From contig OZ241830.1 of assembly GCA_965202585.1 (NCBI GenBank), positions 39,308,001 to 39,372,000 of the forward strand: DNA of 64,000 bases, read 5' to 3'. The notes under the pieces are model-generated. The model saw only the letters and a list, made by a program, of their open reading frames with translations, did no database searches and was not told where the DNA came from. This DNA comes from Thalia democratica. Taxonomy: Eukaryota. The translations under genes and the position numbers were made by a program. Shown in pieces: positions 1 to 64,000 of this stretch. The first letter of the stretch is position 1. Each line of letters begins with the position of its first letter.

Positions 1-69
1 AACAAGTTGAAAATGTCGAATATTCAAACTGCATGTTGGCTTTATTTGGACAAATATTTTCCTACGCAA
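1..69 (+). CDS. UBR4: Probable partial upstream UBR4 exon
   Basis: Open frame NKLKMSNIQTACWLYLDKYFPTQ ending at a phase-0 GTTAGT donor. The link to the 381 exon is not resolved (it would need the alternative acceptor at 397 or another exon such as 249-287). Confidence 0.4.
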
Positions 70-380
70 GTTAGTTTGATTTATAATTTTTTTAAAAACT
101 AAATGTCAAATATTTCATGCAACTGTTTAAAAGTAAAGCGTGGCTTAATTATCTATGATGTTAGGTCACGTATTTATCTTTGAAATTTTCCAAAAAAAGA
201 CTTATTAACGGTTTTAGTTTAAATTCTGTGAGCTATCTTATTTCATAGAGTTGTCTTAAAGGATTTCATCAATAACATAGAAGAAAAGTTAGTTTTATAG
301 CAGCAATGTTGGCGTAATATGATAATAAAATGACTCAACAACAAGTACAAGGAAAATAACGATCTCTTACTGATTCATAG

Positions 381-3300
381 GTTCAACACAAAACAAGGAG
401 CTATGCGTCGAGTTGAACAAGCTGAAAACGCGTGGAGCTTTTGAAAAGCTGATGACGCTGCAAGATTTCTTCAGAGCAAATTTGAACGAACCGCCCTCAA
501 TTGCGAACTGCCCTGAAAGTTTGTACGAATCTCTGCAGCACTTGTTCACGTACGCGGCAGATCAAAACCGGTTGGTTGTAGCGCAGTGTTTTTAAACTCT
601 TTTGTTAGATAGTTTGATCTTGAATTTTAATGATAAGTTAATGCAACATCAATAAAAAGTGTATTAAATCACTAATAAGAATTAAATTAATTTATTTTTG
701 AATATTTTGCTTGATGTTACCATGATAGACAGTATTTGTGTTTTACTTATTTTCTGAATATCTTTCGCTTGAACTTGCATTTACTTAATGTAGAAATTTA
801 GTATTAAACGATTATCTTCAAAATGACTAAAAAAATAACGCAGCAAAGAGCTGGCAACGTGCATGTTGAGTTACTTCCTTGAAGGAGACTCTGTGGCGAC
901 GTTCAGCGGTAAGTTAATAAAAAAGCTAGTCAAATTCGCGAACTCACATGAAGGTTGCGGGCACAAAATGCTGCTTAAGTACGCTCTCAAGTGGATTAAA
1001 GCTGAACTTCCACAAGTTTTTGGTCAAAATTTGGACGTTATCAATCATAATCAGGTTTTAATATATATGTTGTATTTTTGCTGTAATTTATATTCCAGTC
1101 TGATGATAAATTATAATTTAATTTGCTACAAAGAAGAATGCTTTTTTAAATGTTAGTTGTTATTTTTACCTCACAGTAAAACACTTGACTAACTTTATAA
1201 AATGTTTTGTTTACCTTAATTCACTATAATTTTAAATTTAATATCAGTGTTATGATCTCAAAAAACAGATATTTTCCGGAGACAACATAACAAGCGAGGC
1301 ATTGTCTGGTTGTTACGAGTTGCTATTATACATTGCTGATGTTATGAAGGTTGTTGCCGATAAAAACGTTGATATTGATGGTGAGTCGATCAAAGTATTT
1401 TGTGGTTATATAATATAGTTGTAGTTATCATATATATTTTGTTAGCAATATCCATTAATGAGTTGATGTGAACTGAAGTATTTTATAAGTATATGGCTAA
1501 AAAAGATAGATAGTATATAAAATATGCATAAATGGTTTAAATTTTCGATAGTTAATTAATAATTTTAAAAGAAAATTTGTGCAGTTTCTAAAAGCAAAAT
1601 AAATCAATTAAATTAATCATTATGACGTCACATGCAGACGATGAAGATGACGAACTTGAAGCGGAGTTTAATTTTGCCGACGTCGGAAGCGCTTATGAGG
1701 CAACAGAAGGAGAAAGTGATTCTTCCGATCAACTGTGGAGCAAACTGTGCACTTACACAAAGACCCAGAAAAACTTTGAAAATCAGCACTGGTTAGAATT
1801 TATTATTTATTTACCTAACACTTTCAAGTAACAAAGATTATCTTTATAAATACCTGAAGAAAAAAAGTATTCTAAAGTCATAAAAGTTTGTTTAATTTCA
1901 CATCTCTAAAGTTTTGTTATCGACCAAACAGTTTGTTAGAGTTTCCATAAATTAATTGTGAAATCTTGCGATTCGCAATCTGTAAAGTTGTTAACAAAAT
2001 TATGTTTATTATTGTCACAAACCACAATGAAAACAACTCATACGTTTCGCTCAGGTACCACTGTCACACGTGCGGCATGGTGGACGGGGTCGGTGTTTGC
2101 AGCGTTTGCGCGCAGGTCTGCCACAAAGACTGCGACGTTTCGTACGCCAAGTTCGGCTCCTTCTTCTGCGACTGCGGCGCTAAAGAACCGAAAGTTTGCA
2201 AGGTGAAAATTGATGTTTGTTTAAAACTAAACTCAAAAGTAGCTCTTTGAAAGCAAACGAGTAGACTTGCTTTTATTTTTAAAAATTACATTTTATTACG
2301 AATGTAAGAATCAAGCTTAAATTTAATAGAATATCTATTGTCACTTATTAGTTTATTTACATGTGACTATTGTGCAAGTATGTAAGAGTTGCAAAGTAAC
2401 AACTCTACAAAACTTTTGATTTTATTCTGTTCAATTTTTTTTGTACTAACGTATAAAATCTTTGTAACAGGCTTTAACCAAGCGAGTACCCGGAAGTGAC
2501 AAGTTGGTTTCGGGCATTTCCGCATTTGCCGATCCCGTTCAAAACAGGTCAAAGGAAAAATTTAACCCGCCTGTTAAATCTAAATCTTCAAATAAGAACC
2601 TTCGCGAAAAGATGTGAGTTTTACGATACAAAGAGTTTTTTTTTACTCTTTGGTATTCGTTTTTATCTGAAATCTGAATGAGGTTTAAACTAAATGCATT
2701 TTGTAGAACAGGTTTCGATTGATAAAAAAAGCAAAAAGTTAGATGATTGAAAAGTTTAATTTACTGATCATGACTTTGTTATTTTTTATTAATGAAAATT
2801 TATAGCTTTTCTAAAACACATTTACACTAAAATTGCATGTGCTACTCAAAACTTGAAACCAAGTTTTAAACCTACTAAATAGTATGTATAGTATAATAAA
2901 ACAGGTGCATTTGTTATAGGAAAGTTAATTAAATTATTTTCTTAAAAGATGCTCAAAAGCGCGGCAGAACAGCCAGGTTTTGATTGTGGGCTCCGACAAG
3001 CCTGATCTCGTTGAAATAATTGGGAGTTTTGTCAATGGAGCAAGTGAAATTTTGCTGGCGACTATGAAAACAATGCTGCAGTTTATTGGAAGCACATCGT
3101 ACAAAAAGCAACTAAGTTTGTTTTTGATTGTTTATTTTAACGTTGTTATTGACATCTAACACATTAAAAAATGAATTAGAAGCACATTATGTTTCTTGAT
3201 TGTAATTTTCATATTTTAACAATTAAAGTATTTTATAACAATGTTTTTTAATTATACATAGTGATAATTATTTTACCCGCAGCTAAAAATTGCTCCCGAG

Positions 3301-6300
3301 CCGTTTTAGTTATGGAAGAGTTGAAAGAAAAGGCGAAAGAGGTTGTGGCAAGTGAAAACATTGTCAACCACACGTTGGGCAGTCAGGAAAACGCCTTTGA
3401 AAATGTTAAACCCACATATAATGGAGATCAGGTATATATAAACTTTTTACTATGTTATTTAACTGTAGCCAACTCTTAAATGAAATTTTTGTTTGTCTAT
3501 TATTTTTAACAATGTAAAAATATATAAGGGTGGAATAATAAGAGGTCTGATCAACAACAAAACAATGAAAAGATCTGCCATGTGTTGCAGTGTTTCTTCT
3601 AATTGCAGTTAGTACTTTTTGAGTTGTTATGCTAAAAACACAATTAAATTAAAGATGTAACTTAAAGCACGCAATAATATTGATAAAGGTGCAAAACTAA
3701 AACATTTTGTTGCTAGATATCTGTTTTTTTTTGGTAAAAACTATTCAAGTGATAATTAGTATTGTACATCCTCAGCTGTGGATTGCAGCAAAGCACTCTA
3801 CTTGTTTTTATCATTGGTATTGTTTTTTGAAATTATTATTTTCAAACTATTTTTTATACTGAATATTCAAAAAAAAATAATTGTGTGTATTTATCAGGTA
3901 ACAGTGAACCTTACCTTGCAATTAATCACGACAAGAACAAGGTGACATTGTTGAAATTGTCTGCATTATTGAAACAAGCTGATATTAATCAAAAGAAGCT
4001 CGTTCTAACCAGAATGTCTTCGACTGTCATCCCTTTTCAAATTACTTCGATGATCGGTTAGCTGTAGCGATGTACAAGTTTACTAGGATCGATTTATTTA
4101 TGTTTAATTGTTAAGTAAAAAAGTTTGAAAAATAGATGAAAGTAAAATAGATACAATTTTGAATTACCTACTTTGCTAACAAACCACTGCATTTATTTTT
4201 GCAATAAAAACTTAGCGGACAAAACTTGATATTTTTTCTTTACAGCGAATCCTTGCAACTACGAGGTGTTTGCGGTGTGCGGCTTGAAGGAGTGCCTCGT
4301 GATCAGCTACTCGAATGTGACGTCACAGCAGCCGCAGCAAGTGAAGCTGCAAGCCGGTTTGCAGGGGACCAACCACATAATAAAGTGCGTTTGGCTGCCC
4401 GCCTCCCCCTGCAAGCTCGCGCTCATCACCGCCGAATTCGTCAAAATTTACGACCTTTCAAAGGTTCGTCTGATTTCTGTATTATGTGAACAAGTAAGTT
4501 AACAAAATTTTTATTATTTTTTAGAAAAATTCATCACTGTTAGTTTTGAATAATTTTTTTATCTACAGATAATATTCCCGACGATCATAGAGTATTTTAT
4601 TGCTTAAAAGTAATTTTTGTTACCACCGATGTTAATAAAAAATTTCATTACCAGGACTTACTTTCTCCTGCGTACTACTTCATTCTTCCAATGGGTAAAA
4701 TAAGGGACGTGACTTTTGTTGGGGGGCGCAACAACGACAGCGAGACCCACATCGTTGCCATGTCAACCAGCGGCTACATATATTGCCAGCAGCTCAACGA
4801 GGAGTCGCTCGCTTTACACGGAACTTTTTACATGACCAATGTTATACCGGTGAGTATTTCATAAAGTAAATTTATTTTTAATGTTATAATATATCCGATT
4901 GTCATTTACAAAAATTAAATACGGTTTTTTTTTGCAATTTACAGAGTTTCTGAGATTAATGTAAATTAGGAAACGTTGTTGTACATTTAAATTAAAGATA
5001 CTGTCTAGAAATTTTGGATCAAATGATCAAACTCTAATGAATAATTTAATAATAGTATAGCAATACGTGTATTATTTACAATAAAAAAAAACTAAAATAT
5101 TTAAAACATAATTTATAAAGCTTTCTAACTTTTACGTAAATTTTAATAATATATAAAGTTGAGTGTATTTAGTACAAATAGTACGATAAATAAATTACTT
5201 TTTACCAGTTGAACATGGAATCAGTGAAAGAAACAGGACAGCTTCAAGGCAACGGCGGAATTTCAATTTATTATTCCCACAACTTGCAACTTCTCTTTTT
5301 CAGCTTCAACTGCAACAAAAACTTTGCTGCCTCGTTCGACGCTCAATCTTCGAAATTCAACAAAATATTTCCCATCACTTACAAGGTTAGTATATGCTGA
5401 TGTATACATGATACTGGTGTATGGCTGCAATAATATTCTGTGTTTTTCATGTATTTATTATATGATGTATACATTTTTCCATTTTGCATCTTAAAATGCT
5501 AACATATTTTTAAAGTCGAGCACATCGTCGGGCGCAATGAAGCCGGTCGCGTTGTACGAGTGGGGAGAAGTAATGCACCATCCAGGCATGTTGACGGCGT
5601 TTTCTCACAACAACAACTCGCCAATCGTCATCATGGTCACTCCCGACACCATCGCGTATCAAGAAATTAAAGTTAGTTATTGATAAAACTTAAAGTTGTG
5701 TATAAATGAGCTAATTTTAAATTAAAAACGTATTATTATTAGTTAATTATCATTTGAGTTGTGAAATACAAGAAAAAAAGCGTAACCTAAGGGTATAATA
5801 ACTTGAGAAAAATATTTTGTAAACATTATATAAACTTTATTAGATACCCAACACAAAAGCGAAGCCCTTGGACATGATTGCTGTCAGGCACGATCCTGGC
5901 AACCAGCGCGATCACCATGACAACCAGGGGAAGACGACGGTGATTGTGCTGTGTGACGACGGATCCCTGCGCTTGTTCCAAGCTTCCAAGAAGAAAAATC
6001 TCACTGAATTCTGGTTGCAACCCCATATGAGGCCGGCTCAAGTTTTTAACGGTGATTTGAATGTGATTTAAATGTTTAAAGTTTCAGTATAATGATGATT
6101 TATATGTAAACAATAGAAGGTTAAATTTTTTATCTTGAGTAAAAATGTTTATTTTGTCAAACAAAATGTATTTTATTTTAGAAAAACAACCATCTTCAAA
6201 GAAAATAAAAGCAGCAGCTCCTCTGAAAGGTAAATTCATAAATAAAAGTTGGTACAATAAATTAACACAAGTATATTAAATTTACATTGTTCAAAAAACG

Positions 6301-9300
6301 TGCTAATAAAAAATTAAGTTTACACAAGTAAAGCAAAAATTGAATAAGTAAAAGTTACTAAAAGAGTCTAGTAAACTTAAAATAACTTATAAGCGAAATT
6401 AGTCGGAAAAACATATTTATAAGATATAGTTAACATTTATTTAATTGTATTACAAAAGTCAGACGAAAATAAAAAAATTTAAAAGCATATAAATTGTTTT
6501 TCAGATTTAATAAATTGTTAAAAATACCAGGGTTCTAAGGGTTCTAATACTAAGGCAGTTATAAAATCTATAAATAAGTAACATTAAAATTAAATACAAA
6601 CACCTAAATATTTTTTTTTTTATAAACTAAAGTATGATAATTTTGTAATTATTATTATGATAACTTATTGTTTTGAAACGTTTAATAATCAGTTAACATT
6701 ATAAAAACATAAGTCTATACAAAACAAACTTTTGTTTCTATAAGTGAATACAATACTCTAAAATAAAAGTTTGAACCTGAACATAACTACTTAAAATTTG
6801 TGGAATTTTAAAAACAAGTTCAAGTGTATTTAATTTGTGTAATTTACAATGAACAAGCGAGTAGGTTAAGTCTATACCAAAAGCATTAAGTGATTTAAAC
6901 CACTTAACAACGATGTCGTGCTTGCAGAAACGTGCAAGAAAGTGCAGATTTCGAGGGACTGCTTCGAACAGTGCAAGCCGGTGACCGGCAGCGAGCTGGA
7001 GTTCGAAGGGGACCTGCTCAACATTTACCAGAGGGAGCAGCTGAAGAGGAGGCTGACCGGCCCGCCGCACGGCAGGAGGACCAACACTCAGGTGAAGTTC
7101 AAGAAGGCCTACACGCTCACCGTCACCCTCAAGAACACCAACACGGTGCGTTTCGAATGTAGAATATTTTCTCGGCTAACAAGTTGTTGGTATTTTCTCC
7201 CAAAGCTTGTACAAAGTTTGAACCAGCACATTAAAAAAGTTTATATACTTCGGCAACTGCAAACTTTTTAGTGCTTGAAAACTGCCGGTAAATCTCAATT
7301 TAGTAGACTGTTGTCTCTTGTCGATGTAATTAAATGTATTGCAGGTGATAGCCGGCATTCAGATAGCGTTGGGAAGCGAAGGCGCGGCGAAATGTCCCAA
7401 CTACATCAGGCTGCACGAGGCGGGCAGGAAGATCTCGTTCAAGAAGAACTTGCTGAAGCGGAGCCGCTGGTTCGACATTCCGCTGACTTTCAGCGAAGTC
7501 GTCGCCGGCAAACATGAAGTCAGTTGGAGAGCTTTGAAAGTTTTAACTAATTTGAGTTTTAAAAAAGTAAACTAAACGTTAAATAAATAGAAAAACGTTT
7601 TGACTGAATTTTTTTCAAACAAATTTCCAGCTTTGTATTTTGATTAAGCTACGTATATTATCTAAATAAATAGTTTTTTTTGTCTAAGTTCATAAAACTT
7701 TTGCTTAGTTTGTTAAATACTTATAAAAATTAATTATTTTTTTTTACTGTTTGTAACAACTGCCACTGATCAAAATATCAAAAATTTAACGTTTTTTTTC
7801 AACAGTTAAAGATAAAAGTTTCAAAATCCAACAGCGACTGGATTGTTGTAGACGGATTAAAAGTTTATTCTAAGTCTGCAGACGCTTACGATCTTAGTGA
7901 AGGTTCATATTGTATTATACATATTATATCAGGTGTTAGATAATCTTAAATTGATATGTACTAAAAAAGATTAGAAAATAGCAAAAGTTTGAATTTTCAA
8001 GTAGGTAAAATAAAACAGACATAGTAGGTTTCCATACTTGTAAATTGAATATTTTGTGTATGTTTAGAGTTTTGGTGCTTAATAAATTAAATTAATGAAT
8101 AAACTTTAAAGCAGGAGAAGGTGAAACTGATATAAAAATTTTGGAAGAAATTGAAAGTTCACATGATGCCAAGTTGAAAAACATTGCATTAAGTCAAGGT
8201 ATTAAAAATTTATTATTTAGAAATATAATTAAATAAATATGGTGCTACAGGAAATATATTTTTGAGTATTTTTAGATTTATGTAATATATTTGACTGTTT
8301 TTCATAAATCCTTTTAGTTTTTAATTTTGTTTTTATGTAAAAAATGTTTTTTTATTTCAAGGTATGAATAAAATATATTGTATAAACAAGTTTTTTTTTA
8401 ATTATTTGCTAATGAGTAATAAATACTGAGAATTTTTTAATATAAAATATAAAGTTTACATTTCAAACAGAACTGTGTAACGAGATAGTTTCTGCATCCA
8501 TGTTCGCCATGGAGCGTTTGATACGCAGCAAAATACAAGTTTGTTACTATTTTTAAACACACTGAAATTAGGATGTTAATTTTTGTACTTTCAAAAGGGC
8601 TCGGAAACTCTCCTGAAAAGTTCATTGCTGGAGACTGGCACGAGCATACTGGCGGAATCCGACGTGGATTTTGTTAGGCGGGACGCGAGAAAACTCGTGT
8701 CAATGATGTTTGAAAACAGACACGATTTTCTTGTTTTCCAGGTGAGTGATAATTTAAAAAAAACTTAAGTTGTGTTTATAGTTATGTACACACAACTGAT
8801 TTGAAAGTGTTACATACATTTTAGTTTGTATATTTCTCCACCGTATTGAACTGTAGAAGCAAAAAAAAACTATCATACACTTTATCAAAAGTTAGTACTT
8901 TTAGTAAAAATTTAAAGTTGCATACAGTTTTGTAAGTTTAATATAAATATTCATCATAAAACCATGTACTGGCTTAAACTTTTTATGTTAGAAAATGTTA
9001 AATACTGAAACGACAGTACTGTTTTATTTCAAACTAAAATATTAATAATATTAAAATAACTTAATTCAAACTTACATATTAAATTACGCTTTTCAAGTGT
9101 ATGCTTTTATTCAATTTAAAGTAAAATATTTATTAAAATTGACTGAATTTGTTAAACTAAATTTGGTTCAAAGTATTTAGTCTAGCTTAATGTTTACTTT
9201 ATAATAACAATAAAAGAACTGTGTTAATAAACGTGTTTTGTGCTGTTTTAAGGACTCCATGGTGATGAAGCGAGCCTTCATGACATTCCACGACGAAGGT

Positions 9301-12300
9301 TTGAACGTTGAAACATTCCAGAGGACGCTGCTTTACGTGTGGCACATCGCAACCAACAGGCCGCAAAACGTGTCGCCTCCCACTAGTGGTGGTGCTGATG
9401 ACATGGTTTGTTTATTAAGTTGAAAGTTACTCGATTGCCTGCATTTTTTCAACGATTAAAACATAATTTTTTAGGACAATCTCAGCTGGGATAAGATCAG
9501 TGTTCAAATGCCGATAAAGTCCTCTAACAGTCTCGTTTGTGTTTCAGATAAGTATGTTTGATAATCTTCATAACATTTTCAAAATAAAAGTAGCAAGGCT
9601 TAGTTATAAATAAATGTTGTAACTGTATCAAATGAAAAAGTTAGTCTGTATAATTTTAACAGTTACCCCAGTATTTGTATGTTTCAAATTTTGTCGTATA
9701 ATCTAGAGACCTCAATTAATCAATAGTATTAACTTTAAAACTAATCCAGGTTTCTCAGTAAGCTTATTATAGAGCTGATGGAACGTCTATGGAAATTTTT
9801 GGATGAAAAACCCCGACACAGAATATTAAGTCCTTCTTGCGTTCCTGAATTAACTCAAATTGATATTACAATTCGTGTCATTGTTGACATTCTGCATTCA
9901 ATAACAGGTTACACAAGAACAAAACTATGATATTTTCTAATAGTTTTGGTTTAATGTGGACGGTTTAATGTTAAGAGTTTTTTTTTAAACCTTAAATATG
10001 TTTAGGTTCTAAATTATTTTGTACTTGATTGTATATTATAATAATTTAAAAAAATATTTTCAGAAAAAAAAACCAATGTTTTTAACATACCTAAAATAAA
10101 AAATGTGTCTAAATTAACTTGTTTATATTATTATTATTATTATTATTGTAAGTTTATTGTCATACGAAGGACCCAGGCATCAAAACCTAGGCCACTTATA
10201 CAGAAAGACATACAACAAAAAGACAAAAATAAACCAAAATTTTACATTAAAAATGAAAAAAAACTGAGTTTAACTAATTGAAGTTAAAAATTAACATAAA
10301 AAACACAAAAATTATAACACAAAATTTATAATTCCGGTGCTTCCGAAAAGAGAACAACAATATCCCACTTCAACTTCACCCGAACAAATGGTTTCACTCC
10401 AAAACTGGTTTCACTTTCATTCGAACAACTGGCTTCACATTATTTGAACAACTGGTTCAGCCTTCATTTGAGTTACTGGTTTAACTTTTATCCATACAAC
10501 TTGTTTGACTTTTATTCGTATAACTAGAACCGCTTTTATCTGAACAACGTGTTTCACTTTTGTTAGGAGAGCCTGCTTCATATTTACTATCAAATCTTTA
10601 ATACTCAGATAACTCAGCGTTTGTTGGACTTTCGTAGTAGCTGATAAATGTTGAGAACACTGACTATAAACAAAACTTGAAAACCCAAGGCCCCAAGCAC
10701 TTTAACAGGCCAATTAACTATGTATTAAGGAACAGGTTTTGTTATACACAGAGGAAAGGCGCCGCTAATAAAATAAAGCTATAGACTAAACCAAATTAGA
10801 CAAATACAACCAGTGGTTAATAAAGAAATAACAAAAAAAAAATTACTTATGAATTTTGCTGACAAAATATTTATTTAAATCAAACTTTTTTAACCTTAAC
10901 CTAAAATGCTCAACTTTTTTACAAGAAACTAATTCGTTTGGAAGCTTGTTCCATAATTCAACTGAACGATAAAAAAAAGAATTATGCCAAACATTATTAT
11001 TGAAATTATGTCTGCATGTAAATTTTCTGTTGTTACCTTTCAGTAAATAAGTACATTTATGAGGTTCAAAAATAGACTGTAAATTAATTGTAGTTTCACT
11101 ATTAATTAGTTTGAAAAAAGTAATTAAGTCAAACTCAATCCTTCTATACTCTAAAGACTTAATACCAAGTTTTGAGAGTCTATCAAAATAAGATGTGTAT
11201 GAAATGTTGCAACGGTTGAAGACTATTCTTGTATATTTTCTTTGAATGGATTCAAGATGGTTAATATCTTTCTTCAGGTATGGAGACCAAATTGGTGTGT
11301 TGTATTCTAACTTAAGACGAATGTAAACGAGATAATTTTTTTTTAGAATGTTTATATCTGTAGATTTAAAACTCTTTAAAACTTGAAAAGAAATAGTTGA
11401 TGCAATTTGATAAACGTAATTGATATGGTGGTTCCATTTTAGGTTTTCAGCAATAAAAATTCCCATATCTTTAAACACTCAAGTTGAAGGTAACCTTATG
11501 TTGTTTATTCTAAATTCAGAAGTGATACTAGATGTATTTTTTTGAATGTTTAGAACCTGACATTTACTAGGGTTTAAAACTAGTTTTTTTTCTTTTAGCC
11601 AATGATAAATTTTATCCAAAGATTTTTGTAGAATTGTGTTAGAATGGCTAAAAATTTTTGTATCGTCTGCAAAGAGATTTATGTTGCTATCAACATCTAC
11701 TACTTCTAAAGTTATATCATTGATATAAATTATAAATAAAAGTGGGCCAATAACCCCTCCTTGAGGCACTCCACTGAAAACAGGTAAAGACTCTGAAAAA
11801 GTGTTACCAATAACTACTTTTTGGGTTCTGTTTTCAAGAAACTCTTTGAACCAGCTAACTAAACTTTTATGAATTTTGTATTGAGTTAAAGTCTTTATTA
11901 GTTTAAAATGGGATACAGAGTCAAAAGCCTTTTGAATGTCTGTGTAAATAACTTTAGTTGACGTATTGCTTAGAAAAGAAACCAACCATGAGTGTAAGCA
12001 ATTCAACAGTTGATAATTAGATGATCGATTAGGTAAAAAACCAAACTGTTTATGTGAAATTAGCTTATTTAAAAAAAGGTGATCAAGTATTTTTAGAGAA
12101 ATTATATGTTCGAAAATTCTACAAAAACTGCTTGTCAAAGAAATGGGTCTGTAGTTTAAAGGGTTGTATTTACTACCTTTTTTGTGCACTGGTATGACAT
12201 ATGAGACTTTCACTGGTTTGGTACAGAGGATGTAGCTAGTGAACAATTAAAAATTAGTGAAATTGGAAGAATTAGGGAATAAATAGTACGTTTAATAAAA

Positions 12301-15300
12301 TATGAAGAAATGTTTTCAGGCGTTCTGATTATTTTATCTTTTAAATGATTAACATACTTAATTATTTCATCATTGCTTATGAAGAAGTTTTTCATTTCCA
12401 AACACTTTTTACTAACAAGTTAAAAATTTTTGTCATCACAATCTTTAATAAATACCTTTTGAAAGGACCTGTTGAAAAAAGAGGCTTTATCAAGTTCTGA
12501 TATTATTGGAAAATTATTTTCATTAATTAATACAGGTAAAGAAGGTGTTAACTTGAGCTTTAGTTTTATATGTTAGGTTTCATTAGCTGTATATCAAAAA
12601 TACTAGTGTATGTGATTAATATACAATTCTTTTCTCAACAGCCAGCTCAAATGAGATGTGTGAAGAAGTCGCTGAAATTTACCACAAACTGCTGGTGCAT
12701 GAAAACAGCAAAATAAGCTACTCAACCAAGTCGGCGTTGGTGAAGTTGGTCAGCAGGAAAGCTGCGAAAAGCGAAGACGATGACGGCAGTTTGTCGAGAT
12801 CGTCATCTCCAGTTTCCGTGGCTTCCACAAGCATACACGAACAAGTAAGTTGTTTAGAGATTTTGAAAAACTCAACTTAAGATGGATTTAGTAAAAGCAA
12901 AACTTGTGTTGTACCTTGTGTATTTCGAACAGCATTATGAAACAATAGTTGTTTATTATTTATCTGTTTGATAAATATGGATTTCTATTTTTTCAATATA
13001 CAACTAAACTAATTAACTATACTTGACGTCTACAGCAGTCAGCACATCTTGGTAGAGTTAAAACTTTTTAGCGATTTTTTTTGTTTAAAGTATATTATTA
13101 AAAACATTAACGTTTTAAAAATCTTAAAATTCAAATTAATTTATAAAAGTACCATTATTTAGCCAAATTAAATCATGATTAATTTTGGTAAACGAAAATA
13201 TAGAAAACGATTACATAAATATTAACACACAAAGTATGTTTTTCAGATATCCCACATATATAATTGACATTGAATATCATACTAATATTTCAAACTTTTG
13301 TCAGTAAAGTATAAGAAATTATGTATTTGCAAATACAAATAGCGGAGTGCAAACAACAAATTATACTTTAATAACAAGACACGTTAATGTCAATGAGAAC
13401 TAATCTTATCATCTCTAATTGTTTTAGTAATGTATTATGCTATTAAAGAAAAGGAACATTAAAAGACACACTTAAGTTTTTTTCTCAACAAACTCCAAAT
13501 GTTTTCAGCCTTTTGGAGGTTCGCACGTGTCGAGCACGCGCGACACGACAACAGCGACGCTTGGCGGTGACGAGATGAACTTCGACGCGATCGAAGACGA
13601 GGACGACGACGACCTGGAGGATGAAGACGACGACGATGATGATGACGAGGAAATGGAAGACGATTTCCCCGATATCGGTTTCAATTTAGTTTTTTGTTGT
13701 AAACTTTAAAATTTGAGTCGAATTTGTTGAAGTTTTCTATAAATCTGAGTATGCCCTTGTTTTTGTAGGTTTTTACTCAAAGTAAATTATATTAAAAAAC
13801 AATTTTTATCAACTAAACTATTGATTTGTTTCACAGATTGTTGTTCTTTTACCTTGACAGTATTTAAACAATTATGATTTTCACAGAAGAAGCTTCGCTC
13901 AATTCAGAAGAGAGAGAGTTCATCGCAGCAGCAGATCCAATATATTTCCAAGATGGGGTACGTTTAAATGATTGATGTATTTATACACCTATAATTGTAT
14001 GAGTTAAACAAATTAAATTAATTTAATTGTATGAGTTGAACAAATGTTTCAGATACAGGACGAGATCATGCACGATTTCGTGGCGGATTTGGTCGAAGAG
14101 GGCAACAACAACGAAGCTAATCAACCACTTATACAGCAACCAGCTGATAATTACGTTGTGGAGGAAGGTTTGCTTTTTTTTTTAATTAATAACTCACTCT
14201 TAATAAACATATATCTACTTATATTTTTTTGACTATATAAAACCAATATGTTTATACGACCGTTTCGTATATGAGATATCTAAGCCTCATATACTTATCA
14301 GTAAGCTAAAGTTTATTAACAATATTTAACAGAAGTTTATAATTTAAAAATTTTTAAGTATTATGACGTAAAAATAGTAGTAGTAATTCCTTTATTTTCA
14401 TAGCTCAATTGAAGTGTGTGGACTCGTTTAACACACAGAAACATATGTCAGTGTAATAAAGGAAGATTACTGTATAATTTGTTTTTATATATATTCCAGT
14501 GAACTTGTTTCACTAGGATCTTTTGTTAACAAACGCTTAAATTTATATTTAGAATAATTAAATATTAACTCTTTTTTTTTGCAGAACTCATTGACGAAGA
14601 AGAAATGGTAGTTGAAGATTTCACCGATGAAATTGAATATGCAATAAGAATGAGTTTGAGAGAAGAAAACAACCAAGAACAAAACCAGGTATAGTTTCTA
14701 TTGTTAAGAAACTAAGTTTTAATTCTTGACGTATTTGTAAGTTAGTGTTTGATCTTTTAGATCTCAACGAACTGAAAAACTTTTATGGTGTTATTGAGTT
14801 GTTAACCATTTTGAAGTTATGTAATTTAAATAAAAAGTAATTAACATAAGGTTGAGGTGCCAGCTGTGGAAAATTCTGTAGACCAGCAAGAAATTTCGGT
14901 TGAAAATAATAAAACAAACGAAACAACACAAGAAGAAACAACCGAATCAACAACTGCCTCTAGCAAGATCGACGATGATTTGTTGAACAAAATCAGATTC
15001 TCCCTGCTTAGTTGCCTGTTCAAAAAATTGGATGCTGTTGAAAACGTCGGCGGCAAACAAGCTATTCCCTACTTCCAGGTAAGACTGGTTTTTTTTATAT
15101 ATAAGTCAACTAACGTTTACATATTTTCTAAATGTTTTATAACAGGTCATGCTGACTTTAATGGAGTCTTTAGAATTGTCAGATGCAAAGAGCACTGAGC
15201 TGCTTCAGCAAGTAATTGTGGGAATTGTCGAAAAACTCAGAAAAGAAACTGTTGATAGTAATATCACAAATAACAACTCCAAAAGCCAAGTTGGTTTAAT

Positions 15301-18300
15301 ATAAAATATTTTTTTTTTAATTTTCTATTTCTTTTAAACTAATATTAAAAAAAGGTATCCTTACTGATGTGGATTATGATTAATATTTTGGTAACAAACA
15401 AAAAGTCGAAGAAATTGTCTATGGAGACGGTGAATGTCTTAAAATCTCAAGATACTTTGTCGTTATGCTATGATAATCTCAAGTATGTTTCAAGTAGATA
15501 GTTTCAGTATAAATTAACAAAAAAAAAATTAAACAAGAGTTAAGTTCGTTAAGAATAACTTATGTTTTTAAAAACTAAAGTAAAATAAAGCATTTATCTT
15601 TTTCAAACTTAACTGAATAAAAACTAATTTGCAAATTTTATTAAACTTCCATTAAAAGCGTATCGCTTTTGAGCTCTAAGTGAAAAAAAAAACTAACTAA
15701 CACTTTATCTCAGAATCCTGTACGAAAACCACTGGGAGAAAGACGTCAGCGCGAACTCGGCCGACTGTGACGTCATAATGAACATCAACGAAGGGTTTCT
15801 TCGTTCTAGTTCGGAGTTGAGCGAGTCGAACGACATGAAGCCGTTCTTCTACCCGCACCACACCAGGTCGGTGGGAGGGAGGGTGTTCGCTCCTTACGTG
15901 GAGCTCATCACCGAAATGCTCCTTCACAACAGCTACCAGTTGAAACGAGCCTACTGCACCAACTCTGGTTTGTTTTTTTATTTAAAATAATTTGTACTTG
16001 GTGTGTATTTAAACAGTTATTAGTTCCTTGACTAAATTTATAATTAAAATTGATACTTAGTTAGTAATAAAAGATTAAAATTTTTTCTATAAAAAATAAA
16101 GAATAGATAAAATTGGATTGAATCTATTTGCAGATATTTCAAATGTTTACGGAGCAAACTGGAAAGAACTACTTTGTAATTTTATGCTTTTTACTGAAAT
16201 TCCATCTGTTATAAAAAAACCAGTTAGAAAGCTAATTCAATACATCACTGGAAACACTAAAGTAAGTCTGAAAAAGAACTATTTTTGTAAATTCTAAATA
16301 ATTAGCTTTACAGTTTACACCTTAACATACTTTTTGTACTTTGGATGTTCATTGATTAAACATTCATAATAAACATAAAATTAATGCCATAATTTTCTTG
16401 GATAGTTAGTTCACTTGAGGCTGTTAGAATTAAATATATAACACTTTGTTGACTATATGTTTATTAAATATTTTTTCAACAATTTATGTATTCAGGAAAG
16501 TTACCAAGAAACTCGGGACTTGCACCAGATGAGCAAGCGCGTGGAAAAGCTGCAGCGAATAACCGCGTGGTCACCGGACGAGCAGCAAACTCACTCACGC
16601 GTTACCGACATGACGTACGACGACGTCACGACGCTGATAGAGTGCGTCACCAAGCTGCTGGCGGTTGCCAGGGAGCGGCCGCACAACTGGCAGAGGTACT
16701 GCGAGGCGAACCTCGACACCCTCGCCTTCCTCCTCTTCGTCAGCCTTAACCTGGATGAGGTGGTCGCCCACGTTTCCATGGAGCTGCTGCTGGTCGCCAC
16801 GGAGTGTTGCGGGGAGGAGGAGGGGAAGGGGAAGAAGAAGAAGAAGGCGGTGGAAAGGGAGAAGAAGCTGTGCGGTTTCCTGCTGGACGGCATGAGCGAC
16901 GAGGGATTGGAAGATTTCGTTCGTCACTTCCTGCTGCACATGAACTCCTCGAAGTTGAGGTGGAAAGCCCATCAGTTGGCACTCAACATGTTCAGGTGCG
17001 TTAAATAAAGCAAAATATTATTTAGAAACCATAAGCACTTCTTGACTATCTATGTTACTAAATTTTCACAATTGAAACTGAAAGACTGCATGGATCAAGT
17101 GTTTTGTTTTTAGCTTAATTTAGTTGTAAGAGCTCTTGTGGTCGCTATTAAAGTTTTTTTATCTGGAGTTTTTTCATAAAGCAGTCTTTTAACTCTTTAA
17201 GACAGTTATAAAAAGTTTAAGTGAAATGTTAAAGTATAAAATACTAGAATGTTATCATCATTATACCTTTTTACTGTACATAAACTATACATACTTGTTG
17301 ATTTAGAAGAACTGCAAACAAGTCCCGGATGTTGTCTGTAATGTGGAAGTTGTGGCCGGATGTGGTCAGTTTCGGTAAGAAATGCGCTCAATTTGTTGAC
17401 TTGATCGGACATTTCACTCTCAAGTCCAAGTTGTCTGAGGTTCGCTTCAGTTTTATCAATAAGACCCAAAACTATTTTTTATCAATATTAAACTACAGAC
17501 TGATGAGTTGTTTGTTGTTTGAAACCATTTAATTTTTGTATTTTATTGAAAGTGTTGTGTTACAGGAAGAAGCAAGCAAGTATGCCGACAGTGCACTGAA
17601 GATATTTCAAAAAACCAACAAGCAACTGACCATGCATCCAAATGCTATTCTCTACAATCAAATTTCTTGTAAGTTTTTTTCTGTAAAAATTAAATACTTA
17701 AAAAAAAGAGTCCTTTTTTTAAAGCAAATGACAAATTTGTATGTTTTTTAAAATGTTTTCATTACGCATAATTTTTTTACAGTAAAAATCGTCAATCGTA
17801 CTTTTAGGTTAAATTATAAAAACAATTGTTTAAGAATTCCTTATTTTCAGCTTACGTCAAACTGGATGGTTATTACTTGGAACATAATCCGTGTATGGTT
17901 TGTAATCACAAGGAAAATCCTTACACAATTAGCAAGTTCACCAATATGAGAAGCGAAATCAAGTATTCCACAACTCAAATGTTTGCTAAGCTGAAAGCAA
18001 CACAATCCATCAACAAGTGCACCATTAAGCTTAATGATGTTAAGAAAAACAAAATGGTCAGTACCTTAACAAATATTTTAATCTGAATTTTTTTAACATT
18101 TAAAAAATAATTACTGTAATGTACCATACATGCTTTTTTGTTTTAAACATTCAATAAATATCTTGACATTTGTTTTTAATTTCCTTAAAAAATTACCTGA
18201 ACAGTTTGCAGTTTTTAAGATTTATTTTCGAACAGATTAAAACTGCTGTTCTGTACTACAACAACAAAAAAGCAACGGCCATTGTTGATTTGAAAAACAA

Positions 18301-21300
18301 ACCAGCGCTTTGGAACAAGGCTAAAGTATTGAATATACCAAAGGTTTCTGATTGTTGTTTGAAATTTTATAAATCACATGAAATAAACTAAATACTATCC
18401 ATCGTTTTCGATCTTATTGGTTAAAACACCTTTAAATCAACGGGTTAACAGAAAAACAGTTCCAAGTGCAAGGCTACACATTTTTGTCAAAATTTTTAAA
18501 ATTTTACCTCAACAATAAAATAAAAATAAAATTAAAGAAGCAAAGTAACATTTATGAATTATACCAATTCGTGTTTAGGGCGAAGACAACATAACATTTG
18601 ACTTACCGTTGCCAGTCGTCGCATCCAACATCATGATAGAGTTCAGCAGATTTTACCAGAGCATTGCAAACACCAATGAAACACTGCAATGTCCCAGATG
18701 TAGTGCTTCTGTCAATGTTTGTATTTTTATTTTTTTGCCGGGACAATTTACTCATGGTATGGGTATAAACAAATTAAAAAAAAAATGTTCTTTTGTTGAT
18801 CACTCCTTCTTATAACATTTATTGTAATGTGCAGAATTTATATTTAATGACGTTTTGTATTCTTAAACTATTGACTTTCAAACTTCAACTTTTCTTCTTT
18901 TCCATCGAAGTGGTACAAACAGGCGAACCCGGGAATATGCGGGAACTGCGGCGAGAACGTGTTCCAGTGCCACAAGTGCCGGAGCATCAACTACGACGAG
19001 AAGGATCCCTTCCTGTGCAACATGTGCGGCTACTCCAAATACGCCAAGTTCGACATCTCCTTCACCTCCAGGCAGTGTTGCGCTGTTGATGCAGTTGGTT
19101 GGTACCAGTTGAAAAAATATTGTTTCATTTAATTATTCTGATGCTTGCATTATTTTCGTGCATAAAATTTTTGTGTTGTAAAACTAATTAACCCATATGT
19201 CTACACATGGAAATATAAATATATATACAAACAATTACCGAGATAATAGAGTTAAAAAAAAAACAGACGATGAAGAGGGTAGGAAGAAAATCAGTGAAAA
19301 CATCAGTTCGTTGATAACGAAAGCAGATGAAACTTACAAACAGCTGTCTCAAGTCAAACCAGACCTTCAAAGTTTGATCACCAACGTACGCTAGTTGCAA
19401 TTAGTGTATTTACATTTACGTAGACCACTGAAATTTTCTCTTCAAAACTTTTTTTAATTTTTTTAAAGTAAAAGTATGCTTTTACTACAGTGCAATTTTA
19501 TTTGTTACAATACGACAAATAAGTTTTCCACTGGTGTTTGTTGTAATTCTAAAAAGTAACTTAAAGCCCAAACATATGTTAAATAGCATGCAGCTTACAT
19601 TATGCTTTTACTTCTACAAGATATCTTCAAACAAGGCAAGCAAGCAACCCGTTGGAATTTACAATACAAACCAAAAAGCAGCCATCAATAGAAGAACTTT
19701 TGCTCAGGCTGCCCACAACAAGAACCAGCCTACAGTTGACAGTAAAGCTGTTGTTAATGGCAATATTCAACAACTTGCCACCAAGTATTGCCAGGTGAAA
19801 TTTTTTTGTAGACTGTTTTTTGATACTACTTAAAATTAATGAGTTAATTCTTTCATTTCAATTACAAGTGAAAAGTTGTATCTTAGTGAAATAGTTATAT
19901 TAAACTAACTTTGTGCTTGTGTAAACTTTTAAAAACAAGACCTTTAACGAAACAAAAGCTTATACTTCATTATAGAACTTTCATAAAAAAGTATAATGTT
20001 ATAATTAACTAAATATAATTTTTGTAACTTACTTTTTTTTTTATCCTTAGGAGTGTAAAAATTTGTTCAATGAACTGGCAAACACAGTTCAGACTGTTCT
20101 TGTGTCTAGAAGTACCTTGATGGAATACGACAGAAAACACAAATTCAAGTTGAGCGGACAACAACAAAGCTCACAAGTAATTTATACAGTATTTAAACAA
20201 TTTTTTTAGGATCTTAGTAAAATTTAATTTTTAGTATAAGATAATTAAACACAAGCAATCAAACTAATTGATTTTTTTTTCTAAAAGAATTTTTTTCTTT
20301 TCTTTTAAAAATTTTGAAAACCAAAAATTAATAGTTTTATTACAGTTCTCGTTAAAATAGTTTGAAATTTTTTTAAGTTTTAATAGTAATCAAAATCAAA
20401 CTAAATAATTACACTGTCATCATTTCTATTAACAGGCGCAGAAATCATCAATGACTTGTTCTCAGTCGTCCACTGATTGCTTCGGTTGCATTGCGGCTGT
20501 TTATCGCCAGTCGGTAACTTTGTTGAGAGTGCTTTCAGTTGACAACTTTGCCAGGTGCCACATGATCAACAAGGGTATCATCGCTCTGCTGCTCACTAAA
20601 AACCCCAACAACAGCGATAGCACTGTTAAAAAGGTTGCTTGTAATATAAGAGACGTGTTAATGAAAAATTGAATAATAAAATTTTGTATAGTTGTTTAAA
20701 ATCGATAAAATGTGAACTGCATTATTGGGAAAATGAATATCTGTAAAGATTTTTTTAAACCAATAGAAAATATCGACAAAGATCTCTTTTTTTATATATT
20801 TTTTAGTTGTAAAAGTTATAATAATGCTCAAGTTTCAAATTAATTAATTAAAAGGTGCACGAGCTGGTGGGCGAGCTGTGCCGGGGAAGCGTGGTGGCGA
20901 CCAACCAGCTGAATAAGGCGGTGCAAACGAGGATCAACGACTCGATCGCCCATCACCAGGTGGCGGGCACCAACCTGCCGCCGGACGAAGTTTCAAACGA
21001 AGTTCGGCTACTCGAGTACGTCGTGGAAAACGTGAAAGACGAATTGTGGCAAACGAGGCTTCGCGCAGGTAAGCTTTCTACATTTTAACTGGTTGTTATT
21101 CATAAATACTTTTTTAAATGGTTTAGCTTGAACACAATGTTATTTAACAAAACGGTCTTGTTTTTGACAATCTAATTTTTTACAGTCACTCATCTTTTCC
21201 AATCCACGCTTCAAATGGAAAAAGCGTCTGTAATTGACAACGTCACCTTACCTTGTTTGAACATTCTCAAAAAAATGGTAAACAAGTTGAAGTTAAATCA

Positions 21301-24300
21301 AAGTTTATAAATCTTAAATACTGTGAAGACTTGGTTAGCAAATGTAAAAAATTAAAGAGTCTTATAATTTAGTTATATTTTTTATAATCGATCAGACAAC
21401 AGTGTCGGAATCAAATCAGCAGCAGCATGTTGGTAAGAACTGTCCAGTTGACTGCAACAAATGGATGCAAGGTGACAAAAATCACGATTACAACAAGTGG
21501 AAGAAGTCTCTCGATATTCAGAAAGGTACGGACAAACCTCGCTCAAGTTTATCCGTATAATAATGCATAGTTTTAGATAAACGTACGTTCCAATGACTAT
21601 TTTATTAAAAGTTAATTGTTTGGGAGTGTTTGTAGAGTTGAAGATTCAATTATAAATTAAGTTAGTCCAGTGTGTTGAAGTTTAAAAGTTAATACGTAGC
21701 TTAATGTTTGTTTGTCATCCAAAAAGATTATATGAACTGAAAGTTTTTATTTTTATTTTGTTACAATACGTTCAGCAACAAAATTTTATTCAAGTTTTTT
21801 GTAACTTGCAGTATTTTTTAAGTTATTTAACTAACTATTTAACAGCTAATGTTTCTGCCACTAAAAACGCTGAAGAGATGGATGATGAAAAAACAAGAAC
21901 TTATTATTTGCAGCAGAAATACATTACCAAGTGGAAGAACTTTGTAAAACAAGACAAGGTTGACGCTTAATTTATTAAAAATGCAATCATAATATGTTTA
22001 ATTTTAAGAAGTAGCAAAAAAAATTCAATACATTTTAAGGAGGTAATATATCTGAGCTTGACTTTGCAGGTAAAGAATGTGAAGGAAAACAGAGAAGTTT
22101 CGATGTTGAAATCTCTTCTGTTCAGTTCATCTAGTCAGTCGATGAGACAAGTAGCTTGCTCGCTCATAACTACTCTATCAGCACCATCGTCCAAACAACA
22201 TCAATGGCTTGATACCTTATCAAGGTTTGTTTTTGTAAAGTTAAATAAACCAATAAGTATTTTAAAGTGTTCATAGAGCTTTTGAGCAAACTTTTAAGCA
22301 ATTATAAACATATAACCTAATGATGTTTAAAATCATATGTAATGTAAATCTCTAACAGCATATTAATTTTCAGTTACTTGTGCGAAATGAGCAAATCTGA
22401 AAGTACAGCTTATGAATTTATATCGCTCTTCAGTAGTCTTATCCAATCCAAAGAGTCTAAGGTTATATTATGATTTTTCATGTTTTGTTAGTCTTCTTTT
22501 TTAGAAGTTATTGAGTATCTTATAAATTTTAAACGTTTATTAAACTTTTTTTTTAATTAAAATTAAATATATTTGAAATATTTAGGTGTACCTAGTCGCT
22601 CATGGGCTGCTTGCGCCAATTGCCGGTTTTATTCAGGAAGAAATTAAAAAGTTGTCGAAACTGGAAGAAACCACTATAAATTTGAACCTGCACCAGGGAT
22701 TTGCCCTTCAAGAATATACCAGTTCGTTTATTCTGTTTTATTTTTGTTATAACTAGCACCTAATTTTAATAAATTTATAAGATTGCATGTAATTGTAACT
22801 TAAAATAAACAAACTTGAACTGCAACATCTAGGCTAGTTTACATGGCTTTAAAACATGATCAATTTTCAGCGCTGTTATCTGACTTGGTGGAAATAGTGC
22901 CTGGCAAGCTGGCGAGCGGCGAGAAGAAGCTGCTGGTGAGATGCGTGCTGGACAGCTACTTGAACTTGCGCAAGCTCGTCCTTCAGCGAACCAACATGGT
23001 CGACGATTCGCAGCAGATCATGCTCGAGCTGCTTGAAGACCTCACTACTGGTATGTTCAATAAGATAACAGTATTAAGCGTATTGAAGTTTAGAATAAAC
23101 ATAAAATTATATAAAAAAATCAATTTATCTATTTTTTGCTATTTTGTTTTTTGTATGTTTCTTCAAACTATTTTGTTTGCAGATAGCGAATCAGAGACTC
23201 GTTCGTTTATGGCGTTGTGTATCGAAGCAATCAAGAAACAAGATTTGCAAGATCGTCAGACGCCCCAGTTTATATTTGAACGCCTTGCCAACATCATATA
23301 CCCTGTTGGTTTTGAACATTGTGTTTTATAATCATTTGATGGCTCATGATATTCAACTTAATTCATTTCTGTTATTTTTAGAGCATTTTTACTTAACAGG
23401 TAGTTTATGTCAGAAAAAAACTAATATTATGAGATGAAGTTGACAATTATATTTAACGTAATTTTTATTAATGCATAAAACAAATAATGACAGGAAGAGG
23501 AAGACACAAACGATTTCTTTCTGCACCTTGACAAGGACCCGCTTCAGGAAGAGTTCTTGCAAGGAAGGATGGTCAACAACCCTTACTCCAGTTCCGCACC
23601 GGGACTCGGACCGCTCATGAGAGACGTAAAAAACAAAATTTGCACTGGTTCGTTAAACCTTGTTTATCTTTTGAGATCATTATAAAAATACAATATATTT
23701 GAAATTTTTTTTTTTTTTTTCAGTGAACGATTGTCTGATTTATGAAATAATAAGTTATGATAAATATGATTTTAATTAAATTATGGTATGATAATTAACA
23801 AAAAATACTTAATACAGATTGTGAGTTAGTAGCATTCTTGGAAGACGACACTGGTATGGAGTTGCTTGTTTGCAATAAAATAGTCTCCTTGGATCTTCCA
23901 GTCAGAGATGTTTGGAAGAAAGTATGGCTTGCTCAAAATCCTGATGTTTGTTATTTATAAGCAGTATTTAAAAAATTTACAAGTAGAACTAAGTATATTA
24001 AGAGTAAAAACACTTACTAGAATTTTTATAATGAATTATCATATATACATATATATGTGTTAAGTATTTAACAGGGAGAATTCACGAAATATAATTTAAA
24101 CTAAGGCAATGTGATTGGTATTGATTTAATTATTAGTTGAAATAGATCAACCAAATATAACATGCAGTTTAACAAAACTTTAAATTAATTGATTGTGTAA
24201 CGATTAGGACGGAGGCGCGATGCACGTGACGTACAGGATGCGCGGTTTGATGGGCGAAGCGACCGAAGACATGGTGAACGAACTGACCAATGAGAGCGAA

Positions 24301-27300
24301 GAAGGCGAGGACGACGAGCAGAAGTACAAGCTGGCTTCTGTGCTGAGTCAATGCGACGGTATTGAGGTTTGATATGTTTGTTAAAAATATTGATTAATAA
24401 AACACCATGATCAAAAACAAGTTGAAATTTTACTCGATGATAAGTTGGGTTTTGTATGAAAAAACGTATGAAGATAAAATTTATTGTAGCTATCTACAAC
24501 CGTTGTGTCAAACAAATTGATAGTTGGCTGCAAATTTTGTTGTTCTGCTTCTTATTCATGTAATACATTCTATCTCGTCATTTTGTACTTCGACCTTAAT
24601 AAGTGTAGCAAAAAATTTAACACTTACAAACTTGCAAAAACTAATTTTATTGTAATAATAGGTTGTTTTTCACATTTATATCAAAAACTTGATTACTTGT
24701 GACACTAAAACAATTTGTAAACTTTTGAAAAAATAAATCTAAATTGATAAATCACTAGATTGTAGTACATAAACATAAAGTGTTTTTAAAGTTTTTATGA
24801 ACTACCTTGTGAGCAAATACTACTGTTTTATGACTAAGTTTGTTTTTTGTTTTGTGTGTTTTTTCTTAAACTATTTAACATGAGTAATTTTGTTTTTAAT
24901 ATAAATTCATACATACAAGTTTTACAACTAATAGCTTAAATACATTTTAAGTATACTCAAACAATTATAAAGCAATAATTAAAACATTACTTTTATCTTT
25001 TTACTTCTTTTCCATCATTTTTATTCACATATTTGTCAAAATCAATGAAAAATTATTATTATAGTTAGTATACTTAGTAATGCTGAGTTGTGCTAAAAGT
25101 TTATTCTATAGTTTCAGTGTTACATGTATGCTTTTTTCAATTATAAACATGTAATTAAATTGATTATTGAGCTTAAATTCGTCAATTTATAATTCAGAGT
25201 TCTGTCCTAACTGTTCTTTTTTGGTATAACAATTTTATTTTCCAACTCATATGAAAAATTTGTAATACATGTAATTATCAATAGTTTACAAAAGCCATTG
25301 CAACCGATAATACGTGTTAAAAAACAAATAAAGTTTTATTCAAAACGAACAGGTGACGCTGAAACGGCTGGAATCGGTGAAGAACGTGGTTCACGACAAA
25401 CCGCTGATGAAAGTGATACTGAAGCTTCTTTCTTACGTGGTGAAAGTCAAGTGCAACCGCCAGTACTTGTGCGCTCGACCCAAACTCAACACATTGAACG
25501 TGCTGCTCGGCAGCTTGCTGCTTGTTAGTTGTTTGCTTTTTTATTAAAACTTTTTTTTTATAGACTTTTAATTTTTACTATTTGGTGTAGTTGGTTTTCA
25601 ATGTTATGAGATTAAGATTTAAACAAAAACACAGAAGTCTTTGCTGGTAACAAAAAGTTTTTTTTTTGATAAGCATATTGCAGAATACAGGATTGCCAAA
25701 AATTTCGGAATCTTTGAAATGCAAAGATGTTTACAATTTCGTATGTAAAAAAGCTTGGAAAAGCGTAGATCTTCGAACAAAAGTCTCTAAAACCTGAAGA
25801 GACTTGGAATTTTAAAAAGATTTTAAATGTAAAATGATAAATTTTTGACTAGGCATAACAAATCTTTTATATACAATAAACTGTTTTGGTATCGTTTAGA
25901 ATTTTATTTACTTTTCCATATTTTCTGTATCTTTTCCATATTTGATAATTATTTTATGAAAGTTTTTTACGTTGAAATTAGTTTTTTACTGAAAATGTAC
26001 AAAAACACTTGAACTTTAAAAAACCTGGAAATATTTTTCTAAAAACCATCGGCAACCCTGAGCATATAAATTAAATAACAATTTAATTAGTAGTTTTTAT
26101 TTTAAACAAGCAGTTGTCGGGACTTTTGTAATTTTTTGGTGACAATGTTTTTCTTTAATCCGAAGGGATTGGAAGCCGAAGAGGATGGAGTGGAGGTTGT
26201 AGAGGAAATAGTTGAAATAATGTGGCAGATATTGCACGAAGCCGCCGAAATTTCAGATGAAAACGAATCGAAATCCGTTCTCACCGGCGACAAAGACAGG
26301 CTCACAACTCTGCTGCCCAAGGTTTGCCACAATGATAGTTTTTTCGAGATATAAGTTACGTTGGTAAATTACTTTTTTTTTAAATAACGTGATATGTTTT
26401 TATGTAGTTTATTAACGTAAATCTAGTAATTACCATAATAAAAATCAAATAGTTTGTAGGTAGTTTAAGAACATTGCATCACAAAATTCCAGTTTACTTA
26501 ACACAATTTGTATATTTAGAATACGTTTTATAGATTGAAAGTGAGTTTGTGCAAAAACATTCATCTGTGTTGAAAGGAATATTGAAAATAATTCCGTTCC
26601 TGTCATTTGGCGACGTTGAAATCATGCAGATGCTAATCAACCATTTCATAACCTCATTGGACTTTGAAAGGTTGAACTTGTTAAACAGTTTGATATATGT
26701 TCATGATACTTTGTTTAAAATGAGACATGTTACGACCATTTTAGTTAAATTTTGTTGTATTACTATAGGATAAGTTTCGTAGATAAAACTTTTTATGATG
26801 ATTTAGATAAACTAATGTATGAAATGTACTCAGGTACGATGCGATGGAGAGTGACAGTTGCAAGCAGACGACTTTGTATTTGAACTGCTTCTGCGACATT
26901 GTGGCGGGAATTCAGGTGAACTCGGCCAACGGGGATCAACTGAAAGACGTCATAATACAAAACAATATCGTCGCCGACGCGCTGCAGTACGTACAACGGC
27001 ACACTCCCGATCACAAGAAGTAATAATTGTTTTTGTGTGGATCTATTGATTTTATTAGCTGATCAATATTAGTATTTTAGATACAGTTGTGTGAATAAAT
27101 CTTAAAAACACGATATTTTTACACTACTAAAAGTTTTTTTAATGATTTGTTCCATACTCATCATAACATTGACTTTCAGTTACGACTCAGATGATTGGAA
27201 GGAGTTCACTCAACGTAGGGGAATCCCAATTTGTTTGAAAATGCTGACGGGTTTGTGCCACGAACACGAAAAAACCCAGCTGCTTTTCCGCGACCACGTT

Positions 27301-30300
27301 CGCAAGCTCCACTTCATTGAACAAGTCAGTTGCTGTTTGTTAAATAGATGTTAAGGTGATGCTTTTTTAAGTATATATGCAGATATTTTTTGCTTATAAT
27401 TTTGATTTGTAAAATGGTGTTCTTGTTTTTAGTTTACTCAATTTAAACTAATGTTTGCCACAAAGAAAGACTTTCTCACAAAACCTGGCCCAAAACCACG
27501 ATTTTTTAAACAAAATTTAGATCTTAAACTTTATAGGTTGCCCATGCAACGAATAAAATTTTTACAAATAAAACCATTTTATAGTAAACATTTGTGTTCA
27601 CGCATCATTTTTTTTAGATTTCATCAGAAGAAGGAATCGGAACTCACGCCGAGAATGTTCTCGAAAAACTAATGGACCACCCGGATGTTGAAAAATTAAT
27701 CAAAAAGGTATTTTGCTCGTTATTTGCAAAGTTAAACTCGACTGTATAAAATAATGTGTTACAGGCAAGACGCGAGACTCGCATGGAAAAGAGGAAGAAA
27801 GCGATGGCAAAACGCAAGAAGGAAATGGATGCTCTGAATACTGTGAAAAGTGTGAGTTTTAAATGTTGCATATACTTTATATATGTACCACAAACGCTTT
27901 TTATCATGATGAATTTCACAGACATTTTCTCAATCCGCCCTGCTTCAAAAGATGTCTCAGATGAAAGAAGAAACTGGGCTCACGTGCATCATTTGCAGGG
28001 AAGGGTATCAATGCGAACCTAAAAAAGTTTGTCTTACTACATGTCAATATTTTGAAGACATTTTTCAATTTGAAACATTTGTTAACTCAAATAAATTTTG
28101 ATCAACTATCAACATCACTGTAATGAAAATTTAATCTCATTATGTTACTTATTATCATAGTTAAATAAAAAAAAATTAAGTAGATTTATTACGACATTTA
28201 TTTTATTCTACAATGTCGCTTTTTAGATGCGAAAATAACTAAATACAATTTCAAATGCACAATGTATTTTACAGGTGTTGGGAATATACACGTTTACGAA
28301 GCGGTGCGTTTTGGAAGAGCACGAAAACAAGACTCAAGGCAGAAAGAGCCAGGGATACTCGACAGTGTCGCACTTCAACGTCATTCATTTCGACTGTCAC
28401 ACTGCTGCTGTGAGTAAAAATAAAAGTAGTTTTTGTATATTTCCAGGACATTAGTATGGAAAGTTTTAGTGCAACTTCTATTAATAGTATTGTATTGATT
28501 CTTGTTAGTGCTGTCGCTAGATAGTAAGTTATTTGTTGTTTTTTCTTGTTGTATACGCCAGCATGAACACCAGGTTCGCAGTCAGAGGGGTCGTGAGGAG
28601 TGGGAATCCGCCACCCTGCAGAACACCAACACCAAATGCAACGGCCTTCTGCCCATGTGGGGACCGCAAGTCACCGAGTCCGCGTACGCCGCTTGTCTTG
28701 CCAGGTTACTATTAGTTTTATAACAACCAAAAGAATAAATAAACTAAGTTTTTGATCATTCCATAGCTAAATTTTACTTCTATTTTCAAAGGCACATTGT
28801 TAGTAGGATTGTCTTTAGGATAAAATGGCACTAAGCCAACTATTGAATAGCAAGCTTTTGTTAATATATAATTTTTACATAATATAATTTTTAGTTCTAT
28901 AACAACCATAAGAACAAATAAACTAAGTTTTTAATCATTCCATAGCTAAATTTTACTTCTATTTTCAAAGGCACATTGTTAGTAGGATTGTCTTTAGGAT
29001 AAAGTAGCACTTGACCTAAGCTAACTGTTAACTTACACAATCTAATTACATAATTTTCAAAGGCACAACACGTTCCTGCAAGAAGCGACGATGATGAACC
29101 GGGACCCGGACTTCCGCCTCGTCATGCACGACGTCAAGGCGCTGCTGTGGAAGTTCTCGCGCGACTCGTCGCTGAGCGAGGGGTGCGGGGGCGGGGGGAA
29201 GGAGTCGAACGTGCAGCTGGTCCCCCACCTCCTCTTCACCGCCCTGTACGTCGTCAACACGTAAGTTTCCTACAAGTTTGCTTGTTTCAAATTATGGGAC
29301 ACGATCGAAATCCACCCAGTCGAACTCGAGAACCGCTTACCGATAAGGGGTAACAGAGATAGTGCAAAACAAATAAAAAGTAAATAAAAAAATGCAAAAA
29401 ATATATAAATTAATAAATAAGGAAAATATTTAAAAAAAATGGGTGGATTTTGAACGCGGGTGGATTTTGAATAAAGTATACGTTTCGCGTTTTGTTGGAA
29501 AACATTGCAATGGTTTTTTTTCAACTTGAGAACTGTAGAGTTGACAGTTTTTTAAATTGTCAGTTTAATATTCAAATAGAACGCGCGGGCGAGCCAAGGA
29601 AGAAAAATCGTTGAAGGAATATTTCGAAGCGGACCAATCGGACTGGGCGTCGGGTTGCAACGAAGTTGACGGTCCATTGTATTACACCGCTCTCATGTGC
29701 GCGCTTCACGGCAAAAATGAGTGGAAAAACAGAAGGTAGTTGATACACGACTTTGTATCTCTTTACTACCCGTTGTAGTTTGTGATATGATAAGGTTATT
29801 TTATGATACTTATTTCAGATTGGTTTTCTTGAGAAGGTTGATTTTGCTTGCTCATGTGAGAAACAACAAGCAAAATTTGAAGGAAGTGCAGGAATATTCC
29901 GAATATAAACCATTTGTTATGTTTTGGGCGCTGGTTGACACCGTAGTCAACACGACTTTTCAAGTTGGTTATCCATAATTAAAGTTATAAGTTTGAACCA
30001 TATAGATTTTGAAAACCTTTTTTACAATAAAATAGTACGTAGATTTTGTCTTAAAAGTAACATAACCCCGTGTTGAGTTTTTTTAGCTTGGCATACAAAA
30101 TAACTCATGTTTAAAATGTAATATATAAATTAGAATTAAACAAATTTAACTTAACCTTCATCTACAAGTACTTTTAATAATATTTAAAACATGCAGTTTG
30201 CACCAGCTGATGCTAATGGTCAGCAAATTCAGGATTACATTCGTCATAATGACGCCCAACTCAAAATACAAGGAGAAAGTACTCTTGAATTATTTAATGT

Positions 30301-30604
30301 AAGTTGCTAAATTAAGTGTTTTTTCATTTAAGGTATTTAGTTTTGGTTGAACTTGAAATAATTTTCTTCCTATGATATGTTCTTCTCAGTTTTATATTTA
30401 TTCAAATGCTATTAAGAATTATTTAAAATCCTTAATTTTTATAGATTTTTTTTAATACATATTTTACAATAAAAGTGATGTTGAAAACAAAACTAATTTG
30501 TATTTTTACAGAACTTGATGTCTTGTCAAAGCGGTCAAGAAATTTTGGATAAATTGAAATTTGAAGGTGAAAGTTTTGATCAAATTGTTGCAAGCTCACT
30601 TTAA
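381..30604 (+). CDS. UBR4: UBR4/p600 E3 ubiquitin ligase, 3' part (5' end lies upstream of window), 73 coding exons
   Basis: Diagnostic motifs: UBR box ([58 protein letters not shown]), [111 protein letters not shown]. Hand-traced GT-AG exons with matching phases: 381-570, 844-1054, 1269-1380, 1638-1791, 2055-2202, 2471-2613, 2949-3115, 3283-3431, 3529-3607, 3898-4056, 4246-4463, 4655-4849, 5209-5385, 5516-5671, 5844-6051, 6182-6229, 6928-7145, 7345-7517, 7806-7902, 8115-8198, 8471-8538, 8598-8741, 9253-9405, 9475-9551, 9752-9907, 12642-12844, 13509-13677, 13887-13957, 14053-14167, 14585-14688, 14851-15078, 15146-15289, 15355-15486 (donor uncertain), 15714-15967, 16134-16261, 16496-16995, 17307-17439, 17566-17668, 17851-18056, 18236-18343, 18580-18716, 18923-19097, 19267-19385, 19621-19794, 20051-20176, 20436-20633, 20855-21068, 21186-21277, 21396-21525, 21846-21958, 22070-22224, 22374-22461, 22586-22721, 22871-23050, 23183-23304, 23494-23647, 23818-23945, 24208-24366, 25353-25523, 26166-26321, 26534-26670, 26834-27019, 27180-27324, 27618-27707, 27765-27851, 27922-28026, 28275-28409, 28574-28704, 29063-29260, 29580-29735, 29819-29963, 30197-30298, 30512-30604 (TAA). 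No in-frame stops under the standard code. Confidence 0.97.
1740..2202 (+). other. UBR4: UBR-box zinc finger of UBR4 (split over two exons)
   Basis: Cys/His pattern [34 protein letters not shown] across exons 1638-1791 and 2055-2202. Confidence 0.95.
10122..12547 (-). mobile_element. 5'-truncated, inactivated CR1/L2-group non-LTR retrotransposon in a UBR4 intron, antisense to the host
   Basis: RT motifs [52 protein letters not shown], and C-terminal [26 protein letters not shown]. One 1-bp deletion near 12212 (TGG to TG), in-frame stops at 11479-11481 and near 12422. (TAA)n tail at 10126-10147. Candidate 8-bp TSD TTAACTTG at 10114-10121 and 12548-12555. Confidence 0.93.
10370..10562. repeat. 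Degenerate ~24-bp tandem array in the LINE 3' region
   Basis: About 8 diverged copies of cgaacaactggtttcactttcatt. Confidence 0.75.
14246..14560. mobile_element. MITE-like palindromic repeat, copy 1 (fills most of a UBR4 intron)
   Basis: 14401-14445 is the reverse complement of the left arm at 48397-48440, and 14426-14550 aligns with 48523-48640 (acacacagaaac..aaggaaga.tactgt..ccagtgaacttgtttc.ctaggatcttt). Confidence 0.7.
14585..14688 (+). other. UBR4: UIM-like motif exon of UBR4
   Basis: [14 protein letters not shown] matches the ubiquitin-interacting-motif pattern (acidic run, A-x-x-x-S, acidic). Confidence 0.7.
25688..26060. mobile_element. Possible hAT-type non-autonomous element
   Basis: TIR-like caggattgcc and ggcaaccctg (9/10 match). 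No convincing TSD. Confidence 0.4.
27922..28409 (+). other. UBR4: C-terminal hemi-RING zinc module of UBR4
   Basis: TCIICREGY...[13 protein letters not shown], the CxxC plus HxxC half-RING of the UBR4 family. Confidence 0.85.
28722..29020 (+). repeat. 179-bp tandem duplication in a UBR4 intron
   Basis: Two near-identical copies of aataaactaagttttt.atcattccatagctaaattttacttctattttcaaaggcacattgttagtaggattgtctttaggataaa starting near 28725 and 28904. Confidence 0.9.
29296..29470. mobile_element. Small MITE-like inverted-repeat element
   Basis: aaatccaccc within 29307-29317 faces two tandem gggtggatttt copies at 29441 and 29458. Confidence 0.5.
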
Positions 30605-30732
30605 ACTTGCCTGTCTACTTATTTTGTATTTCGAATATTTTTTGTTCTTTTATAAGAAATGCTTGGTTGTCTTAATTTCTGTTATTTCAAAAAGTATTAA
30701 GTTTTTGCAACATATTTTTGCTTTACACGTTT

Positions 30733-30756
30733 AATAAAGAGTTGTTCAGAAATAAA
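30733..30756 (+). promoter_or_regulatory. Candidate polyadenylation signals for UBR4
   Basis: AATAAA at 30733 and 30751, 130-150 nt after the stop. Weak evidence in AT-rich DNA. Confidence 0.4.
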
Positions 30757-32005
30757 AGCCTGTAGTTTGAAGTAGAAATTTATTAGAGACGTATAATATT
30801 AGTTTACGTATACAATTACTTTGTTACATGATTTATACATTTTATTTTTAATAGTAGTTGTAAAGTTAAATATATGGGAATTTATTATTTACTTAAAATA
30901 TTCACAAAAAATATTTATTACTATCAACGTGTTTATAGTTTTTCAGTTAAATTGAAACTATATACTGGTTCTAAACCACATAAGGATAGTATTTATTTGT
31001 GTTGATGATCAGTTATTAATGATACCTTAAATACAAATTTCAAATAAGTACATTTTCATTTTATACTTTCTTCTTTAGTATGTAGCCTCTTTTTTGTATA
31101 TTGCAAATTAACTATGGAAAGTTAACACTGTAAAATCATATTAAATTTAATAATTAATGCTTACTTATCTAAAAAATAAGCCGGTAGACTTTTACGAGGT
31201 TTAAAATTAGTTTATATACATGAAGTCTTTTTTTTTTGAACTCCGGTTAGTAAATTTAACGCATTTTTTTGTAAGGATAGATGAAAAAAATATCTCTTTA
31301 AATTTACAACAAGTGATACAAAGCTACAGTTACTGAATTACATTTATTAAATCAGATACACTTGTATTAAAATGTAAAAATTAGTACTATTTCGTTAACT
31401 GCATAAAAATTTAGAAAAAATTGTTAATTGAACTGTAGAATATCTTAATTAGTTGAATAAAAAACAATAACTAAATTAATAAAGTTGGTCAGGTCTAATG
31501 ATGGTCTAATGTCAGTAACTTTGCAAAAAAAAGCCTTTTACCTTATACATCTTATAGTTGAACCCTAACTGTATATCTAAATATAATTTGAACTAAATAC
31601 AGGATTTATGATACTCGATGGAAAAAAGTTAATCAACCCAATTATTCTAAATTCAGACTGAGTTCGAACTCCAAGTCAGTTGGTTATCATTAATTTAGCG
31701 AATAGTTTTAGACGTAGACAAACCAAATGTAAAATGATAAAATCTTAAATATATTTTTTAATTAATATCAGCAAAATAAAATTTAAGAACAAAAGCCTCT
31801 AATAAAAACAAAACTTTTAAGTACTGCATAATCAAGTTTTTTGCTATTTTGGATTTCCATACCAAATCTGAGAATCTAACGTTTTACGTACATGCTAATG
31901 TAGAATTTGAAAATGTTTATTTTTATAGTTTTGCAGCATTTAAATAAACTTAATCACAAAATATAAACCAAATTATGTTTGAGAAGTTATAGAAATGGAA
32001 ACTTT

Positions 32006-32900
32006 CATCTTGAAATCAATAAGTATAAAGCCAAGATCCTAGCGCATTTAAAACCCCAAACCTATTTTTAAAATCCATTTACAACAGAAGTTATGACAGT
32101 TGGCGCGAAATGATTTGAAGAACTTTCGAATAAGAAATATTTTGATATCTTTCAAAATTGAACCATCAAACAAAAAGCCTTAAAAAATGTATCCAATTAC
32201 TTTAAAGTATTCAATAACACAAAACAAAAATTTAAATCTTTATTTAATAAAACAATTTTGTCAACTTTTCTATCGGTTGTTAATGTAGTAAGCAAAAAGA
32301 AAATGAATTTTTTGTGCAAGTTAGAGATATAAATCTATATATTTCTTGAAACCTTACAGCTAATACATTTAAAAGTTATCAAAAATATTTCAAGTAAATC
32401 CTAGTAATGTTTTTTAACTTTTTAAGACAGCTTTATTCAATGTATTCTTTGAAACTAAACTAAAATTCCAATTTTTAAGTTTAATTGATTAGTCTCAATA
32501 GAAAAAGTTTTTTTTTTATGATCAAAATTTTATATTTAGCAACTAATAGATCTTCACATGCTGTTACAACATGAAAGTCATAAAAATATAATTTTATTTT
32601 AATTTTAGAGTTTTGACTGAACATTATTTTGTAATTTGGTCAGTAAAACATTTGAAGGAACACAATTTCTAACTTTTGTCTTTATCTTTTTTTTTCATAA
32701 AAGTTTTTACTGATAAAAATATTTTCAATAGATATAAGATCATTGAATTTCTACAAAATTTTACTCCCTATGTCTAGTTCAGCGTTATTCTAAACCACTG
32801 CATGTATTTAATCACTACGTTCTAATTTTGTTGCAAAAACGTTAAGTTAGCTAACAAAATACTTATTAATGAACAGTTTTTTTATCACACATTTTTAGAC
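32006..32900 (+). repeat. ~900-bp dispersed repeat, copy A
   Basis: Collinear with 45634-46563 over its whole length, e.g. aataagtataaagccaag.tcctagcgcatttaaaacc and ccatttacaacagaagttatgacag.tggcgcgaaatgatttgaagaac. No ORF. Confidence 0.9.
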
Positions 32901-33286
32901 TTTCAATGTGTAAATTTTAGTAACGAACTCACTACCTGTTTAATTTTTTTCTCCTAACTATCTGTAGTGCCTATGTTCTGTTAACAAACACACCCTTAAA
33001 GTATGATAACATTTTATTTTTAAACAGAAACTTGCAACATTATGCATTAAATGCTCAGTGGATCATTTACTAATTTGCTTTACAGTCTGAACCTTTATTT
33101 TACCTAGTTTACACAAAAACACAACTGTAGTTTTCAAGTTATATAAATTTATATACCAATATTTCAGTTGTAATACTGTAAAAAAGCATTTAACAACATA
33201 ATAGATCTACATACAATAAAGAAAAAAGTTAGCAAAAAACATTGCATAATATAAATATATATATTTTCAATAAGTAATAACAGCTT

Positions 33287-33908
33287 TCATTCTTCTACAC
33301 TGAAATCTTCTACACTGAAATCTTCTTCTAGAAAGTTCGTCCTAACAAAAATTTAATTGAAATTAATTACTACTAAGAATAGATGCTAAAATATAAATAT
33401 GATGATTGTAGCTAGTTGATTGCTTTTTAACTTAAAAAATTTATTTTAATAATCTGTAAAAAAATCGTTTCTTTTACTTACTGTGCGTATAACAGAACTT
33501 TTTCTAAAATCATCACTCCAAGTAACATAAAGAGTATCAGCAGACCAACATTAATTGGATCATCACTTAAAAGGTAGAATATCATACACGCCAACTGAGG
33601 TGAGTTCTGTAGTTCAGAAACAACACCGTGCTTAAACCTTGTCAACAGGTAGAAAATTGCTTCAATAAATTGTCTTCTTACGCCTTTTCTAATACGAAAC
33701 CTGTAGAAAACTATATTTATTATAAAATAAAAGTTTTTTTATTTTAATTTTGATTTCTTTATTCTCGTACAACAAGTTTAATTCTTTAAATAAGTAAAAT
33801 TTCTTAAAGTAGTCCAAACTTACCCCACGTTGCAAACTCCACAGTAAGTCTGGTTCGATATCAACCCCCATTGTTTTATGCAAGCCTGGTGTACGTGTTG
33901 CATAGTCC
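33287..33908 (-). CDS. MARCH-like RING-CH membrane E3 ligase, minus-strand paralog (first RING half not found)
   Basis: Exons 33908-33824, 33700-33482 and 33341-33287 splice in phase to GTMQHVHQACIKQWGLISNQTYCGVCNVGFRIRK...PINVGLLILFMLLGVMILEKVLLYAQTNFLEEDFSVEDFSVEE*. The VH..C...W....C..C is the second half of a C4HC3 RING-CH, followed by a TM helix. Missed by the ORF track. Confidence 0.82.
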
Positions 33909-34052
33909 CTAAAAATTTGTTTTTATAGAAGGTTTTAAAATTGTAATTTCTAATGAATTATTTCAGTTGTGTAAATAATATTTTTATAGACTTACTAAAC
34001 TACCGAAATAGTTTTGAAAGAATATATAAATTTAGTTAAAGTCAATGTAGAT

Positions 34053-34577
34053 GGGAGCGGGTCAGAATGACACAGCGACAAAATGACACGGTCGTCAAAT
34101 AGACACGGTGCGTCATTTTGGCACAGCGACAAAATGACACGGTGAGTCACCTTGGCACGGTGCGTCAGTTTAGCACGGAGAGTCACTTTGACACGGCGAC
34201 AAAATGACACGGTGCGTCACTTTGGCACAGCGACAAAATGACACGGTGGGTCACTCTGGCACGGTGCGTCACTTTGGCACAGAGGGTCACTTTGACACAG
34301 CGACAAAATGACACGGTGCGTCACTTTGGCACAGAGGGTCACTTTGGCACAGCGACAAAACGACACGGTGCGTCACTTTGACACGGAGGGTCACTTTGGC
34401 ACAGCGACAAAACGACACGGTGCGTCACTTTGGCACGGAGGGTCACTTTGGCACAGCGACAAAACGACACGGTGCGTCACTTTGGCACGGAGGGTCACTT
34501 TGGCACAGCGACAAAACGACACGGTGCGTCACTTTGACACGGAGGGTCACTTTAGCACAGCGACAAAATGACACGGT
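34053..34577 (+). repeat. Minisatellite arm (left inverted repeat of a foldback-like element)
   Basis: Modular repeats of gacacggtgcgtcactttggcac, cggagggtcactttggcac and agcgacaaaat, starting gggagcgggtcagaatgacacagcgacaaaatgacacgg. Confidence 0.95.
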
Positions 34578-36828
34578 GGTTAATAAGGGAGGGAACGATT
34601 TGTTGTAAAACTTCAATCTTCATTGGTACGAACAACGATCTTGTTTTTTTAGGAAACTTTTCGGTTTTCTGTCTTCTCACCGGTTTTGTAGAATCAGCAA
34701 CAATCACATTGATTAACTTTAAAAACAAAGACCGCAGGAACTTTTGATTGTGACTTCATAAAATAAAGTGAAACACGTAATGTTTATACCTTCTATTGTC
34801 CATCGTTGTACTAATAAACAACATACTCATTTTTAAGCAGTAGCAAGGTGTAAGATGTGCTTAAAAACTGTGCTTAATAAACGACAAATAATTATTTGTA
34901 TCAAACAAAGTTCACAAAGATGCAAAAGCAGCAACTTTTTTAACAAAATACGACTGCCAAAGTTAAAAGGGAATTTATTTTTGATTTCTTTCGAATGGAA
35001 AAACTTAAACACAGTTTTGTACTAGAACTTGATACGAGTAATAAAAATTAAAAAATGACTTGCCATTTTACGACTAAAAAGATAAAACCTCATATAAACC
35101 TTTTTTTTAAATTTCAGCAACATTCTGATTTAAAAAATACAATCTACTTTTTAGATCAATCATTCAGCATTTCAAAACAATAAACTAGTAGGTGTTAACA
35201 CAGAGGATAATTTGTTTTATAAACTAAAACTCAGACGTTATCGAAAACAACTTTTTTGCTGTTGTAATTCTAAATTCTAATGCGGTTCTTATTTTTCGAT
35301 TTTATGCTTAAAAAAGTGATACTTGCGCTCTTTTGACGACTTAATAGCTGACAATTTTGAACTAAAATACTGCGTTTCCTGACGATTTACGTTAGTAGCA
35401 ACATCTTCAAAAAATCATTGTGCACTTGACTTAAAAGATCGAAATTTTACGCCTCTATGCGACTTTTGTTAGTTGCAACATATATCGTGCACTTAGAAGT
35501 AGAAGTATAATGCTCTTTCGCAAATAAAATTGTGCACCTAACACTAAAACTGCATAGATAAAAGTATAAGTACAAATAACCGCAAATAAATTAGTTTTTT
35601 TAGCAAAACATTCCATACACCAAGCATCTCTTTAAATAAAACTCAATAAACCACTATTACACACTTGTAATAGACTATTGTAGACTTGCTTTAACAAAGT
35701 ACAATTTTTCTTACTATTATAATACTAAAACTAATAGTATAAATGCTATTTAATTTATTAAATGCAAAAAAAATACTATAATATCTGTCATACTCTAAGT
35801 TTAATTCTTTATATTTTAGGCTACAAAGTTTTGTAAAAATTAAAAATACTTGAAGTATTAACTTTATTATAATTAATTAAATTGACGATAAACTTAACAT
35901 TTAATACACTATTTTTAAGAACAACTAATTTTGATTTATTAGGACTCAAGTTGTATAACCTCTAGTGCTTAATTTTCTTAAAAGTGATAAATATATAAAG
36001 GCGCATGAATAGTTGCATCAGACTCTTAATTTTCTCTCAACTGTTCATAATACTTTTTTTAACTTTTTCAAAAATATAGGCTCCAGGACCGTTTATTTTA
36101 ATTATTTGCTTTTAGACAAGTTTATTATACATTTTCAATACAGAGTTTTAAGTAAACATCCTAAGTTATTACCATTTGTTGAATTTTTTTTTTGTATGTT
36201 TTTGGAAATTTAGGACTTAACTTTAAAAGAATTTAGTTTTAACTGCACGTAATATATTGTTAAAGCATGTCATTAACGACTCGATAACTGAAATGTTCTT
36301 TGGTATAACTTTCGAGGGATAACCTTTTGTCGTTTAAAAACAGTAATAATAAAACTTTTATGTTTAAACAAACTACTAGGTTAAAATATTAAACATATTT
36401 AATATAACTGGCTAGATACTACAAAAGCAGCTAAACTCTGTATTTTCAAAAACTAGAGTTAAAACACGCATGACTTATTCTTACAACGAAATAACACTGT
36501 ATAAAATTAAATCTTAGTTATTTTTTATAACAATTCCTGATATTAATTAATTAAACGTTTAACAAAAAATACTAAATTTTATTCATTACATAAATATGAA
36601 AAGTTGTGAAACGTAAAAAAAAAAACTTAAGAATATTTTTGTTTTTATACTTGGACTTAAATTTTAAAGCATTGTATCATATATAGTTTCAAATGTATCA
36701 AGCTAATATAGTTTGGAAAAAATATAATAAATCTTTTGTTTAACTAATTACTATCAAAGTTTTACAATTAAAAGTTATATAACTGAAAAAGTTTAGTTTT
36801 GCTTATAAGTTTGTTTATCCATGCTATA

Positions 36829-37360
36829 GTGACGCGACGTGTCATTTTGTCGCTGTGTCAAAGTGACGTATCGTGTCATTTTGTCGCTGTGCCAAAGTGA
36901 CGCACCGTGTCGTTTTGCCGCTGTGCCAAAGTGACCCTCCGTGCCAAAGTGACGCACCGTGTCGTTTTTTCGCTGTGCCAAAGTGACCCTCCGTGCCAAA
37001 GTGACGCACCGTGTCATTTTGTCGCTAGGCCAAAGTGACCCTCCGTGCCAAAGTGACGCACCGTGTCGTTTTGTCGCTGTGTCAAAGTGACCCTCTGTGC
37101 CAAAGTGACGCACCGTGTCATTTTGTCGCTGTACCAAAGTGACGCACCGTGTCATTTTGTCGCCGAGCCAAAGTGACCCTCCGTGCCAAAGTGACGCACC
37201 GTGCCAAGGTGACGCACCGTGTCATTTTGTCGCTGTGCCAAAGTGACGCACTGTGTCATTTTGTCGCCGTGTCAAAGTGACCCTCCGTGTCAAAGTGACG
37301 CACCGTGCCAAAGTGACGCACCGTGTCATTTTGTCGCTGTGTCATTCTGACACCCTCCCC
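36829..37360 (-). repeat. Minisatellite arm (right inverted repeat)
   Basis: Reverse complement of the 34053-34577 array, ending ccgtgtcattttgtcgctgtgtcattctgacaccctcccc. Confidence 0.95.
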
Positions 37361-38349
37361 TTGGGAATTGCCTTACTTTAATATTGAATTAAGATTTTTT
37401 ACTTAAATAATAAAAATAAAACTTGTTAACTTAAACTGTTTAGACTAAAAACTAAAGCTAATTTTGCAAAACTTTTGTGACTAAAAAACGATCAGTTTAA
37501 GTTTGAATAAAGGATAATAAACTATAGCTAAAAATGAAGTCGAAAAATTGAATAAGTTTTATACTTTGTTAAGCTGAATTCTATTGTAGAAGTTGAAAAA
37601 AAAGCTTATCTAATTTTTGATATTTTTCTTAACTATACTATTTATATTTTTAAAGAGGTATGCTTTGAAACATAAGTGTTTAAACAAAAACTTACATTCA
37701 TACTTGTATTGATTTACACAGAAAGTAAAATTTTGCTAAAAATGCATGTCGGACAAAATAAAAAAAATTCCAGAAAAGTTTTCGGTTCTTTCAGTACTTA
37801 TGCTAGTTTTTTGTCACTAAAAACAATTATTTGAAACTAATACTAGAAATAATTATTATTTTATAACAACTTAAAGTTGGTTATATTAAAGCATATTTCT
37901 CAAACTACAATTTTTTCATAATAATAACAGATTTCAAAAGTTAATTATTCAAGTGTTGATTCTTTTAGTTTAAATAATGACCATACAATTTCAACTACTC
38001 GACCACGATATTAGTATAGTGAAGTTTTAACATTTTAAACAAAATCTAATTTTTAGTTTTAGTAGATAAGCCAGTAATATTTAGTTTATAACTAACTTGA
38101 TTAAGTAATTAAGCATTTGTTAAGTTTCATAATCTTTTAAAACTTAACACACTAAACAATTTAATTCAGTTCCATATACTTACCTAACTACCTAGCTTAA
38201 AATTTATATGCTCTTAATATGTATACTTAAAATTTTAATTTGGGGTAACAATTTAAAGTAAAGTGTTATAAACTTATTTAGTAAGTTCACTTGATTATTT
38301 GTGTTTATAAATATTTTGCTAAGTTAAACGATTGTGTAAGTATCAAAAT

Positions 38350-38658
38350 GGGCGCACGACTATTCAATTTGGGACAATTCAATTTGGGACAATTCAAATT
38401 GGGACAATTCAAATTCTTGAAAAAAAAAAGAAACGACCCGGCTAAAACGTAATGCATATTTGTCAAATAAAAAAATTGTATATGTAGGTTATTGGAATAT
38501 CTACAAGCCATTTTTTCTTTTTGCAAAACTTTAAATATATAATGAGATATGGCTGGGTAAAAAACATAGTTATTTTTTTTTGTTCATTTTTTTTTTTGTA
38601 AGAATTTGTATTGTCAGAATTGTATTGTCATATAATCTATCAGAATATAGGCAAGTCG
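38350..38658. mobile_element. Mini foldback/MITE-like element with 15-bp sub-repeats
   Basis: About 4 copies of gggacaattcaa(a/t)tt at 38361-38416 face two inverted diverged copies (gaatt(t)gtattgtc) at 38602-38629. Confidence 0.55.
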
Positions 38659-39704
38659 AAGCTAAAATTTAAGTTTAATGCTAAGTAATGTTTTTTTTTC
38701 TGTTTTTAACCTCTATTTGAAATTAGTATTTAAATCGTTATAATCTCTCTAGTTTGTTTCTTAACAAGTAATCCGAGGTACGTTTGCTTATTATTTTGTT
38801 GTACGACTCTATAACCAAAAGGTGCCTTTGTACACCAGGTACTTAGACAAAAATTTTCTAGCACTTTTCAATCGTTGAACAAACAATATATGTACTAATA
38901 TATACAGATCTATGTATACATTTATATATAGTATATTAGTAAATAGAAAGGCGACTTTTGATGAGTTAGATGCAATAAAACTCAAGTTTGTATACAAGGT
39001 TGAAAAGCAAGAACATGTTAGTTTTCAAACTTCCCAAAACATGACAGCCAAACATCTAGCGTAAGCCCTCTTAAAAATACATGTTAAGGCAAAAGAAAAG
39101 GCCTCTGGTTTCAATTCCCATCTAATACTGAAACCGAATGTTACCAAAACCTTTTAGTTTATGTTGTATCAATGCAAGAATATTCAATAATTTTTTCTAA
39201 TTTTTTCATATTTATGTAACCATTTTCCATCAGATATTTTCCTTTACATTATAAAAATATTTATTTAAAAAACTATTTACACTTTTGAAAAAATGAAAAT
39301 ATTCAATATTAAAATGATGCTTCACATATACTTTACACGCCTGAGTCAAATACAAACATTTTTATGATATCAGGGTTCCTATTTATCCTTGATTTAAAAT
39401 GCTAGATGTTCAAATTATTACAAAATGGTCTGGTTAACCGGGATAAAGTAAAAAAAAATTTTTCAAAACAACAGGTTTTTTTTCAGTATAAAACATAAAT
39501 ACAATTTTTTATTTTAGAATTAATCTTTTTCTTTTTTGTTGATAAAAAAGACTGAGTTTCTAAATGATTTGTAAATAACTTAAGTTAAGTTGTTAAATAT
39601 TGTTTATTATTTTTAAATCAATCATAGTTGTTGTAAAGCATTAAATCTTATTTTGACTCATAGAAAAAAAACTAGTTTAAGATTACACAGATATCTGCCA
39701 ACTA

Positions 39705-42005
39705 ATGGATAACAAAAGTAGTAAGTTTGCACTATATTTCATATTTAATAGTTATGAATATATAAATATATATACTTTTTTAACACTTAAAACCGAGAAA
39801 AGTTAAGAGAAAGTATTCAGATTTATGAATTTCCAAGTTTTAAAATATTAAATTGGTTGTTTTTAGAAATAAGTTAAATTGAAATTAATACATGACTGTA
39901 AAAGATTTATAGTATTTCGGTAAACTTTACTAAGTACTTATACTCTAAGGTTTTTATAACACAAATAAAACATAATTTTCTATAATATGGTTTTAAAAAG
40001 TTAAAATTTGTTTACAATTTTATTATGTTAATCAATAAAAATTTTACAAAATTTTATGGCGAACTTTAGTAAGCGTAAAAATTAATGAGTATTTAAAAAA
40101 ATTTCAGAGCTTTTTTACAACTATTGTAGTTTTTAAAGCAAAATTAATTCTATAATGGAAGCATTAAATTAATTTGAAACATATATCTTTTTAATATTTT
40201 TTTATTTTTTCTCAGGTTTTTAAATTTTTTAATTTAATATACTTGTTTTGTTTGAAACTTAGTGAAAAATATTTTAAAGAAATAAAGCTTCTGTAACAAA
40301 TTAAAAATACTTAACAAACTTTGTTGTAAAAAAACAAATTTTTGCAGATTGCTACATTTGTCTTTGTGAAAATGATGAAAAGTCTATCTCTCCTTGCAAA
40401 TGTATAGGTTTTTTTTTTTAAATAATGACTAAAAACTTTATAAAACTCTATTTATTCTAAAATTAGATTTAATTAAACCATATTAATAATTAAAGTTATT
40501 TATAAGTTGAACAAAGTTATTTTTGTTATCACAAAAAAAAATTCTCAAAATAACCTCTTTTTACTTTTGATTTATCAACATAAGATACAGTTAAATAGTA
40601 ATTCGAATTTACGTAGGTCTTATTAATAAGATTATGATGGTGAACATAAATTACATTAATAGTTAGTTTTAAAAGGTAATAGAATATCCTATATTTCATA
40701 GTTTACTATATCTTAAAAATATATATAACTTTTCTAAAACAACAAATGCTCATCTAAATAACTAATATTGTTGAATTAGTAATAAAAGAAAAAAAGAAAG
40801 CCTATTAATTTAAAAAATAATACTTATAAAATTATAAATTTTGGAATTTCAATTGTCAGATTTTAGTAGTCGTCCGCCTATAAGTTATGCATTCTCCGTT
40901 ATGTTTTTTCAAAAGTTGAAAAAAACAAAAACAGTTTGTGATATATAACCTATTTAAAAAAAATAGTGTTTTAATCAATAGAAACTTTTTTTGAAAAAAC
41001 AAATCGTAAATTTAAGTTTCTTTGATGCTAATGTTTTTAAGGTGGAAATAAGTTTGTACATGAGGCGTGTCTAAATAAATGGATCAAAGTTAAAGGAAAA
41101 AATGAATGCTGTATTTGCAAGTACAAGTTAGTACACGTTTCTTAGTATATATTGTTAGTTTAAAAAATGTACTCTGTTATTTTTTGGTTATAACTGTTTT
41201 TTTTATTAAAAAAGTAAAACTTTTTAATGATTATACACAAAAAAATAACCTGATTTTTATCTAACAACATTAGATGCTTTAGGTAAAATATTTATTTAAG
41301 CTAAAAATAGTCTGTGGTTTTATTTAAAAATTTAAAAACTTCTTAATGTAAAAATTTTATAATAGTTTTTGTGAACAAAGTTGAAACAAAAGTAGGTATT
41401 CTAAATTAAGGTTTGTGCTTACACTAAAAGTTGTTTTATTTTTAACTTTAATTTAATATAAACTAAGCATAAAAATACAATAATAATCAAATAGATATAA
41501 AAAAAGAACTGACTTATTTTTTAATCAAAATTAAACACAAAACTCTAGTAATTTTATTTTGAAGCTTACAAGTTTATTTCAAAAAACTTTAAAGCAGTAA
41601 TTGAAGTGGTCTACTTAACAGGTATAAATTTGAATTTTCGCTAATAAGAGAAATTATTAAGGCAATCAGAAAATTGGGAAAAATTTTGGCAATAATTATT
41701 ATGAAACTTTTTGAAGTTGTACCAAATGCTTTAATAGTATTTTGTCTTCCAATTGCCTTTTTTGGTGTATTAGCAGTTTTACTGGATATTCAAATTGAGA
41801 AGTTCGAGTAAGATTTAATTTGTTTTAAAACTTTTATCACTCAGTTGTATAATAAAAGTTTATTTAGACTTAAAGGTTAAACATGAAAATAACTTTTTTA
41901 GCTTAGAAATGTTTAGAATATTTAGTTTTGAATAATTAGAATGATTGTAAAAAATTTTGTAGAGGTATATTCCTTACTAAAGATCGAAAAATATGCAACT
42001 TCTAA
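39705..42005 (+). CDS. Minimal MARCH-like RING-CH membrane E3 ligase (~129 aa)
   Basis: Exons 39705-39720, 40348-40407, 41042-41126, 41622-41807 and 41963-42005 splice in phase to MDNKSNCYICLCENDEKSISPCKCIGGNKFVHEACLNKWIKVKGKNECCICKYKYKF...NALIVFCLPIAFFGVLAVLLDIQIEKFEGIFLTKDRKICNF*. Complete C4HC3 RING-CH plus hydrophobic segment(s). First and last exons are less certain. Missed by the ORF track. Confidence 0.85.
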
Positions 42006-42960
42006 GGAATGGAGTGAATGGAGAAACAATTGCTACTGCATGTTACAAGTTTCCATAGAATTTTTTTACCAAGTACAAAACGATATAAAAGATAATATGT
42101 TTTTATTTAATATACAAAAGAATATTTTTTTTTTTGGTGACGACGTTGAATGGTATTTTATGAACTTCTAAAAGTAGATTTTCCCGGTTAAAATGATTTG
42201 TTTTCTACCGTTAAAAATAACTTATTCTCTTGTGTTATTATAATTTAGCTCAACAAAAGGTCTATAATCGAAAAAACAAGTTTTTTTTTCTTTAATTAGT
42301 CCTTAAAATGAATGTAAAGAAAACTATTATTGTTGTAAGTTTACATTTAAATATGCAGTTTTACATTTGCTTTGAACTTTATAATAGCAAAGATAACTTA
42401 ATTATATAGGTTGCTAGACAATGAAAATTATAAGGTAGCGTTTGTTTTGAGTTTTGACACTATTAGTTAACACCATATTAATATATTTACCACAAAAGAA
42501 AAATGCTGTTTGTTTTATATAAAGAACAGCATATCTGTTTCTTAAAAACATTAAAATTGTTTTTAATCCTCAGCTGTAGTTCAAGTTCAATTGCACTTTG
42601 CTAACCATTACACAAAAGTTATACATAAAACCATGTGACGTAATTATGAAATATATACAGTACAAGTTTTTAGTGCAAAAATTGAGTTTCTCACAAAACA
42701 ACCAAATTAAGTTCACAAAAATTCAAATAAGTGACTATAACATTAAATACTTTAAACTTTATTTAATTTTAATAGTAGCTTTTTTTTATATGTTGACAAG
42801 ACGATACGAATTAGCTCCTCTTGTTTTTCTACGTATACACATCGGCCTTTTATTCTACTTAGCACAGCCTACAGACAGGGTTATTACCTGTGGAGTTGCG
42901 TGGTATTTTTCTTAGATGGTGCAAAAAATAAAAATAAAAAATTGCCGAGTTGCCGGTGCT

Positions 42961-43135
42961 GGAGTTGTCCCTGCTCGAGTCGCCTCTACTTGCGTTGCCC
43001 CTTCTGAGTCGCCTCTGCTCGAGTTTCCTCTGCTGGAGTTGTCCCTGCTCAAGCTGCCTCTGCTCGAGTTTCCTCTGCTTGAGATGCTCTGCTCAAGTCG
43101 CCTCTGGTTGAGTTGTCTCTGCTGGAGTTGCCTCT
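42961..43135. repeat. GC-rich 15-bp minisatellite
   Basis: About 11 diverged copies of gagt(t/c)(t/g)cctctgct(c/g). Confidence 0.9.
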
Positions 43136-45270
43136 ATTCTGCTTAGCTTTGTTTTCATTTTTGTTTATAATAGCTTTTGAAAGGATACTTAAGCCTGCAT
43201 TGTTTTAGGGAATTTTCAACTTCAGCTTACTTACCGCAAGATATTGATTTAGCGGTATTTCTTGCAGAAATTTTGCTTTTTTGAGTTCATTTGAGGCAGA
43301 TAACTAGGAGCTTTATAAAGATAAATTTGAGCTTTATAAAAGATTTTATTTTAAAAAAGAAATAAAGCGTTATAAATACTTGATTTTTACAAAATTTTAA
43401 GGTGGTGCAATTGCGGCAGCGCAACACACCACGCGACGCCCTTGGTTATTACCATCTGCTATAGGCTGTGCTGTTTCATAACCTTCAAAGTTTTTACGAA
43501 ATCAATGTTTTTGCATTTCTGGTCACTAACGTACGTAGAAAGCTTAGCTTTTTTTATATACACCTTCTTTGAAAGTTTTTTTATGATTAGCATATCGGAT
43601 TCTGAACTATACTGTTTTCTATTAATACTTCTGTTTAATAGAACAGTGAAACAACAGTATTTGAAAACTTATTGTTTTGTTCGCATACATATATATAATG
43701 TTTATTTAAAGTTTTAGTCAAGTAACCTAATGCTTCTCGAGCAACATTTGAGATATTTCTATCCTATGAAACAATTGTAAAAAACTGTCAATAATGTGTA
43801 AATATAAATAAATATATATATACATATTAATACTACAAAACAACAACTAACTTTCAATTTGTTTACTACACTTTCTACGCTTTAAGCATATCATCAAAGC
43901 AATAATAAAGTTAATAGCATATGTTTTTAAGCAGTATAAATGCATAATGCATATATACGTATAGACAAAATGCTATCCAATCGTTACTTACTTTAGTTTA
44001 TTGTTTGATAGACTTATAAAGATAAAGTTTTAATAAGCAGAAAATGGTTTTTTTTATAATTGTTCGTTAAAGTTGAACTTTATTTATAAAGCTTAACCAC
44101 TGGCTTTTGACTTTTACTTTGTATCTTATTTAAAAGAAAACACAACTACGAAAATTCAATTTACCAAAAAGGTCTAAAAAATCAATTTTCAATAAAAAAC
44201 GTTATTTTAAAAACTTTTTTTAAAGCATTTAGATTGCTTTTGTAATAAAATAACAAAGCTTTATATCCTACACCCTTTGATAAGTGAATGAGTTTATAGT
44301 TAATTATTGAGTAACAAACTACCCAACAATTACTAAGCAAATAAATATTAAATATGTAGCGTAAAACAATTATTTTTTGCTAACTGCTTTAGCTATAATT
44401 AAAGTAAAGCGTAAACGACCGTTAAAATCTCTATAAACTAATTGCTATTGTTTAAAACACAAAACAAAAATTTTAATAATCAATAGTTTTTATATTTAAA
44501 ATAAGATTTGATCCATTTCTATCGTAATAAAAGCATTATGTGTAATTATATTTTTTTGATTGATAAAAAACTAACACTTCTAAAACTAATTTGAATTCTA
44601 CTATACTATTTATAGCTGTTACTAAGTTTACTTGTATGGACATTTGCTAAAAAATTAGCTTTTCAAAACATTGCTTTACAATTTTCTATTAGTAATAATA
44701 AAATTTTCATTTGCAGATTACGGGATCAAAAACTGCGCCCCGCAAAGCAAAAAACTGCATCCCCGCGATGTATTACTTATGAGCTTAAAACATACATTTT
44801 CGAAACAAAGAAAAGTTAGTGTTAAAAACTTGCAGTTTAGGCTCTTAGTTCAATATACTTGAGATCATACCACATATTATATCTGATTTAAAAAGCTATA
44901 TTTATTGATATAACAGTTATTTTTCAAAATCTCGTCCTATGAAAAACTTTTTTCTAAAAATATCCCCGCGAGCAAGTTTTCTAGTAAAATTGGCTCGCAC
45001 CTTATAAAATGCTTCCGACACCTGGTTTATCAGACAAAAAGTATGAAAAGTTTTATAGCATAAAAACATATTTTGTCCTTTCGATAGGTAAGCTAGGTTC
45101 GACGGAGGAGGCCGCATACCTCCTACTGGTTCACTTCACTATAAAACGTGGTTCTACATCTAGCGATTTTCAAAGAGGAAAATAAACCTTTTTTAGACTT
45201 ATCCGGCGCTATCATTCTATTTAACATCGAACTTATAACAATGTTTGTTATACATACTATTTATTTAACG

Positions 45271-45385
45271 AAAAAAGGCGCTCAAAATGTTTAGTCTAAG
45301 GACCTTGTGTAAAAAAAAACTTATTATTAATCAAGTCTTACTTCACGAATACAGTTTAATGACTTGTCAAAGACATATAAACAGG
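45271..45385 (+). repeat. Short dispersed repeat shared with 61781-61890
   Basis: aaaa.gcg.tcaaaa..tttagtc..aggaccttgtg..aaaaaa motif and downstream similarity in both places. Confidence 0.6.
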
Positions 45386-45633
45386 TTTTAAATAGCTTGT
45401 TTAGTATATTACTAATTTTCTTTATTTTTTTAACTTTGTAATTAATTATAAATTTTTTATATAGTTATAGAGATGCTTGTTTAGTTAATAAATTTAATAT
45501 ACAAAACATACAAAACAGTATGCTTAAAATTAGAATGAGTCAATAAACACAAAAAAAGAATACAATAAAAATTTACAAAAAAATGTTACTCTACAAACAA
45601 TTTCAATTTTAATTGTTTTAATTTTTGAAGTTA

Positions 45634-46563
45634 CATCTGAAAATTAATAAGTATAAAGCCAAGCTCCTAGCGCATTTAAAACCTAAAACCTATTTTCAAA
45701 ATCCATTTACAACAGAAGTTATGACAGCTGGCGCGAAATGATTTGAAGAACTTTTGAATAAGTAAAGTTTTGATATCTTTTGAAATTGAATCGTCAAACA
45801 AAAAGCCTTAAAAATCCTATTAATTTGAAGTATTTAATTAGTCAAAACAAGTATTTAAAACTTTTTTCTAAAAATTTAAATAATAGGTTTATCCAATGTT
45901 TGTGACATTTCTTCTAATAAAACAATTTTGTCATTTTTCGTTAATGCAGTAAGCAAAACGAAAATATATTTTTTGTGCAAGTTAGAGATATAAATGTATA
46001 TATTTCTTGAAACCTTACAGCTGATACATTTAAAAGTTATTTAAAATATTTTCACGTAAATCCTAATAATGTTTTTTTAACTTTTTAAGACGGCTTTATC
46101 CAATGTGTTCTTGGAAAAAAAAAACTGTAAAATTCCATTTTTTAAATTTAATTGATTAGTGTCATTAGAAAAAGTTTTTTTTTATCATCAAAACTTGATG
46201 TTTAGCAACTAATAGATCTTTACAAGCTTTTACAACATGTAAACATTAAACTTAAACTTTTTCTGTTTTATTTTAGACTTTTAAATATTTTTTTATTAGT
46301 TCAGTAAAACCATTTTAGAAAGCCCCTACTTTTGTCTTATATCATTATTTTTTTCATCGAAATTTTTACAACCAAAAATATTTTCAATAGATATACGATC
46401 ATTGATTTTATACAAAATTTTACTATCTATGTTTAACTTGTTCAGTGTTATTCTAACCCACTTTGTAGCTTTAATTACCACGTTCTAATTTTCTAGCAAA
46501 AACGTTTGTTTGGCTTACAAAATACTTATTAATGAATATTTTTTTTATCACAAACTTTTAGAC
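45634..46563 (+). repeat. ~900-bp dispersed repeat, copy B
   Basis: Direct-orientation homolog of 32006-32900. Confidence 0.9.
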
Positions 46564-47315
46564 ATGGAGAAAATTTATTAGTTTTGACTATAGATATAAA
46601 ATCAAGCGATAATTAATATTTTTAACTAAAAAAACATAAACATAAGTCACTCATTTTAAAAAAGTTTATTAACTAATTTCGTTTAGCGCAACCTAAGAAT
46701 AATTTGCCGAAAACTGATAATATTATAGTGTAAATTAAGTTATAAACAATACCTGAAACTACCTTAAATGTTTTTGTTTTATCAATTTTGGCTTATAAAT
46801 TACTTCAAATCAGCTAAGTATAACTCAATTCTAATTTAAATATTTTAAACAGACTTTTATACTTTATGACGTAACTATTTGTTGCTAGACGTTTCAAAAT
46901 TATTGTTTATAACTAAACTGATACTATAATATTATCAGTTTTCATGAAGATTATTCTGAGGATGCGCTAAACGAACTTAATTAATAAACTTTTTAAAATG
47001 AGTGATTTATGTTTAAATTTTTTAGTTAAAACTTAAACCAAAAAAGACTATTTAACATATATATATTTACAGGTTTCTACAGTAATATAAACATATAGTA
47101 TTGGCTTTAAAACTTAGTTGTACTTGATATATTTAAATCATACTTAAAACACATTTTTTATTTGCGATAATTTTTTCTAAATCCAAGTTTAACGATATCA
47201 CCATTGTGGTAAAAATACGCATAATGGTAGAACAACAATTACTTTAAAATAAAAAAGAAACCTAAGTTCGATTTTTTACAAAAAAATAGCAATAATGACC
47301 CAAACGTATAATTAG

Positions 47316-47990
47316 TTACAAAAATACTTTTTGATTTCCGAAATCTTGTTCAAGCTTGTTGTTAAACATCATCAACTCAAACGATTCTGAAGATAACTTT
47401 CTTCTGCATTGTGGGCATACAGGCTTGCTGTTGCTCAGAATCACATCAGCACATTTACAGCAGATCACGTGCTTACATGAAGACACCACGATGTGAAGAT
47501 TTTCATCTAAAATTTCTCTGAAGGTGCTCGCACAAACCGAACAACTATTTTCTCTGAAAAACTTTACATTTTTTCTGCTTACATTGATCCTACCTAGCTC
47601 GTTTTTCAAATTTCTTTGAGAAATACCCTTGCCTCGATTAGATTTTTTGTTAGCTTTGTTACTGTCTCTGCAAGATAGGTGAGTCTCTTCAAGTGGAAAC
47701 ACAGGAACTGTGATTGATCGTTCCCTGTTATTTCCAATCTCCAAACTTTCCTGCAATAACTGCTTAAAGCCCTCTAGCATTGGAAGTGTTAGAGGTTTTA
47801 ATGTGGGGTAACAAATTGTTAAGTGTTGAAGCAGATTGTCTATAGCAGAATATTCATTTTTAGGCTCATAATTAATAAATCCTTCTGCGATTGGTCTATT
47901 TATGACATTTTTATCGAAAACACAATATTTCAGATTGTTCCATTGATTGTTCAAGCTTTTTCTGGTTATTTCAATAGTTTGGCAAGACAT
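47316..47990 (-). CDS. Intronless C3HC4 RING-finger protein (224 aa), probable E3 ligase
   Basis: Uninterrupted ATG-to-TAA ORF. C-terminal CSVC..VVSSCKHVICCKC..VCPQCR fits C-x2-C...C-x-H-x2-C-x2-C...C-x2-C. Confidence 0.9.
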   Translation of the reverse strand: MSCQTIEITRKSLNNQWNNLKYCVFDKNVINRPIAEGFINYEPKNEYSAIDNLLQHLTICYPTLKPLTLPMLEGFKQLLQESLEIGNNRERSITVPVFPLEETHLSCRDSNKANKKSNRGKGISQRNLKNELGRINVSRKNVKFFRENSCSVCASTFREILDENLHIVVSSCKHVICCKCADVILSNSKPVCPQCRRKLSSESFELMMFNNKLEQDFGNQKVFL

Positions 47991-48398
47991 TTCTCAATAA
48001 ATTTATAATGTTTCGGTATATTTGCTGTATAAAGGTTACATACATTTAATTTTTGTTTCTTGTTAGGCTTTTTATTATATAAAATATTAACTTTAGTTTT
48101 AACGAGTAGACAATTAAGTATTAAGTTAGATTGATATAGAACATTAAGTTAGTATAAATACCATATACTAATTGAAACAAAAATATTTTTATTACGCCAA
48201 CTTCATTATTATTGTAAAAAGAATCGGGATTAGGCAAAAACCCTTTTTTAGTGTAACTTACTACAAAACATAGTTTCAATTTTTGCTAATAGATGTTTTT
48301 AAAGCAGAACTATTCAACCTTATTTTTCTTAAATGTAGCAATATTAAGTTTTGATAATAACAAATTAACAGTAATCTCTCTTTGTTATACTAACACAT

Positions 48399-48640
48399 GT
48401 TTCTGTGTTATAACTGGTTAACACACTTCAACGGAGCTACTATGAAAGTCAAATACTCATACCTCTGACTTAATAGTCAGAGTATTTCTTGACTTTCATA
48501 TCACCTTTAAAGTTTGTTGAACCGTTAACACACAGAAACTTTTTGTAATTAAGGAAGAATACTGTTTAGTTTGTTGTTATTATATACTCCAGTGAACTTG
48601 TTTCGCTAGGATCTTTAATTAGCAAACTCTTAAATTTATT
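48399..48640. mobile_element. MITE-like palindromic repeat, copy 2
   Basis: Nested inverted repeats gtttctgtgt/acacagaaac, tatgaaagtcaa/ttgactttcata and ctctgact-taat-agtcagag give a ~140-bp hairpin. Homologous to 14246-14560. Confidence 0.75.
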
Positions 48641-48792
48641 GTTATTTAATTATTTTGAATAGAAATTAAGTTTTATAGTTTTTGCAATTTAATTTATTGA
48701 TAGAAGAAACTTGACAACTTATGTTTAAGAAACTATAGCCTTTATAACTCGATATTCTTATATGCTTAAATTATCTTAACTTTGCTATAAAC

Positions 48793-49705
48793 CAGAGTTT
48801 CCCAAACTCATTTACTTAATCGCCCCTTTTCCAGAAACTTGAAAAAAAATTGTCCCCCCATGATTTTATATAGTAATTTTTTTCTTGAGGACGCACTTTT
48901 GAGCCAAAAAAGTTATGTTGGGAATGTAATTAACTCTAGTACTTCTTATGCACGCACTTTTAGGCTATGTTTAAAGTAGCTTACAGGGCTAGAAAAATAA
49001 TTTACAGTTATTTTCTTGTAGGCCCAGTAAAGTGTATTAAAATATCTAATTATTAAAAAGCCTTGTGTAATCTGTAGTCAATTCTGTTTAAGTAAGAATT
49101 GTTAAAAAATTAATGTAACCTTTAGGTTAGTGGTTGACAAGTTTTGTAGTCAGCAAGTCATATTTACTAATAAATTCTTTTTAATGTCAATGTTTCTGTG
49201 TGAAAAAATGTTACAATGTCATGTAAACATGTAAAAAAATGTACTTGCGGGCTGCATAATTTAAAAAACTAACATAGAAGAAAATTAAAAAACTCGAGCA
49301 AATTTTTAATAAAATGATCTAGTATTATTATAATCTATGAAGTACTACTGTGAACTGAAAACCAAATTGAAAGTTTGGTTTAACACTAAAGTTTAATCTT
49401 TAAGGTTTAACAGTAAAATAGTACAATAAGTAACTGAAGTTTATGAAACCTAAACATTTATTTTATATGTATTTATATGTCTATTGTCTCCAATCTTAAG
49501 CTAGTTTAATGTAAAATAAAAATGTTGTTAAAAAAACTATTAAAACATTTTTGTTTTAAATTTAACCAACTATAGATTAAAGACAATCTTTTTTTGTTTT
49601 TATGAAACATATTTTTTTAACTTTTCAAATCACATTTTCCTAACAATTTGTTTTAAATCCCTTCCAGTTGGCTCTGTAGAAAGTGATTAAGTTTAATTAA
49701 TCACC

Positions 49706-49741
<36 letters not shown>

Positions 49742-50644
49742 CAAAAAGTTAATGAAATAAAACAGGACTGTTTTTATGTTGATACAAAAATAAACATTTG
49801 AATAACTTTTTATTACTGTGTAATACGCTAATTTAAACTATTTCAAAGTTACTAGTATAAGCATTACAATTATCAATCAGGACTAATTTCTAAAACTAAC
49901 TAATTTTTAGTTGTAGAAAAAGAGACTGTATATTATTAGCTTAACTATGAAAACATAAGTAATAGTCCTAACTGCTCTTCTATAAATTAAGTTGAAAAAT
50001 TAATTTCATATAACGCAAAAAATGGAAAAGATAATACTAACGGTTTAACTATTAGGTTTGCCGATCTTTGTGGCAAAAAAAAACATACTGAGTGATCGAG
50101 TAATAAATTCAATCTAGCTGAATTTCTAACATTTACTACTTAATATGTTACAAATTCTAGATTTCCTAAATTGTCAAATTTCAGATTTCTCCAGATGAAG
50201 TGGCAAATCTGTAAAGTTTTTTTTAGTCTAACTGGGTGACTTTTCAAAAAACAATTAAAAATATCATGAGGTGATAGATAATAATAGATAACATAGATTT
50301 TTACAAACCATATATGATCCCAAGTAGCATAAATGTCAGGTTATGAAATGGTGAGAGGGATTCCGACCGTTTATGACCTATATAGTTGTTAAATGAGAAA
50401 ATTATGAATAAAAATACGTAATTTACTTGAAAATAGGAGTCGTGAGCACTTTTTTTTTTCTATATTTTACGTAAACAAAATGGACTTTTTTTTGTTTAAA
50501 TTTTACCTCAGGGTCAAATATTTAATAGCAAGCTAAAATTAGTGAAATGAAAAGATAGAAAGTAAAAATTTATTATTTTCCAAAATTTCAAAATCGCCCC
50601 CCCCCCCCCCAACTTACTATAATCGCCCACTTTGGAAAACCCTG
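48793..50644. mobile_element. Non-autonomous hAT-superfamily transposon, 1852 bp
   Basis: TIRs cagagtttcccaaact and actttggaaaaccctg (13/16), with a perfect 8-bp TSD CTATAAAC at 48785-48792 and 50645-50652. No ORF. Confidence 0.88.
49709..49738. repeat. (AT)15 microsatellite
   Basis: Direct read. Confidence 0.95.
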
Positions 50645-51587
50645 CTATAAACTAAGGCGTCCCGCTCTTATCTAATGAATTTAGCGAGTTTTGTTGTAAA
50701 GTTGACTAAACAATTTTCCCATACTTACATTACAAGGTTCACGGATAGGTTCAAAAACTAATAAATGGCTAAAAAATAATAAAATTACTAAGTTGTTACT
50801 TCTTAAACTTATTTCGTTTTATCTTCGTAGTATTTTTATAGCATACGAAATTGATTTTATGTTAAATCTCTTCATTATAAAAATAAAAACATGTGTTTTA
50901 TAATTATTGTTACTGTTAAGACACCGACAAGGCATGCACTTTAAAAGGTACGCACCCAGGTTGAACACAAGTCAAATCAAATACTTTTGTAAAAACTAAC
51001 TAAACTTCTTAAATTATAATTACTTAAAAAACGAATGAAGTTAAACGAACGAAAATATGACTTTAACACGATTAATGCAACTACAATTCATTTATTTTTC
51101 AAAGAGTAATTAACTTTAAACTAAACTAGAATAGATCGTATTTTATTAAAAATAAGTTAAACCCATTGTTTGCTGTGAAACTGTAAAAAATAATTCTTAA
51201 TACTTAAGGTATGCATTTTTCCTATATTCAAGGTGGGTATTAAACCGGTTTCCCTGGTGTAAATAGTTTTTATTTGTACATCAGGTTAAAATAATTGTTT
51301 TAAAGACCAATGGCATATAAATTAAAATATTTTTTAGTTCAAGAACTTTCCTTGTTTTAAATAACAAAAGTAAAGTTTTCGAAAATAAAAATGTTGTTTT
51401 CTGAAATCAAAAACGATTTTTTTTTTTGACTGGGAAATAAAAAAGTCTATGGTTCATTAGTATTGAAAGTTTTTTTATAAGTTAATTTTAGCTAATAAAA
51501 ATTATATTTGATTTATATTGAAATAATTTATCGTTATACAAAAAACCTAATTTATTTGTATAATTATTACAAACAAGCTGCTTATTC

Positions 51588-51917
51588 CAGCGGTTCTTAA
51601 CCTTTTTTTCATGTTTTATCCCTTTTAAAAGTTTAATACCAAACTTACCCCTTTTTTAAAGGTGGTCACAATATTTACCCCCAATATTTAAAACAAAGTT
51701 TAGTTTTGAGTAAAACAAACTAAATTTTTTGAATTTTAAGCTTATTAAATATAAAAATTTGTAAAATATACAGAATTTATTTAACTTAAGAAAAATTACA
51801 GTAAAATAATAGCTTATAAATTAAAAAGACAGTTAATAAACATTAACTTACATAATTTGTAATAAAGAAAATTTACCCCCAAAAACAAGGAAATTTACCC
51901 CAGGATAAGAATCGCTG
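51588..51917. mobile_element. 330-bp hAT-type MITE
   Basis: TIRs cagcggttcttaacc and ggataagaatcgctg (13/15). TSD gcttattc/gcttattt (7/8). Repeated subterminal ttacccc motifs. Confidence 0.85.
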
Positions 51918-52589
51918 GCTTATTTAGAATTAAAACAAACTAGTTTCGTATAAATAAACTTTTTGTTATAAAAATCTTGAGCCTCAGTAGTAAAACTTAA
52001 ATACTATACTACTAACATTTTGCTATAAAAAGCTACAACTAATAGCTTATGGTAAAAAATTTTTTTTTTTGTTATTATGTATTTCAAGAGTTTTTTCATA
52101 ATGTAAAACACTGACTTAAAGATCATGCTTTGTAAAGTTTCAAAACTTTTTCAAATACTTGTAATGATGTTTTTTCAAATTAAAGCTGTTTGCTTAAATG
52201 CAACAAAAAATATTAAACTAAACTGATGGACTTAACAAACTGATGACACTTTATTAAATAAAAACAAATTGTTATTTATATACAGCTCCTAAAAAGCATT
52301 AAAATAAAACTTTTTAAATTGTTAGTAATCCTTTCTTCGTATTAAGTAACAGAAAATAAAAAATAAACTAACATTGAAACTTTAATTTAACTAAGTAACT
52401 ATTTTAAAAAGATTACTTTTTATAGAACTTTCTTATGAGTTATATGATAAAAAACAAAAATGGTTTTCCGAATAATAAAATTTTAAGACAGTTTGTATCC
52501 TTATTATTATTAAAATAAAAAACTTTAATTTTTTTTTAAATATGACTATAACTATATTCAAAATCAACAAAAAGTTCAATATTTTTCAA

Positions 52590-54130
52590 AAACAAACTGT
52601 TAACATAAAGCTCAGTTAATTAAAATAAATAGTTTAGTAATAAGCTAACTTTATAAAACAAAAAATTAGCTTATAAGTTCACTAATTAGTATTGATTTTT
52701 AAACTTAGCTAATTGCGATTAAATTAATAATAAGTAATTAAAAGCAATCTTCTTCAATTAGTAGGAAAATTAAAGGCTAATTGCTAATAATTATTAAAAA
52801 TTTGAGAGAAGTAGCCCTACAAAGCAATAAAAAACTTCGTGTAAACGCAAAAATGAAAAAATAGAGAAGTTTTGGAAACTTTGAAATCATGTGTTGTAAC
52901 AAAATGTTTTGAATTTTCACTATAAACTTGTAAGAAAACTAATGCTGTTTTTTTTTTACTTTTTAAAACTTTTGACATAGCAATAAATCTAACATTGGTT
53001 AAACGTTTACAATTTCGTACTTTGATATTTTTTTACATATTTGTTAAATGAGTATTTTGTATGCAAAAGCTTTCACAAAATCCAAAAACTTCGATACTAT
53101 AACTGCTGTAAGTAAAATGCGTTTAGTGGTACAACAGTTTTAAGTCGTATCATTACTTAAATAAGGACGAAGATAATATTCGGCATTTTAGATATACATA
53201 CAGGCTTACAATTCTATTAATACCGGTACATTTACAGCAGAACTAATGTTTGCATAAAAAAAACTAAAGTATGAATAGTTTCATCTAAACGCCTAAAAGT
53301 AACTTGCACATAAGAAAAACTAACATAATGGTAATAAAAAATTTATATTAATGAAAAAATATTTATCAAAAACTTTTTTTTGTAATGTAAAGCTCTAATT
53401 ATACTTCGTATCATTGTGAAATATACTTCTAATCCTTATAAAGTTATTACTAAAATAAAAACTATGATTTAAAAAAATACAAATACAATGAATAAAAAAG
53501 TATACTAATGTTGTTATTGTGGTTTTATTATCTATATAACTCAAAGAGTTTACGCAATTTCTGATAAGCTTTAAAATAAAACTTGTAAACAAGGCTTTCT
53601 TCGTGTTGAGTAAATGAAAAAAAAACTTAATTTTTAACTTTGATTTAACTTAGGCACAAATCTTGTTTAAATGGTTTTATATAAAGTTTATTATCTTTAT
53701 ACAATTTTTATAACTTCTTAAAATATCGTGTTATAAAAAAAGAAGTTCTATAAACTATTACAACAATATTATTAATGATAAAAATCAAAACTTCAAGTAT
53801 TTTTAAACAAATATGAGTGCAAAAATATCTCAAAAGATTCTGTTGTAAACCTGAACTAAAAATGTTAACATAAAGCTTAGTTCAAAGTAATAAACTGTTA
53901 AATAATAAAGTTAGTTAAATTACTTAATAACTTGCCTACAGCTTTATTGGTTAGTTTTAATTTTATAAGTTAACCTAATAGAAATAAATTTGCATTATGT
54001 AATTAAAATCAATTTTTTAAATAAGTAAACAAATTAAAAAGCTAGTTGCTAATAAATATTACGAATTTGACAGAATTAGCGCTACAAAATAAAAGAAAAA
54101 TCATAAAATTGAAAAAACTTTAAAATTATG
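52590..54130 (+). repeat. Old local duplication (about 52590-52880 versus 53860-54130)
   Basis: Shared blocks tgttaacataaagct.agtt and gcta.ttgctaataa.tatta..aatttga.agaa.tagc.ctacaaa about 1.27 kb apart. Confidence 0.6.
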
Positions 54131-55904
54131 AATTTTTGGAAATTTTAAATTCAATTTTATTTTCAAGTCCGTATTTATTATTGACCATGCTTATTTTCCT
54201 GTTGTAAATAGGTACTAAAACTATCTTAAATCTTAAAACAGTTTAAATTTCAACAAACTACAATTTTATTTTAATTGAGAAAAGATCGTAGTACGCTAGT
54301 TGTAATGAATATCGTAAGATTTAAATGAAAATGTCTCTGCAAAACTTAAAATAAAAGCTAAACTTATATAGTAAACGTTACGTTTAACAATATCAATATT
54401 TTTTGCCTTTTGATCACCGAATCTAAAACTATTGGTAGTAAGTATAATTTAAAGTAATATACATATCATTTTTAATTTTTTTATTCTAATAGATTTACAT
54501 AATATTTTTCGTAAGTTGATAAAAATTTATCAAAAACCATATTATTATATTTTATTTGTAAAGTTCTAATAAAAGTAGTTAAATAAAATTTACCTTTTTA
54601 AGGAGAATTAGAAATAGAAGAAATACAAAACGGCCATGATGAAATTAATGACAATTAAAACGCCTAGTAATTTTCCACAGCAAGCATTTCTATTACATTT
54701 AGACAAATTTCCGTATCATGGACAGCTTCCAAAGTAAGTATTAGGATTAAGTAATATCAAAAGCTACAATTTGAAAATTTCAAAGTTATCAGACAACTTT
54801 ATGAATACGTTCTTAACAAAGTTAATCAACAAAAATGGTTTGTTAAATTGTTGCAAGCAAATATATAAACTCCTTAAAACTTGTGCGTACAAGTGAATCA
54901 TTTTTCATATAAAGTATGGTTACAGCCAATACGGACTTGTTTTTGTTCTATTTTCGAAGTCACTTAGACAAAAAGCACGTTTTTGTACGATTAATGACTT
55001 GTTTGTATAAAACGAAAACAATTTTTTGAAATTTTTGTGTGAAAATTTTGCTTTTTAGAATTTAAAAAAGTTAATTTATTTTTGCTGTAAAATTTTTGTT
55101 ATGCTTAGGTCGTTTAAAATTCTGTTAGTTTCAAGATTATATACATTTCAGTTTAAGCAAAAAATATACCTATAGGTTTTATAATTACTTTAACATCAAT
55201 TAAATTTAAAACAATTTAAACCAAAAATATTTAAAAAAAACTACTCTACAAACGTTTTTTAACTTAAAAAATGCTGTAATTAAACTAACATTTCATTTCA
55301 TAATTTTAAATTGTGTGAATAAATACGGATTTTTTTTAAGAATAAAAACATTCGATAAATTTTTGTAAAACAATTTTCCTAATTCCCAAAACGACATTGT
55401 TTATTTAAAGGAGTTAATTTCATTTCTTTCAATGCGTATGTACTTGTGTTTGTCCTTCAAACACAAGTTAGTTAGATATTCCGCGTTAAGCTGCTTTCAG
55501 TTTTCAAGTTACGATGATCAATGAAGTTCGACGTTTCATTAACTAGTTTCGAGAATCAAGAAAACGTCTATATTGTTAGTATTTTGTTGAACTTTACGAT
55601 AGTTAATACTTTTTAGAGTTTATTTGTGGCGTGATTTAATAGTTTCTTTCTTGAAAATTATTAATTATAAATCTAAATAAAGTAAATTGAATTTTTTCAA
55701 AGTGTGTTTTATTTATAACTTAGGAATAAGTTTTGTAACTTTATTACTGTAAGCTACTCGTAAGTAAAGCAGTCAATTTAGTAAGTTAGTGGAGACCACG
55801 TAGTTAAGACATAAACATAACAAGTATTATAAATACAACCATTGTGGTTATAATGCTATCAATTTTTAATGAATCTAAAATGGAGTGGTCAATAGCTGAC
55901 CCTA

Positions 55905-56030
55905 TCCTTAACCCTTACGTCGTTCAAAAGTGACGCTCCTGCAGACCAAAGACTCGTAAAAAAGTGACAACTAGTGCAAAAAAATATCCTTCGTGCAAAA
56001 TGACGCTTTGTGCAAAAGTGACCATTCGCT
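55905..56030. repeat. Degenerate relative of the foldback minisatellite
   Basis: aaaagtgacgc, cttcgtgcaaaatgacgc and gtgcaaaagtgacc resemble gtgccaaagtgacgc/gtgaccc. Confidence 0.45.
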
Positions 56031-57757
56031 TATAAACAATCACTTTCCGCATGATCAGAGCATGATACATGATCATTTCATAACCATTGCACAAGCTTAA
56101 TTCATGTTGCGATTAACAAATGATTTCTACATGGCATTAAGTAAAATGCGCCAAGTAGCGGTTGTTAAAATTTTCTTTTACCAATGCCAATCAAAAATTT
56201 TGAATCGTTTTTAATGCGGTGATTAGCAATCGTTTTTTTTTTTTTTTTGACAATGTCAGTCAGAACGTTCGAGTAGCATTTAATGCGTTGATTAACGATT
56301 GTTGTTATTACTTACTGTAGTAAATGTTTCAATAAGCAAGTTATTTTAATTATTTAGAGTCATTAATCAAATATGTTTTTTTGATAAAGTTATGTAAAAA
56401 GTCGTCAATTTGACAATCAAAGCGAAAGTAATAACATTTCCACGTCAATGTCCAACATAGTGATTGATTTTTACAATCAGTTCTACAGAGTGTATAAAAT
56501 TATAAATTTTACTTTTTGATTATACCATAATCTTAATGCACACATTTAAGACTTAGTTAAGTATCGTTGAATAAGAATAGGAAAAGTACAAAAAAACAGC
56601 TATAATATATACAAAAAAGTATTGACTGCACAGTTTATTTAAACCTAGTTGTCATACGGTTTAAATAAGAAAACTTTTTTTTTATTAACACCGTAAGGCA
56701 TAAACTTTCGACAAACACAAAGTGTCTTAAGATATTGGGCAGATACTTTTAGACAAAACAGGAAACATTCATCGAGTTAACTATTTACGATTTGATTTTC
56801 GTTTGCGTTTGATAATCCAATTAAATGCTAAAGATGTAGCTTAAATGTTTTATTTTTGAGTAAGTTATGATTACAATTTAAAGTTAGTAATTATGCAATT
56901 ATCACTCATAGTAGGTTTCAAAAAATTAAAAATGCATTGAGTCATTTATAATAAATCATTCAGTCACAAAGATCTGTTAAATTTTTCAGAAAAATGAATT
57001 TATATCTTTTCAGATAGATTTTTATTGAAATTTTTTATTCTAAAGTTATTCAGACAATGTTTTTAAACAAAAGTTATCCTACTAGTAAAAGCAAAGTTAA
57101 ACAAAAAAAATAAAGATTTTTTTTTTACAATCAGTTATCAACGCTAAAATTTAAGTAACAAAATCTAAACATATTACTTTTTATTTAAAATATTAATTGC
57201 TTAAATGTCGAAAAATTTAAACTGACCATATTTGTAAATCAGAAATATTTATCTAAAGAAACCAGGTCGTTTCCTTTTAATTTTTGAAGTTTCGTTTACA
57301 ACATTCGTACCTGCTATAGATAAACATTTTGTTACGAAGTCTAAACTTAAACTTGTATTTATAACTTCAACTTACAAAGTTTTATTCTTTTTGCATCAGT
57401 GTTGTTGCTGGTATCTCTATTTAGTATTTACTTTATCTATTAAAAATTTCGATCAGTTACAAAGTGACTGATAAGTAAGTTATTTTTAAAAAGAAGATAT
57501 TACTAAACCTTATGAATTAAAGTTTAAAATATACATTTGTGTGCAACCTTTAGAATAATTTGTCACTAAATAGTAATAACTTTTGTTTTAAAACTAATTA
57601 AAAAAACAAACGTCTTTCATATTTTGTTGGAAGTTTTATTGTTACTGTTTTCGGTATAATGTCTGAAACTTTTCAGTCTTTAATTAATATGTTAAAAAAG
57701 ATAAGTTCACTTAAACTAAAATATGCGCTAGACTGTAAATTACTTTTAAATTACATT

Positions 57758-60700
57758 TTAAACTCTAGCTCTGTATTGTCGATCAAGGAAATCTTTCTTT
57801 TTTTTTTGCTCTCTTGATTGAGTTGATCCAGATTCGCTGTAAATTTAACAATTATAATTGTAATTCTTGTTTGAAAATTATTTATCTATATAAGCTTACC
57901 AATGTGTACGACGTTTTCTTGACAAAACTTTCTTATTAGCACTGGTATCTTTAAGCTCACCAGTCGAAGACTTCAAACAATTATCGTCAGTTTTGATATC
58001 CTTTAACGTGCTTAAGTCAACTGTTGAATTTGTCTTTGGGGTACTAGTGCTTGCCGGCTCGCTAATAGTGGATATGCTGCATTGTGATGACTTGGGTTCT
58101 AAAGAAGAATCAGAAGCTTTTTTCGCAAGTTTGGTCAACACAGCTAATGACACATTCGTATTGCCCTTAACTAACGAATCTACAAAATTTTCGACATCCT
58201 CCGATTCGATACTGGAACTTGAGGAAATCGGTGACACCTTCTTCAGCAAGGGCTTGTTGTATGTCGGGTATACGTGGTGCGATTTGCATCTTCTTACACT
58301 TTTTTTGAAGGTAATAGGCGCATAATTTTCGCAAATTGCTTTTTCAGACCTTGATCTATGGTTCAGACCAGTGCAATTTTTGAAGCTGATCGATACCTCT
58401 ACATCGTCGTTAGCAGTTTTAAGTAATGTTTCTAAAATGTTGCTTTCCTTCCAAGCAAGCGACTTCGCTTCCTCCCCTTCGTCGGAGTCGCTGCTGTTGC
58501 ACCAACCTGAGCTTGGCATCGGAACTTTTGAAACTTTGTCTTCGGGCGATTCACATTCTCAAGTCTTCTTTAGTTCGTTTATCAACTGAACAAACAAGTT
58601 GTTAATTTTTTCAGTCGAACTCATTTCTGGTTGCAAGTTTGAAGCAGAGTTATGATTGTTTTTTGTTTTGTTAGTTTTGGCGCTTGGTACTAAGGTTATT
58701 TGCTTAGCTTGAAAGTCATTTGAATTTAGTGAGGTAAGATTGGTTGCAGAGTTCGGTTTCCTAAACTTGAAAAGAATAAGATCAGAGGAATGGCAATCCT
58801 TGTCTTCTTGTATAGAAGCTATAAGTTTTAATGTTTCATCAATCTTGTGAAACAAATATTTGTCTTAACACTTCATATAAAATAGCTTACTTTTAATTTT
58901 TTGTGTATACAAACTAGTACATACTACCATGAAGGAATTTTAATATTTTATTTTTAAAGTAAATAAACTTTTGTTAATATTGATAAACTTAAATAAATTT
59001 AATGATATATAATTTGTTACACCTACTACTCTTTGAATATAACTAGATTGTTGCACAACTTATACAACCTTACGATTATAAATTTTTTTAGCATAAGGTT
59101 ATAGAAGTAGTTAATTTATAAACTAAATAAACATTTTTTTTTATTTACACAATAAGAATAACTTTTATTATAAGATTTAACTTACTTGTTTTTGTGTTCT
59201 TAAATGTATAAAATGCGTTGGAACCATGATATCCTTCACATACGTCCCCAACATGTAATCTCTGAAAACAATATTAATGTTTTGTTCGTTTGGTGATAAA
59301 AAAACTATATCGATTGGATATCTTATTTAAAAAATAACAACTTGTAAATTCTGAAAAGATTATTTCCTTAATAATTCTTTATAAATCTGTTATTTATAAG
59401 TATCAACACTTTTTGTTTTTTTTTTTGTTTATCTAAACACCAAAAAGTTTTCATACACTTTGTTTTAAACATATCTCATTTTAAACTCAAATCGAGTTTT
59501 ATTATATGTAGAAATCAAATATCTTGAGTTATTTTTAAATATTAGAACTTTTGAATTTTCATAAACTATTGTATTTATGTTGCCTAAGATTGTATCAGAA
59601 TATTTTCTCAACGAAATTAAATTCTTAATAGAACAAAAGTTATCAGATATAAAAGTAGCATTTTTTTGCTTTATGCTTTTCTAAATATATATCTAAAAAT
59701 GAATTTATTTAAAACTTACAAATGAGGCAAGTTAAACTAATACTTAAATTTTTTTTGTGTTGTAAAAGGTTGTAAACATAAAGGTTTGATAATGGAAAAG
59801 AACTCGATATACTTAAAATGTTTAACTAAAATCTAAAACATAAACTGTTTATATTACGCTTTTATAGAAAATCTGTTTTTGTTATAATTAAGACCTACCA
59901 AATCATAGAGCTTGTTAAATATAAACATACAACTACTTGCTAATGGCGATTTTGTAATAACTTTTTAAGGTTAACTAGGTGAAGGAAAATGAAGTTTTAA
60001 AAACACTAAACTTTTCAATTTTTTTTTTAAATCAACAAACAAGAATTACAAAAGTATTAATTAAATTATTATACAAAAGATCTTAAACTATGAAAAATAA
60101 ATAAAATACTTTTATGTAAAATAAGCTTTTTATGATTTTTTCTTTTAAGTTTGATTTTGAAATTTTGAAAATTTTCACATTGGATCTAAGAAAATCCCCT
60201 TTAAACCGCCCGGTGCCAACAGGGAACCTACTTTTTCGGACAGAACTTTTTATTTTGGGATGAAGCCCTAAACTGCGCAAAAAAGTTAGCTTTCTAGCCA
60301 CTTAAATATTTTCTTTAACAAACTGAAATCTATTTTTTTCTTTTATTCCAAATGAGGGTTTAATGCGCATTCTAGGGCTTCAGTTTAGTAATTCAATTAC
60401 GTAAAAAGTTTTAATGTATTATTCAATAGTTTTTTTTGATGTAAACAAACTTCTCCGCATTTTCGTTGAACCCTTCCTTTTCGTTCCAGCTGAATTGAAA
60501 AAATGAAACCAGGCTGTTCAACTCCGTTTCATTTTCAAACCTCATTCTGTCTCCTGTTTTAGACAAAACCGTATTAGTGGTTTGGATTTATACAAGAAAT
60601 ACACAAATAGGAACAAAAAAATATTTTTTTTTGAAAATTAAGAGTTATTTTGCGATATCTTTGCAATAAAAATAAGCATTTCTTTCATAAAAATTTAAAC

Positions 60701-63156
60701 TTTTTAATAAACATTTGTCTAAACTTTAGTTATTCTAAACTAAGTAAACTAGCTATTGTTCTTGTTTTAAAATCAAAATCATAAAACATTCAATAAAAAG
60801 TTTAAACATTTTCGGAAAAGATTTTTACTTTTTTTGCGAAGATATTTCAAAATCACTCAGTAAACTATACAAAAAGTAAAAAAATCTATGATCAAATGTA
60901 ATGCAAGTATGTAACCTTCTTAACAAAAAAATTGTTCTAAAAAAATTTTACTACCCTGTTTGTGTTAATCTAAAATTCTAAATGCTAGTTTTAATAAAAT
61001 TCAATAAAATAATTTAATTTGAAAAAGAAGTTTCACTATTATTTACCCATTCGATCTTATTACCAGTTATTTAAACAAGACGGGGGCCTTGGTACGTGGA
61101 TATTTCTTCAGACATGATTTAATTTGATTGTTCTGTTTTTTAGTTTTAATGTTATATATTAAGCTAGCAAAGTAAGGCTAACTAGTTCTTTAATAAAATT
61201 GTTTATGATTTCGAAAACTATCAAACTTATCTACTTCAGTAATAAATGTATTAAACAGTTTTCTTTTTTATTCAAGTTACAATAGCATTCAATTCAATTT
61301 ATGAATACATATAAAACGAATCTTATAATTCTTAGCTTACTAGAAATTTAATAATTTTATTAAAACTTACGGACCATACTTGATAAAACATGGCTGTTTC
61401 TTTTAGCATGTATATTGATTTATTTAGTTTTAAAACAATTTACTGTCCTCCATTGCCTGGTTGTTGCCATTGAAAGGTATCAACTCGAACTTAACATCCT
61501 CTATATAGCTTAACAGTTGGTGCTCTTCTTTTTGAATCAACAAATTTAAAATTCTACTGCTGTTTAGCAAAACCAACTTCCAGAAATTTTTTGTTTGGCT
61601 CTTGTTGTATGAACCGGGCTTGTTTACTAAATAAAAGTTGTTTTGGTTTATTATAGATAGAAATGTTGTGAAACTATTTGTTTAGTTAGAAGTTTTAAAT
61701 ATATGAATTAATGCTGTTCAAGTTTTGATTTTGTGTACTGTTTATAAATGTCTTGAGAGTTAAACTGTTTATATAATGAAAAAAACGTTCAAAACATTTA
61801 GTCCTAGGACCTTGTGCACAAAAAACCTTTCGGTTATCGAGTCGCACACCACGGATATCTTTTAACGTTTTGTCCAGGACAGATTAAAGAGATTAAAGCT
61901 TTCACGTACAGTGTAACTGTTCATTGATGATATTAGTAAATAATGCTTACACTTTTAAAGTAACAAAAAAGTTTATCTTTTATCATACAACATTTTATCT
62001 TTGCAAAATAATAATTGATGGATCCTATTAAAAGTATCGTTTAATTTTTAAAAAAGATTTTAATTTACTTTTTAAGTGTAGAAGTTTTAATAAACAGTTG
62101 TAGAAAAAACTTAAATGCTTATAAACATAGTTTTACAAAAACAAAGTTCGTATACAAATAAACGAGCTTATATCATTACTAGTTTGGAACTTTAAGTAAA
62201 TGGGTTGTACTTAAAAACTGATTTGATAAACAATTTAGTTTGTAAAGAATTGTTGTATTTTCTGCAAAGCTAATGAAATTTTTTAGTTATTAAAACATAC
62301 TGAATATTTCAAGTGCTATGTAGCTTTGAAAAAATATAAAACTATATATTGTTGTTAATTTTCGTAAAAAGAATTTTTAACAACTTCTATAGAATTCTAA
62401 AAAAAATTTCTAAAGTGATTACATTTAGATCGATAAAATATGTATAAGCAATTTAGAAAGATCTCTATTCTTTCTTATATAAAAACTCGGCATAACTAAA
62501 TAAAACTTGTATACAATTAAGTAAATGTTACCTATTGCTAATGCGTTGCAGTATTTTGATAATCTGCTGTATTGCTCTATGCCCGACTGTGCTAACGCTA
62601 GAATTGTACTTTGCAACCTTGCGCTTAAATAAATAATACAATGTTTAGTTTAAAAAAGTGCTTCAAGTGCTTGTTACTTTAAAGTTAAACAAAACACAAG
62701 TCTGTAAAATGTATGAATAACTTTTAAGAACTACTTACAAATTCAAAAAAAAAAATATGAGCAAGTTTTACTCATTCTAAACTTGAATTTTGTTAGGTTA
62801 GTAAAATTACTTAAAGTATTCACTGTTTGTACATTTTAAAATCTTCAAAGACTTTTATAAACAGTTATACGCCTGTTATTTTACTAAATAGTTATAACTT
62901 TAATTACAATAACTTTGTAAACAGTTTTGACTTTTATACTAAAACTTATATAAACATTATACAACCACTAATCAACTAACTTGCGTTTTTCGCTTTGCCC
63001 TGAACGTAGGATGCAGCTTCTTAAGTTTAGCAAAGGATTAATAAATTTAGCGTTATATTCATGCGCCAATCTGGCCGCATCCCTTTGAAAACTTATTTGC
63101 AGGGCGATTAGATGGTTATGAATAATTGTTAGAGCCTTTGAGCGGCTATCAAGTCG
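57758..63156 (-). CDS. Unidentified multi-exon protein-coding gene (helical N-terminal part, Ser/Lys-rich disordered C-terminal part) with one in-frame TGA
   Basis: Phase-consistent GT-AG exons 63156 (or 63145)-62981, 62623-62532, 61626-61444, 60553-60451, 59261-59186, 58843-57900 and 57836-57758. A possible further exon lies at 63538-63474. ORF-track ORFs 58559..58855 and 57896..58519 are in the same frame, separated by TGA at 58561-58559. No family recognised. May be a pseudogene. Confidence 0.75.
60261..60382. mobile_element. Small inverted-repeat element in an intron
   Basis: tgaagcccta(aac)tgcgca faces tgcgca(ttc)tagggcttca. Confidence 0.5.
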
Positions 63157-63791
63157 CTGTTAATATGTTTTTTATAAATGTGGGATCACGAATTAGTAGA
63201 CATTACTTGAATATGAAAAACTTAATTTGAGCTAATGAGAGTATTTTGTTTAAGTTTAAAAATAAAAAAGTTTTACTACATAAGCAATTATATTACTTTT
63301 AACAATGTAAGACCTAAAATACTATTTTAAACCAAACAATGTGACAAAACAAGCTGCAAAAGAGCACTAGTAATGCGTAATAACTTAAATTAAGTTAAAC
63401 CCTAGTTGCAGGTATTTACCAACAAAACTTTTTTTTATTGTTTTTAAAAATCATTTTTTTAGCTGAAATTTACGTCGCTTGCCACATTTTTTGTCTACGA
63501 TTGCCGCATTTGGCCCGCTGTCCGCACTTTGCCGACTCCTGTCTTATTGTAAAAACCATCATATAAATAAAATAAAGCTTTTATCAATAAAAGTTAATAA
63601 AACCAATTTAAAAACAATTAAATATACCATATATTTTACAAACATTCTAAAAAGATATAAGTTTACCTGAAAAGCAAACATTCTTACTCATTCTTATCTA
63701 CATAAATCATAAAAAACAGATTATTACAAAACTCTAAATGGTTTTATGAGAAACACTTAAAAATTAAATAGTTACTAGTGAGTCTTATTAC

Positions 63792-63880
63792 TAGGGGTAG
63801 GCAACGCACAGTCTTTCATTTTTTAAAAAACTGAGGAGAAGTAGGCCCACAAAAGATGAAACCGCGACCCGCGAGCAGGA
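63792..63880 (+). mobile_element. Probable hAT-type terminal inverted repeat (partner not seen)
   Basis: taggggtaggcaac followed by GC-rich subterminal motifs (ggccc, cgcgacccgcg). Confidence 0.4.
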
Positions 63881-64000
63881 ATTTCTGACTGAGACAAATT
63901 CTTAAACTTACATTATAGATATTCTGGGATTTGAAAGTAAGACTCTTTTGTACAATTTACGGAAGATTTGAAACACTTAATATATATATTTTAAATTAAA

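What the first reader, a model, noticed from the sequence alone, without database searches (positions are those of the whole stretch)
6928..30298. Extreme exon-by-exon GC3 mosaicism inside a single gene
Seen: synonymous composition flips between neighbouring UBR4 exons while all introns stay very AT-rich. Hand counts of GC-ending codons: 6928-7145 = 66/72, 8115-8198 = 5/27, 16134-16261 = 8/42, 29063-29260 = 63/65, 30197-30298 = 6/34. Exon 16496-16995, 235 bp after an AT-rich exon, is almost fully GC3 in its middle and more AT-rich at its ends. Established: translational selection acts per transcript and isochores act over tens of kb, so neither explains a sub-kb switch confined to exons. Inference: a process targeting individual exons, such as very local GC-biased gene conversion, nucleosome- or methylation-linked mutation/repair, or GC used as an exon-definition mark where splice signals are weak.
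Basis: partly seen in the sequence, partly recalled or inferred. Interest (0 to 1): 0.72.

Follow-up and report, generated by a model that had tools for sequence, protein, structure and literature searches.

The report
Exon-by-exon codon GC mosaic
In this very AT-rich marine tunicate genome, each exon of a gene sets its own share of G/C-ending codons (18% to 97% within UBR4), independently of its neighbours and with only longer exons becoming GC-rich; the pattern is real, occurs in other genes too, and I found no description of it in the literature.

Summary
All six hand counts reproduce exactly. Spliced RNA contigs join GC-rich and AT-rich exons in one transcript, and two independent DNA assemblies show the same GC-rich exon inside AT-rich introns. 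It is not an assembly artefact.

In 49 curated UBR4 exons, GC3 runs from 0.18 to 0.97 (chi2 361, df 48), while introns sit at 24.5% GC.

- **The unit is the exon.** Halves of one exon agree (rho 0.62-0.71). Adjacent exons do not (rho -0.18).
- **Length matters.** GC3 rises with exon length (rho 0.58). No exon under 148 nt exceeds 0.63.
- **The boundary is sharp.** Composition steps within 10 nt of splice junctions, and also at stop codons of GC3-rich single-ORF genes. So the boundary is coding versus non-coding.
- **It extends beyond UBR4.** Sixteen dynein genes show it, and many earlier scan notes on other DNA of this genome report it.
- **It is lineage-specific.** A relative's orthologous exons are uniform (0.44-0.63).

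Best reading (about 0.4): selection on coding mRNA sequence, set exon by exon, opposing strong AT mutation pressure. Gene conversion confined to conserved coding DNA is the main rival. This is a new, extreme variant of known exon/intron composition effects.

The parts
1638..1791 (+). UBR4 exon, GC3 0.42
   Evidence: homology-supported; boundaries approximate
2055..2214 (+). UBR4 exon, GC3 0.74
   Evidence: homology-supported, 75% identity to crinoid UBR4; boundaries approximate
4246..4497 (+). UBR4 exon, GC3 0.69
   Evidence: homology-supported; boundaries approximate
6928..7145 (+).
   Evidence: count 66/72; homology support; flanks 0.30-0.36 GC
7345..7539 (+). UBR4 exon, GC3 0.74
   Evidence: homology-supported; donor uncertain (7518 or 7539)
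   Evidence: count 5/27; no homology or RNA support
9750..9907 (+). UBR4 exon, GC3 0.25
   Evidence: homology-supported; boundaries approximate
15714..15967 (+). UBR4 exon, GC3 0.79
   Evidence: RNA-confirmed
16134..16261 (+). UBR4 exon, GC3 0.19, between two GC-rich exons
   Evidence: RNA-confirmed in the same contig as its neighbours; homology E 2e-10 to L036
16496..16995 (+). UBR4 exon, GC3 0.83, AT-richer ends
   Evidence: RNA-confirmed; human UBR4 3222-3329; same architecture in L001
17307..17439 (+). UBR4 exon, GC3 0.61
   Evidence: RNA-confirmed
17566..17668 (+). UBR4 exon, GC3 0.41
   Evidence: RNA-confirmed
17851..18056 (+). UBR4 exon, GC3 0.47 (long yet not GC-rich)
   Evidence: RNA-confirmed
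18236..18343 (+). UBR4 exon, GC3 0.42
   Evidence: RNA-confirmed
18579..18716 (+). UBR4 exon, GC3 0.50
   Evidence: RNA-confirmed
18923..19097 (+). UBR4 exon, GC3 0.83
   Evidence: RNA-confirmed; 78% identity to crinoid UBR4
19267..19385 (+). UBR4 exon, GC3 0.46
   Evidence: RNA-confirmed
19621..19794 (+). UBR4 exon, GC3 0.40
   Evidence: RNA-confirmed
20051..20176 (+). UBR4 exon, GC3 0.43
   Evidence: RNA-confirmed
20436..20633 (+). UBR4 exon, GC3 0.58
   Evidence: RNA-confirmed
20855..21068 (+). UBR4 exon, GC3 0.77
   Evidence: RNA-confirmed
21186..21277 (+). UBR4 exon, GC3 0.43
   Evidence: RNA-confirmed
21396..21525 (+). UBR4 exon, GC3 0.51
   Evidence: RNA-confirmed
22871..23050 (+). UBR4 exon, GC3 0.78
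   Evidence: homology; donor CTACTG|gtatgt; relative L068 has an intron here
23051..23182 (+). 132-nt in-frame, stop-free AT-rich intron that mimics a composition switch inside an exon
   Evidence: absent from the L068 alignment, indel-rich in L067, gtatgt...tttgcag ends
23183..23304 (+). UBR4 exon, GC3 0.48
   Evidence: 82% identity to L068
24208..24366 (+). UBR4 exon, GC3 0.74
   Evidence: homology-supported; boundaries approximate
25353..25523 (+). UBR4 exon, GC3 0.74
   Evidence: homology-supported; boundaries approximate
29063..29260 (+).
   Evidence: count 63/65; homology; flanks 0.32-0.42 GC
   Evidence: count 6/34; weak collinear match to mosquito UBR4 5405-5425

Best explanation
A strong AT-biased mutation pressure sets the default composition: introns and flanks are about 24% GC, and short exons have GC3 of about 0.4. 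Against it works a bias toward fixing G or C. That bias acts only on sequence that becomes the coding part of the mature mRNA, and its strength is set separately for each exon. It is effective only in exons longer than about 150 nt, and it is also modulated gene by gene. Because the step falls on splice junctions and on stop codons, I read the bias as selection on the transcript rather than a process acting on DNA tracts. The most likely form is selection linked to RNA processing or surveillance. Coding sequence far from any junction would have to look unlike the AT-rich intron and transposon background, so as to avoid cryptic splicing, poor export or silencing. Sequence near a junction would be identified by splicing itself. 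Shown here: exon autonomy, the length threshold, the sharp coding/non-coding step, the presence in other gene families, and the lineage specificity. Inferred: that the bias is selection, and what it selects for.
For: - **Exon autonomy.** Halves of one exon correlate (rho 0.62-0.71). Adjacent exons, and codon pairs at equal mRNA distance across a junction, do not (r about 0).
- **Length dependence.** rho is 0.58 over 49 exons and 0.70 over the 16 RNA-confirmed ones. GC3 of 0.72 or more occurs in 11/31 exons of at least 148 nt and in 0/18 shorter ones (Fisher p 0.004). The shortest introns confirmed in this gene are 117-132 nt, so only longer exons could hold an intron-like stretch.
- **Distance from junctions.** In RNA-confirmed exons GC3 is 0.42-0.47 within 15 nt of a junction and 0.82-0.86 beyond 90 nt.
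- **Sharp steps.** GC goes from 0.27 to 0.58 within 10 nt at acceptors, and from 0.47 to 0.18 within 20 nt at donors. GC also falls from 0.45-0.70 to 0.15-0.53 (mean about 0.30) within 40 nt after the stop codon of GC3-rich single-ORF kinases.
- **No regional effect.** GC3 is not tied to flanking intron GC.
- **Codon pattern.** C-ending reaches 0.85-1.00 in two-fold pyrimidine-ending codon families, but G-ending only 0.55-0.77 in purine-ending ones. That asymmetry is not expected from strand-symmetric conversion.
- **Published frameworks.** Splicing rescues expression of AT-rich mRNAs (PMC7181179). The unwanted-transcript hypothesis treats AT-rich, long-exon RNAs as suspect (PMC11865589).
Against: - Exons of equal length still differ widely: 198 nt at 0.97 against 206 nt at 0.47. 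Residual heterogeneity after a distance model is chi2 292, df 47.
- There is no compensation with splice-site strength.
- Some long single ORFs sit at GC3 0.21-0.36.
- Flanks of GC-rich exons and ORFs are about 0.05 richer in GC, which hints at a DNA-level component.
- AT-rich exons have also drifted toward AT-rich amino acids (delta GC12 -0.054), while GC-rich exons have not (+0.009). Any force that resists AT erosion would produce this.
- No expression, polymorphism or splicing assay was available.
Confidence: 0.4

Rival explanations
1. GC-biased gene conversion confined to conserved coding DNA. In a very polymorphic animal, indel-rich introns and flanks would block heteroduplex formation. 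Only long stretches of near-identical coding sequence would then be converted. GC-rich exons would become less polymorphic and so be converted more often, giving self-reinforcing exon states.
For: - Both G- and C-ending codons rise in every family, including CpG-containing codons, and CpG o/e is 1.08.
- There is a length threshold and exon autonomy.
- Introns diverge faster than exons and are full of indels.
- GC spills about +0.05 into flanks.
- GC-rich exons resist AT-ward amino-acid drift.
- There is no link to residue conservation.
- Differences from close relatives are strongly one-directional, with the richer lineage differing from one comparison to the other: 60 against 16, and 11 against 2.
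- An intron barrier to conversion tracts has been proposed for plants (PMC4684703).
- An earlier follow-up note calls this a very polymorphic marine animal.
Against: - The step is too sharp. Intron positions +7 to +30 are 0.21 GC next to GC-rich exon ends and 0.19 next to AT-rich ones.
- A similar step falls at stop codons.
- GC3 reaches 0.85-0.97, yet adjacent unconstrained DNA stays at or below 0.38.
- Pyrimidine-ending and purine-ending two-fold families behave differently.
- No recombination data exist.
Confidence: 0.25
2. Mutation or repair bias linked to chromatin. Long exons would hold a positioned nucleosome or stay unmethylated like small CpG islands, and so lose fewer cytosines. Short exons and introns would be methylated and decay toward AT.
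For: - CpG o/e is 1.08 in GC-rich exons, 0.68 in AT-rich exons and 0.72 in introns, with a TpG+CpA excess in AT-rich exons.
- The genome encodes C5 DNA methyltransferase domains.
- The length threshold is near one nucleosome.
- AT-rich exons also eroded at non-synonymous positions.
Against: - Lower loss alone cannot raise GC3 to 0.9 or more, given that a relative's orthologous exons sit near 0.5.
- Chromatin marks resolve to about 150 bp, not the 10 nt seen at junctions and stop codons.
- Methylation state was not measured.
Confidence: 0.15
3. Ordinary translational selection for G/C-ending codons, overridden near exon ends by splicing-enhancer needs, so that short exons cannot become GC-rich.
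For: The effect is restricted to coding sequence. C-ending codons are near-fixed in pyrimidine-ending two-fold families. GC3 is lower near exon ends. There is a gene-level component among dynein and kinase genes.
Against: - GC-rich exons are GC-rich right up to their edges: 0.58 overall GC in the first 10 nt.
- Within-gene heterogeneity is huge in a gene not expected to be highly expressed.
- Preferred codons are not enriched at conserved residues (Mantel-Haenszel OR 0.98, p 0.84).
- Codons such as GGG, CGG and CCG also rise.
Confidence: 0.1
4. Artefact: GC-rich exons come from a co-assembled second organism, or from mis-assembly.
For: None found.
Against: - Spliced RNA contigs join GC-rich and AT-rich exons with GT..AG introns.
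- A DNA contig from a second coded organism spans 16471-17470, covering exon plus intron.
- Marine metagenome contig L001 aligns over exon and both introns at 89.7% identity.
Confidence: 0.01

Closest known systems
Intron-delimited step changes in composition in plant genes (Ressayre et al. 2015, PMC4684703)
   Same: [quoted passage not shown] Exons are GC-richer than AT-rich introns. Introns have been proposed as barriers.
   Different: In plants the steps form ordered gradients: outer exons are GC-rich and inner exons uniformly GC-poor. Here, internal exons in the middle and 3' part of a very large gene range from 0.18 to 0.97 with no neighbour correlation, and exon length is the main predictor.
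Differential exon/intron GC content as a splice-recognition architecture (Amit et al. 2012; recalled from memory and cited within PMC4684703)
   Same: A low-GC genome, AT-rich introns, and exons standing out by GC content.
   Different: The contrast varies five-fold between exons of one gene and does not track splice-site strength. Short exons show the least contrast.
Interplay of codon GC content with splicing, and the unwanted-transcript hypothesis (Mordstein et al. 2020, PMC7181179; PMC11865589)
   Same: GC-rich synonymous sites matter most where splicing does not help, as in single-exon genes and long exons. Splicing-enhancer constraints lie within about 70 nt of exon ends.
   Different: Those are modest, mammal-wide shifts. 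In single-exon mammalian genes GC4 falls with length. Here GC3 rises steeply with exon length and reaches 97% in internal exons.
GC-biased gene conversion landscapes in animals (from general knowledge; Galtier et al. 2018 is recalled, not read here)
   Same: A general shift toward both G and C at synonymous sites, and fast lineage-specific change.
   Different: The usual hallmark, GC3 tracking flanking non-coding GC, is absent.
Gene-level GC3 survey of 38 tunicate genomes (PMC13746493)
   Same: It reports unusually broad GC3 distributions in thaliaceans and very AT-rich genomes in some species. It names mutation bias, codon selection and gene conversion as unresolved causes.
   Different: It works per gene only. 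Exon-level mosaicism, the length threshold and junction-sharp steps are not described.

Membership tests
GC-biased gene conversion tract or hotspot | GC enrichment extends into, and correlates with, flanking non-coding DNA | tested here: not met
   Flanks are at most +0.05 GC. rho is 0.29 and 0.12 with the near flanks. The step falls within 10 nt.
GC-biased gene conversion tract or hotspot | AT-to-GC drive acts on all codon positions and all codon families alike | tested here: inconclusive
   All families shift to G and C. But GC12 of GC-rich exons equals the homologue expectation (+0.009), and purine-ending two-fold families lag behind.
GC-biased gene conversion tract or hotspot | Association with local recombination or conversion events | not testable with these tools
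   No recombination map or population sample is available.
Translational selection on codon usage | Bias is a property of the whole transcript | tested here: not met
   Within-gene chi2 is 361 (df 48) in UBR4 and 277 (df 60) in dyneins.
Translational selection on codon usage | Bias is confined to translated sequence | tested here: met
   Steps occur at splice junctions and at stop codons.
Translational selection on codon usage | Preferred codons are enriched at conserved residues (Akashi test) | tested here: not met
   Mantel-Haenszel OR 0.98, p 0.84.
Exon/intron differential-GC splice architecture | Exons are GC-richer than their flanking introns in a low-GC genome | tested here: met
   Overall GC is 0.57 (GC-rich exons) and 0.38 (AT-rich exons) against 0.245 in introns.
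Exon/intron differential-GC splice architecture | GC contrast compensates for weak splice signals | tested here: not met
   rho is 0.03 with donor matches and -0.13 with the pyrimidine tract. Only 47 exons were tested, so power is low.
Intron-structured composition steps (plants) | [quoted passage not shown] | tested here: met
Intron-structured composition steps (plants) | Ordered gradient by exon rank, with uniformly GC-poor internal exons | tested here: not met
   Internal exons range 0.18-0.97, and adjacent-exon rho is -0.18.
Isochore or regional GC variation | Composition is shared by exons, introns and neighbours over kilobases | tested here: not met
   Every 1-kb window is 0.19-0.43 GC. 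The 27 GC islands inside the UBR4 stretch (1-30 kb) each overlap an exon of my model, though about six of those exons rest on gene prediction alone. The four islands beyond 33 kb show no third-position GC signature.
Assembly chimera or contamination | No reads or transcripts link GC-rich exons to AT-rich context | tested here: not met
   RNA and independent DNA contigs link them.

The most novel reading that the evidence does not exclude
Exon composition is bistable because gene conversion, either between very divergent haplotypes or with reverse-transcribed mRNA copies, can only form heteroduplex inside long, conserved coding stretches. Its GC bias would then lower synonymous diversity there, which invites more conversion. 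Introns, and non-coding DNA generally, would act as insulators. Each exon would become a separate evolutionary unit that flips between a GC-rich and an AT-rich state.
Probability: 0.2. Interest if true: 0.85.

Novelty: new variant of a known kind. Interest (0 to 1): 0.6.

Why it matters
Synonymous-site composition is normally explained either per gene (expression) or per region (recombination, isochores). Here the unit is the single exon, with a length threshold and boundaries sharp to within 10 nt. That makes this genome a natural experiment for separating selection on RNA from biased gene conversion, a long-running argument. It also has practical consequences. Gene finders trained on one codon model will miss AT-rich exons or read through in-frame introns; my own model did this at 23051-23182. 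Gene-level GC3 statistics published for tunicates average over a mosaic. Phylogenomic and dN/dS analyses in these animals face strong exon-specific compositional non-stationarity.

Tried and rejected
- **Gene models.** My three dynamic-programming gene models recovered only 11 of 16 RNA-confirmed exons exactly, because splice signals are weak. They over-extended some exons. Apparent composition switches inside exons 4569-4849 and 22871-23304 were model errors. The second hides a 132-nt in-frame intron.
- **Constraint on synonymous sites.** An early reading that third positions of GC-rich exons evolve more slowly than introns (8.4% against 14%) did not repeat with a second relative (22% against 19%). 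I dropped it as evidence of constraint.
- **Seeding by amino-acid composition.** Rejected: GC12 imposed by homologues does not predict GC3 (rho 0.14).
- **Link to protein conservation.** Rejected.
- **Compensation for weak splice sites.** Rejected at this sample size.
- **Exon-edge echoes.** Earlier notes reported copies of exon ends in adjoining introns. None were found at UBR4 junctions.
- **Naming the species.** The COX1 search gave no named close relative.
- **Kinase sample.** It was biased toward intronless, tandemly expanded genes.
- **Distant relatives.** L035 and L036 are too far away to polarise substitutions.
- **Salp genome papers.** They describe G-quadruplex motifs near genes but no exon GC3 mosaic.

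Full report
**What is there**

The window is 29% GC. Its first 30 kb carry, on the + strand, the middle and 3' part of a UBR4 gene. The 166-aa exon at 16496-16995 matches human UBR4 residues 3222-3329. Full-length UBR4 proteins from a crinoid, mosquitoes, a mayfly and a mite map collinearly onto about 30 exons.

The window lies at 39.3 Mb on contig C6, which reaches at least 73.6 Mb, in an 802-Mb assembly. The mitochondrial COX1 only reads correctly if AGA and AGG encode glycine and TGA encodes tryptophan. For example, FFRHPEVY becomes the universal FFGHPEVY. To my knowledge that code (table 13) is used only by tunicate mitochondria. Close relatives appear only in marine metagenomes and metatranscriptomes. 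The animal is therefore most likely a pelagic tunicate. I could not name it further.

**Checking the observation**

All six hand counts reproduce exactly. The pattern is not an artefact:

- Marine metatranscriptome contigs, 95-97% identical to the window, are spliced at GT..AG introns. One contig carries 15707-15967, then 128 nt (the length of exon 16134-16261), then 16496-16708.
- Sixteen consecutive exons (15714-21525) are confirmed this way. Joined together, they give an open 932-codon frame.
- A DNA contig from a second coded organism spans 16471-17470, covering exon and intron together.
- Metagenome contig L001 aligns across the GC-rich exon and both AT-rich introns at 89.7% identity, with the same 0.19 / 0.62 / 0.28 GC profile.

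Exon 30197-30298 has weak but collinear homology. Exon 8115-8198 is unverified.

**Size and shape of the effect**

I curated 49 exons: 16 with RNA support, the rest supported by homology with approximate edges.

- GC3 runs from 0.18 to 0.97 as a broad continuum (chi2 361, df 48, p 2e-49). On the RNA-confirmed exons alone, chi2 is 138 with df 15.
- Introns are 24.5% GC.
- Each of the 27 GC islands in the UBR4 stretch overlaps an exon of my model, though about six of those exons rest on gene prediction alone.

**The unit is the exon**

- The two halves of one exon agree (rho 0.62 over 39 exons, 0.71 over the RNA-confirmed set).
- Adjacent exons do not agree (rho -0.03 to -0.21).
- The end of one exon says nothing about the start of the next (rho -0.01).
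- Codon pairs at the same mRNA distance correlate within an exon (r 0.12-0.15) but not across a junction (r about 0.00).

One apparent switch inside an exon turned out to be my model's error. The stretch 23051-23182 is a 132-nt in-frame, stop-free intron with gtatgt...tttgcag ends. It is missing from a relative's alignment and indel-rich in another relative.

**Exon length matters**

- GC3 rises with length (rho 0.58, p 1e-5; rho 0.70 on RNA-confirmed exons).
- GC3 of 0.72 or more occurs in 11 of 31 exons of at least 148 nt, and in none of 18 shorter ones (Fisher p 0.004). No exon shorter than 148 nt exceeds 0.63.
- In RNA-confirmed exons GC3 is 0.42-0.47 within 15 nt of a junction and 0.82-0.86 beyond 90 nt.
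- Distance alone leaves most of the variance unexplained (residual chi2 292, df 47). A 198-nt exon sits at 0.97 and a 206-nt exon at 0.47.

**The boundary is coding versus non-coding, and it is sharp**

- At GC-rich exons, overall GC goes from 0.27 to 0.58 within 10 nt at the acceptor. At the donor it goes from 0.47 to 0.35 to 0.18 within 20 nt.
- Intron positions +7 to +30 are 0.21 GC next to GC-rich exon ends and 0.19 next to AT-rich ends. Spill into flanks is at most about 0.05 and barely significant.
- A similar step is seen at stop codons. In single-ORF kinase genes with GC3 of 0.61-0.79, GC falls from 0.45-0.70 to 0.15-0.53 (mean about 0.30) within 40 nt after the stop. It stays about 0.05 above controls for some 120 nt and then reaches 0.19.

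**Codon and amino-acid patterns**

- In GC-rich exons every synonymous family shifts to both G and C, CpG-containing codons included (GCG 0.44, CCG 0.74). CpG o/e is 1.08 there, against 0.68 in AT-rich exons and 0.72 in introns.
- A-ending codons are the most avoided (0.05 at four-fold sites).
- Pyrimidine-ending two-fold families are 0.85-1.00 C-ending. Purine-ending two-fold families are only 0.55-0.77 G-ending.
- GC1 and GC2 track GC3 (rho 0.37 and 0.48). The amino acids of distant homologues do not predict GC3 (rho 0.14).
- Relative to those homologues, GC-rich exons are unchanged at positions 1 and 2 (+0.009). AT-rich exons have drifted AT-ward (-0.054, p 0.018). Across exons the correlation is rho 0.53.
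- GC-ending codons are not enriched at conserved residues (OR 0.98, p 0.84). Exon conservation does not predict GC3.
- Splice-site strength does not predict GC3 either. Upstream intron length does so weakly (rho 0.35).

**Beyond this gene**

- Across 16 dynein heavy-chain paralogues, 76 exon hits to one conserved domain vary both between genes (chi2 290, df 15) and within genes (chi2 277, df 60). One gene reads 0.65, 0.26, 0.34, 0.81, 0.37, 0.79 in consecutive exons.
- Single-ORF kinases range from 0.21 to 0.91 in uniform flanks of about 0.23 GC.
- Many earlier notes of this scan report the same pattern on other DNA of this genome. One of them notes a rise of GC3 with exon length.

**Evolution of the pattern**

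- A relative with long contigs (L068, 37% GC, 50-84% protein identity per exon) has near-uniform GC3 of 0.44-0.63 at 15 orthologous segments. Its agreement with the window is only weak (rho 0.43, n.s.).
- Two more distant, compact relatives (L035, L036) also lack the mosaic, and lack some of the introns. The mosaic is therefore lineage-specific.
- Close relatives share the mosaic but differ directionally. The metatranscriptome lineage is GC-richer than the window at variable exon sites (60 against 16). The window is GC-richer than L067 in exon 22871-23050 (11 against 2).
- Exon states therefore look out of equilibrium and fast-moving. I could not polarise the changes.

**Mechanism**

Regional explanations and contamination are excluded. 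Plain translational selection fails on the within-gene heterogeneity and on the Akashi test.

Any process acting on DNA tracts has to explain a step of 10 nt or less, both at splice junctions and at stop codons. For that reason I favour selection on the coding part of the mature mRNA, set exon by exon and effective only in exons long enough to hold an intron-like stretch. The shortest introns confirmed in this gene are 117-132 nt.

This would be an extreme form of two published ideas. One is that splicing buffers AT-rich codon usage (PMC7181179). The other is that AT-rich, long-exon RNA is treated as unwanted (PMC11865589).

My confidence is about 0.4, for three reasons:

- Same-length exons differ strongly.
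- A small spill of GC into flanks exists.
- No polymorphism, expression or splicing data were available.

The main rival (0.25) is biased gene conversion confined to conserved coding DNA by divergent, indel-rich non-coding sequence. A related barrier idea has been proposed for plants (PMC4684703). A methylation- or nucleosome-linked mutation bias (0.15) has weak support from the CpG o/e contrast and from the presence of methyltransferase domains.

**Novelty**

The tunicate GC survey I read works per gene only, and the salp genome papers do not mention this pattern. My literature searches found nothing describing it. I rate it a new, extreme variant of known exon/intron composition effects.

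Noticed in passing
window 23051-23182: A 132-nt intron that is in frame and free of stop codons. Read through, it makes two exons look like one 434-nt exon with an internal composition switch. A relative (L068) has an intron at the same place, and L067 has indels there.
   Followed up: yes
window 15967-21525 (16 RNA-confirmed donor sites): Donor sites are weakly conserved. Few are GTAAGT, position +3 is often T or C, and +5 G is the most constant base. An ab initio model trained on these same exons recovered only 11 of 16 exactly.
   Followed up: partly
L002:1501-2817 (G000:C1833:8315-9631): Mitochondrial COX1 has 32 AGR codons at conserved glycine positions and 5 TGA codons. This implies the tunicate mitochondrial genetic code.
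   Followed up: yes
G000:C4:56.84-56.95 Mb and C757: Several COX1-like copies in nuclear contigs carry many stop codons. They look like mitochondrial DNA inserted into the nucleus.
   Followed up: no
G000:C8:12.3-17.8 Mb and 53.5-53.8 Mb: Dozens of near-identical, intronless protein-kinase ORFs sit in tandem arrays. Paralogue sets share their GC3 state (for example L024-L026 at 0.78-0.79).
   Followed up: partly
G000:C1:49968705-49997951: Three tandem ORFs of about 875 aa each carry a complete C5 cytosine DNA methyltransferase domain. Further partial hits lie elsewhere in the genome.
   Followed up: no
window 34028-34638 and 36795-37397: Two GC-rich islands of about 600 bp (0.51-0.52 GC) lie next to UBR4. 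They lack a strong third-position signature (best ORFs have GC3 of 0.53-0.59), so they differ from the exon islands inside UBR4.
   Followed up: partly
L036:3520-4272 and L035 (relatives): More distant relatives have compact UBR4 genes (42-47% GC). Window exons 16134-16261 and 16496-16995 lie in one open frame there, so intron content differs greatly between lineages.
   Followed up: partly
window 15600-21599 against runs X6/X7: Exon differences from the marine metatranscriptome lineage are strongly one-directional: the window has A or T where the relative has G or C at 60 sites, against 16 the other way. Differences from a second coded organism's DNA are balanced (33 against 41).
   Followed up: partly
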